From: Callorhinchus milii
Lineage: Eukaryota
Direction of reading: 5' to 3'
Length of the DNA: 64,000 nucleotides
Assembly (NCBI RefSeq): GCF_018977255.1
Contig: NW_024704742.1
Span: 85,066,001-85,130,000 of the forward strand
Position numbers and translations under genes: made by a program. A model generated the notes under the pieces. That model saw only the letters and a program-made list of their open reading frames with translations. It was not told the origin of the DNA and made no database searches. This document shows positions 1-64,000 of this stretch, in pieces; position 1 is the stretch's first letter, and each line of letters begins with the position of its first letter.

Positions 1-49
1 GAGATCAACCACAGTACACAGTGTGGTAGAGAGAGAGCAACCACAATAC

Positions 50-574
50 AACTACAACAACAAAATTGCATTTGTACAGTGCCTTTCACGTCGGGAGGAC
101 GTCCCAAGGCATTGGACAATGTACAGCATTTCAGACAAAAGCTGAGGTCAGTGGGGGAGAGGGGAGGGGGTGGTCGGCATGGTCAAAGAGGAGGGTCTTG
201 AGGCGGGACTTGAAGGAGGCTAAGGAGGGGGTGAGGCAGAGTGACTGGGGGATGGAATTCCAGAGGTTGAGGGCAGAGTGGCTGAAGGCTCTCCCGCCAA
301 TGGTGGGTCAGGGGACATGGAGCAGGCCAGAGCCGGCTTAGCGGAGGGAGCGGGCGGGTTGGTAGGGGGTTAGGAGGTCGCAGAGGTAGGATGGGGCGAG
401 GCCATGGAGGGCTTTATAGGTGAAGACCAGGATATTGATCTGGATCCTCTGAAGGATAGGGAGCCAATGGAGTCGGGGGAGATGGGGTCACGGAGTTTGG
501 TGCGGGAGGGGACACGGGCTGCAGAGTTCTGGATTATCTGCAGTCTGTGGAGGGAGGAGTTGGGAAGGCCGACA
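50..574 (-). mobile_element. L2-clade LINE 3' fragment
   Basis: The minus strand encodes VGLPNSSLHRLQIIQNSAAR (L2 ORF2 C-terminus). The L2 3' stem-loop and (TTG)n tail lie at about 50-120. Confidence 0.85.
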
Positions 575-2060
575 CACACAATACACAGTGTGTGTGTGTG
601 AGAGAGAGAGAGAGCAAACACAATACAGTGTGTGAGAGAGAACAACCACAATCCAGTGTGTGTGAGAGAGAGAGCAAACACAATACAGTGTGTGTGTGAG
701 AGAGAGAGAGCAACCATAATACAGTGTGTGAGAGAGAGAACAACCACAATCCAGTGTGTGTGAGAGAGAGAGTAACCACAATACACAGTGTGTGAGAGAG
801 CAACAAACAAGCACAGAGTAACCACAATACACAAACACAGTGTGCGAGAGAGAGCAACCACAGCACACAGTATGAGAGTGAGCAATATACAAAAACAGTG
901 TGAGAAAGCAGCACAGTGTGAAATCAATACACAGTGAGAGAGAACGCAACCCATGTGAGAGAGCAACTATAACACACAGTTTGTGTGTGAGAGGAAGCCA
1001 CAAACTCAGTTTGTGAAAGCAACTATAACTGTGTTTGTGTATTGCTCGCTCTCATACTGTGTGCTGTGGTTGCTCGACTATGCAAACTCACTGCTTGTCG
1101 GCCTCCCCGACTCCTCCCTCCATAGGCTTCAGATCATCCAGAACTCTGCAGCCCGTGTCCTCTCCCGCACTAGGCTCCGGGACCCTATCACCCCCATCCT
1201 CGCCCGACTCCACTGGCTTTCCATTACACAGAGGATACAGTTCAAGATCCTGGTCCTCACTTTCAAAGCCCTCCATGGTCTTGCTCACCCCCTACCTCTT
1301 CAACCTCCTAACCCCCCACCACCCTGTTCGCATCCTCCTCTCAGTAGGATCCAGCATGCTTCGCATCCCCCGCCTTGCTCGCCCCACTATCGGCGGGCGG
1401 GCCTTCTGCCACTCTGCCCCCACCATCTAGAACTCCATCCCCTGTCCCTCTGTCTCGCCCCCTCCCTTGCCACTTTCAAGACCCACCTCAACACCCTCCT
1501 CTTCGACCATGCTTTCGATCTCCCTGCTAACCCCACTGCCCTCCACCCTCCCTCACCCTGATCCTCAGCTCGGGTCCATAACTCTGTCTGTCCAACGCCT
1601 TGGGACATCCGTGAAAGGTGCTATACAAATGTATGGGAGCAATACACAGAGTGACAGAGAACAACAACACACAAGTGTGAGAGAGCAATGTGCAGAGTGA
1701 CAGAGCAATCACAACACAGAGTGAGAGAGCAACATGTATATCAAATGCAAGCATTATTATTATTTTATTATAGTGTATGTGAGCTACCATAACGCACACC
1801 CACAGTGTGAGACAACCACAACACAGTGAGAGCAACAAGCAGAGTGATAGTGCAATCACACACACACGGAGAGTGAGAGAGTAACCATAATACACACACC
1901 ACAACAGACACAGTGAGAGCAACCACAAAACCAAAACAGAGTGGAAGAGCAAGGCAGAAACACAGTGTGACTAACAATGTGACAGCAACACACAGTGTGA
2001 AAGCACAACACATACACAGTGTGAGTAACCACAACACACCCACTGAGTGCAACCACATCA
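575..2060. repeat. Degenerate GA/CA-rich minisatellite (unit like GAGAGAGAGCAACCACAATACACAGTGTGTGT), interrupted by an L2 at 1076-1632; also present at 1-50
   Basis: Repeated gagagcaaccacaatacacagtgtg units are directly visible. Confidence 0.85.
1076..1632 (+). mobile_element. L2-clade LINE 3' fragment
   Basis: Encodes DYANSLLVGLPDSSLHRLQIIQNSAARVLSRTRLRDPITPILARLHWL...FKILVLTFKALHGLA. Ends in the cgccttgggacatccgtgaaaggtgctatacaaat tail. Confidence 0.9.
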
Positions 2061-2579
2061 TCAACACCTGTATCCCATCCCGCCTCACTCTCTCCAGGAG
2101 CCTCCCAACCTCTCTCTGCCAGAGCCCTTCACCACCCCCCACCCCCCCCTCTCGCTCTTTCATCCCCCCTGACCCTCTCTCAGTTCTCCCCCTCCATCGC
2201 CCCATCCTCCTATTCTCTTTGGCTATCACCTCTTTCCTATGGCTTCTAATCCTCCCCTTTTCTCTCCAGCCCTAACCCATTTCTCTCTCCTAATCTAAGA
2301 TCACACCCTGTCACAAATTCATATATTCACATACATGTGAGGAAATGCAAAATGTATACATGTGAGAAAATATACTTTATGTACTCTTAATGGAGAAAGC
2401 CGTCTACAGTTTATTCTTTAGATTTGATATACTGTATAATGTGCCTAAATTCCATTATAGATAATACAACACGTTTGGCTGGGTGTTTGTCTTTTTTAGC
2501 TTGCTAAAACTCACCAGCTTATTTTAGATACCTGCACTTTTTAAGTCAACTTATGATTTATGAGCTTTGCCATATTATC

Positions 2580-2845
2580 CGACCGAAACATTGGGCAAGT
2601 TTCCTTACTCTACTCACCTCTGTTTACCTCGCAGTAAGTAGGAACCTGATTGTTAGTCAAATGGCAGATCGTCTTTCCAGGTGTAATAATTCCTTTTAAA
2701 AACAGAAAGTGTCACTCAATCCACAACTGTTTGTGGGACACTGCTGTGTGCAATTGGCTGCTGGGTTTCGCCCACAAAATTTATAGTAAATCCACTTTAC
2801 GGTACATTCTGTGAAGTGCTTTAAGAAATCTAGAAAATGTGATAC
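2580..2845 (+). mobile_element. tRNA-derived SINE, 5'-truncated copy
   Basis: Body sequence ttgggcaagtttccttactc...tgtttgtgggacactgctgtg is shared with the full copies at 21504 and 28300. Confidence 0.8.
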
Positions 2846-4074
2846 CGACTGGTATGATTCCAGATTTGAGTGCTGAATTAGCTAGTTTCACTTGCGGCAG
2901 AGGAGATGGGATGACGCTGTGGGCCTCAACCCCATGAAGTTAGAAGGGAAGGGGGAAGACAATCAGCCAATGCAATAAAGTGCTGTCGTCCCGTCTCCCC
3001 TCCCCCCAAGTGTGCATGGATGTTGGGTGACACAGAAGAAAAAAATGCAAAACGTATTTATGTAATCGTAGCTCTGACCACTCCGTATAGCGTGTACTGT
3101 GGGAAGTGGTTACAAAGTCTAAATGAATTGGAGCTCTGCTACTCTTAACCATCATGAATCTGCGAACAGTATAAAACAATAGACTGGCGTATTCATTGTG
3201 ATCAAGGAGAGGAAGCCTGCAATCTTGTTTCTTTTCGGAAACCAAATGCATTGAATTCCTGTTGTTATCAGCAGTGTACGATGGCACTTGTAACATGCTC
3301 CTCGTCTTTCACTCCTCCCTCAATCCTCTAGTCATGCGTGGAACAGACAACATGGGTTGAAATTATCCTGTCAGAATTCTTGAAACTAATAAAACCTAAT
3401 TTGTTGCATTTCTGCGCAGCATTTGTACAGCCACAGAAAGCCAAGTGGTCGAGATGGGCAGCATGATTATGAATTTTACATCTTGTCAGGCACTGGTTGA
3501 CAGCCATAGCTCAGTGGCATTACTTACTAGTGATTCTGGTTGACACTTGACTGATCCATTTTAATTTAACAGAGGTGATGCAGAGTTTACAAGCTGCACA
3601 CGAAACTCATTTTAGGGTAACAGGCAATGCATGCTGTGAATGTCATAATAGCACCCTCACATAAAACCATGAGATTTAATTTTATACTTAACTATGATTT
3701 GACTCAACTGCTTTAGTATTTATTTTTGTAAATCCCGCCACCATCAAGAATGATAGAGGTACGCTGCTGTTATTGAAACTGCTTTTTCTTGTTTCTTGTG
3801 CTCCTACTGGACTTCAACCTTGCCTTTTACCATAGAATATGGCATCTTGAAGCGCTTTGAGACGTCTTGAAGACCTGATAAGGCACTATGCAAGGATTAT
3901 TATTATTATTATTTTCTTCAACACCATTATTGTTCCCTGTCATACTGTCTCATTCTTTATTTGCTTTCGTGTTCACTGTTGCACTGATGACAGGCAGCCC
4001 AGCCAGCCTGGTTCATTGGTAGGACTTGTTGCATATCATCACCAGGGCCAAGGACACTTCCAACTCAGCTCCTG

Positions 4075-4430
4075 TTAACCTTGCAAGCCTAGGGTGAAAC
4101 AGGTAGAGGAGTCCTAGCTGGACAAGCAGCCGGAAACCTTGTCAGATACTACTTTCAATGGCAACTTATGCAATTTTAGCTGGTGAAATCCAGCAGTCCC
4201 CCAACGTATACTGTAGGCCTTTGCTCTTGTCGGCCTGTGCCTAATTTTCTCCGAAATTAGGTAAGCAGGATATGTCCCTCCAAGGAGAGAGAGCACATTC
4301 CATTCCAATACACATGAATTTCTATGTCCTGATGGGAGGCATAGAACTCGTATTTGGTTTGGATGCTCTTTTAAGCACAGTGGTGGGTTTCCTCATGTGT
4401 CAAGGTACCTGGCTGACCCCCAAAAATCCA
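4075..4430 (-). repeat. Unclassified dispersed repeat, copy 1 (inverted relative to 39775-40092)
   Basis: The reverse complement aligns by eye with 39775-40092, e.g. ttggaatggaat..ctctctcc.tggagggaca..tcctgctta.ctaatt. Confidence 0.8.
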
Positions 4431-6059
4431 TCCTTCCAATCTTGACCTGTGTTTGGAGGAACTAGATGGATTTTTTTAACACACATAGGGCAACTCCAAT
4501 ATAAGAGTTTGCTTATAAAGCAGAGGAACAGCACCTGGTATGAAGCAGCCATGTTTATACATACACATGTACACACATATAACAGAAGGGTAAACGTTGG
4601 GTCCTGAGACCAATTTAAGATGACAAATTAAGAGTATTGAGATGTATTGACTTAAGTGTGATTGTTTTCTCCCCCCACCACTTGGTGCCAAGTAACTTTG
4701 GCAACAAAACAGACCTGAGCAGCTCTAAAGCTGACGCTCAGCTTGTGAAATGTGTTGATAGTATGGGGGGGGGAGGAAACGTTTTACATTCTAGAAAACA
4801 TTCTTTGTATGTTATGTTAATCTTACAGGAAGGAATTCCAATATATTACCCAGATCAACTGGTGCTTCTGTTTAGTAGTGCCAAGGATAACATGCTGAGC
4901 AGCGTCGCCAAATATACCACATGCCTGCCTCTTCAACAAGTAGTGCTCATATCTTTTTTTTCTTTGTGCAACCGAGAATTAATATCTTGAACATGAAGCT
5001 ACAGGCAATGTAGGGAAATATTAATCTGCTTATATCTACTATTGAAGATGAGGGCTGGCTGTGGAACAGTGTATCTATCTCTTATTTGAAAAGCGCTGTA
5101 TAAGTATTAATTATTATTACATCGAGTATAGTCTAGATGTCAATCTATTGCGAGACTGATGCTGTCCATTGAAACCCACCCTCAGTATTCTTACAGGGCT
5201 TATTAATTGCATTGCTATTGCATTGCTCCAGCTGTATTGCTATTAGGAACAGGGAAACTGATTTAACTTGCCAATTCCAAACTCACATCCTGCACTGAAG
5301 ATACAGGTGTAGGGATCTAGTAGTTACCATCAGTGTTAACAACTCCCACCAAGGCAGAAGTGGTGAGAGGGAACCCGCCAGAGAGTCCACGTTGCCTGCT
5401 GCTGACAATGGAACCTCAGAATGGCGGTGCAGTGCCACTGCTCAGGTTAATGGTGAAGACAAGTTAAACAGCTTCATTATTTGGTTCAGACATTGTTAGG
5501 GAAATGAGTCCCACATTAGAAATAATGTTTCTTTGGGGAATGGGGCCCACATTGGAAATTACAGTACCTTAAAATGTGGAATATGAACCTTGATAAACAG
5601 GGGACAAGCAATCTAATAATACTCTAACACCTCTATTGATTTTGTGGAATGTACACTTTGGGACCAGGAACATGGACCACAATGGTCTTTTCTACTCTTA
5701 CACATTCCTGTGTTCTGACTGCTGTTGGGAAAACATGAAAAAATGTACTTTAGCCATTAACTAGAATGAACCTGTCAGGTCAGCCGAAGGTTTAATCCTT
5801 TCATTTTTACCAGGAAATAGTATTTAAAATGTACTTCATGCAGACTGACTCTTGCAGTTATTTCCTTATATCCTCTCACTCTGCGTATTGTGCTTAATGG
5901 CCAGTATCTTGCGTAGCTGCTATGGCTAACCTGCCATGTCTCTGCTTGGTGTAGAGGCAAGCGACTGATGCTGATGTGTCATTGAATGAACACTTGGCTG
6001 AAGCAATGAAGGTACTCTATTCATGTATGCTCCACCTTAGGACAGAAAGATATTGAGCG

Positions 6060-6275
6060 ACTCAGAATCCTACAGCACAGAAGGAGGCCATTCGGCCCAT
6101 TGTGCCTGTGCCTACTCTTTGAAAGAGCTCGCTTTTTCATCATAGCCTTGCAATTTTTTTTATTTTCCAGTTCTCCTTGAAAGTTATTATTGAATCTGCT
6201 TCCACCACCCTTTCAGACAGTGAATCAGGTCATAACAATTCACTGCGTTTATATAAAAAAACATTCTCCCCATTG
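6060..6275 (-). mobile_element. CR1-clade LINE 3' end fragment
   Basis: acagcacagaaggaggccattcggcccattgtgcc...gaatctgcttccaccaccctttcag is the same 3' end type as the copy at 60790. Confidence 0.7.
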
Positions 6276-7513
6276 GTTCTTTGACTCAATCAGCTTTGTT
6301 TTAAACTTGATGAGAAATTGAGCAAATATTGACTATGATTATTCTGTGGGAAAGTTAGTGCTTTGCTATGGAAATTGAGTATCTTTAGACTTACAAAAGC
6401 TGCTCACTGGAAGTATTCCATAACATTGTTTTTTCCCCTTACTCCTCTAACTTTCCTGACAGATAGTTCCTATCGTATGTCTTGACATTGTTGGTATAAA
6501 GGAACGGCTGGAATGGAACTAACCACTCTGCTGAGCCTGACGTAAGGTGCGGCCAGACTGGAATTATGGTTAACTTAGACTGTGTCACTATGGTGACAGA
6601 CACGCACCGACCGGGAAAGGATTCTCTTGGTTTGAGAGTGCTGGTGGCGGTTGTTGAGTCCACTGTAGTTTGAGAGCACCGATACCAAACATTGAATTAT
6701 TCAGTCAGTGGAGTCTTTAGGTGATTTCCCTTTCTGCTTGAACATCTGAACTTCGAGTGGGAGGTCTGCTCTTGTGGATTGTGGCAAAGGCGGCTCTGCT
6801 TTCCTGTATGTCTGAACCTTTATGATGACAATGCGCTGTTTCTCGTACTTCCCTAATCACAACACCAGCACCAAACGTCTTCCTATCTTACATCCCATAT
6901 TGAAAGTTCAGCATGTGAGCCCATTTTACAACTTTGCATAACTACCTTCTCACAGATGTGACTGTCAATACATACAATGTGACAATGAATATATAAACCA
7001 ATTATTATGAGAACATTATTGCACACCTCGGTCGGAATAACAACGCATTCAGCTGACAGCTGCATAAACCTCTGATTGTCCAGCGCTCTGGGACGTCTTC
7101 CTGATGTGAAGGGCCCTATACAAGTATAATTTGTTGTTGTTGAATACAGTTCAAACAAACCTTGTTTTGTTACATTCTGTACACCATCAGCTCTACCTTA
7201 CAGCAACAATAAGCGGGATTATATTTCACAACAAGGTACTGTAAAAATGCAAGTTTTTTTTTGCCTGTGCGGTTTCTCTTCATATGTGAACCCTGGACTG
7301 TGAATGTCATACTGTTATTTGTCCATGGAGAGGAACACAACAAGCTTGATCCTGTCCCTGCTCTAGATAAGGACAGATACTTTTCAGCAGGGGTTTCCTC
7401 AATGGTGATTTAGGAGGGGAGTCTGGCTCAATTTTTCTTTCTCGGCTTCTCAGCAAGAATCAGTGTAGCGAAAGTACTGTTGTGATCACTGTGAGCAACT
7501 GAGAATAATAGCA

Positions 7514-7838
7514 AAATAATAATAATCCTTGCATTTGATATAGCGCTTTGAGACATCTCGAAGACATGAATATACTCTAAAGTGAATTGATTTTATATTT
7601 TGTGGGTGAAACGCAGCAGTCAAATTGCGCACAGAGGTGTCCCACGAACAGTCGTGGATTGAGTGACCGATTTATTATTATTTTTTTGAAGGAATCATAA
7701 CAACCGGGTTCCTACTTACTGCTAGGTAAACAGAAGCATGTGGAGCAAAGAAACTTGCCCAACATTTCGCCCTCCCGGAAATCAAACCCAGGTCTCTTAC
7801 CTGCGAGGCGAGTGCTCTAACCACTGAGCTTCAGGACA
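7514..7838 (-). mobile_element. tRNA-derived SINE, full length
   Basis: (AAT)n tail at 7514. Head gcgagtgctctaaccactgagc at about 7808-7830. The hairpin interior is inverted (see findings). Confidence 0.9.
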
Positions 7839-8047
7839 ATTATTTGTAATAGCAGCTGGGTTTTCAACATTTCCAGAGTCTCTCCTGGTGTCCAGGCCAA
7901 CATTCCCCCAAATAAAATTGTTCATTCACTTATGGTTGTTTGTGGGCAATGCTGTGTGCAAATTGGCTGCCGCACATTCGCAAAATAAGCATAGTTACAC
8001 CACTTTACAATATATCTTGTGAGGCTTATTGCGACGTCTTGACGTGA

Positions 8048-8258
8048 GTCCCTCCGCCTCGCCCCCTCCCTTGCCTCCTGCAAGACCCATCTCAAGACCC
8101 TCCTTTTCGACCGTTCTTTCAATCACCCCGCTTTCCCCCTGCCCTCCACCCTCCTCAATCCCGCCCACCAGCTCGGGTCCGAAACACTGACTGTCCAGCG
8201 CCTTGGGACATCCTCCTGACATGAAAGGTGCTTTACAATGTAATTTTGTTGTTGTTGT
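8048..8258 (+). mobile_element. L2 3' fragment nested in a SINE tail (host SINE about 7925-8292)
   Basis: L2 tail cagcgccttgggacatcctcctgacatgaaaggtgct...(TTG)n. The SINE tail resumes at gataaggcgctgtatcaaacgctaggattatt. Confidence 0.8.
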
Positions 8259-11200
8259 GATAAGGCGCTGTATCAAACGCTAGGATTATTACATTATCAC
8301 CTAATTAATGGAACCAGGTCAATATGATACATTACCATACCATATAACACATTCAGCCTCTCGGGCATCAAGGGAGCTCTGTAAGAAAGATGTTTTTATT
8401 ATAGAAATAGGAAAAATATAATAAATATAACTATTTTTATACCGCCTTGTACTGCTTTACACAAACTGCTCAGAGACCTTCACAGGAAAATACTATCCAG
8501 TATAAGTGACTTTTTATAGATAGAAGTAGGGGTCATTGGTGCACAGCGAAGGGGCAGGAATGAGGTGAATGACAAATTTACCTGGAGGATTGTTGGCCAG
8601 AACAGTATCTGAGGGATGGGATTTTTGACAGCTCTGCGCACTGTGCTGAAGTTTGAACCTGGTCCACAAAATCAAGTTTCGCAGTGGGACAATCTTGATT
8701 CAGAGATGAGAACGTTAGGCTGACACAGTGTAGCAACCTAGCAACGCTATACCTTATAAAGTCAAACATTCTTGGAAATCATTATCTCAACTGCAAAAAT
8801 AGATATATAATAATCCTTGTATTTTATATAACGCCTTATCTCGTCATTGAGATATCTCTCAAAGCTTCACAGGAAATGCTGTAAAGTGGATTGACTGTAT
8901 TTTGCGGGCAGAATGTTATGCATGATTCATTTTTTTTATTGTGACTTTTTTGAAAAACTTTTTTTGAGCTTTGAAAAATAGTACCCTGCAGTGAAGAGAT
9001 TATGAGATAATGACTTAAAAGGTTGACCAGGTCTTTGCAGATCATTCTGAGAAATAATTAATCCCATCAAAATGTTTGTTTCTTGGACAATGACTGTAGT
9101 GTCCTGAAATGTTCCTCAAATCCCAGATGAGAAATGACTTGGAACAGGAAGTAATGTGAACTGGATAGGGTCATGCATACAATGACAAAGACATTTCAGG
9201 TCCTGTGCCACATAACTGGTCTTCAGTTTCTATTAATCTTTAATAAGTGGAATTTCACTTGTTGTGTTAATCTGGGTTTTGATTTAGTATTGATAAAGTG
9301 GTGCCAAATACCTTCAGGTCCTATGTTATTGTATTGTTTCATAACCTGATTTCCCCTAAGCGTGGCCTCCACTACTCTCAGCACATTTGCCAGACAACAG
9401 CAAGAAAGCTTAAAAAGCGAGTGTTAATATTTGAAAACAAATTAGACATTTGAGTACAGTAAACATACACCAGCATATGTCTGGCAGAGAGTTTAAAGCA
9501 GTAATTTGATCCGTGGTTTCTTTTGATCATATGCCAAGTTTTTGGTCTCATGGTTTCTGACTTTGCACACAGCGCTTGGCTGAATTATTGCCTTGTAACA
9601 CACTACCAGCCATCTATTATCCCCGTGAAGAAGGTCTGGCATTATTAAATGATGCGGTAGGTACAGTCAATTAAATCTATACTCCCAGACAGAGGCTGTG
9701 AAGCAGAAACAGTTGAATTTTGTTTGGGTTTTATTCTACCGAGGCTTCTAAAGTGGAGCTGCTTGTAAATCCAGATAATTGGAAACTTTAATGGAATTTT
9801 AAAGAATATGCTTACATTGGAAGAGAGCCTCGTTTTAACTTTGGTTGACATTAACTTAAAGCTTGATCTGTGGTTGATGTGGAGAGGTGAAGAAGCAAAG
9901 ATTCTCTGAAACTTTTTTGTATTTAAAAATAAACTTTTCTAAAAACAATTAATTAATAAACAAGTCTATTTATGAACCTATAAGGTGCTAATTTTCAGTG
10001 AGATGAATGTATTAATTAAAAACATCCCAGTGTTGTTTTTGATATCCCAACTCACACTTTAAGAATCCTCTCAGTTTCACAGAGTGCTAATTAAATTCTT
10101 TACCTTTTTTGCCCCCTGGACCACAATTAACAGGTTTAGAAATCACTACGCATTTGTTTCGTGCCTCTGTCTCATGAGCTGTGACTCATGGGCAGAGAGA
10201 TATGGGCTATATGAGCGTACAGAAACCTGAGCCATGGAATGAAATGACCATACCCTGTAGAGGCTTACTGAGTAGTTTTAAATTGTATCTGGTAGAGTAT
10301 CAATGCACTTTCAACTGCAGATACCCAATACCGCTGCCACCTGCCAGGTCCGACAAGTGGCATCTGATATCATTACATTCCTAATTCAGACCTCTGAAAA
10401 TGAGCAGTGCACTCGAGGAGCACTACTGAAAAATAAATAACAGCAATATTTCACTGCCATTTCGACTCTCAGGAAAACAATGCTATTGTAAAAGCCATTT
10501 TTTACTTTGTGATTTTATGGATTTTTATTCTCTTTGCTCATGTGGGAACACGGCCAATGGAGATGATCCATTTTGACTTCCAAACCGTGGATTCTGATGC
10601 TCCAACAGAGGTGAAGACTGTACATTTGGTTTTAAAAATGTATATCTTGCTGGGATAAGTCAGCCGATTCAATGTCTGGATTGGGAACTGCAGAATCTTA
10701 GCCCATTGGTACAATCATTCTGGTGCGATCTTTCTGAATGTTGTTTCACTTTGTGTTCGTTGATATGTAGAATAGGAGAGAGAAAGAGAATGAAGTTACT
10801 GAGATATATAATTTACTGCCTCCCTCCCAGTAGCCGTTTCTCAGGGCTGGGCATCTTAGATGTATTATAGAGCCTTTTACCCCCAGAAAGTTTCAGAAAC
10901 CCAACTTCATTACATGACCAATCCTATCAAAAGAGACATTTGACTGAGGTGATGCTCTTGATCCTAGGAATCTAGGTTGTTATAAGAAATAGTTTTTTAA
11001 GTTGTACTCAATATCAATAATTAATTATACTGATTGTGGTACAGGAACAATAAACGTTTCCCTATTATAGTCAGTGCAAACTTGTATAACTTCACAATGG
11101 CTGATATTTAAGTGAGGATTTGTGGAATCTATGTGACAGTGTTTCGCAATTAATTTCTCCACTTTAGAGATACCGATTGCAGCCCCAACCCAGACCAGTT

Positions 11201-12279
11201 CCTTCATCGGCAGAATTATTCTAGAAATCTAATATCTGTCATGATGAGATAAAAAGTCTCCTGAAATCGTGTTCCGCAAATCAAACGTAATGACAAAAGT
11301 TCAGATATTTATTATCTTTCATCCGGACGATGCAATGGGCCGTTCATATTTTTATTTAATTGAATATTACACAGTTAAATGTTGAAGGATTGGCTTATTG
11401 CCCCCTCTCCCAATCCAGTCATAAAAGTTTTTAAGTTTGAAAGTACTGTAGTTTTCACAGTACTTTCAAACTCATGTAGTTCCCCACCACATACAATTTT
11501 TTTTCTCAAGAGTAATTTTGATTTCTGTGAACAAGCGTTAACCTATTTGAGATATGAAAGTAGTTAATGTTTTGTTTCTCTATTTATAAGACCGGTAGAT
11601 AACCATGCGAATGCTAGTTGTGTAAACTGATGTTAGGTTTTGGTCAGGCGTGAGAAGAGGCTTTGCGCTTTTGAAACTGACTAGAACATTTTCACATTAC
11701 ACATGCATCTCACCTACGAGGCTGATTTGTCACCCGTGACTGCTGAATGCTTTGACAAGTAAGTGGAGAGATTTTTCCCGAGTTAGAGTGCTATGTTCTG
11801 TCCCTAACACATCATTTTAAAAATAATTTGAGGAGAGGGTGTCAAAGACCAGAGTTTAGAGATGTAAACCATTGTTTGGTATGACAGGAATTCTACCACA
11901 GATAACAGTCTAATTCTGTTCTCAATACATGATTTGTATTGTCGGCCTTGGTTATTCATCTTTTTGTGAAACAGATGTATATAATTCGTTTGTGAATTTG
12001 CAACATGGGAATTGCTCATTGTCTGACCACTTCAATGAACAGGGTTATTTTGTTTGCCAATTTTCTTTCTTTTGAAGTCATTGGTCCCATCTGTGCTGTG
12101 TTCAGAAATTGGAGCAATGCAGTGCTAGTCTTAGCCTTAAATTGGCCTTCGTATCCCTGAGCTACAAAGCTGATATTGCAGCCATGGTTTCTCACTCTTG
12201 TGCGTGGTTTAATGCTCCCTGCCATACTCCATGGACTGCCAACATTTGCTGTCTCAGCTTGAATAAGAAGTAATAATAA

Positions 12280-12610
12280 ATTGGCTTAATTGATCACACT
12301 TTTGTCTCTGAATCAAGAGTTTGTGTGTTCAAGACCCATGTCAGGACTTGGAGTTCACAGGCTGTACTGGGAGCGCGCTGCATTGTCAGAAATACCGTCT
12401 TTTGGTGAGATGTTAAGCCAAGACCTTTGTCTCTTCGTGCAGATGTTAAAGATCCCACAACACAATTTGAAAAGAGAAGTGTTTTAGTGTCCTTTCATGG
12501 CTCTTTGTGAAACAACAAATTTGCTGCTGAATTATCTACAAATACACAGTGACTACACTTTCCTTTGCGACATTTTGATATTATAAGCACTGCATAAATG
12601 CAAGGAATAT
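12280..12610 (+). mobile_element. DeuSINE-like element (degenerate)
   Basis: gtactgggagcgcgctgcattgtcagaaataccgtcttttggtgagatgttaagccaag...gttaaagatccca resembles the Deu domain (SacSINE1/AmnSINE1 type). Confidence 0.65.
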
Positions 12611-15600
12611 TATAGGGAAGAAGGATGAAGGCAGCTGTGCTTTGAACCCATGTTTTGTTTAAGTAAATCAGTCAGTAACATTTTAGTTTGTGGGCATAAC
12701 AAGATCTATATCCTTTGCACAAGGCATTGTTTTGTCAGTTTAAGTTCTCAACAAATCTGATATGATTGCATCACCTTTATGAAAAATAAAATTCAAAGAT
12801 TATTTTTGTATGTTTTGTGTATCCCCGTCTGCTTGTATTTCACATTGTATTGGTACCCAGAGATATTGAAGTAGAGTAATTTGCAAAGTTACAGAAAGTG
12901 ACCGCGGCAAGGTTTTATAACTGACTTACTTCAAGGTCCTTGCAGATTTATCAAGAGCTATATAAACTGTTCCAGCCCTGACCTTTTTGAATTTGGATTC
13001 AGTCCAAACTTCACACTGGATTTGGCTCTGATACAGAAAATGTAAATTGCAATGAGTTCTGTACAAATGAAACATAACTCGGCAGCTCATGTATATCATA
13101 TAGATTTGGTCAATATTAGCTGCTGTGTTTTATTATCCCCATTGTTTTATTTGTGTTATAAACCCATTAAAGTAGGCAAGATATAAAGGGTCATTTCTGT
13201 ACAGTGTTGGATAGGTACAAATACTTTCTGTGAGTTGTGCAGGCACCTGTTTATTTGCAGCTCTTTAATATGTTTGAGTGCACATGCCTCAGTAACAGTC
13301 TGTCAGTGTGGAGGGAGTAGTGGAGGGAAGCTGTCAGAAGGTAACAAGAGCAGTCTTGGGGATTAGGGACAGTGGGCAATATTACTAGAAAATGACTTGG
13401 TCTTTTAATGGTCTTTTACATTCTTGTGCATTTCCACGTGCCTGGATTCCCCTTCTCTCTGAAGTGCTTGGGGTCTACTCACTATGACATTCAGTCAGTC
13501 ACAAGCAACATTAGGCATCTGGCGGTGAGCATCTGCATCTCCGTGCGTTGTACAAAGAGGCCGCTCACCATATGCAAGAGGTCAAGGGCCATATTACATG
13601 TGGCCCCCTCTACTATCATTGATTATTGATTGAGAGTAAGATTTGGTGGAATATCTTGCTCCAATATCTGATCTACATGTGTTAGTAATGTTTGACAAAT
13701 TGTCTTGCATTAAAACAATCAGTGTCTACCCAATTTGATATTTTTCTTGAAAGATATCTGGAGGGTCTGGTCCTGACCACACCACAGTTAACTGTTGTTT
13801 TCATTGATTAGATGGGCAGTGCATTCAGTGAAACATTGGAGTAAGATGGGATCTGATCTATTCAGGATGAAATATGTCACCCAGAAATTTACTGGACCAT
13901 TAAAAGATGCAACACTGAACAGGTTTTACTTTAGTTAGCTAATTTTGTTTTAACGAATGATCGGATGGTTGATTACCAAATAAGAAGAACTAAGGATAAT
14001 AATCCTTGCATTTGATATAGCACCTTATATCTTCAAGACATCTCAAAGCGCTTCACAGAATATACTGTAAAGTGAATTGACTCTATATTTTGTGGGCGAA
14101 ACTTGTGAGGATCTAAGAGCAGTACCTCAACTGCCTTCAAACGTTTGATGGTTGGATAGTGCCGAATCATTTGTGAGATACTTCACTGTCGAGTGATCCA
14201 TAAAATGGTGCACATCATCACAGAACAAGGTTTCATCTCCATATAAGACTTTGGTCATTCACTTCATGGCTGTTTGTGGGACACTGTTGTCTGCAAATTG
14301 GCTGTTGCGTTCTCCTACGAAATATAGTCACTCCATTTTACAGTGTGTCCTGTGAAGGGCTTTGAGGCATCCTCTGGACATGAAATATCAAATACAATAA
14401 CTATTATTATTGCCCTCCTATCCATGTACTGTCAGAGGTTTGAACTCTGTGTTCTTGCAGACTTCGGCCTTTGCCAGAAGTGTTTGCTTGTCTGAGAATG
14501 AGATATTATTTGAGTGGAATCCTGACAAATGGACAGATGCAGCTTAAGACACTTCATACTTGCAGCAGGGCTTGTATCCTCTCCAGCTAAAAATAGCCAA
14601 ATCTTTCCACCACAGCTCATTTAATTATTCATTCAGCAAAATGATTCAAAAGAACACTTACTGCACTCAGAATGAATATTCTGCAGAGAAATTATTAGAC
14701 TTCAAAAACTGTATTGCTGTCTGTTAGTGATATGTGGGTGGGCTGTATATTCAAAGTTCAAAAACTCACAAACGCTGTTTGAGACATCCTTCTGACGTGA
14801 AAGGCATTATATAAATGTAAAATTGTGTTTGTATTGACAAAAACTGCCTTGCCCCTGGATCAAGTATCGTTTGGCAATTGCTGGAACAGTTGGATCAGGT
14901 ACATTGGCTGATGGCACTTTGGAAGCAGTTTAATAGAGTTCCGAATATATCTCTGGAACCAATGTAACTTTTAGTTTAACCTGCGTTACATTGTGGATGT
15001 TGTTGAGCTTTAGGTTGCAGTGGCCACATAGCATGCTGATAGTGTTTAGGCATGAAGAATAACCACTTGAGCTTTGTCACAAGATATTTGAAGGTAACCA
15101 GCAATCGTGAAACAATGCCCAGCACGAGTCAGCTCCTTCATGTGAGGGGAGAAAGAAAAAATGAAAGATACTGGAAGAACTCTTGTTATTTTCAGAATCA
15201 TTTGTTATTGAAATATTCAGTGCTTGAATTTTACAGTTGCATTTACAGTCTAATGACGAGATAGTTGTAATTCTTGTGGATAGAAGCTGCAAAATATTTT
15301 GTACTCCAAGAAAGATTCAATTCAAAGATTCAATTTCCTTTTTTGCTTTTTGATATTCGATACTTAGAATTGTACAGTGGTGTCGATGTAATTACTGGAA
15401 ATTTGTTCATTAAATGGCGTTTGGCAAAATTCTCATTTTCAAAAAGATATAAAATGGCCGATTTGTTTTCCAAATCAAACAATTCCTAAGATTTGGAAAG
15501 GTTGTGGGCTAAAACTGTAGTAATTCCTTTCTAAGTACTATAATGAGACAAATATAAAGCTGGTTCTTTTATATGCCGTGTAGTATGGAAAAATACAGAG

Positions 15601-17713
15601 CACAAAAGAAAACGTGGTTTTACAATAGGATGTGTAATTGAAGTTTCACTACAGGGCTTTTATGTTTTTTTAAAAAGAACATTTTCTATGTACAATAAAG
15701 GATGTGGATGAACTTGTTGCAAGTCAGTTATACAAATCAAGAGGCTCAGACAATGGCACTAACCGGTAGTGCAAACTGAGCAGTTTGTGCCAACTAATTC
15801 CTGAGATTTTCAGGCACTTGCCTTGCGCTCACACCCTGCTTGTTTATTGCAGAATAGGGGAATGTATCAATTGTCTCCAGTTACTAAAAGATTGGCACTT
15901 ACTTAACAAACCAGTATCCGACTTTTCAAATGGTGTGTGTTAATGAGCATAGGTTGGGCTCATTAAGTTATCAATGACTTGGTGTATTCCCCGTCCCCAC
16001 CAACGCCATGGATGGAAGTTGCCACCACTGACTCAATGAGTTAAATGGCCTTCTTTTGTGTTGTACAACTCTGATTCTCCAGTTAAATCTGCTCTTAGAT
16101 ACAAAAGACTTGCTATGCAACATTTGGGAAAAATCCTGACTTCTGTCTGTACATTTCAATAGTTTTCTAATCTCTTTTAATGGGGGTTTCCTCATGCAAA
16201 TTAAAGTTGTAATTAAGTAAAATGATTAGCATGTAATCAGTGGGTAATACACATTTATATCCACATCAGATGGTTTCAGTTGAACCATGTAAATCGAGAC
16301 ATCAATACAGCTTTTGAATGCGGTAAATTACAGTGCCCAAACCTGGCTTTCAATACCATGTACAAAAAACACGTTACCAAAAGTCTGACTGGAGTGATTG
16401 TTAGAAGCTGGTAATTATTTAACTGCCACATGTAAATAGATCCATAACAAGATTTCATTTCTGTACATACACCCATCAAGAAGTTACAATTTCTCTATGT
16501 TATGCAAATTGTGATTAATCTTTGTTTTAAAAACCCTACACAGAAAAAAAGCCCCCCCCGGCATTTCACTATATGTGTAAGAGTATTTCCCTTTTCGATT
16601 TTAATGGACACAGATCAGTGGCCAAAGGGCCAAGTACTGAAGAATGAATAAACCATTTGTAAAAGCTGCAAGGAAATGAATAGGAAGCACAGCACTTATC
16701 CCCTTGAAACAATTAGAGGTTATTGAGTGGGTGATGAGTGACTTGCATCTGACTTCACCCTGTACACACATCTGAGTGAAAATGAGATAAAACTAAATCT
16801 GTAAAGATTCATTCTAGCCTGAGAATGAATGACCTTAGTACTGTGGTCTATTTGTTTTCATAAGAATTTCTCATTCCACTCGGATTTTATTTATGTAACC
16901 TCTGCAAAGCATTTGTTGGAATTTGGTATTTTGTTGGCAAATAAAGGGTTAAATATGTTTTTTAAAAGTTCACAACATAAAACATAGTTTTCAGTTTCAT
17001 AGCAAAATAAAATGCTCACTGCATTTTAATGGTACCATAGTTAAAAAAATGTACCTTAAACAAGAACAGTTAAGCCTTGTAGTTCAGACTTGCTGTGTAG
17101 CAGTCTGTAATATATTTCAGTCCATCCAAAATACAGCAGGAAGCAATGTATCCAAAGAGCTGCCTTGTTTTATGGTGAGATTGCAGGCAAGATTCTCGAG
17201 TGTGATTTGTTCAAATGCAGCCCCGTGACCAAGAATAGTTTTCCTGTTGCCTGCTTACTGAGAGAGAGCTTACAGTGAGTAAGATCTGAGAGCTATCAAA
17301 GAAGATCACAGATCATTGTGATGGATTTTACAGAGTACAAACTGCAAAGACTGCAGTGAACTACATCTCTCAAATAATACTGTACCAGGGGCAAATGATA
17401 CGACTTTGAATCTAAATGTGTGGTGGACAGAGTATATCTGTCTACTTGGGTGTTTATATGTACCTGTGAAGAGTTATTATCAAAACCAGCCAGTGATTAT
17501 TAACTGTTTAAAAAAAGTCTATTTATGTAACTGCTTGTTTTTACTGTCATGTGTGATTTTCCACAAGGATTCTTGGAGAAGCAGCTCTGGTATTTGGGAT
17601 TTAGTTCCATGCTTAACTTTAGTAACTTTTGTGTGATAAATAACCCACTGATTTATCTTGTTTTGTTTATTTTCTAGGAAATTGACTATTAAAAGGAATA
17701 AAAGCCCAGCAAG

Positions 17714-18860
17714 ATGGAAGACTGCCTTCACACATGTTCAGAAAACCTGTCCAAACTGGTCAGCTGGGCTCACAGTCATGGGACTATATGCAGTCTCATT
17801 CCAAACCTGAAACACTTGTTGACTGAAGGGGCCCATGGAAACCTGACAGCTATGTGGGGCTGCAGTGCAGGCCATGCTTATCACTGGCCGCTGACTGCTA
17901 CCTGCCGGGCTGGGTCCCAGGATCGGGTATGCTATCAGGACAGTAGGAGTTTTAACTCTGATAGTCCCAGCATAATAGCAGTGTCCTCCGAGGCTCATCA
18001 AAGCCCAGGGGAGAGATTTGTAAGCAGACTCTCAAAGGGAAAGGCAGAGTGTACCAGGAATTTGGATTCCTGTGAGTTTTCATACAGTGAACCCTCCGAG
18101 GTTGATGAGAATGTGGAGTACGAGGACGATATGTTCGATATGGTGTGTGAGTCCTCAGTGACTGATGAAGACAGCGATTACGAATCTCGGCTAGAGCATC
18201 AAAGAAACTCACGGAAAAGGCGAGAAGCAGGGCCTTCACTGTTACCCAATTCTCCGAACCTGGTTATTGAAAACAGTAATGACGTCATTGTCAAAAAGAT
18301 CAAGCAAGAGAGACCTGAAGATTACTATATTGTGGCGAATGCAGAAATTGCTGTAGATAGTAATGGCTCTTCAATCGCATTGACACCAAAGCCAAAAACA
18401 CAGCCAAAGTCTGGGCCAGCTTCTTATTTGGGGCCTACCAAGTCTTCAGCCCTTCTTCCTGCTGCCCATATGGCTGAACAGACTGATTCACAAGGTATTT
18501 CTGTCATTCCACCAACAATCTCCAGGGCAGTAAGCACAAAATCTGGCCGGAGTTCGATAGTGTCACATAACCAGTTGAGTGGGCAGGGAGCCGGCCAGCA
18601 GTTAGTTCTTCAGATGCCAGTCAGCAGCTCTGGAGGCAACCAGCAGATCAATATTCCGTTATCAGCTCTGCAGCTTCCCGGTCAAGAGGATCAGGATACT
18701 TCAGAAGACCTGGATATACAAATGATAAAGACAGGGTCTTCCAGGGAAGCATCTCTGTCTCCACCCATCAGTGCAGAACCTGAAGTCAGCTCCAGTCAGC
18801 AGCAGTCCAGTCTGCTTCAAGTGCTGGCCAAAGATGCCAGTGCACAATCAACAGCAACAG
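17714..18860 (+). CDS. KIAA1958: KIAA1958 shared first coding exon (N-terminal 382 aa plus 1 nt)
   Basis: The ORF starts MEDCLHTCSENLSKLVSWAHSHGTICSLIPNLKHLL...CSAGHAYHWPLTATCRAGSQDRVCY and includes KKIKQERPEDYYIVANAE, which I recognise as the KIAA1958 N-terminus. Acceptor: polypyrimidine tract plus TAG at 17675-17677, so the exon begins at 17678 with a short 5' UTR. Donor: CAG|GTAAGA at 18860/18861, phase 1. Confidence 0.95.
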
Positions 18861-20814
18861 GTAAGACGGTCTTTAACAGGGGAAAAAAACTTCTCTTGTA
18901 ACAGATTATTTGACTGTTGAATTTTCAACATGTGCACTCACGCAAACCTATTACTGCAACTGTAAAATGTGTGTGTGGGTGGGGGGCAGTTTGTTTTATT
19001 TTTTCTAGGATTCATTTGGAATCTAAGATTCGAAGATATTGGTTTCAAATGAAAATAAGAACAGTTGAAATCAGATATATCCACTTATTTTGGTTCAGAC
19101 AGAGGTAGTTGAGTCCCCTTGCACCCTAGATGGTTGAGGCCACTCCCCCAGGGTATTGGAGCCCGCTCCCCCAGGTAGTTAATCGTTCATTGCTATGATA
19201 AAGCTAACTATATTTAGTTAGATTTGTTCATGAGGAGATAGATCATTTTTAAAGGCGTTGTCATCAATTTTTGGAAGTGCCCAGAAATTTATTATGACAC
19301 CCAAGAAATATTGCTAATCTTTTACCACACATTTTCCAATTCCCCTGTTGTTTTTGTGGGTTGAGGCAAGAGGAAGGAGAGCTTGGATAACACAATTATG
19401 CAAGTGTACACAAGTGACCTTCAAGGATGACTACGACAAGTCCAAAGCTAATACAGATTGTAATGAAGACTTGACTGAAGGTATTGCTGGCCTCTCAAGT
19501 TTCCTCCATGGCCCTCCTCTATAGTACATTTTCTAGGCTTGTTTACATGAAAGAAAATTCTGTTCATTTTAAACAGAATCTGGCAATAGGGTTGAAAAAC
19601 ACAGCTTTCTGTTTACCAAGAAAATATTTTAGGAAAGAAGCCACAATATGTCATCAACCAGTCAGTCTAAAACCTGGGCACGCACCAACGTGACAAATTC
19701 CAAACTTTCCCCGTCTCTTATTGGAATATTTTAGCATGTATGTCACTTAACTGCATACTCAAACCCTCTGCACTAAATACAGATTGCTTTCTGAAAAACG
19801 CATTGATTTTATTTTCTCTTGCATAACATAATTTCAGATAAAGTTGCCGCAAATTGGCACAATATGGCCCAAGAAGTGTCCTTTAGCCCTTGGATGTACT
19901 GTATTGTCGATTAGGTTTTCCAGTCACTCAGTAAAGCATGCCTATATGGAAAAAGGCTGTATAACACAACAGGTTTATACTAACCTATTTATCAAGATAA
20001 TCATGTGTGAGTACAAAATAGATGCAGTAAAATGATCAAAGTTATTACTATGAGGAACTTGAGTTAATATATTACGTGGCTTTGTGGGATTCTGGTTCTA
20101 AACTTGGTCACAAGTACAATTGATATTTTTATGGGGGAGAGTGTGGTGGGGGTAGTACTCGGCTGCTCTGCCTCAGAGAAAGGATCCATGTAAGACATTC
20201 TGGTGACACGGTTCCTTTCATTGACATTGCCAAACACTGGCTTCGGGAGTGAAGGATCCCACGGCTCAATGCTACCCTTGTATCTACATTAACACTATGG
20301 TTTCCTGCCTTCACAGTCAGGAGACAGCAATATTAATGGGGATACAAGGGAATGGGAATTTTACAAAAGCTAGGGAAAGAAATAGCTGAAGAACGTGTAA
20401 GGAAAGATTTTTGTTTTAAAAAAACCTTGTTATAGTCAGTGCAATAGAGGAGAATTTTGAAAGCCTTTGCATTTCAACATGGTCTACCAGTTTGATTTTA
20501 TGTCGAGACAAGTTTTTTTTTACGGACACTTTCTCAAACACGTGCAAGGTATATGTTGCAAACGTGCGTAAGTACAGAGGGTGAGACTTTGGGTACCAAG
20601 TCCATGTAACGTAAGTCAGTTTTAACTGAATTTCCATATCAACGTGACCCTCAAGTACAGGAGTGCAGCTCACAGGGTTTATTATTTGAAATGACAGCCT
20701 TACAAAGCAGCAGTAATTATTTCATGGAATGAACTGCAAAGTGAATTTTAAATTGTGTGTAAAGTTTCTCTGACTGGTGCTTCCCCGGGTCAATCAAATA
20801 TCAAGACCATAACT

Positions 20815-20977
20815 AATGTCAATCTACGACTGTTTGTGGGACACTTCTGTGTGAAATTGGCAGCCCCGTTTCGCCCATAAAATACACAGTCAATCCATCC
20901 TACAATATGTGCTATGAAGTGCTTTTGAGACGTCTCAATGGCGTGCTAAGATATTATATCAAATACAAGGATTATTA
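20815..20977 (+). mobile_element. SINE 3' half
   Basis: Body and tail ending atcaaatacaaggattatt. Confidence 0.8.
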
Positions 20978-21285
20978 ATATCGAAGGCAGCAGAGAGGTC
21001 GAGGAAGCAGAGGGAGCCCTTGGTCACAGATGGACAGAATGTCATTTGTCACCTTAAGCAGAGCAGTTTCCGTGCTGTGAGCAGCATGGAAACCCGATTG
21101 GAGGGGCTCGTGAAGGGAGTGGTAAGAGAGGAATGAGTGAAGCTGGGAAGCAGCAACTCTTTCAAGGACCTTCGAAAGAAATGGGAGGTTGGACATGGGC
21201 CGGTAGTTGGAAAGCAGAGATGGGTCCAGGGAAGGTTTTGTTTCAGGATGGGGGTGATTGTAGCTGTTTTTAGGGGGATGGGATT
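20978..21285 (-). mobile_element. L2 reverse transcriptase internal fragment
   Basis: Encodes SNLPFLSKVLERVAASQL...QSGFHAAHSTETALLKVTNDIL. Confidence 0.9.
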
Positions 21286-21299
21286 ACTGTGCAGTTTGG

Positions 21300-21440
21300 T
21301 TTTAAAAGGCATGGAGAAAGGAATATAGGGGTCCAGGGGAGGAGATTAGGAAGGGTGGAGGCTCTTGTGAAGTGTAAACATCAGCACAGACAATTTGGGC
21401 TGAATGGCCTGTTTCTGTGCTCTAACGTTCTATGTAATAC
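21300..21440 (+). mobile_element. CR1-clade 3' end fragment
   Basis: Ends tgggctgaatggcctgtttctgtgct...ttctatgtaat. A similar copy lies at 63400-63612. Confidence 0.65.
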
Positions 21441-21503
21441 TGGATGGATTGTTACACAATGTATGCAACGGCTAACAGCACTATGAAGTGTCACTGCTAC
21501 TAT

Positions 21504-21864
21504 GAAATCCTGTAGCTCAGTGGTTTAGAGCACTTGCCTCGTAAGCAGGAGACCTGGGCTTGATTCCCGGTAGGGCGAAATGTTGGGCAAGTTTCCTTAC
21601 TCCACACGCTTCTGTTTACCTAGCAGTAAGTAAGAACCGGGTTGTTAGTCGATTGGCGGATCGTTTTTCTGGGGATAATAATTCCTTCAAAAAAATTGGT
21701 CACTTCAATCCACGACTGTTTGTGGGACGCTGCTGCGCGCTATTGGCTGCCACGTTTCTCCCACAAAATATTCAGTCAATTCACTTTACACTATATTCTG
21801 TGAAGCCCTTTGAGACGTCTCGAAGACATGATAAGGCACTATATCAAATGCTAGAATTATTATT
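21504..21864 (+). mobile_element. tRNA-derived SINE, full length
   Basis: Box A tagctcagtgg, degenerate box B, body, L2-like tail hairpin and (ATT)n. Confidence 0.9.
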
Positions 21865-23302
21865 TACTTTCTAATTTTCCCAGAGCTGCCATATTTTATA
21901 TTAAATCCAGTCTCAGTCTGGTTTGAATACTCTTAAGCATAGTGATGGGTTTTCACATGTTTCAGACACCTTCACTGGTCTGTCTCATATGTATCTATAA
22001 TTTAGTGATTGATAAATTGCACTAGGATACAAATAAACCTCCTGTTGTCAGTGATGATATTCCAGGTAAACGTTCTCTATATCACTGGTGTATCCAAGTC
22101 ACTCACTTCAATTTAGAGAACATCAGAATGTCCTTGCAGGAATGTAGTTTATAATTGGTTTATTCTGTCATATTTATTTGCAGTGAAAGCTCAGCTGAGG
22201 CATAAACATTGCATTTAATAGGAATGGCTGCACTGCACCAGTTCTTAACTACAGTATTTGTAACTAATTTCAGTAATAATCTGAGTACTAAAACCGAGTG
22301 CAACGCTTCATTATTTATTGCCAGTTATTAACCATTGGTGATTGACATCCTCACTTCATCTAACATCGGCTGAATATTTTACTTGGAGACTGTTTTTAAT
22401 TCTCCCCTGCTCCCTCCTCTTCCCCCCTCCGCCCTCTCGTTCCAAAAGTGAGTGCTAGTTGATCTCTGCTGTGCCAATACTGAATTAGAAGCTGCCTGGC
22501 ACCTGCTAAAGATTTCCTAGATGTATTTGGAATTTAATAACCAACTCTCAAGTGGATTTGTTGGAGTGACCAGTTCTTCAGTAAATTTAATCATTGCTTT
22601 TAGTATGGATCAAGCGCTGTGTGCTAGAGCAGGTTAGTTTGGCTGAACGAGCTTGATCCTTGTTCAAGCTGTCATTTTGTGGATCACATTCCTGCTCTTA
22701 TTGGAAAAACAGGCCAGGATTAATATCTGATGCATAATAGCGACAGTATCAACCTGAGACTGGTGCCTGCGTAAATCATTGCAGCCTGGTGTAGGAATGC
22801 TTCACATTCATCTAAAAACTTCACTTTAATTTGCGACATTTGGGCTTTATTTGAACAAATACTGTATCCAGAGGCCCCAATATTGCAAACTAGACCCTAA
22901 CCCCTAATTTAAAAGTGTTAGTTGGTTGTGATTTTAAATAAAGGTTTGTTTATCGAATACATAATTTATTATTTTTATTAATCTACTTTGAAAGCTGCAT
23001 AACCTGACAGTAATATATTTTTTAAATCAATAGTACTTACCGCATAAACAAGCTTTGACCAAAATCTCGATGGGATTGGCTTAGAAACGGTTTTGAACGA
23101 AAAGATACTTTTATGTTTTTACTTCCCTGTGGTGCCGTCGGGTCGTGAGTCAGGGGTTGAAGCACTGGCTATGAGTCGAGCCAGTCCCCCAAATTCTCTT
23201 AGTCCACAAACGTTCTTTGTTTCTTAGTTTTTCTGAATAGCTGTGTCAGAGAATTGCGAGAAAATTAATTGCTGCTACAAATGCAACTGGCTATTTAATA
23301 TA

Positions 23303-23644
23303 CAGAGTGACCAAAAAGTCCTGTTACCTCCTGTTACAAAACAGTGATATGAGACTGCGGAGGAGCCTGAAACAAGTTGTCAGAGATGCATTTCCACCTC
23401 ATCACTTTATCCATGTTACGGAAGATGTAGCACTAAACATGGCGACGGATCATTAGCTGCCATGAAAATGAAGGCTCTCACACACACTGATCCTCTGGAT
23501 GCCTAAATACAGTTAAACACTTGTACTGAATACAATGAAGTATCTCTAAATACAATCATCATCATTCTTCCACATGTTTCAGTTGTCGGTCACTGCACTG
23601 TAGAAAAAAAACATGGGGGGTAACAGGTCTTTGTGAGCACCCTG
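23303..23644. mobile_element. Tc1/mariner-type MITE with ~29-bp imperfect TIRs and TA TSD
   Basis: TA|CAGAGTGACCAAAAAGTCCTGTTACCTCC ... GGGGGTAACAGGTCTTTGTGAGCACCCTG|TA. No ORF. Confidence 0.8.
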
Positions 23645-24409
23645 TAGTATTCCCAAACAACCATTGTATTTTATTAATGGGGAAAAAAGATGGGGGTCAA
23701 TTTTAATTTTTATTGCACTGGCCCAGGTGCAGTGCTTTTTTCAATGCTGAAGATACCTCCCGAGCTGAGCCTCGTACATGTAAAGGGGCTGTTTATAAAC
23801 TTTGATCCTCTGTGAGTGCGCAAAATTATCTTGTTTACCGAGCAAGGTGAATGCAATGCTGTTATCCACAAGAAAGTGGAAACAATTCAGGGGAAATGGT
23901 TCATTCTTCTCTGAATGGCATCAAAAGTGTTGGGGAGAAACTCACCCTCGCCCTAACAAAGTCTTTCTGTAAGAGAAAATACCTGAGGTTTTTGAGCACA
24001 CCGTTTGTTTTAAGGGAGAATCAATCTTTAACAGAAAGTTAACTGGCACCCAAACCTAAACTGCACAATCTTCCATTATCTTTCTCTGCGTATTTTAACA
24101 CTCCACACCATATTCATTTTCTGATCTGTCTTCACAGTCTCCTTCCATTTCTCTCTTCACAGTTTCCTTTCTGCTACATTGGGGTGGAGTCTCCATAGGT
24201 TGGAGTGATAAATATCTAGTTTCCAGCAAGATGCTGTACCTCTAATCCATTCTCAATTTGGGTTGTAACTCACTCATTTTCAACCCCACATTGTCGTATG
24301 TTGCTTTCAGCTTTTGTTAACTTTCTGTGGGAATCGCACTGTGGGGTTGAAAACACTGATACAAAATAACGATAACAACAACAAATTACATTTGCATTGC
24401 GCCTTTCAA

Positions 24410-25197
24410 CAACGACAACAAGATTTCATTTACAGAGCGCCTTTCACGTCGGGAGGACGTCCCAAGGCGCTGTACAGTTGGGTCAGGACCCGAGCAGCGG
24501 GGAAACAGTCAGGGTGAGGGGAGGGAAGGGAGGGAGCGAGGAGGGGGTAGAGAGTCGAGAGGGGAGCTGAAGGCTCGGTCAAAGAGAAAGGTCTTGAGAC
24601 CGGCCTTGAAGGAGGAAAGGGAGGAGGCGGCGAAGGCACTGGGGGATGGAGTTCCAGAGCCTCGGGGCTGAGAGGCTGAAGGCACGACCACCGATGGTAG
24701 GGCGGTTGGGGCGGGGGATGTGGAGCAGACCGGAGCCAGAGGAACGGAGGGTACGGGCAGGTAGGTAGGGGGATAGTAGGTTGGAGAGGTAGGAGGGAGC
24801 GAGGCCGTGAATGGCCTTGTAGGTGAGGATGAGGATCTTGAAATCAATCCTCTGGGGGATGGGGAGCCAGTGGAGGCGAGTGAGGGTGGGAGTGATGTGG
24901 TCCCGAAGCCTGGTGCGGGACAGTACACGAGCTGCAGAGTTCTGAATGACCTGCAGCTTGTGGAGGGAGGTGCCGGGAAGGCCGACAAGGAGAGAGTTCC
25001 CATAGTCCAGCCTTGAGGTGACAAAGGCGTGAACCAGGGTTTCAGCGGCGTGAGGGGTGAGGTAGTGCCGTAGTCTGGCGATGTTCCGGAGGTGATGGAA
25101 GGCGGTGCCAGTTGTGGTGCGGATATGAGGGAGAAAGGACAGCTCAGGGTCGAACAGAACCCCGAGGTTCCTGACGGCTTTGAGAGGTGGAGAGTGC
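24410..25197 (-). mobile_element. Young L2 3' fragment inserted into an older L2 3' end (24366-24409 plus 25198-25415)
   Basis: ORF 24579-25223 encodes VRNLGVLFDPELSF...HLRNIARLR...SRLDYGNSLLVGLP...LHWLP...APRLWNSIP. Nearly identical to 55836-56268. Confidence 0.92.
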
Positions 25198-26699
25198 AGC
25201 CTTGGATGCTGATGCCAAGGCACAGGACAGTCAAGGATTTCGACCCGAACAGGGGCTTGGGATCAGGAGGGGTGGAGAGCAGGGAGGGTGGCCAAAGGCA
25301 CGGTCGAAGAGGAAGGTTTTGAGTCGTGCCTCGAGCAAGGCAAGGGAGGGAGCAAGGGGAAGCGACTGTTGGACAGAGTTGCAAAGGGTGGGGGCAGAGA
25401 GGCTGACCACCCAGACGTATAACGCACCACTGACCACGTTATAAGTGGTTACCCTGTAGTAACCTAATGAATTTCTTCATTCCAGCAATAAAAAAAAGTG
25501 TGCTGGAGGAGGGGAGTAGAGGAGAGAAACAAGTCAGGTACAAATGAAAAGATGCCACTCTAACGGTGTTAAATGAAATGAGTTTAATCCTCTGTGGAAC
25601 AAGCTATAATGGAAACTTTTTTGCAGTTTATATATTGTTTTTTTCCCAAGATGTTTTAAAATGCTGATCTAAGGACAGCTCTAAAAAGCATTTATCATCC
25701 CCTGCCCAGCTTTATATGCTCTTACTACAGAGCTGCATCAGGAGGGAACATAAAATCCACACGACTCTTCCCTGCAATTATGGGTTATTGTCCTTGGCAG
25801 TGGTTGTAATGTACGGTTTATTTGTATACCAGTTTTTGTCGGAACCTATTTTTAAAAATGTTTTTTTAAAAACTCGATCTGTTGGATAAAAACCTTTAAA
25901 CATCCACAGATGTCTGCTAATAGCTTGTAATTAAATACGAACAGGACTGGGATCTAAATGTATCGCATCAGAAAAGAAAGGGCAGCAAATTGAGTAATGC
26001 AATGAATTCGGTGACTAGCCGTTGTGCTCTGCTGGGGCTCAGAGTGGGTAGTTTCTCTTAAGAGCTCCATTAGTTCTAGGTGCCAGCTGGAGCTCAGAGT
26101 TCAAGCCCCGATGTCAGAAAAATATTAACCTCAACTGCCCTGGATCGGGCTATTGAGGAACTGTACTCAGCTACAGGCCCCTGTGTATTGAAAGATTAGA
26201 TTATTATGCGCAATTTATCTTCTGTGGATACTGAGTATCAACTTTCAACATGGCTTGTTTTATTTTCTTTGAACGTTCTTGCAGAAATAATTTTCTGCAC
26301 TCGGTTGCAAACGAAATTCAAGAATGCTGTAAATAACTGTGAAATATTTGGGAAATTCAGAGTGCTTAGAACAAACTTTTTCTAGTTCTTGTATCAACTA
26401 CTTTTTGCATTGCTTCTTGTATTTTCTTTTGCTTAGCTTTTGCTGGATCAGGGTTTTACAGAACATGAGGTGGGTGTGGGAAGGGGGCTGAGATTCGTCC
26501 AGCCATTTACAAACTGTGTGAAGCCCATTTAACAAAGTTGTCCCAAGTAATGTTAATAAAATTGTTTCCACCTGTTGAGAGAACTGGAATTTCCTAAACA
26601 CAAACATGAGACTTGCACACCAGTACCATACTTGAACAGTGCAAGGAATGACATCAAATCTGTGAATCTTATCTGTGGAGCACAGAGTCCTCAGAGCAG

Positions 26700-27142
26700 A
26701 TAATAATAATCCTTGCATTTGATATAACAACAACAACTTGGATTTATATAGTGCCCTCCTCGCTGGATGGCGTCTCAGAGTGCTTTACAGTAACGGATCC
26801 CAGGACCGAGCCAGGGAGAGGGGGGGTGAAGGTGACCAAAGGCGTGGTCGAAAAGAAAGGACTCAGCAGGGACCTGAAAATGGGAAGGGAGGTAGTGAGA
26901 CGAAGGGAGTGAGGAAGGCAGTTCCAGAGCCTCGGGGCATAGTGGATGAAGGCACGGCCGCCGAGGGTGGAGCGGAGGATTCGGGGGACGAGGAGGAGGC
27001 CAGACCCGGAGGAACGAAAGCAACGGTTACTGTTTTGACTTATCACATCGTTGAGACGTCTCAAAGAGTTTCACAGGATATACTGTAAAGTGAATTGACT
27101 GTATTTTGTGAGTGAAACACGGCAGCCAATTGCACACAGCAG
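26700..27142 (-). mobile_element. SINE 3' part interrupted by an L2 (second subfamily) 3' fragment at about 26727-27025
   Basis: SINE tail taataatccttgcatttgatata, then the L2 (AAC)n tail and RSSGSGLLLVPR...YAPRLWNCLP, then the SINE resumes at cttatcacatcgttgagacgtctc. Confidence 0.85.
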
Positions 27143-28299
27143 TTCAATTCAACTTCAAAGAAATTCAGTTCAGATGCCTCAAGGACAATATTTGGGGGAT
27201 AGAAACGTTTTGAAGTAAGATGAAATTCAAAAATTTGAGTACACCAACCACTTTTTAGAGAGGTAGAAAAGTGGAGGAGGTTGTTCCCTCCCATCAACCA
27301 TGTGTGAATCAACACCAGTGCTTTAGATGAAGTGTCTCCTTTAACACTCAGGCAGATATTAATGAACAGCATTCCTACTTCTGCAATAATACATTTATAA
27401 TTTAGTAAAATACTCTCTCTTTAAAACGTTCTTTAGAAGTCATGGAAATCTGGTTGTGTGATTTAGAGGCAGCTTCATTAACCAGGGTATGTGTTGTGTA
27501 CAATCCATCTTACATCGATGAGGAGTTAACTGGGTGTCTTCTAATGAGACTTTCTGGAATGCAAACACATTTTAACTATGCTTCCTGGTGCAGTTGCTGC
27601 ACTTCTGTTGTCCTGATAAGTGTACTAATATCAACCAGGAATATTTCTAGGAATATTTTCAGTATATGGGTAATATTTCTAAAAAAACATTCTACAGTTA
27701 TTGGTTTCAGTGTCGCTCGCAATGAATTATCTATTTGAAATAATGCCTTTAATATATTGTAGCTTTCTCTTGTCTACCCTCTCATCCTCCTGGCAGAAAT
27801 CAATAGAAACTGTATGTTGATTTATCTGAATTATCCCCCCTCCCCCCACCAGGATTCCTTTCTTCATGAGAAGAGTAAGATGGCGGTGCTGCCTCGTGGA
27901 TAATTTCACAGTTCCACAGACAGCCTTCAGTGTCTCTGCTTTGTCAACACACTCAGGCACATTCTTGCCTAAAGCAAACATGGGCGCCTGAGGAGAGATT
28001 AGGCTGGGTAAATGTTCTCTCTATGGGGCAGCTGAGTGCAAATACCACTGCTAATGTGTGAGATTCTAAATTTGTTTTCCTAGTTAAAGATCCTGAAACT
28101 ATTTGAAAAGAGAATAGAGCTTCCCTTGGTGACCTGGACATTGCTGGCCATGTTTGCCTACAAATACACAGTATCTACGCCTGGGTAGGGCAAATCCCGT
28201 GAAGCGCTTTGTAAAATCTTGACGCCTGATAAGGCTGTGTATCAAATGGAAGTTTTTATTTAGTAGAAACTAATATATTAATAAAGTGACAGCAGGTAT

Positions 28300-28670
28300 G
28301 TGGAGTCCTGTAGCTTAATGGTTAGAGCACTCGCCTCGCAAGTGAGAGGACCTGAGTTCGATTTTCAGGCGGGGCGAAACGTTAGGAAAGTTTCCTTGCT
28401 CCACACACCTCTGTTTACCTAGCAGTAAATAGGAACCCGGTTGTTAGTCGATTGGTGGATCGCTTTTCCGGGGGTAATAAAAACACATAAAAATAATAAT
28501 AATTTGGTCACTCAGTCCGCGACTATTTGTGGGACACTCCTGTGCGCAATTGTCTGCCATGTTTTGCCGACAAAATATACAGTCAATTCACTTTACAGTA
28601 TTATGCAACGCTCTTTGAGACGTCCCAATGACATGATAAGATCAACTGCAAGGATTACTATTATTATAAT
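28300..28670 (+). mobile_element. tRNA-derived SINE, full length
   Basis: Head gtggagtcctgtagcttaatggttagagcactcgcctcgcaagtgagag...gttcgatt; tail ends aaggattactattat. Confidence 0.9.
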
Positions 28671-28782
28671 TACCTTTTCACAATTGGTTTGGATGCTTTT
28701 CTATTTTTTTCTATTGAAGCTCCCAGATGGTAGTTCTGACCTGGAGTTGTTCACCCCCACTTAGATATCTCTTTCCTGTTGT

Positions 28783-28900
28783 ATAATAATAATCCTTGCA
28801 TTTGATATAGCGCTTTTCACGCTTCACAGAATAGACTGTAAAGTGAATTGACCGTATATTTGTGGGCGAAACACGGCAGCCAATTGCACACAGCAGTGCT
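28783..28900 (-). mobile_element. SINE 3' fragment with the hairpin interior deleted
   Basis: aataatccttgcatttgatatagcgcttttcac|gcttcacagaat. Confidence 0.8.
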
Positions 28901-31098
28901 ACAGGAGTTTCTCTTTTCCATCTTTAACAAGTCTTTATTAACAGACCTTTTGCTTCATATTAACAAAAGGTTTCAATGTCAGCTTCGAGGCCAGGAATGC
29001 CAGCAGGAGTGCTGAACAAACAAATCATCCTTCCACCCTGCTCACCCGACATTCCATGCCGGCTTGCACCACATTCATGTCACTGGATTAATGACCAGAG
29101 GCATGTCGAGAGCCCTTGGTTACTGTAACACACAATTATTGTTTGATTCTGCAGTGTTCATTTAATAGACAACCAATGCAGGCAGACACTGTAGATCTGA
29201 CTAAAGAGTGAGATGTATGTAAATTTTAAAATGGATTCAACAAACAATGCAGTATATTTAGTGTATCAAATTTGTAAAACCGATTCAAATCCCTCAGCAT
29301 TAACAAACTGGTGCATACCCATCAATAATACATCAGTTTGCAGCAACTCTTGCTCTGTGGTTATGCGCTTGAGTTAAATGATTTAAATCTCACGAGAGAG
29401 TTCCTGATAGGCGATTAGAATTATTACACCCCATTTACTATTTAATTACAAATGGCCAGCGAGAAGTATATTAACTTTTATGAAAATTATAGTGAATTAA
29501 GCATATAGAATTCTTTCTCTTTTCCATACCAGAAATTTCTAAAGAGTTCAAGACTGCAACTTACACTGTTCTTTAAATGTTTCATAGCTTATTAGCAAGA
29601 AATAATTCTTAGCATTTGGGCATGTAATTTTTATTAATTAATTTTCATATAATCAGTCAACTTTAATATAATCGCTGATTATATATGTTTAACTGTGTAC
29701 TACTGCGTGACTCCAAGAAATGCCTGAAGCCAACCTTGGATATGGCCTTTTTTAACTTAAATGATGCCCAGGGGCCAGTTTCCAAAGCTATATTGTATAT
29801 GTTGATTGATATTCCCCAGGAATCAATTACTGATCATCAGATTAATAATCCTTGCCTTTAATATACCACCTATAAAGTCAAAATGTCTGTGTTTCACAGG
29901 GAATTGCTGATAAGTGAAGTGACTATGTATTTGTAGGCAAACTCAGCAGCCAATTTCCACACAGCAAAGTTCTACAGGCAGCCATGAAGTGGCTGATCAG
30001 CTTATCTGGAGGATCTGACACTTTTCGAATAGCCGAAACAATGATTATCCAGCACCTTGGGACGTCTTCCCGGCATGAAAGGTGCTATACAAATGTAATT
30101 TTGTTGTTTAATGTCCACTCCCAATTGGCACTTGGGCTCTGGTTTAATGTCTCATTCAAAGGATGGCACCTCCACCAATGCAGTGATTATATCAGAGTCC
30201 TTAGTGCTGCGGTGAATATGATTGCATCTCAGCAGCACATCAACCCTCTCATACCCACTGCTGACCATTCATTTTACTGAAAGTAGGAATAAAGGATGCA
30301 CACAAATGTTGTATGTTGGGATCAATTCCTAAGAGAAACGTTTCTGTTTTCTTTCCAGTTTTCTCCTCTCTTGAAAGCACTAACTAAACCACATTGGTTT
30401 AATGATCTGCAATGGCCTACAGTATCAGTATTTGAGTAATCAGCACTAAAAGGAGTCTCTTGTGTGATGTTTTAATTGATATGAGAGCAGTCACAGTGGT
30501 AGATAATGCCCTGTATATTAACTACTGCAGAATAATGTTAGGAAGTCACTACACACAGAGTGAGCTTGGGCAGAAGGGAAAAATGGATCTGGCAGGGCTT
30601 TAAACTATTAATTGTGGGACAGTGCTGTGCACAATTGGCCACCTCGTTTCACCCACAAAATACAGTCAATTCACTTTCCAATATATTCTGTGAAGCGCTT
30701 TGAGATGTCTCAGCGGCATAATAAGGCGCTACATCAAATGCAACGATTATTATAATTGTATTATCCAGAATATTCGATGTTTCACAAACGATTCCCATAG
30801 GTAGTGTTAGTTTGAGCATAAAGCTCATGATAGTGGGAGAATCCAGAGACACTAATGTACTTGGAGGGGAAGCCTCAAATCCTAGACAACACTCCAGGTT
30901 TGAGTGGTAGATCTGTTGTGGTCTAATGTTACAAGAGGCCAAGGGCAGCCTCCCAAGAATGGTGCACAGCAGCAACAAGGAGGCTTCTACACAGTGACTG
31001 AGCAGCTTGCATATTGAGAGACCTTGGTCAGCAATAACAACTTGCATTTATTTATATAGCACCCTCCACGCATAGTAGCTTCTTGGAGCACTCAAGTT

Positions 31099-32140
31099 GT
31101 GGAGCTTGATGCCAATCCAGGGAGAGAGGGAAGGTGGCAATGGCAAACCTTTAAAGATATAGTACATAATTCCCAGCAATCACATATTCCCTTGAGGAAT
31201 AAAAATACCATGGGAAAAGTAGTTCAACCATGGCCAACTAGGGCAGTTAGGGAAAGTTTAAAGTTAAAAGAGACCTTTAATACTACCAAAAAGAGCAGTA
31301 AACCTGAGGATTGGGAGGGCTTCAGAGACCAACAAAGAAAAACTAAGAAACTAATTAGGAGGGAGAAAATGGATTATGAGGGTAAACTAGCTAGGAACAT
31401 AAAGACAGACTGCAAGAGTTTTTATAAATATATAAAGAGAAAGAGACTATCAAAAGTGAATGTGGGTCCATTACATTAATTACTTTAATTAATTACATTA
31501 ATTGAGACATCTAGAAGACGTGAAAAGCGCTATATCAAATGCAAGGATTATTATATTACAGACAGAGACAGAAGGAATTATAATGGAGGATAAAGATATG
31601 GCAGTCATTAAACAAATACTGTGCTTCGGTCTTCACGGTAGAAGACACTGAAAACTGACCAAAAATAGAGGGGAACCAAGAAGCTAATGCAAGTGAGCAA
31701 CTTAGGGAAATTAACATCAGTAAAGAATTAGTACAAGGGAAACTGTTGGGAAATGACAAAATGACAAATCCCCTGGACCTGATGGCCTGCATCCTAGGGC
31801 TTTAAAAGAGGTGGCTGCTGAGATAGTGGATGCCTTGTTTTTGATCTTCCAAAATTCTCTGGATTCTGGAATAGTGGATAACACAATTTAAGAAGGGTGG
31901 GAGAGAGAAGATGGGGAACTATGGACCAGTCAGTCTGACATCGGTGATAGGGAAAATTCTAGAATCCTTAATTAGGGACGTCGTAGTGGGGTACTTAGAA
32001 GACCATAACATGATTAGGCCGAGTCAACATGGCTTTACAAAAGGGAAGTCATGCTTAACAAACCTTGTAGAGTTTTATAAGGATGTAACTAGCAGGTTAG
32101 ATTGGGGGGAAACCAGTAGATGTAGTATATTTAGATTTTC
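31099..32140 (+). mobile_element. CR1-clade LINE ORF2 fragment (left part), containing a SINE tail insertion at 31476-31554
   Basis: Encodes KLARNIKTDCKSFYKYIKRKR...VGPL, a SPGPDG-like segment, and GNYGPVSLTSVIGKILES...SQHGFTKGKSCLTNLVEFY. Breaks off at YLDF. Confidence 0.92.
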
Positions 32141-35100
32141 CGCTACTCCTCCTCTGTCCTTCTCTCCCACCGCCCTCCCCGCCTTCTCTCTCTCCTCGAC
32201 CCCATCACCACTTCCCTCTGCTCCAGCCTGGGCATCCTCCGCTGGGCCCATCATGGCTCCCAGCACTGGCTGTCCCACAGCAGCAACCCCACGTGTCCAA
32301 TCATTCACTCCCTCCGCACAAATCGCTTCCTTAAGGCAAACCCAACTCCCCCTTCCCTCATACATACCCTCCCCAACTCTCCACTCACACCACTCTCCAC
32401 AACCATCTCTCCTGTACACCCCAAAATCCTCTCCGCATCACTCTCTCCTCCCTCCCCCCCGCTCCAGCAAACCCACCCGCATTTCCCTCCAAACCGTCCG
32501 TCCCTCTCAAACAAAGCCCTCGCCATCCACGACCTCATTCTGGACGAGCACCTTGACATTCTTGGGCTCACCGAAACCTGGCTCTCCCCCAGTGACCCCA
32601 TCCGTCTAGTGGAAGCCTCCCCTCCAGGCTACATCTTCTACCACACCCCCCGTCCAAACCAACTTGATGGAGGGGTGGCCTTCATTTCCAAAGCCTCCCT
32701 TGGTCTCACCCCCTAGTCCTCTGGCCGCTTCCCCTCCTTCGAGCACCTCACCCTCTTCCACCCCTCTCTCCCATTGAAAATCATCCTTGTCTACCGCCCC
32801 CCTAAGCCCCCCGGCTCCTTCCACACAGACATCTCTACTCTCCTCTCTTTGCTGTCCCTCTGCTCCGAGCACCTGCTCATAATGGGCGATTTCAACCTCC
32901 ACCTAAACTCCCCCTGCACCACCTCTGCCGACTTCACTGCCCTTCTCTCCTCCCTAAACCTCACCCTTCATATAAATTCACTGACCCACAACCGTGGTCA
33001 GGCCCTTGACCTCGTTATCACCCACGGCCTTGACATTTCCAACCTCAGTATAGTGGACAAGGCCATCTCGGACCACTTCCTCATCTCCTCCTCTTACATC
33101 GCTCTCTCCTCCACCAAGCCCTCAACCATTCTCTACCGCCCTTGGAAAAGGCTACCCCCTGAGACCCTCACAAAGGGCCTAACATCATCAAACATCCTAT
33201 CCCTCCGGCCTTCCACCCGCGGAGACCCTGAAGCAGCCGTCCAGCTGCTCCATGATCGCCTCTCCTCCACCTTCAACTCCCTCATCCCCCTGAAATTCAG
33301 GACCATCTCCAAACCCACCCAATCCCCCTGGAACAACAACCATCTCCGACGCCAAAAAAACCAAACCCGGCTGCTCGAGTGCAGATGGCGGAAAACTGGC
33401 CTGACAGTTCACTGCCAACTGTGGCTCGAGCATCTCCACAGATACTGCCGTTCTTTGACACGCGCAAAAACAACCTTCTACTCCAACATCATCTTGGAGG
33501 CTAAACACAACCCTAAAATCTTTTATTCCACCACCTACTACCTCCTCTGTGCTCCCCCGCTCAGGCCTCCTCAATCTTCATATCAAATGCCAAGTGCGAG
33601 GAGGTCATGGACTTCTTTTCATCTAAAATTCACAACATCCACCAGGCAACCTCATCCACCTGCCTCTTGGCACCCACCACCACGCCCTCTCTGTCCCCCT
33701 CACCCTCCCCATCATCTGCTCCTACCACCACCCCCATCCTACATTCCTTCCTCCCCATCTCTCCCTCCTCCCTCTCACCCACCATCACCTCCACAAAACC
33801 CACCACCTGCTGCCTTGACCTCCTCCCCACCAATTTGCTGGTCACCCAGCTCCCCCTCCTCTGCCCACTACTGGCTGACATCATCAACCAGTCCTTCTCC
33901 TCCAGATCAGTCCCTGCCCCCCTCAAAACTGCTGTCATCACCCCCCCTCCTCAAAAAACCTTCCCTAGATCCCTCAAATCCCAGCCACTACCGCCCCATT
34001 TCTAACCTGCCCTTCCTTGCAAAAGTCCTAGAACGCGTTGTTGCCAATCAACTCCGCGCACACCTCTCCTCCCACTCCCTCTTCGAACCCCTCCAATCCG
34101 GTTTCCGCCCACAGTACAGAGACGGCGCTTGTGAAAGTCTCAAACGACATCCTCTCTATCTGTGACCAGGGCTCCCTCTGCCTCCTTGTCCTCCTGGACC
34201 TCTCCGCCACGTTTGACACAGTCGATCACGCCATCCTCCTCCATTGCCTTTCCTCCGTCATCCACCTCAGTGGGACCGCACTCGCCTGGTTCGAGACCTA
34301 CCTCACAAACTGTCAGCAGTACATCTGCACAAACATCTTCTCCTCCCACTCTCACCTGGTCACCTGTGGGGTCGCCCAAGGATCCATCCTTGGCCCCCTC
34401 CTCTTTCTGATCTACATGCTGCCTCTTAGGGATGTCATCCGCAGACATGGGGTACATTTTCACATGTACGCGGACGACACCCAACTCTATTTTTCCACCT
34501 CTCTTTGGGACCCCCAGTCCCCTGATGTTCTGTCAGTCTGCCTGTCAGATCTCAGGGGCTCGATAGTGCAAATTTCCTTCAGCTGAACGTTGACAAAACG
34601 GAAGCCATACTCTTTGGCTCTCGTCAACGTCTAAAATCTCACGGTTCTCACCTCCTCCACCTACCCGACCTCCCCTTAAAACTCTCCGAATACGTACGCA
34701 ACCTAGGCATCAGGTTTGACCCCGAATTATCTTTCCTCCCCCACATCTGGTCTCTCACCAGCACCGCTTTCTTCCACCTCCGACGCATTGCCTGTCTCCG
34801 CCAATACCTCTCTCCGAAAGCCGCTGAAACCCTGGTCCATCCCTTTGTCACCTCTCGGCTGGACTATTCTAACGCCCTCCTCACCGGCCTCCCCTCCACT
34901 ACCATCCATAAAATCTAGATCATTCAAAACTCTGCCGCCCACATTCTCACCTGCACCAAACTCCGCTCCCCGATCACCCCAGTCCTTGCCAGACTGCACT
35001 GGTTGCCTGTCCCAGAGAGGATCGACTTCAAGATTCTCACCTTGTATTCAAATCTCCACTCCTCTGCACCTCCCTACCTCTCTGACCTCCTCTCTCCTCA

Positions 35101-35382
35101 AAATAGTACCCGTTGCCTTCGTTCCTCCGGGTCTGGCCTCCTCCTCATCCCCCGACTCCTCCTCTCCACCCTTGGCGGCCGTGCCTTCAGCCACTATGCC
35201 CCGAGGCTCTGGAATTCCCTTCCTCACTCCCTTTGCCTCGCTCCCTCTCTTCCTATTTTCAGGTCCCTGATGAAGACCTTTCTCTTCGACCGCGCTTTTG
35301 GTCACCTTCCCCCTCTCCCCCCCCCCCCCCCCGAGACATCGTCCGGCGTGGAGTGTACTGTATAAATCTAAGTCACTGTTGT
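32141..35382 (+). mobile_element. Near-complete, frameshifted L2 ORF2 (APE endonuclease plus RT) nested in CR1
   Basis: APE motifs LDILGLTETWL, IMGDFNLH, LDLVIT and SDHFLI. RT motifs YRPISNLPFLAKVLE, STETAL, LLDLSATFDTVDH, GVAQGSILGPLLF and YADDTQLY. C-terminal LHWLP...APRLWN. Degenerate 3' tail at 35333-35382. Confidence 0.95.
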
Positions 35383-35872
35383 CATTTAAGAAAGGACATA
35401 CTCACCTTAGAGGTGGTGCAGAGTAGATTCACTGGGTTAGTTCCTGGGATGAGGGGTTGATCTTTGAGGATAGGTTGAGTAAACTATCTTCTCTAGAATA
35501 TAGAAGAATTAGGAGTGATTTTATAGGAACATATAAGATTCTTATGGGGCTTGACAGAGTATAGTGTTGAGACTGTTTCCCCTGGTAGGAGAATCTAGAA
35601 CTAGGTTTTGAGATTAAGGGACAGCACTTTTGAACAGAGTTGAGGAAACACTTCTTCACTCAGAGGGTAGTGAATTTATGGAATTCTCTACCTCAGAAAG
35701 CTGGAGATGCAAGACTGAGATTAATAGATTTCTGAGGGATAGAGGGATTAAGGGATCTGGGGATAAGGCGGGCAGATAGAGTTAGGTTAGAAGATCAGCC
35801 ATGATCTTATTGAATGGCGGGGCAGGCTTGAGGGGCTGAATGGCCTACTCCTGCTCCTAATTTCTATTTTCG
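35383..35872 (+). mobile_element. CR1-clade LINE 3' end (right part)
   Basis: Encodes LRKDILTLEVVQSRFTGLVPGMRG. 3' UTR gatcagccatgatcttattgaatggcggggcaggcttgaggggctgaatggcctactcctgctcct. Confidence 0.9.
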
Positions 35873-36204
35873 TATGTGCCGAGGTGACCGTACGCACAAG
35901 CAAAAGAGGAAGGTCTTCAGACGCACTCTGAAGATGGGCTGAGGCAGAGAGCTGTCAGGTAATAGTGGCTGTACGCTAATGGTCGAGCAGAGGGGATGAA
36001 GGACGTGTAGAAGGCTAGAGCTAGCTGAACAAAGTGGGGGGGGAGTGGGGTGTGAGCAAATTGGAGAGGGAGGAAGGAGTCAAGGCACAAACTCCCTTTA
36101 CGTACCTCGTGCTCTTCCTCAAACAGCTCTGGCTGTTGCTATGAACCATTTTTTAGTGGAAGTCACCATGGCTTCAGCAAAGGGATGAAGGGAGTGGATT
36201 TTCT

Positions 36205-36772
36205 CTCCCCTCCACCTCCACACTCTTCCCCCACCCCTGCACTCTTCCCCTCCCCCGCACACTCTTCCCTCCCCCGCACACTCTTCCCTCCCCCGCACAC
36301 TCTTCCTCTCCCCGCACACTCTTCCTCCCCCCGCACACTCTTCCTCCCCCCGCACACTCTTCCTCCCCTCCGCACACTCTTCCCCTCCCCCGCACACTCT
36401 TCCCTCCCCCCCCACTCTTCCCCCCCCCGCACACTCTTCCCTCCCCCCGCACTCTCCCCTCCCCCCGCACTCTTCCCCCCCCGCGCACTCTTCCCCTCCC
36501 CCCGCGCACTCTTCACCTCCCCCCGCGCACTCTTCCCTCCCCCCTGCGCACTCTTCCCTCCCCCCCGCGCACTCTTCCCCCCCCCCGCACTCTTCCCCCC
36601 CCCCGCCACTCTCCCCCCCCGCGCACTCTCCCCCCCCGCACACTCTCCCCCCCCGGCACTCTCTTCCCCGCACTCTCTCCCCCCGCCACTCTTTTCCTCC
36701 CACCCCTCCCCCCCCACTCTTTCCTCCCACCCATTCTTCCCTCCCACCCTTCCCTTCAGCCACTCTTCCCTC
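36205..36772. repeat. C-rich minisatellite (~19-22 nt unit CCCCCGCACACTCTTCC)
   Basis: More than 20 visible units. It produces the spurious Gly/Pro-rich ORFs in the track. Confidence 0.95.
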
Positions 36773-37873
36773 AAAGAATGACTTCTGTTTCCAGCTCTGT
36801 ATTATTACTGGAGTTTTTCTTTGAAATATTCCTCTGTGACTGATTGAAATCTGTGGTTGAGCGCTGGCAGCGTGCTCCACAGGGCAATCCCCACCTGTGT
36901 AAATAGACAGGGTCTCTTTGCACAACTGGTGTTGTTTTGCTCAATTAAATTTGTTTCATTGGGTGCGAGGGATCAGGTAGATTTCACACACAGCCAGTCC
37001 TGTGTAACCTGAACATTGTGGAAACAGCTCAATGCAGGCTCCGAAAACAACCCACGAAGGCAGATTGGTGGAGTCGGCCTATTGTTTGGTGGTCGCTTAA
37101 CTGAATATCAGGATTTTCCTGTCCGTATTCCATCAGGGCCCAAACAGACTGGGAAGGTTCTTAGTCCATGCTCTATAACTAAATTAGCCACTGTCAACTA
37201 GGCTAGGGGACGCTACAATAGACTATAGTGGCTTTTGGCCAGAAGGGGTGAGAGGAGCTGGGGTCCATTTATGATCTGGCTAGTTTGCTAAAAACTGAAC
37301 GTGTGCATGTGTTGGGCGAGGAAAGATTGAGCTTGGCTGTGGTGCCTTCCTCTCCCCGCCCCACCGTTGAAAATACCTGCCAGCACTGGTGGTTCAGGCT
37401 AACACATGAAGAATGAACGAGTGGACAAGGTGAATTACAGATTAGAGGGAAAAAAGGACTTAAAGGATAAGGTAACCAGTCAAGAAATGGCTGTGATGCA
37501 AGGGTCACCCATAAAAGGGATAGCAATTATTGAGAACAGCGTGGCCCTCGGGCAGCATTCGGCCCAGAGGGTGATTTTATCCGGCCTGAGACCATTTCCA
37601 ACTTCACTCCCTCCCTTCCTGGCGAACGCCATCCATGGCAGCAACAGGAGCCGGGGGCTGGGGGGATGCAGCAAGGAGAGTTGGAAATAATGTTGGCCAT
37701 TGCTGCAGTGTGTGCTGGAGCTGAGGGGAAAAAAGAGCCGTCACATTATCCACCGCGTCCTTAGCAGCCTCAAGACCTAACTCTTTGACAACACTTTCAG
37801 TTATCTTTTCCCCTCTAAATCCGACCTCTCTCAACTCCCACCCCCAGCTCCGTTGCCCAGCCAGCAGTGTCAA

Positions 37874-38197
37874 GTGGAGTCCTGTAGCTCAGTGGTTAGA
37901 GCACTCGCTTTGCAAGTGAGAGACCTGAGTTCAATTCCAGGCAGAGGGCGAAACCTTGGGCAAGTTTCCTTACTCCACACAGAGCCTAATAATAATCCCT
38001 CCAAAACCAAAAACAATAATAAATTGGTCATTTTCAATCTACGACTGTTTGTGGGACATTGCTGTGCGCAATTGGCTGCCGTGTTTCGCCCACAAATATA
38101 CAGTCAATTCACTTTACAGTATATTCTGTGAAGCGCTTTGGGACGTCCTCCCGACGTGAAAAGCGCTATATCAAATGCAAGGATTATTATTATTATT
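37874..38197 (+). mobile_element. tRNA-Ala-like SINE, short-body variant with an L2-type tail loop
   Basis: Head tagctcagtggttagagcactcgctttgcaagtgagagacctgagttcaattcc. Lacks the ~60-nt internal segment seen at 21610-21670. Tail agcgctttgggacgtcctcccgacgtgaaaagcgct. Confidence 0.92.
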
Positions 38198-38234
38198 AAG
38201 GACTTTGAGATGTCCTTCCAACATGAAAACAACA

Positions 38235-38450
38235 TAGCCGGGTGGTGTGGCCTTAGTCAAGGGGAAGGTGTCGCCTGGAATGATCTAGGTTTCAGTGAGG
38301 GCGAGGATGTCGATGTGTTCATTGATGATGAGGTCTTGGATGGTGTGTGTTTTGTTGGAGAAGAAACGGACATTTTGTAGACCGATGCGGAGGGGACAGT
38401 TGTTGGCGAAAAGTGGGGGGCGAGGCGGGGGAGTGGGGGAACTGATAAAA
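38235..38450 (-). mobile_element. L2 endonuclease N-terminal fragment
   Basis: Encodes LQNVRFFSNKTHTIQDLIINEHIDILALTET. Confidence 0.8.
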
Positions 38451-39774
38451 TTCTCCTCGTAACCCACCAGCCCTCTCATACTAAGCAGTGATTCCATAGG
38501 CGCAGGTTTTTTCTTCTTTCAGTCTTGTCTTGTTTGCACTTTAATAGTTTCTACAGCATGTGAGGGGTTAAATAATCCAGTAAGCTAAGTATGCAGTTAG
38601 AAATTTAAAGCCTTTTTAATAATAAAGGAAGGAAAATAAACATGAAGCTAAATGCCAGTTGGCGTCAGAGAAAACAATCCACTTATTCTCTCTCCCCCAC
38701 TCCCGTGCTTCACGATAAATACAGAGCTCAGTCAGATGAGATGGCTCTGCTTTTTATTGTGTCCGGGCCTTGTATTATCAGTAGTGCGTGCTTGTGGTAT
38801 GTGAACATAATGAAGGCTCTGCTTTTGTGATTTATTGTTTTAATCAGCACGACATGAACATTTCAGGGAGCAATCTTGGAGTCGTGACAGGCTGTAAATT
38901 TGATTTGAGAATGTGATGTAAATAGAAGATGGCTGGTGGTGAATTGGCGGTTTAAAAAAAAGTAAATCATAGACTCCTGTCAGGCCTCATAACCCACCAG
39001 AGCCCTCTCACACACGTCTTGGGAAACTCACATTTCGACCACATTCTTTCTCCATAAACCACTGATCTAAGTAGACTATTCCATTAGATTTTTTAAAAAT
39101 AGTAATAATCCATAAATAATAATAATTGCATTGATACAGCGGTTGATCACGTCTTCATGCCGTCTCATAGTGCTCCACAGAATATACTGTAAAGTGTAGT
39201 GACTATATTTTGTGAGTGAAAGCCAATAGCCAATTACGCACACAATTAATAATTGTTACTTAAATATGTTTAAAATATTGCGGACATTGGATTTGTCAAT
39301 TTTATGGCCGCTTCCACAAAGCTCTTATATCTCCACTTCTGCGGCCTCCAATCTGTGATGTAAATTTAATTAGAAGCTTTTAGATGTGATATTAGCCAAG
39401 AATTTTACCCTTTATACACAAGGGTAAAATTTGCAAGATTTCTAAACGCCTTCCTTTACCTAATTTATTTAAGGGATGAGTTTCAGAATACCAGTAGGGG
39501 CACCATTTACAGGTAAGTGGTTTGCTCTACTCAGGGTCGAATTTCTGCTGCATTCGTTTTGACCCTGAGGCAAGCAATAAATAAATATAAATAAGTAACA
39601 CTTGCATTTGATATAGCGCTTTCACCTTGAAAGGAAATCTCAAAGCACTTTATAATTTTTAGGCCTCATATCAGGGTCTGTTTCGTGTTTAGATTTGCTT
39701 TCCCAGAGTTTATTCATATAAGAGGTTCAAAATCCCTGTTCTTCTAAGCTTACAAAATGAACTTTAGCTTGATT

Positions 39775-40092
39775 CATTTTTTGGGTGTTAGCCAGGAATC
39801 TGATACATGCAGAAACCCATTACCATGTTTAAGAGTATCCAAACCAAACTGAGATTTCCATGCATCCCACCTACACATGGAGATTCCAGAGAGAGATTGT
39901 TGGAATGGAATAGGCACTCTCTCCCTGGAGGGACACGTCCTGCTTATCTAATTCCAGAAAGTATTAGGCTCATGTTGGCAACAGCCAAGGCTTAGGCACC
40001 CCAGAGTATACATTGGGTACTGACTGGCAAGTCTTGTCGCTGTTTATCCAGTTAGACTACCCTACCCATTAGGCCTTTGGCTTGTAGAGTTA
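39775..40092 (+). repeat. Unclassified dispersed repeat, copy 2
   Basis: Homologous to the reverse complement of 4075-4430. Confidence 0.8.
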
Positions 40093-40377
40093 GATCATCT
40101 GTCCGAGCCTTTAAGCCTAGTACTCCTGATCACCAAAAGTTAATTTTTGTGGGTTAGAATAGCGGGGTTTCATCCCTCCTCGACAAATAAACTGGGAAAG
40201 CAAAACTAAACGACAAAAATCATAGCTCAATGTAGTACTTGAAATTTAGAAAAAGGAATTACTCATGACAGGCTAGAATAAAATGGTGGTGGTCAGACCA
40301 CGACCACTTAAACCACTTATTTGCTGAGGGACACCACACCACCTGCTGATGTTCTTAAACTCATTCCTTAAATAAGC

Positions 40378-40803
40378 GTCAGCCTGGCTCAGTTGGTAGA
40401 ACGCTTGACTCTTTGAGTCAGAAGATTGTCGGTTCAAGCTCCACATCATGATTTTGAACTAATATACTCTAGAGTGATGATTCAATGCAATGTTGGGGGT
40501 TTGCTTTACTGTCGGAAGTGTCATGTTTTGTATGAGATGTTAAACCAAGGACCCGTCTTCCTCTTGAGATGGCTGTTAAAGATCACATGGCACTACTTAA
40601 AAAGAGAAGGGACTTTGTTTTCGTGCCCCCGGTCAACAATTCTCCAGATAAAATTGGTTATCGGCTTCATAGCTGTTTGTGGAAGATTGCTGTGCTCACA
40701 TTAACTGCCACATTTGTTTACAGAATACACAGCCACATCACAGTAAATCCTGCAATGACATCTCGACAAAGCAGTATATCAAGTGCAAAGATTATTATTA
40801 TTA
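40378..40803 (+). mobile_element. DeuSINE-like element with tRNA head
   Basis: Head tggctcagttggtag...gagtcagaagattgtcggttcaag. Deu-like core gagatgttaaaccaaggacccgtc...ttaaagatcacatggcacta. L2-like tail. Confidence 0.7.
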
Positions 40804-41583
40804 TAATTAGGAAATGTGTTTGGGAATCCTGCAGATTTTGTCCCATTGGCCGGTTTTTTTAAACCATCCTCCTGTAAACTTCTTCATCTTGGTGGGGATT
40901 TAAGTTAACTGATTTCACATTAAACATTCAGACTGATTAGAGCCACCCACCACTGGTGTTACTGAAATAAGACTCAATGAAGAAAAATATCCATTGAAGA
41001 AAAATTAAAACCACAAGTAATCTTTCTATTTGATGGAATTGAACTAGTTTACAGTGATATGGTCAACAACAACAAGTTGTATTTATATATTTATATGATG
41101 CCCTTCACCTGATAGCATTTCGGACGGTTTAACAGCGACGTGGTTGGACGCTAATCTGAAGGGTGAGGGGGGGAGTGTCCAAAGGCACGATTGAAGAGGA
41201 AAATCTTAAGGTGTCATCAGAAATCTAGTATCCAGCAGTTTGGTACTTGAGGCAGATATAAAGAAATCCCTGAGTGTCCCAGAACCAGTGTGTGCTTTCG
41301 GCCACGATGCCTCTGCTTTCTTGTCCCCCTTCCCAAAAGGGAAGCAAGATGTGAGTTTTTTTTTAAAAAAACCTACCCCTTCGACTATGCCTTCGGTCAC
41401 CTCCCTTTTACTTTTTCCCTCTCTCCTTACTTCAGACCCTGCTTAGGTTTCCGCACTTGTTAAACTGCCTGCCTTACCGTGCTTCAAATCGTCCACCTGT
41501 GCAAAAGATGCTGTATAAGTGCAAGAAGTTGTGGTGGTGTATTTTTATGATGGAATATCGTGAGACTGACTGAACTGTACAGT

Positions 41584-41760
41584 CAGGGGCGGACTGCCTG
41601 TAGGGGAAATCTGGAAATTTTCCGAGTGCCCCCATGAATGGTTCCCAGTGCTTAGCCATCCCGGGCAGCCAAGTTTTTTTTNAAAAGTGCGCATGTTTTA
41701 TGCTTTTTGGCAGCCCCACGAATCGGCGCCACGGATTGAGGCTGGATAGTTCTTCTGTAT
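41584..41760 (+). mobile_element. Possible hAT-type DNA transposon end fragment
   Basis: Begins CAGGGGCGGACTG, a hAT-like terminus. No matching opposite TIR was found. Confidence 0.3.
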
Positions 41761-43442
41761 GACTCAGTACCATTCCACTTTTACTCATTGAGATAGCTTG
41801 ACTGACCATTTGTAGCATGATCAATTACACTATTAACTTTCTCTCCAAATATATTTCTCTCCCTAAACAACGCCTTTCTCTTTCTTTCTCTCTCACTCTC
41901 TCTCTTTCGTTTTCTATGTCCCTCCCCTGATTTCTCCTTTCCACCTGTTGGTGTCATTGACTTCTTGTAGAGGGGATGGAAGTGGTAGGGTTGGGCAGAC
42001 AGAAGATGTGTAATGGTTCGAATAAAACTGTTCTGTCTCCTAATCGTTCCCATGTGGAATGTTCTGCTGTCACTGTGTGCTTCACATTGCAGATCACCTG
42101 CAAAACTAATAATCACCCCAATGGTGGTGCCACATCCATCTTTGACCAACCATCCGGATAGTCCTGTGGCTCCAGGCATGAAACCATCAGGCTAGGGCTG
42201 CTGCTAGGTCTAGGATTGCTTGTTCCATCCCTTGTAGTAGTTTTTTCAACACTTCTACTTAGAAAACGTTTATGTGCTCCCCATTGTCAAGTGCTTTGGG
42301 ACGCTATCCTGCATGTGGAACACTATATAAATGCAAGTTGTTGTTGTTGAAAAGGTTTATTGGCAAATAGATTGGTCACAAAGTCTTAGGTTGCCCAAGG
42401 TGCCAGCACCCTTCCAGAATAACAAGGGATAAGGAGTTCAGACACTCTCAAGGTATTGAGGCACACTTACTACATTGCAGAAATCCAGCCAAAAGTCACA
42501 TCATTCATTCTTCATGGTTTGTAGCTTTACAGTACCAGGGCTCCACACCAAGGCACTCTCCCACAAAACACAGTCACTACACTTTACAGTACACTTTCTA
42601 ACAGTAAAATCCCATGAAGCTCTTTGAGACGTCCTCCAGACGTAAAAGGCGCTGTACCAAACGTAAGGATATTATTATATCATCCAATTAAAGATGGTTG
42701 GACACCAACTGGCGCCTTTGGTGTTTATGCTTTTGACAATTGAGGTGAAAAGCAAAGCAAGATTGAGTTCTCCTTTGTAACTATGTGAAATTGTGTGTGT
42801 GTGTTTGTGTAACTGATATTTATCATTTATTGTTGGGCCCTGTACACACTTTATGCTCTGGTTGTTGAGCACAGTAAGGCTATATTATATGCCTTACTGT
42901 GCTCAACAACCAGAGTATAAAGTGCAGTCAAATGGTTGGTGGAACCCTTTATTCCAAATGAGCTCAATTCTAATTAGTTTTCTCTCAGAGTGGTATTTAC
43001 AGTCCAGCATCTTGTTTCAGAATTACAGGTTCTCCAGCGAGGTTATATATAAAAGATAACTTGGAAAAGTGCAGGAGTACATTTCTTTTGTACATTCATA
43101 TCTCATATGCTGTGTGCTATATGGCCACAGTATATAAAGCTGCCCTCCTTGCGGGACAGTGCTTTGGGTGCTGATTCTGCACTTGTTCTTGGATGCACTT
43201 GCTGCTTGCTACTTAATCTTCCTCACTAGTTTTCTCACTGAGAATGCAGCAGTGACTTGAGGATCTTATTTTTAATTGTTATTTTTTGTTTTAATCTTTT
43301 TACACCATGTGTGAAATTGAAGTTGGCTTTTGAAACCTGAGACAGGTATGTAATATCGTTTTCCAATGACCTTTGTGAAATTGAAATTTAGTTTTGAAAT
43401 GGTTTTATGTGTAGCTCCTATTTTCTTTCTCTTCTTTCTCAG

Positions 43443-44482
43443 ACAATGAAGAACGAGGGTCCGAAGGTCAACAGAACGAGAAAACCGTCCGAAGCACTTT
43501 GACCGCACTGCGTAACTTCCGTGAATTCCTCATTTCCAAATATCCACAGGAAAATCGGGAGATTCAAATAATCCCAGCCTCGGAGCTCGATGCCTACCTG
43601 GCTTCCTTCTTTGTGGACGCCAGGCAGAAGGACGGCTCTGAGTACGAGCCCAACAGCTTGGCCAACTATCAATGTGGACTTGAAAGGTACTTAAAGGAAC
43701 ATAAATATGGGTTTAGTATAACAAGGGATAAGGAGTTCAGACACTCTCAAGAAGCATTGAAGCAGAAACAGCTTGAACTGAGAGGCAAAGGCAAAGGAAA
43801 CAAGCCACACAAGTCCATGAAATTGACTTTTGCAGATGAGCTCATCCTGCGCAAAAGAGGGCTGCTGAGTCGATACAATCCCGAGGGGCTGCTGAACCTG
43901 GTCTGGTTAAATAACACGAAAGCCTTTGGGCATTGTGCTGGATTCCACAGCTCCACACTGAAATGGGGGGACATCAGGTTGCACGTAACCGAGACGGCCT
44001 TGGAGTACCTGGAATGGGGAATTCCTGACCTCAGCGACCTGCAGGGGAAATCCCGGAGAGCAGGGACAGAGTGCAGGATTTACGCCACACCACACTCTCC
44101 GCAGACATGTCCCGTGCAGGACTACAAGGAGTACGCTCAGAGACGCCCGCCGGCAATGCGTTATGAAGACGCACCTTTCTATTTGTCTATCAAGCCAGTC
44201 TGCAACCTGGCGGCACTTTACTGGTACAATAGCCAATCCCTCGGGAAAAATAAGCTCTCAAAGATGGTGAAAACCATGTGCGAAAAGGGGAATATTCCTG
44301 GTAGAAAGACCAACTTTAGTGTTTACCAGAGCTGCAGTTCCTTGTCCGAGGCACAAAGCAACCAGCTAGTGTTAATATGTAACAACTTGAGCCAGCAAGC
44401 TGCTCAGTCAATGTCTGGCCTGGCCAACACAGGAAACTTCATCATTTCTGGCTCTTTCGACTCTTCATCTGACACAGCCTGA
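43443..44482 (+). CDS. KIAA1958: KIAA1958 isoform-b-type terminal exon encoding a complete DUF3504 (Crypton tyrosine-recombinase-derived) domain
   Basis: Strong acceptor ttttctttctcttctttctcAG (AG at 43441-43442). A phase-1 join gives D-NEERGSEGQQNEKTVRSTLTALRNFREFL..., in frame with the 43499-44482 ORF. Motifs RQKDGSEYEPNSL, LKWGDI, CPVQDY, RRP, PFYL and LGKNKL are typical of DUF3504. The exon ends SSSDTA*. Spliced CDS 2187 nt, 728 aa. Confidence 0.93.
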
Positions 44483-47400
44483 CAGAAATGAGCTTCGGAA
44501 TTTTTTAAAATTATTTTGTTTTATTATTCCGTATGTTCCCTCACCTTTTATACAGTCTAATTATCCCTCAGTCACTCATAACTCGTTTTGAAATGCAGTC
44601 CTTCAGGAGGTTATTGACCTGAATTGTGTCTTGAGACAGAAGACCCATTAACGCTCCAGTGATTGAGTGTACAGCCTCAATGGTTGTACGACCCATTTTT
44701 GTTTAAGAAAACAAATCATGTATAGATTTCAGTTTAGTTTCCCCCATCCCTCAACTAAATCAAAATGCACCTTTTGAAATGTCATAATTTAGATATTTAT
44801 ATTAAAATGCCATTGCTAAATTTGTTTTTAAATAACCAAGAAATACCATATTTCCTCAGGCCACCTCAGCCAGACGTCCTTTATTATTGAATATGCACTA
44901 CAAAAAGAGAGGGGAAATGGTCTAATGCTGAACATGGAAATTATACAGTAGACCAGATTTGCAGTAAAATAGAGAAGTGACTGCACAGAGGGATAGCTTC
45001 CTCCTATCCTGACAGTCTCACAGTGGGTATATCGCTTTACTAAGGACTGGATTCACCAGTTAGCAATGAGTAAACCTGGGCTTGAACCTCTAGAATCTCC
45101 ATGGTGGCTGCCACATTGCAACTTATCCTATACCCTGTATAGGTCCTTCCACCATGCTGAAGTACCTTGAACCTACTGTCCAGTTAGTGACGACAGTAGG
45201 TTCAGCTGGTGCCTGTCCTCATTGCAGCGGGAGAGAAGTGGTGTCTCTTCGAGCTGAGTTGGCTCCACGGTGACATGCATAGCAATGGAGCATCAGAAAC
45301 TTCATTGGCAGTTTTTGGTATTCCGATAGCTGAGCTCGGCAGGTCCACAGTACTCCAGAGCTCTGTTGATGATTGACCTGCCAGCCTGGCTCATCAATGG
45401 GACTTGAAAGAGCAGACCAGCCAGTTGGTCCCTTGTAGTAGTTCTTGCTGGACAAGTAGCATTTGCAATGACAAATTAGCAGGTTACATTCCAGCAATAC
45501 AGTAAAACTCGCACAAGTTGTTTCTTTATAAATCATATAAACACCTAAGTCATACATATACTTGAGTCCCGTTCAGTTTCCCACCAAAAAACACTTGCAC
45601 TAGTCGTATTTTATAAGTCGGATAAACAGCTAAATCATAACGGTTTTGGGTCCCAAATAATCCTATGCAAATCATCTCCTAAATAATACAGCTGCTGTAT
45701 TTATTGGTTGCATTGAAGTCAGCATGCGCAGTGTTCTGTTTGAAACAAGTGCAGGAAATGAAGGCTTGACCCGTCACCTCATGCACACTTATCAGCTGCA
45801 GTGATGAAGTACTGCATGCGCAGTACAGTGCAGAAAACAAGGTCTTGAGCCGTCATCATTGCATCAGGCAATACAGGTACAGCAAGTTAGTGACAAGGAC
45901 CTTGTACTTGTTTACTGTATTTGTTATGTGTTAGTTGTCTAAAATCCAACTTGTACACAACTTTGATTAAGTTGTATTTGGTACAAATTATCAAGATTGC
46001 CTGTAACTCATACTTCGTGTGAGTCATATTATATGTTATGGTTCCGACTGGTGGGACTTATGCGAGTTTACCTGTATCCCAATACGCACTTTGTGGTCCC
46101 CATGTCTTTCCTGCTGCCAACCTGCATCTAAGCTCTCTGGGTGCAGGGTACATTTCTCTGGGGAGAGAAGGTGAACTTCGTACCAGACAGATGAAAAGCA
46201 CATGTAAGGGGAACTTTTAAGTATGGTTTGGAGACTCTTAAGCCTGATGATGGGTTTTTATGCAGGTGAGACACCCTGGCTGATAAAAAAACAAGCTCTG
46301 GTTTGAAAATAGGTGAAATAGGGAAAATAATTACTTTTTTTAAATTAACAAAACATGGGGCTGTGGGTCTTGGAGGTCCTGCAATCTCTTGTCACCGTAT
46401 TAATTGTTTTGTCCATCTTCTGTACTCAGTCTTTAATCACATTCTCCCCAGTGTTAGCGCTTTAGCACTGCCCTGTAACCTGTATATTTCTCTGCCTGCC
46501 TCCCTGTAGCTAATTGCATTTCCCCTTGTACTGCCCAGTGCTCCATCCAGGACACAAAATGATCCTTTTATCAATTGGTTCTGGGTACTTTGTTGAGCTC
46601 CCTACATTGAGAAGCGCCTGCTGTAAGATAAACTGCTATCCTACTCCATGCCATCACTTGGATTTCAATCAAGCGTTAACAGTGGATGGGGACATTTTTG
46701 TACAGCAGCTATGTAGTCATTTTTTCACTAAGATCTGCAGCTTTGTGGAGTCCAGTATTTGTAACCCAGTGAATATCACTTCCTGTAAAGCTGTCTGCCA
46801 GACTTAGCGGGTGCATGACAGATGTGCGCTGGCCCCACAAGAACTATATGGATTGCAGAAATATTTGGCAAAAATTGCAGGAAGTTTGACAAATTTTGAA
46901 AAAAATTGGGGAGAACTTTGACAAATTTTGCGGGAGTTGCGGAGGCTTGGTTGGTGTTATTGAGACACATTTTGTGAAGCAACCCGGATTAAAACTATAG
47001 GCGTATAGTTAATTAACTATAACTATGTTCAAATGTTAATTTGAATAGTACAGCACTTATCAAGAATTGGTTGCAAGAGCTCAGTTTAGGCCGGGCGTCG
47101 AGCAAACAGACAGTAGTAGTGTCCCACAGCTGCTATTTCTATTGAGATTCACTCACTAGCGGGCGAAGGCGATTTCCCGCTTCTGTGACTCCAATACTCT
47201 CCGTGCATGAGCGGCCGGTCCCGCTCCACCCACAGTAACAGTATCGAGCAATGGCCTGCAGAGGCCCAGGCTATGTGTGTACAGGTTTGTAGCGGAGGGG
47301 GGCGTTTGTAGCGGAGGAGGGCGTTTGTAACAGATTCCGTGGAAAAAATGCAGCCTCACTTTTCTATTGGCCCAACCCAGCAGTATAGTTGTACATTATG

Positions 47401-50400
47401 TCCTTCTAAATGTGTGCACATTTTTGAGCAAGAGGAAGAAGTACTGGGTGAAATGTGAGACCCTGCATTGAACGTAACCATTAGAAAGGAACAGGCACAG
47501 CATTGAAGTATATTGATTGAATTTCCTTTTTTTTCTGCATTGGTGCCAATACATTAAATTACCCACGCGATAACACGCCCTAACCGTCATGTTTCCAGTT
47601 TGCCCTGACAGACATGAGTGAGAAAAATTTCAGCTTTTCCAGTGATATTTGAAACAAAAATTGTTTTTCCCAATCTGTTGGTTAAAGCTTTCAGGAATCC
47701 AAGATCTATTTTTTAGGCAGTCCAAATCATCACGCTGTACGTGACGATTCCCATAGTTTTGACGGGAAGCCATTCATCTGGGTGGGTTATAGAACAAAGT
47801 AGAAATGTTAACCTGGTCGAACCTAATGGGTCATTGTCTTGTAAATCTAGGTGAATGCTCTTAAAATTTGCACCATGTGCTGTTGAGGCTGCTGTGGATA
47901 AAGAGGAAGAAATGCAATGTCCTGGTTAACTCATTGTATTGCCACTACTGTAAATGAGGTTTCTTTTTGCATTCCCTTCCTAGCAAAATCATTTCCCGAT
48001 GAAAACATTTTGCGCGTCAGTTTACACCTTTTGCGTGCACCTGAAACTTGCTGGTGAAACTTCTCTGTCAATTTGAATTTCTTTTTTGAACTCACAACTC
48101 CCCTCATCATACATTTCCTATTTGTTTTTGAAAACTCTTTATCATTTGAACTACTTGTATATGTTCCTCATTTGCCAGCACTGATATTTGTTAAAAAAAA
48201 TTCAGAAGAAATAAGCTAGTGATAATAAATGGCATTTATATAGTAACAAAAATTGCATTTATATAGCGCCTTTCACATCGGGAGGACATCCCAAGGCGCT
48301 GGCAGCAGTATGGGGTAGGGCAGTGGATGCCATTTTCACTTTTGATCAAGGAGCTGCAGCTCTGTGTAGTCCAGTTTTTGTAACCCAATGAATATCACAT
48401 GAAGTAGAATGCTGTGCAGGACACTGTGTTACTTCCTGTAAAGCTGTCTGCACTCGCTGTCTGTCTGTAAGTTTGTTTGTCTTTCTGTCTCTGTCTGTGT
48501 AGCTTAGTTCTTCATGAATGAATGATGCCCAGTTTGTCAGCTGATTAAAATGATAGATAAAATTCTTAGAAGAGGTTAATGAAATAATGTGCCTACAAGT
48601 GCATGAAATGAATGGTTGAGAAAGTTACTTTTTGCAAAAAAAAGTATTGATTGTTTGTTAGACTAAACCTTGAGCTTTTAGCATCCAAACACAATTATTG
48701 CTTTTTAACAATATGCAAAGATCATTGGTTAGGAGACTGTTAGCTACCGCTTTTTATTCAAAAGCTAATACATTATGTACAAATGAGTGAGTTCAGACCT
48801 GCTGTAACATTTCTGCACCAATGTTAATTGTTCCATGAATACTATGAACTATGAAATCTGTGCATATCTCTTACTGTACTTCGTAATGCTTCTCATTATA
48901 AGCATACAGTAAATGAATGTGTCCACTTTTTTAATACAAAAGAACAGAGATGTGTGTGCACGTGCGTCTGTTTTGAAAGTTGAAAGGTCTTTCAGTGCTC
49001 GAAGGGTTAAAAACAAAACAAACCAGTTTTGGTTTGAGTTTAGAGGTCAGCTTCTGTGGCTCTAGTTTTTAACCCCAGTTTGAAATTCTTTAGGATACTG
49101 TGAAGCTCATTAATCACTGCCTGAAGTGTAGTAGATGACTATCATGAAAATTACTATTCTATGTAATTTTGTTGTCTCACTTTTATTAAAGTATATTAAA
49201 AACAATCTAGTGTTTAGGTGAAGCCTAATTAAACTGGCCTTTATAGACTGTGTTTTCTTTGCAAAAATCTTTTATATGTTGAACAACCCCTCCCCAGCGA
49301 CACACTTTTTTGAGAATGTAGCACTTATTTTACCTACACACCACCACCACAAGTAGAAATGTTCCGGTTATGTGATTTTTGCTGAATAAACAACCAGCTT
49401 GGTGAGCCACATGCAATGTCTGTCTGGCTGCTCAATGTTACTTGTTTAAAATGCCTTATTGGCAGAAGATGCAAATTTCTTGGGCTTTGGGTACTTACAA
49501 GACAAGAATCTGAGGTTACTAGGTTTAGTTAAATTCCAGTTGACCAAAACTGGAAACGTTAGTTTATGAAAAGGTTCAGTTAGGTAGTGTCACCCAAATT
49601 GACTTTTAATCAATTTTAATCTCTTCTTCTGTGCCCCCCACCACAAATATAAAGTATCTTTATCAGTGCCTGTTCATTTAACATTACTGATTGTAACCAG
49701 CTCGAGACAGATCCATACAGTAAGTAGGTCCTGTCTCCTTACAGACAGCCACAGCAAAGCTCCCACTTCCTTGCAAAGTCTCTGGGGCCTAGAACCTTGA
49801 GGGGCCTTTCTGTTTTGCTGCTGAAGTTGTGCAACATTTAACTAAAGCACGGAAAGCCGTACCCTACCTTATTCTGTTTTCAGTATCAGCTTGGGCTATT
49901 ACTACCCTGTTAATATTAGGCTGCTTTTGTAGGAAGATTAGATTTGACTTTCCTTAGCTAAAAAGAGTTGAACTACAATATCCATGAACGATTTTGTTCA
50001 TGATCTCCATTTTGCCAAGTGTACTGTGATTGATTTTTGTTTCCCAACCTGAGTATACATTTAATTATTATGTTATGCAGCAAATCTAACACATGTACAT
50101 TCTGCAATCTGAGCAATCATTTCACAAGGTACCTTATTGAAACATGAAACATCTTGCGCCCAGGGTGGCTGAATACTTAATTAGCAAAGCATATATATAT
50201 ATATCTATATTTTGTTTTTTGACACTGACCACTGACATCTGATTTTTTTCCGAATGAAGAATATTTGTAAGAAAGAAACACAAATTTCTAACTCCTAAAT
50301 TCTAAACAGTATTTTGTCAAAATAAAAATGTTGCTGTCATGCCAAAAAACATGCAAAACTCTATGCATTTTGTAATCAAGTGGTATTGTTACAGTGCAGA

Positions 50401-51335
50401 CCAAGCATGTTTTGTAGGTGCTCTTATTTAGATAAGTTGTCGATATTTTTTAGAAATGTTAACATTTGCTGCTAATAATCAATTAGTTATTAAAGAGAGA
50501 CTTCAATGTTAATATTTAGGCTCAACTAATCAATTCTTTCATTGGCAGTCTGGCTTGGGAGGATGTATGATAAACCAAAAATCTAACGCAACAGTTTTTA
50601 TGAATTGTTGCCTCTTTACTGGTTAAAGATCATAGGGTGGGTACGAGGGTCAAGAACTTTAATATTCCCTTTCAGATTTGATCAAAAAGGAAATTAAGTC
50701 ACTGTAGACAAGAAGTGCCAAACTTGCAACCAACCGTAAGTCCCCATTGACTCTCCCTACATCCTCTTTTTCTCCCCCTTTTCCTCTCCACTTTTCTCTC
50801 ATGGCAAACATGTTCACCAGTCAATGAATCAAATGTTCAGGGATGAACAATGGAGTACATTCCTTAGAGCAAAATGTACCTTTTTGCATTGGTTGTGTTT
50901 TAACAAGGTCTCAATGTTTCATCCTTTTTTTTGTTGTTGTTGCTATCGTTTCCTGCAGTGTGTCGAATTATTCAGGTTCAGTATTATTGTTTATTTCAAA
51001 AGTCAGCGGTTTGGGAGATGGGGGGAGGGGAGGGCACAGCGGAGTCAGTTGTTATTTGCACATGTACAGTGCCGTACTTCAGATCCAGAGAACCGGACTG
51101 AATTGATTGGTTGGCAAAAGTCTTTGATGTTTATTGCAAATATGTAGGACTCTGATTTATATATAAAGAGAGGGGAAAAAAGGACACTTACACACATTTA
51201 ACACTTATCTTGTTTTCAATTTGTTCATAATGCTTGTGGATTTGATTGCTGCATGCTATTTCAGAGTTTCCTCTGTGATTGTAGAAACTGAAGTAGTTGC
51301 CAGATAACAAATAAACCAGTCTGTGTTCTTTACCT
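44483..51335 (+). other. Putative long 3' UTR of the isoform-b terminal exon
   Basis: Follows the stop codon. The stretch 48500-51320 is AU-rich with almost no recognisable repeats. It ends in AATAAA (51310-51315), then a GU/U-rich tract and a G-run. Earlier AATAAA signals exist (e.g. 50321), so the true 3' end is uncertain. Confidence 0.4.
45500..46074. mobile_element. Tigger/pogo-like MITE with TA TSD
   Basis: TA|CAGTAAAACTCGCACAAGT ... ACTTATGCGAGTTTACCTG|TA form imperfect TIRs. Confidence 0.75.
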
Positions 51336-51385
51336 GGCTACTTTATCTTTCAATATTCTGGGGGTGGGGCGGGGGGGGGGGGGGG
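51310..51385 (+). terminator. Candidate polyadenylation signal with downstream GU-rich and G-rich elements
   Basis: AATAAA at 51310-51315, tctgtgttcttt at about 51320-51331, poly-G tract at 51360-51386. Confidence 0.4.
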
Positions 51386-51737
51386 CATGTAATTCCTACA
51401 GCAGAAAATTACAAAGCCTTGGTGGTGTCATCCCCTTTAACTTTAATGGGTAGAACGGGTCTCAAACCACGACTGTTTATGGGGCACTGCTGTGCACAAT
51501 TGGTCTTGGTCTCTTTCAGCTTCCACCTTGAAAAGCTGGAGTATGGAGCACACATGCCTCCTATTTTTTCATCTCCTGTAAACAATAATAATAATAATCA
51601 GTGTTTATCTATTTAACTTCAGTTGTCAATGATCGGCCCAGGTGCATACACTCTCTAGCTGTACGAGTTTGGCTGACTCCTGATTCCACAGTATCTTCTC
51701 TTGCCCCTGCAGAAAACTCAGTTTGATGTCATTTAGT

Positions 51738-52392
51738 GTCCCTCACCAGCACCCCCTTCTTCCACCTCCGACACATTGCCTGTCTCCGCCAATACCTCTC
51801 TCTGAAAGCCGTTGAAACCCTGGTCCATCCCTTTGTCACCTCTCGGCTGGACTACTCTAACGGCCTCCTCGCCGGTCTCCCCTCTACTACCATCCATAAA
51901 ATCCAGATCATTCAAAACTTTGCCACCCGCATTCTCACCTGCACCAAACTCTGCTCCCCGATCACCCCAGTCCTTGCCAGACTGCACTGGCTGCCTGTCC
52001 CAGAGAGGATCGATTTCAAGATCTTCACCTTGTATTCAAATCCCTCCACTCCTCTGCACCCCCNTACCTCTCTGACCTCTCTCCTCAAAACAGTACCCGT
52101 TGCCTTCATTCCTCCAGTTCTGGCCTCCTCCTCGTCCCCTGAGTCCTCCGCTCCACCCTCGGCGGCCGTGCCTTCAGCCACTATGCCCCAAGGCTCTGGA
52201 ACTCCCTTCCTCACTCCCTTCGCCTCACTCCCTCTTCCTATTTTCAGGTCCCTGTGAAGACCTTTCTCTTCGACTGCCCTTTGGTCACCTTCCTTCCCCT
52301 CCTGGCTCGGCCCCGGATCCGTTACTGTGAAGCGCTCTGAGACGCCGTCCAGCGTGGAGAGCGCTATATAAATCCAAGTTGTTGTTGTTGTT
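51738..52392 (+). mobile_element. L2 3' fragment (same subfamily as 32141-35382)
   Basis: Encodes FHLRHIACLRQYLS...SRLDYSNGLLAGLP...LHWLPVPERIDFKI. Tail agcgctctgagacgccgtccagcgtggagagcgct followed by (TTG)n. Confidence 0.92.
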
Positions 52393-55300
52393 ATCTGCAA
52401 ACTTTGCTCTGCATTAAATCTGTGAATCCAGAATCATATTTGTCTCCTGGGAACAAGAAGAGAGGGCTTATCCCTATTTTGATACCTGTCAGGATGGTTA
52501 TTTGATTTTTATTTTTAATCTGTTTTTCACAAGTTCCAAGTCTCAATTTTCACAGTTACACGAGTGCTAAGATTTCACACATCTCAAAATAATAATCCTT
52601 GCGTTTGATATTTTGATATGACGCCTTATCACATTGTTGAGATGTCTCAAAGCGCTTCACAGAATACTCTGTAAGGTTAATTGACTATAATTTGTGGGGG
52701 AAACTGAATTTTGAGGAGATGTTCTTGAGACATTTCCTCTCTCCTGCACTGTTTTCAAGAACTGGAACCCACAGATTGCTCTCTGGAACTTGATATTTTA
52801 AACTCTACCAGAAGTGTCTCAAAGTGTGGTTGATGCCTGCTGCAGGTCAAAAAGTTCCAAATTTAGTTTTGAGCAATCCCTGGAAGGAAGAAATGTGGGT
52901 TAAAATGCATGGAGGACTATGTAGGGGAGCACTTGCATTGCCAGCATTCCCTCTATATAAAAGTGTTTGGACAAGGTTAGCATAGCCCAATGTTGCTGTC
53001 TTGCACTGTTTTGGCATGAAGATCAGCAAAACAATTAACACACCTTGCATAATGCGACGGCATTTCTATTTTTGCTATTGTTTTAGCCCATGAGGAATTT
53101 GGGGACTCTGGCGACTGAAACGTTCATTCAGAGTGGAGGTTCTTAAACTGTTTGCCGAGGAACAAGAATCTTATTCATCCTGATCAAAATCAATGTGATG
53201 AGAAATGACACGCTTTTCCATTTGAGGTACCCAATGTTAGGAACAAGCTAACTCAGTTCTGATGTAAGCAAAACTATTTCTGTTGGGTCCCTATATCATA
53301 AATAGACCCCATCCTATTGCTTCTGTAGGACATTTATTTCTGGCATAAGACACACAGATTGAAAAGTTCAGAAGAGGGCGAGATACATTTTACATAAAGT
53401 GATATGGAGGAAAGGGAATGGATTGAAAGAGCGTTACTGTAGACGTATTGGTGGAGCAATCTCGACAGGCTGAATGTCCTACTCCTGTTCCTATAAGTGG
53501 TCTCTGATTGAGACTGTCCAGTTTTGATATGTGGATCCATGAATACTAAGAAGAGGGGGTATGAAGCAGGCTGCACTGGGTTCATGCTGGAGCCTAAACA
53601 CAGGAGACTTTCATCACATCTATCTGTCTGGATTCAACCCAGGTTCCAGGGGGTAGAGTGCTGACCCAACAATCATACAGTCCCAACTACTTATTTATAA
53701 AATCAAGAAAGGCAGTGCACCTCAAGAAAGTGGTCCAAAACCTTACACAGATTTCACTTTGTCACAACGAAGACCATTGGCACTCGGTGAAATATTCTTG
53801 GTCTAATTAAATATATGAAGAATAAAGGAAGCTGAGGAGAAGAACCTTAAAGGACAATAACTGAATCAAGAGGGTCAGAAAGTAGAGGCGGGCTGTAACC
53901 TCTGTGTACGCATTGCCATTCCATTTAAAAGGGAAAACATTGGTATTTGTCGAGTTTTCCAGTACGGATGCAGAAGGTTGCAGAGAAAAGATGATGCAAG
54001 GCCTTGAAGGCATTCAAAGGTGAGGACAAAGTCTTAAAGATATTTTGCTGAGAGAAAGGAAGCTAGGGAGGCTGTAGGAATTGGATTCAGGCTGTAGGGT
54101 TCTGTACTGACCACATTTTATCTCTCAACTACAGACTCAACAGCTTTAGTAAGCAGGTTGAGTCACAGCACTTTGCACAGTAGAGATGTGATTACCTCAG
54201 GATGCATTAGATTGTCACACAGCTCTGTAATAAATTATGTCACTGTGATGTTTAGGAGAGCATTACAAAACATTTGCAACACTTTACACATCAGTCTTGC
54301 AGATGAGGAGCCAAAGAATCCTTAAAAAAAAAGTTTTGCCATTTCAAGCATAATTTAAAGGTTCAGTTCTTGGCAGATGCAGCTTGATTTTATTTTGTCT
54401 GAGAACATTCGCCCTACAATGAAGGGCATGTGTGTGCACTGCTATTGTCTCCTGGTTGCAGGCCCTGCCTATATCTGTCTAGTTTGTCGTCAACTACAAT
54501 TACTATTACAACAATTAACATACATACAGTTGTTTTGATCAATTGAAGGGGAGGGTACAAAAACAGACTGGGAAGGCAATCTTCATCTGATCCTCCGCCT
54601 TAGTACTGGATTGATTGAGGGATTAAATCTGCATTCTTCTCACTCCATTGTAGTATTTGAGCTTGGTTTTATGCTAGAGCTCGGAAATACTCATTATCAA
54701 GCTATCTATTTACTAACCTGTGTTTGGGCTGCATTCGCCTGCAAAATACACAATCACTACACTTAACAGTAAATCCTGTGAAGTACTTTGAGACATCCCC
54801 ACCCATGTGAAAGGTGCTGTGTCTGATGACTGATGTCAGATGGATTATTACCACCATTGTTCAGATACTTTCTTCATTACATTATTAATGCACTGCAGGT
54901 CACAGGGGTTAATCCGGCATCTGCAGGGTTGCAAAATTGGTATCTGAAGCTGTTTTCAGACTGTGAGAAGGCAACAAAGAAGGCTTTGCCATCAGGATCA
55001 TTGTGTGGTTCAGATTTTCTTTCCAAATTAGTTTCTCCCCTTTCCAATTTGGCCTTCCAACTCCTTCCACTATCCTGGCCAAGAATTGGCAAGTCAGAGC
55101 AGTGACCTCGGAACAACTTCTTCCCCGCCCCCCACCCCCCTCCACTGTGAGTTAGTGCCTGGCCATGAATCAGGTGGGAAGTCCACTAGGTGAGGAGACC
55201 ACCCATCGCATTGGTCTGATCCCCTGCTCTTATCAGGCATTTGCTTCAATTTAGGAAAATAATACTTTTGTAATTCCACAGGACAGTCAGTATATGTGCT

Positions 55301-55682
55301 GCCAGAACTGGAACTCACGGTGTTCAGGGTTACACCTGGATTACCACAGTTTAAACTTTGAACTCGAAAGTTTGAAGGACTGCTCAACCCACTAGGATTT
55401 GAACATGGATCACTCCACTTCTCAACTAACTCAGCTACCACTTTCCCCTTTCAGTCCTTCATATATTACAATGCTTCAGTAACTAAGTTTCCATCTAAAA
55501 GATGTTCAGACACTAGGAAAGAAGCCGTTCTCTCCACTTTGCTCTGTGCTGATCCTTTAGCCTATTAACCTGTGAATTTACCATGAGTGTTGGGTGCAAG
55601 TATAGACTGGGAAGCAATGGATAGAAAGAGAGTAAATGTAGATTTCCATTTGACCCTGCGGTGGCTGTGTAATAATTATAAG

Positions 55683-56563
55683 AATAATAATCCTTGCATT
55701 TGATATAGCACTTTATCACGTCATTGAGTCTCAAAGTGCTTCAGAAAATATATTGTAAAGTGAATTGACTTATTGTATTGTAGGCGATTCGTGGCAGCCA
55801 ATTGCACACAGTAGTGTCCCACAAGCACACATCAACAACAACAACAAGATTCCATTTATAGAGCGCCTTTCACGTCGGGAGGACGTCCCAAGGCGCTGTA
55901 CAGTCAGGTCAGGACCCAAGCAGGGGGGAAATGGTCAGGGTGAGGGGAGGGAAAGGAGGGAGCGAGGAGGGGGGTAGAGAGTCGAGAGGGGAGCTGAAGG
56001 CACGGTCAAAGAGAAAGGTCTTGAGACCGGCCTTGAAGGAGGAAAGGGAGGAGGCGGCGAAGGCACTGGGGGATAGAGTTCCAGAGCCTCGGGGCTGAGA
56101 GGCTGAAGGCCCGACCACCGATAGTAGGGCGGTTGGGGCGGGGGATTTGGAGCAGACCGGAGCCAGAGGAACGGAGGGTACGGGCAGGTAGGTAGGGGAT
56201 AGTAGGTCGGAGAGGTAGGAGGGAGCGAGGCCGTGAATGGCCTTGTAGGTGAGGATGAGGATCTTGAATTCGAATTTGAATATGGATTGAATGACCAAAT
56301 TGTTATTTATTTATTTAATTATTTGAAGGGGTTATTCGCCCTGGAAAGCAATTCACCTATCGATTAGCAACCAGATTCCTAACTATTACTAGGTAAACAG
56401 AGGTGTGTGGAGTAAGGAAACTTGCCAGGCCTTGGGACGTCCTCCTGATGTGAAAGGCGCTATACAAGTTTAATTTGTTGTTGTTGCGTAAGGTTTCGCC
56501 CTGCCAGGGAATTGAACCCACGTCCTCTCACTTGCGAGGCGAGTGCTCTAATCAGTACTCCAC
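55683..56563 (-). mobile_element. Full SINE interrupted by a young L2 3' fragment (about 55832-56268, - strand) and an L2 tail (about 56428-56486, + strand)
   Basis: The SINE tail, body and head are collinear once the two L2 pieces are removed. Confidence 0.85.
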
Positions 56564-57554
56564 ACAGTCTGTAAAACCTTGTCAGTAATTAATTTAGAAG
56601 CTAATTAAAAAATGAAGGGAAGTTTTTCCAACATTTTAGAAGCTAAATTGTTGGAATATATGGTTTGAAGAGGTGCACTAGTGAGCACTTCACATGTTGA
56701 AAATGCTTTGTTGTGTTTTGTCCAGAAATAAATGAGATTCTTGGCAGGACTGGCTTTACAACTCATCGAGGCCTGAATAGTGGTTAGATCCCATGACTGA
56801 AAGTTGATCGGCCCCCCACCCATATTGTTTAGAATGTGCTTCTGAAGCTCTTGCGTTACACACATTGTGGCATATAAACTGACATCAGCCACAACCAGTA
56901 TCAATCAATCCTTATTTAAATAATGCTCCATATCTCCTAATTGATATGAACGTGAGGTACTAACCAAACAAGTCTAAGCTGACACTGTAGTGCACACAGG
57001 GGGAAGGAGGGATGACGTCTTTCAGATCAGACAATAAACCAAGGTCCTATCTACCTTTTTTCAGGGGGTGTTTTAAGATCTCAGGACAATGTTGGCAAAG
57101 AGAAGGAAGTTCTTCCCGGCTTTGGCCAACAATCCTCCAGATTAATTGGCCATTCACCTCAATGTTGTTTGTGGAACTGACTGGTACCAGTATGGCTCAT
57201 GCATTTGCTTATACAATAGTCTTTAAACCTCAACCTTAAATACTTTAGATGCTATAAAAGTGCAATGTCTTTCTCTAGTTAAAGGCAGATTCTGCAGACA
57301 ATTCCCCCATTTGTAAGATGCTGAAATCTTGCATTTGTTTTGTGGGTCAGTTGGCCTTTCTAAAAGGATATGGCCTTTGGTTCTGAATGCAAGGGAGGTC
57401 ATTATTCAAATGTTTTGATATTTACCATAAAATTGGAGTCTTGAAACTCAAATTTCTAAATGCAGAGAGAGAGCTTATTCCCAGAGATCAGTGATGTCTC
57501 CCGTCCCAAGCTTTGGTTTGTTGTTAAAAAGCCAAGGTGCTTTTGTGGTTGCGA

Positions 57555-57785
57555 AGTATGAACCCGATTGTCAGTTGATTGGCAGATCGCTTTTCCGGGG
57601 ATATTAAAATAATAAATTGGTCACTCAATCCATGACTGTTTGTGGGACGATGCTTGTGCAATTGGCTGTTGCGTTTCACCCACAAAATATACAGTCAGTT
57701 CACTATACAGTATATTCTGTGAAGCGTTTTGAGACGTCTCGAAGACGTGATAAGGCGCTATATCAAATGCAAGGATTATTATTAA
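57555..57785 (+). mobile_element. SINE 3' two-thirds
   Basis: Tail gaagcgttttgagacgtctcgaagacgtgataaggcgctatatcaaatgcaaggattatt. Confidence 0.88.
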
Positions 57786-58034
57786 TACTGTATTGTAAAT
57801 GTAAATTTTTAGTGCTCAATAGCCCTGTTGTGCACAATATCACATCATAATTTAATTTCCTTCCAAACACATGGCCAGCATTAGTTATATACTGATATGA
57901 CCATCTTACACTGCAGATTCTCAGCCAGTGAAAATATTTGATGGCCGCTACTTTGACAAAAGGGGAGATGAGTTTACAACAAACACTGTGTGCTGATCAT
58001 ATGTTGAGGTGGAGAGGAGAGCACCGAGAGAAGC

Positions 58035-58305
58035 AGTGTATGTCTGGGGTGGAGAGACACTGTGTGTCGAGGGGGAGAGACACTGTGTATCGGGGGGGGG
58101 GAGACACTGTGTGTGTCGGGGGGGCAGATGCTGTGTGTGTCGGGGGGGCAGACCCTGTGTGTCAGGGGGAGACCTGTGTGTCGAGAGGGCGCGTTGTGTG
58201 TCGGGAGGGGAGACGCTGTGTGTCGGGGGGGAGACGCTGTGTGTCGGGGGGGGGGGCAGAGACGCTGTGTGTCGGGGGGAGATGCTGTGTGTCTAAGGGG
58301 GGAGC
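58035..58305. repeat. G-rich minisatellite (~20-23 nt unit GAGACRCTGTGTGTCGGGGGG)
   Basis: About 12 visible units. Confidence 0.92.
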
Positions 58306-59151
58306 AAAGCATATTACTATCATATATCGTGAGTGAGAAGCATTTGTACGGGATCATTTCAAATGAATTTCCCCTTTTACGATGGTGAGGGGTCTTTTTG
58401 TTCTGTGGAGTCTGCAGTTTAACAAGTTGGAACTTTTGCCACAAGACAGCCGACTGGGGAATGCGAGCGGCCTCCCAACGTGACTGCAATGTGAACCCGA
58501 CCTCTCAAACACACAGACCTTTTACGAGCTCAGTGACTGTAAACTCTCTGGTGCTGCCTGCCCCAGTTTGAGCCCCTGGGATTTGCTGCGGAGGCTTGGT
58601 TTCTGTGTGTGTTTTTCTTTCAAGGGAACCTTGGTCTTATTCCTCAAGGGCTCTTTTGTACAACAGTAGAGCACTTCACACAGTTTCTCCCATATAAAGC
58701 CCACAGAGCTGCAGGTGACTGGGTTTTACTACAGTGAGTACAGTATAGGAAATAAATGGATTATTGATCCAGTAAATAGTTTTCTGGGTTTAAATTTTTG
58801 CGTTGTCTTCAGCAGCAATGAAGCTCTGTGCATATTTTTCCAATGAACTGAGGATGGATACATGGACAATGCTGTCTTATTTTTTATTAATGGTTCACTC
58901 TGTCATTGTGGTTGTTTTGAATGTGTAAACTTTGCCATGATGCTCTCAGTGACTGTAGGAATTCACATATAAACAATATAATTGCTGCACTTTACTCCAA
59001 TTTAGTAAATGTTGTGTAAATCTGAATTAAAATGGCTTTGGAGAACTTCTACAAAGAGTCATAAAGTTTATTTATGAAGTAGCAAAGCTCTACAGGCCAA
59101 GGTGGTCCCTGGTTGGAATCGTGGTCTGTGTTGAGTTAGCTGGTCCCATCC

Positions 59152-59525
59152 AATAATAATAATAATAATTATCCTTGCATTTGATATAGCATCTTATCAC
59201 GTCTTCAAGACGTTTCAAAGAGCTTGACAGATTATACTGTAAATTGAATTGACTGTATATTTTGTGGGCAAAACATGGCAACCAATTGTTCACATCAGTG
59301 TCCCACAAACAGTTGTGTCCAAATTGTTATTTTTTGGCAGGATTATTATCTCCATAAAAGCTATCCAACAATCGACTAACAACCGGGTTCCTACTTAATA
59401 CTTGGTATAAACAGAGATGTGTGGGGTAAGGAAACTTGCCTAAAGTTTCACCCTGCCCAGGAAGCAAACCCAGGTCCTCTCGTTTGCGAGGCGAGTGCTC
59501 TAACGGATACGCTACAGGACTCCAC
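59152..59525 (-). mobile_element. tRNA-derived SINE, full length
   Basis: (AAT)n tail at 59152; the head ends caggactccac. Confidence 0.9.
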
Positions 59526-60787
59526 AGTGACTGGTCTTCCCCTTCAATGTATCAATATGAATGTTACAAATATGAACTCCAAGGTGACATGCCTGGCAAT
59601 GGAGTGTCAGAATCGAGCCCGGCCTCTGTGGCGGTCTCGCTAGTCCGGTTTCTGAGCCAGGCAGGTCCACTGCTGGCAGCACAGCAGCCTGGCACATCTG
59701 CAGGCTTGAAGGGACAGAAGTCACTGGGGGCAAAGCTCTTCCTATTCAGCTCCTACACGCCTTGGAGCTGAGTAGCTTACTGATACTAACTAAAATCCAA
59801 TCTACTCTAATCACTAAATACAGCAATCCTTCCCTCTAAATCGTTATAACAGAACATCATTGTAAAGACAAGCTGAAAAAGACCAAAATTCAAACATTAA
59901 ACTACAGCCGTTGAACGTGAGAGACGTGCTGGGGGAGGGTGGGGGAATGGGCAACAGAATTGGTTAAAATTAGGGAACAGAATTTGTCTGAATTTCTGTT
60001 GGCCTAGTCATTCCTGAACCAGCTCCAAACAATCTACAGTTTCCAGCTGCAATAACTGGATAGTTACAAAACCTTGTTTGGCTATTATACCCCCCAACCC
60101 TCTATCTCCCTCCCCGCCCCCCCACCACCCTCACTACTGCTGCTCTGGCCAATACTCTTCTACCAGGCCATTGGGCGAAGCTGAGATCTTGTGAATCTTG
60201 GGCTCTGACAAGGATCAAGCAGCCGAGAATGTCCACAACTGTGTGTGACATTCACACTCTCTTCATATCCCTGACTCAAGGTATCTGCTGCCTCTATGTG
60301 AATGTTCAAAACCTTTAGCTACAGTTAATGTGTGCCAAGCAGAGAGCACCGTACAGTAAATGTGCCTCGGGCTCTGAAGGGAGTAACAGTCCATATTCTA
60401 AATCACAAATGTTTAAAACCTAGCATCTGAAATTGATAGATACATTGTGTATTATCTGTATGCGAGTACTAGCTCCTATAAGTCATATTAAAGTCGCTTG
60501 AAATGAACGAGGAAAGAGATGACTGGTGGAGTGCTCAGGGCCTTCATTGTTATTTATTAAATAAATAAAACCTATAACTTGACGTTCTGCATATTGGGTT
60601 ATTTTATAAAACATTCAGTGCAGTTAATGAATTCCTGGTTGGTCATGCATTATTTATTCTACCTAAAAATATAGTATGTGGAACGGTGTAATGCTCAGTT
60701 TATTCTGTTCACATACAGAAATACAGTCACTACACTTCACTGTGAATCCTTTTGACACTTGCTCTTCACGTGAAAGGCTATTATCAA

Positions 60788-62310
60788 ATAGAACCATACA
60801 AATTTACAGCACAGAAAATGACCATTCGGCCCATCGTGTCCGTGACTCCCTCAACAGCAATCCTTTCAGGCCTTACACTAACCTGTCCTTTCCTCCATGT
60901 CCCTGAGGCTGACTCTTTTTAAGGTATTTGTCTAATTCCCTCTTGAAGCCAATATGGATTCTGCCACAACCATTGCTCCCGGCAGGGCATTCTATATCCT
61001 AACTACTCTGTGTGAAAACAAATTCTCCTAACTTCCCCTTTGTTCCAGAAAAAAAATCCCATCTTCTGCAATCTTTGCTCATAAGCCAAACCACTCGTCC
61101 TCGGTATCATCCCTGTCAATCTTCTCTGCACCCTCTCTATCACATTGACATCTTTCCTAAAGTGTGGTGACCAATACTGAACACAACAGTTGTCTAACTA
61201 ATGATTTATGTAAGTTTAGGATTACCTCTTTGCTTTTATATTTGAAACCCTATAAAACCTAACATTTCATTAGCTATTTTGACAACTTTCTCAACTTGCC
61301 TTTCCACCTTTAAGGATGTATGTACATTAACTCCCTAAAGTCTCTTTAGTCTTCTATTCCTTTTAATATTTTATCACCCAACATATGGGTTCTCCTTATT
61401 CTTATCTCCTTATTCCCAAAATATATAACCTCGCATTTGGGTCTGTATTAAATTGCAATTGCCATTTCTCTGCCCAATCAACTAAATAGTTGCTTACAAT
61501 CTTCTTCATTGTCAATTACATTTCCTATTTTCATGTCATCTGGAAACTTAGAAATTGCGCTCCTTATACCAGAATCCAGATCATTTATAAATGGAGAAAA
61601 GCAATTGTCTTAACATTGACCCCTGGGTAACACCACTATTTACATCTCTCCATTGCACATATAACAACCTTGGTGTCCCGCTCTGTGTCCTATGCTTTAA
61701 TCATCTTTCTATCCATGCTGCTACCCTCCATTTATAAAATGTGCCTTTTTTTTAACAAGCCTCCTATGCAGCACCTTATTAAAAAACTTTCTGAAAATTC
61801 TGAAGGTTATGTACAACATCCACAGCATGATTTGATTCATTAATTCATCCATATTGATTCATCTATTTTCTTGGTTACTTTGTGAAAAAAAATTGTCAAG
61901 CGGGACTTACCTTTAACAAATCCACGCTGACTGTTTTTAATCAACGCATGTCTTTTCAAGTATTTATTAATATTATCGCATATTATAGCCTCTAACAGTT
62001 TGCCTGCTATGGGTGTTAGATTGACCGATCTATAATTACTCCTGTTCTCCAATTTTAAACAGAGGTGTTACATTAGCTACCCTCCAGGCTCCTGGCACAA
62101 CTTTTAATTTCAAGGATGTTCAAAAAATTGTAGTCAGAGTATCTATTATTTCCTCCCTGGTTATCACTTCTCTTTGCTGCACATCCTCCTCTTGTACACT
62201 CAGTGTCTCACAACCACTCTCTGCTGTAAAAACTGAGGTGATAGTTTGTAAAATCTACTCATTAAGTATCTCTGCCAAACCTTCATTTTCTATGACTAGA
62301 TTTCTCTTTT
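60788..62310 (-). mobile_element. Old degenerate CR1-clade LINE (RT region plus 3' end)
   Basis: Encodes NYRSVNLTPIAGKLLEAII...SQRGFVKGKSRLT. SGVTQGS-like and DDM-like remnants are present. 3' end acagcacagaaaatgaccattcggcccatc. Confidence 0.85.
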
Positions 62311-62714
62311 GATGAGGAATGCAAGAATTTTTATTACTGCTCAGCAAAATCTGCTAACTTGTATTTATAATAACTTCCTTTTGATTGTCATTTTCTTCCC
62401 TATGATTGAGTGACATGGATACAGCTTGGTTACTGCTCTACCATTCTCTGTATGAGTGTGTGAGGCTCCACCTGGAGTGAAAGCAGGTTATTGTATTGAG
62501 CAGCAGACCCTCACCACCAATCTGTCTTCACTGACTTTCACAAATGTGCACTTTCCTGTAGAATATCGCCACCTAGAGATGAGAAGGACAATTGTATTGT
62601 GCCCCACCTCCCTGGCTGAGATAAACTAGCAGTCTAGACGATGAATTGAACCTTGGTTGTGTCTGATCCATAGGGCTCAATATTGTTAGTTATTGAACTC
62701 ATAGTCTACACTGT

Positions 62715-62885
62715 GAGACATTGCAGTACAGTACTAAGGGAGCGCTGCATTGCTGGAGGTGTTAAAATCAATGTCCCATGTGTCTGTTCTGACAGCTCAT
62801 ACGAATTGTAAAGATCCCAGGTACAATTTTGAAGAGCAGGATGTCCTTCCTCTTAATGTACTGGCCAATATTCCTCCCTCAGGTG
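62715..62885 (+). mobile_element. DeuSINE-like core fragment
   Basis: cagtactaagggagcgctgcattgctggaggtg...gtaaagatcccaggtacaattttgaagagcagg...ctggccaatatt. Confidence 0.65.
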
Positions 62886-62904
62886 GTATAGATCACAAGA
62901 TAAA

Positions 62905-63400
62905 ATAATAATCCTTGCATTTGATATAGCGCTTTTCATGTTTTTGAGACGTCTCAAAGTGCTTCACAGAATATGCTGTAAAGTGAATTGACGGTATATT
63001 TGTGGGCGAAGCGCGGCAGCCAATTGCGCACAGCAGTGTCCCACAAACAGTCATGGATTGAAAATGACCAATTTGTTATTATTTTTTGGAGAGATTATTA
63101 TCAGGCGTGTGGAGTAAGGAAACGTGCCCAAGGTCTTCGCCCTGTCTGGAATTGAACCCAGGTGTCTCGCTTGCAAGGCGAGTGCTCTAACCACTGAGCT
63201 ACAGGACTCCAGGAATATACTGTAAAGTGAATTGACTGTATATTTTGTGGGTGAAACGCAGCAGCCAATTGCACACAATGGTGTCCCACAAACAGTTGTG
63301 GATTAAATGACCAAATTATAATCTTATTAATTATAAAATATTAATTTGAAAGTGATCCACCAATCGACTAACAACCGGGTTCCTACTTACTGCTAGCTAA
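62905..63400 (-). mobile_element. Tandem SINE pair: a full short-body copy (62905-63211) abutting a partial long-body copy (63213-63400)
   Basis: Two consecutive copies of the gaatatactgtaaagtgaattgac...gtgtcccacaaacag body. Confidence 0.88.
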
Positions 63401-63692
63401 AGATTGGTTTGGATGAAGAAGAGCATCCGGCTCATCTATCTGAAATTGCTGTATCTACGTCTCACTGTCTGAAACTGTTGTAAGTGCAGAAGAAAGGAAT
63501 ATAGGGTTTGGGAGAGCAGATTAGGAGGGTGGAGTATAAACACCAGCACACACTAGTTGGCCTGTATCTGCACTGTAACCTTCCAAAGAGTCCTGTGTAA
63601 TTCTGTGTAATAATTCTCATTGCCTGAAACTGCTCACTCTAATTCAATCACTCTAATTTTAAACCCGTTTTGTGCGACCTTTATTTTTCTAG

Positions 63693-63859
63693 CTCTGTCT
63701 GGAAAACTCAACAAGTTTCCCATCTTTGATGGTCAATTGAAGGAGCTGTGCACGAGCGCTGTGAGTGCTAACACCACCAAGGCCACACTGTACTCACTAA
63801 ACGTCTGGAGGTACTGGTGTGTGACGCGGGAACTGAAGCAGTTCATGGACATTACAAAG
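63693..63859 (+). CDS. KIAA1958: KIAA1958 isoform-a-type internal exon (start of the second DUF3504-associated module; continues outside the window)
   Basis: Acceptor ctttatttttctAG at 63691-63692. A phase-1 join gives ALSGKLNKFPIFDGQLKELCTSAVSANTTKATLYSLNVWRYWCVTRELKQFMDITK, then donor AAG|GTATGT (phase 0). This matches my recollection of the canonical KIAA1958 segment KLNKFP...LCTSAVS.NTTKAT.Y.LNVWRYWC...DITK. Confidence 0.9.
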
Positions 63860-64000
63860 GTATGTGATCGGAAGACCGGTTTCCCATCGTCAGCAATGAT
63901 ACCATTTCAGTTTGTGAGTTCTGGCTTTGGTGATATTCTGCATTCTTAAAGTTGCTGTGACATCCTGCAAAACATGTCTTATAGCTGCCCGTCCAGTGTG

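Follow-up and report, generated by a model that had tools for sequence, protein, structure and literature searches.

The closest described system is KIAA1958 itself, for which Kojima and Jurka (2011; PMC3212892), in the portion of their paper available to us, described a design with two modules, a and b. The same portion reports that module b was not found in chimaera, leaving its age open, and that zebrafish lacks module a, which in chicken and zebra finch is non-functional. According to the accessible part of a second report (PMC12503315), knockout of mouse KIAA1958 causes an electroretinogram defect without marked retinal damage, which refines an earlier note on this DNA that called the function of the gene essentially uncharacterised. 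In the related protein QRICH1, the DUF3504 domain mediates binding of SEPHS1, as stated in the part of that source available to us (10.64898/2026.10.26.761783).

The window, that is, the whole stretch of 64,000 nucleotides that was analysed, holds the KIAA1958 gene of Callorhinchus milii, the elephant shark; the host is thus a chondrichthyan, as the earlier note had supposed. The product of its constant exon (exon N) is 100% identical to the C. milii entries of that name (P0001/P0002) and 57-79% identical to those of other named vertebrates. The features are as follows.

17678..18860, plus strand: constant exon N (exon 2), covered by contigs of runs X1-X3 that continue into exon 1
17714..17899, plus strand: unnamed His/Cys head domain of about 60 residues, W-x-H-x-H-x3-C ... 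W-x-C-x2-G-H
18299..18310, plus strand: IKQE, which fits psi-K-x-E (placed by sequence position)
43443..44482, plus strand: module b (KIAA1958b), coding part of a terminal exon, 345 uninterrupted codons with a DUF3504 match
43443..43520, plus strand: 78-nt internal form of the b exon, ending at a weak donor (TCC/GTGAAT) at 43521
44483..48286, plus strand: likely 3' UTR of isoform b, with AATAAA at 48224
63693..63859, plus strand: first exon of module a, internal, 167 nt, phase 1 in and phase 0 out
63860..64000, plus strand: start of the intron toward the last exon of module a, a 1422-nt GT..AG intron in contigs

Exon 1 lies before the window, with its end at G000:C1:85061731. The coding part of exon N starts with the ATG at 17714 and runs for 1147 nt (382 codons plus 1 nt) to a phase-1 donor, ACAG/GTAAGA, at 18860. 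From there, an intron of 24,582 nt leads to the acceptor of module b at 43443 (TCTCAG/ACAATG, pyrimidine tract 1.0), and one of 44,832 nt leads to the acceptor at 63693 (TTCTAG/CTCTGT, pyrimidine tract 0.75). The 63693 exon, which is closed by the donor AAG/GTATGT, codes for the beginning of the SAM-like subdomain and is 66-93% identical to its orthologs; taken alone, it has no Pfam match. The DUF3504 domain of module a lies in the last exon of 270 codons, 1.4 kb further on and beyond the window (G000:C1:85131282-85132094). The a/b assignment was taken from supplement 4 of PMC3212892, in the part available to us, where the entry 1958a_Cm reads the same, by eye, as the DUF3504 part of this last exon. 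The 3' UTR of isoform b would end at 48286 if the second X1 branch contig (4874 nt) is colinear with the genome. A third isoform, made through the donor at 43521, consists of exon N, 26 residues of b and module a; it is annotated as P0002 (734 aa) and its form recurs in at least 23 proteins among the 120 of 316 matches listed (21 by pattern plus 2 turtles). The 78-nt internal exon was not seen in the contigs of the runs examined, which drop rare variants. The residue following L-R-N-F in 57 b sequences is Arg in 49, Lys in 6 and another in 2, so the 43521 donor is not universal. Among the matches listed, the NCBI models for C. milii are the exon N plus a form and the 26-residue form; the exon N plus b model comes from UniRef only. 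A profile scan of 93 kb for a third DUF3504 module in the introns returned only b, a and a short duplicate.

Because an in-frame join alone has a 1-in-3 chance at each acceptor, the weight of the two-tail claim rests on RNA. Both junctions were found in spliced contigs from four runs (X1-X4); this support consists of assembled contigs from a single study. None of the runs is on record as RNA, a label that is only guessed, and it is the splicing within the contigs that serves as evidence. In X3 and X4, the loose end past 18860 spells out the opening 30 nt of the 43443 exon. A fork into two contigs occurs at 18860 in X1 and X2, and the resulting mixed consensus is matched letter for letter by 43443 and 63693 alone (agreement 0.617 vs the reported 0.62), 63693 being the sole partner within 93 kb with which 43443 decodes it. 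Letters 1-30 of a 1197-nt X1 contig (depth 68.1) are the end of exon N and are followed by 63691-63856 and a crossing of the 1422-nt GT..AG intron, over which X1 and X3 contigs link the 63693 exon with the one that follows; on the exon N side, these 30 letters fall below the 31-letter rule for a bridge. In X1, the depth of the b branch is 78.5 and that of the a branch 68.1, values that cannot rank the isoforms. The last exon is also covered in part by X5 and X6, runs of a second study, which contain no junction and are uninformative on this point. The proposal of the earlier note that the donor at 18860 joins in frame to both 43443 and 63693 holds in coordinates and phases, and both junctions, rather than only one, are present in contigs. 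Its description of alternative last exons fits module b, which is terminal, but not 63693-63859, which is internal, the last exon of a lying beyond the window.

Both modules score above the Pfam cut-off for DUF3504 of 29.7 bits (b 64.9, a 117.7) in the profile search that the earlier note had proposed, and with 25% identity to each other they are, as it stated, different but related. The two diverged modules are under strong and separate constraint: compared with mammals, b is 84-85% and a 71-72% identical, whereas exon N reaches about 59%. Module b is also 93-96% identical to b of shark and skate. Of the R-H-R-Y catalytic tetrad of active CryptonA transposons, b retains 0/4 residues and a only the first Arg. 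In module b, Cys replaces the first catalytic Arg and F-x-x-Y replaces H-x-x-R (each in 57/57 pattern-matching rows), and its tail does not align to the His/Tyr segment. Module a keeps the first Arg (122/122), has no His or Arg in the H-x-x-R segment and stops ahead of the His/Tyr segment. Judged by these residues, both modules are catalytically dead, and the recombinase fold is not to be equated with a recombinase. That fold is two-lobed in the predicted model of b (pLDDT 80.9, pTM 0.57), whose best structural match is QRICH1 in Zincore (Foldseek E 2.4e-10; VIA Z 16.0, rmsd 16.7, 254 aligned), followed by Cre (Z 13.5, rmsd 5.4, 254 aligned); for module a, a tyrosine-recombinase fold is assigned from its sequence only. 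What had been called recombinase-fold modules thus keep the name by virtue of DUF3504 in both and the Cre-like model of b, but both have lost the catalytic residues. Only the KIAA1958 locus exceeds 33% identity among the 6 matches in the C. milii genome. The last exon of a has a short partial duplicate 23 kb downstream. The genome search found no close copy of b, in contrast to the multiple similar copies expected of an active CryptonA transposon. DUF3504 gives at least 21 matches on at least 9 contigs, most of which look like exons of host genes.

The head of exon N is common to KIAA1958, ZNF276, a ZNF692-like protein and KIAA1958L, with W18, H20, H22, C26, C50, G53 and H54 invariant in 39/39 aligned sequences, and is predicted to bind zinc (model pLDDT 88.3). 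It has no significant Pfam match, no PDB sequence match and no Atlas match; a Foldseek search at E <= 0.001 also returned none, and the best VIA Z was 4.6, which does not of itself make it a new fold. Two further head-domain matches, P0250 and P0277, look spurious. Exon N has no BTB match in Pfam. Its IKQE fits psi-K-x-E, the SUMO acceptor consensus, which is found within residues 150-260 in 120/120 listed orthologs (120 of 316 matches).

With both modules present in chimaera, sharks, rays and tetrapods alike, the two-tail design can be placed in the gnathostome ancestor. The suggestion of the earlier note that the arrangement predates the jawed-vertebrate split stands, with both modules found from chimaera to mammals, and the isoforms it gave as known had been published in 2011 and appear in shark annotations as well. 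Both isoform models are listed in 16/20 elasmobranch species among the matches listed, and annotations of exon N plus b exist for sharks, rays, lungfish and mammals. Lamprey and hagfish were absent among the 120 of 316 and 20 of 83 matches listed, and we thus claim no upper bound on age. In birds, some models are short or flagged “LOW QUALITY”, mainly those of a, and in certain birds b may be degenerating. These signs of decay or loss, together with the absence of a in zebrafish, indicate that neither module is universally needed. A recombinase tree of 23 rows, in which branches were long and free Crypton-like proteins numbered only 3, each of them retrieved by a search with b, rejected an exclusive clade of a and b (p-AU 0.025), b grouping with KIAA1958L (97/96); a clade of a, b and KIAA1958L (53/10) was neither shown nor rejected. 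The two modules may have arisen by tandem duplication or by two insertions. The core of this picture is mostly known and will be expected rather than surprising to a specialist. What is added is that isoform b is not a bony-vertebrate addition, which would date both captures and the splice switch to the jawed-vertebrate ancestor, and that splicing is seen directly in a species where b had been reported missing (PMC3212892, in its available portion).

We consider it probable that KIAA1958 joins one constant exon to either of two dead Crypton domains, yielding likely nuclear co-regulators that differ in partners or DNA targets. The constant exon is spliced either to the upstream terminal exon b or, past b, to the two-exon module a, and the choice could be a race in which splicing plus polyadenylation at exon b competes with skipping to a. 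As the DUF3504 of QRICH1 does in Zincore, the dead domains would act as protein or DNA clamps, an analogy at 16-18% identity on which the likely co-regulator role is modelled, and the IKQE site would be SUMOylated. The head may derive from a gene of the ZNF276/ZNF692 type or from an ancestor common to both, transposon exons then being gained in its intron, with both captures presumably before the split of cartilaginous and bony fishes.

It is unlikely, though worth weighing, that the architecture is real and the modules are scaffolds without a DNA or chromatin role, or that a and b are functionally equivalent, the choice of splice site chiefly altering the 3' UTR and dosage. The loss of a or b in some lineages (gene models; section 12 of PMC3212892, as available to us) and the 3.8-kb UTR likely carried by isoform b would suit this explanation, but redundancy would not predict two modules 25% identical and each 71-85% conserved from chimaera to mammals, and the relatives of both head and tails are chromatin regulators. 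Very improbable is the explanation that 43443-44482 represents chiefly a gene of its own, separate or nested, or else a fossil Crypton, with the junction into it being splicing noise. Its uninterrupted ORF resembles that of a transposon, b is nearer to free Crypton-like proteins (34-37%) than to a (25%), and the only C. milii model listed that joins it to exon N is the UniRef one. However, in X3 and X4 this junction alone was assembled, its X1 depth is near that of a, and the identity to shark and skate b and the annotations from sharks to mammals speak for one gene; moreover, the first Met of the b exon is residue 125, so a gene of its own would be without the N-terminal subdomain. The separate gene envisaged by the earlier note is thereby largely refuted. 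That either module has kept recombinase or nuclease activity is scarcely credible: the fold resembles Cre and a retains the first Arg, but H-x-x-R is gone in both, the His/Tyr segment is missing from a and unaligned in b, and an ATF7IP-intronic ORF in the same genome is intact, unlike either.

With the dead co-regulator domains preferred, a broader reading can be offered tentatively, and with rather less than even confidence. KIAA1958 might be a vertebrate tail-collecting cassette gene, in which a hitherto undescribed zinc-binding head, common to it and ZNF276/ZNF692, stands before an intron that repeatedly captured unrelated modules as alternative last exons (for the gnathostome ancestor two dead Cryptons, for teleosts BEN-like and CCDC106 modules, and others for axolotl and skate), one promoter thus yielding lineage-specific chromatin regulators, with a and b as Zincore-like clamps for different partners. 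Teleost gene models do add CCDC106 and BEN-like tails behind the KIAA1958 head, and further tails occur in axolotl and skate models; a search of 133 kb at the chimaera locus returned none of these. The BEN identity is weak, coming from one Pfam match below the cut-off (E 0.0065) among 5 scanned proteins and a UniRef name. The shared head and the extra teleost tails suggest a general route by which regulators are built through exon capture, and the QRICH1 structure and the mouse knockout make the function of each tail directly testable.

The 2011 account (PMC3212892), in the portion available to us, concerns the same gene and gives the same order (b before a), modules about 25% identical and a dead site. 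That portion holds no splicing evidence, whereas here b is present and spliced in chimaera, and it does not include the intron in the N-terminal subdomain of a, ahead of DUF3504, the head domain or the 78-nt internal form. QRICH1 in Zincore (PDB 9HJT) resembles KIAA1958 in its dead C-terminal DUF3504, small head and long low-complexity linker; it differs in its low sequence identity, its single, intron-split DUF3504 and the lack of a switch. As here, in the long isoform of KCTD1 and the intronic Crypton of ATF7IP a host gene captured a Crypton recombinase exon before the gnathostome split (PMC3212892 and PMC9004415, in their accessible parts). Each of them, however, has one captured module rather than two alternatives, that of KCTD1 being N-terminal, and in the C. 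milii genome the ATF7IP ORF, unlike a and b, retains the catalytic residues; the ATF7IP finding is already published. ZNF276 and ZNF692-like proteins have the same His/Cys head but terminate in C2H2 fingers, with an additional zf-AD in ZNF276, whereas KIAA1958 ends in DUF3504. In Drosophila, lola and mod(mdg4) join a constant N-terminal exon with a BTB head to dozens of alternative C-terminal tails, with trans-splicing. KIAA1958 is alike in design without belonging to that group, having a His/Cys head and, in the chimaera, two tails.

The constant N-terminal exon of this locus (exon N) is matched at 100% identity by the named Callorhinchus milii KIAA1958 proteins, so the earlier note had correctly read the host as chondrichthyan and the gene as KIAA1958. 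Sequence inspection also bore out its positions for three exons, and a genome search supplied the last exon.

17678 (acceptor) to 18860 (phase-1 donor), + strand: exon N, ATG at 17714
43443 (acceptor) to 44482 (end), + strand: exon b, a single 345-codon ORF encoding module b
63693 (acceptor), + strand: first part of module a, 167 nt, donor at its 3' end
G000:C1:85131282-85132094 (C. milii genome): last exon of module a, outside the window, 1422 nt past the 63693 exon

As had been claimed, the phase-1 donor is accepted in frame by both 43443 and 63693, across introns of 24,582 and 44,832 nt respectively; the 63693 exon, having a donor at its end, is therefore internal. An 8-codon upstream ORF spans the junction of exon 1 (G000:C1:85061731) and exon 2 (window 17678-17692), with its stop just 5' of the main ATG. 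A short, near-identical duplicate of the module a last-exon acceptor and first ~53 codons, followed by a stop, lies ~24 kb beyond the window end (L009:5200-5390). The introns are filled with what we take, from translations, to be decayed LINE-type endonuclease/reverse-transcriptase pieces (window 24512-25438, 31060-35362 and 51727-52254).

Both proposed junctions, 18860 to 43443 and 18860 to 63693, were seen in assembled contigs of four sequencing runs (X1-X4) of one study, the a-module junction resting on 30 letters on one side; six different runs were compared with the locus (14 listed, none recorded as RNA). In X3 and X4, exon N is followed directly by the opening 30 nt of exon b. In X1 and X2, two contigs branch off exon N, and their mixed consensus is reproduced exactly by exon b plus the 63693 exon and at no other position in 93 kb. 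One X1 contig (1197 nt) has the final 30 nt of exon N at its start, spans the 63693 exon and crosses a GT..AG intron into the last exon, an intron also crossed in X3. If colinear, the second X1 branch contig (4874 nt) would reach to 48286, close to an AATAAA at 48224, which fits exon b as a terminal exon. Contig depth cannot rank the isoforms, and no junction was seen in X5 and X6, from a second study. A third form, exon N plus 26-28 residues of b plus a, is annotated in the chimaera and in 22 more proteins (mammals, turtles, alligator) among the best 120 of 316 exon N matches. Its splicing relies on a weak donor at 43521 and is impossible in 6 of 57 b sequences because the codon following this site is Lys; it was absent from the contigs of the runs examined.

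The Crypton-derived domain assigned earlier to both modules was recovered by Pfam, with DUF3504 scores of 64.9 (b) and 117.7 bits (a) against a cut-off of 29.7. The modules share 25% identity; their mammalian counterparts match b at 84-85% and a at 71-72% identity. Compared with intact recombinases, the first Arg is replaced by Cys in module b, and H-x-x-R by F-x-x-Y, each in 57/57 matched rows. Module a retains the first Arg (122/122), its H-x-x-R segment is without His and Arg, and its sequence ends ahead of the His/Tyr segment. Judged by these residue losses, both modules are catalytically dead. The structural check came out positively for b, whose predicted model (pLDDT 80.9) best matches QRICH1 in Zincore, then Cre; the Atlas neighbours of a are KIAA1958, QRICH1 and integrase clusters. 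A tree of 23 rows places b with KIAA1958L (support 97/96) and rejects an exclusive a+b clade (p-AU 0.025); the a+b+L grouping has a support of 53/10, and one insertion is indistinguishable from two.

Other Crypton-type ORFs were encountered in this genome. A 528-codon DUF3504 ORF (G000:C13:1600264-1601847; L016:264-1847), 33% identical to module b and placed by the tree in none of the a, b and L clades, is possibly a further domesticated Crypton gene. Two same-strand Crypton-type ORFs, G000:C31:3468213-3470567 (L011/L012) and C31:3488015-3489481 (L013:8015-9481), sit between the first coding exon and the FN3 exon of a gene that we take from its sequence to be ATF7IP. The former is 785 codons long, its recombinase end is dead, and it may represent another captured module. 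In the latter, R, H-x-x-R, H and Y are all present; it is the ATF7IP Crypton already published for gnathostomes, and the available part of that report (PMC9004415) does not mention the former. Axolotl, turtles, sturgeon and gar have KIAA1958L-type genes (P0236, P0239, P0240, P0257) that carry a head domain of their own. This range is wider than the one given in 2011, birds and platypus (PMC3212892, available part); no such gene was found in the C. milii genome.

The a/b design was already published in 2011. In the available parts of Kojima and Jurka (PMC3212892), supplement 4 names the downstream module isoform a and the upstream b, and its 1958a_Cm reads identically to our downstream module; chimaera b was not found, splicing was unconfirmed, and b was held to have arisen later or been lost. 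Supplement 5 has no C. milii b entry, and the available part of PMC13465315 does not mention KIAA. Among the best 120 of 316 exon N matches, the terminal module is downstream in 100, upstream in 19 and both in one. Models of both N+a and N+b are listed in 16 of 20 elasmobranch species seen; Heterodontus has a single concatenated model, and a alone is listed for three (the main N+b cluster has 23 members, 15 of them shown). Because chimaera and tetrapods have both modules in the same order, the design traces back at least to the gnathostome ancestor; the earlier suggestion that it predates the jawed-vertebrate split was right, elasmobranchs having both modules too. Given the 2011 publication and the presence of both isoforms in shark annotations, the gain here is therefore a correction of that record with splice evidence, together with two leads, a shared head domain and extra tails.

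The head, residues 1-62 of exon N, is almost invariant across orthologs and has no significant Pfam match. Its confident model (pLDDT 88.3; strand, helix, three strands) found no clear structural match in fold searches. A zinc site is predicted because W18, H20, H22, C26, C50, G53 and H54 are invariant in 39/39 aligned sequences. A full scan found 83 head relatives, including ZNF276, a ZNF692-like protein and KIAA1958-like genes of turtles, axolotl, sturgeon and gar; the 79 scanned for domains carry DUF3504 (13), zf-AD (8), C2H2 fingers (6), CCDC106 (4) and an AP-2-like domain (1). The linker has a psi-K-x-E motif, which fits the SUMO consensus, in 120/120 orthologs (the best 120 of 316 exon N matches). 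Within C. milii the head paralogs are ZNF276 (C14) and an uncharacterised gene on C5. The ZNF276 head and zf-AD exons are present twice, 12.7 kb apart (G000:C14:5910143 and 5922845), the first zf-AD copy split over two frames, which is either local duplication or assembly artefact. In the C5 gene (P0248; G000:C5:2152884 region; L030, L050-L052), a head of the KIAA1958 type is combined with an AP-2-like domain at the C-terminus (Pfam TF_AP-2, E 1.7e-14), and two of the gene's small exons each occur twice, ~3.6 kb apart.

Annotated gene models place further tails on the same head: a weakly assigned BEN-like tail in eel, pike and loach, CCDC106 in alewife and lumpfish, a different tail in axolotl, and head, BEN-like, CCDC106 and b in one string in anchovy. 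A search of 133 kb of the chimaera locus recovered none of these further tails. The unnamed protein P0172, in the skate N+b cluster, follows exon N with a basic, helical-looking tail that differs from a and b and was not found in the chimaera locus; it may be a third tail specific to skates.

The likeliest mechanism is a competition between skipping to a and splicing plus polyadenylation at exon b, which would yield two nuclear proteins with a common head and different dead recombinase domains. In mouse, according to the available part of PMC12503315, KIAA1958 knockout lowered electroretinogram amplitudes (six animals) with no marked structural change. The DUF3504 domain of QRICH1 binds SEPHS1 within a zinc-finger co-regulator complex (10.64898/2026.10.26.761783; PMC13538652, available parts), and by analogy a and b would be likely to clamp different partners or DNA-bound factors.
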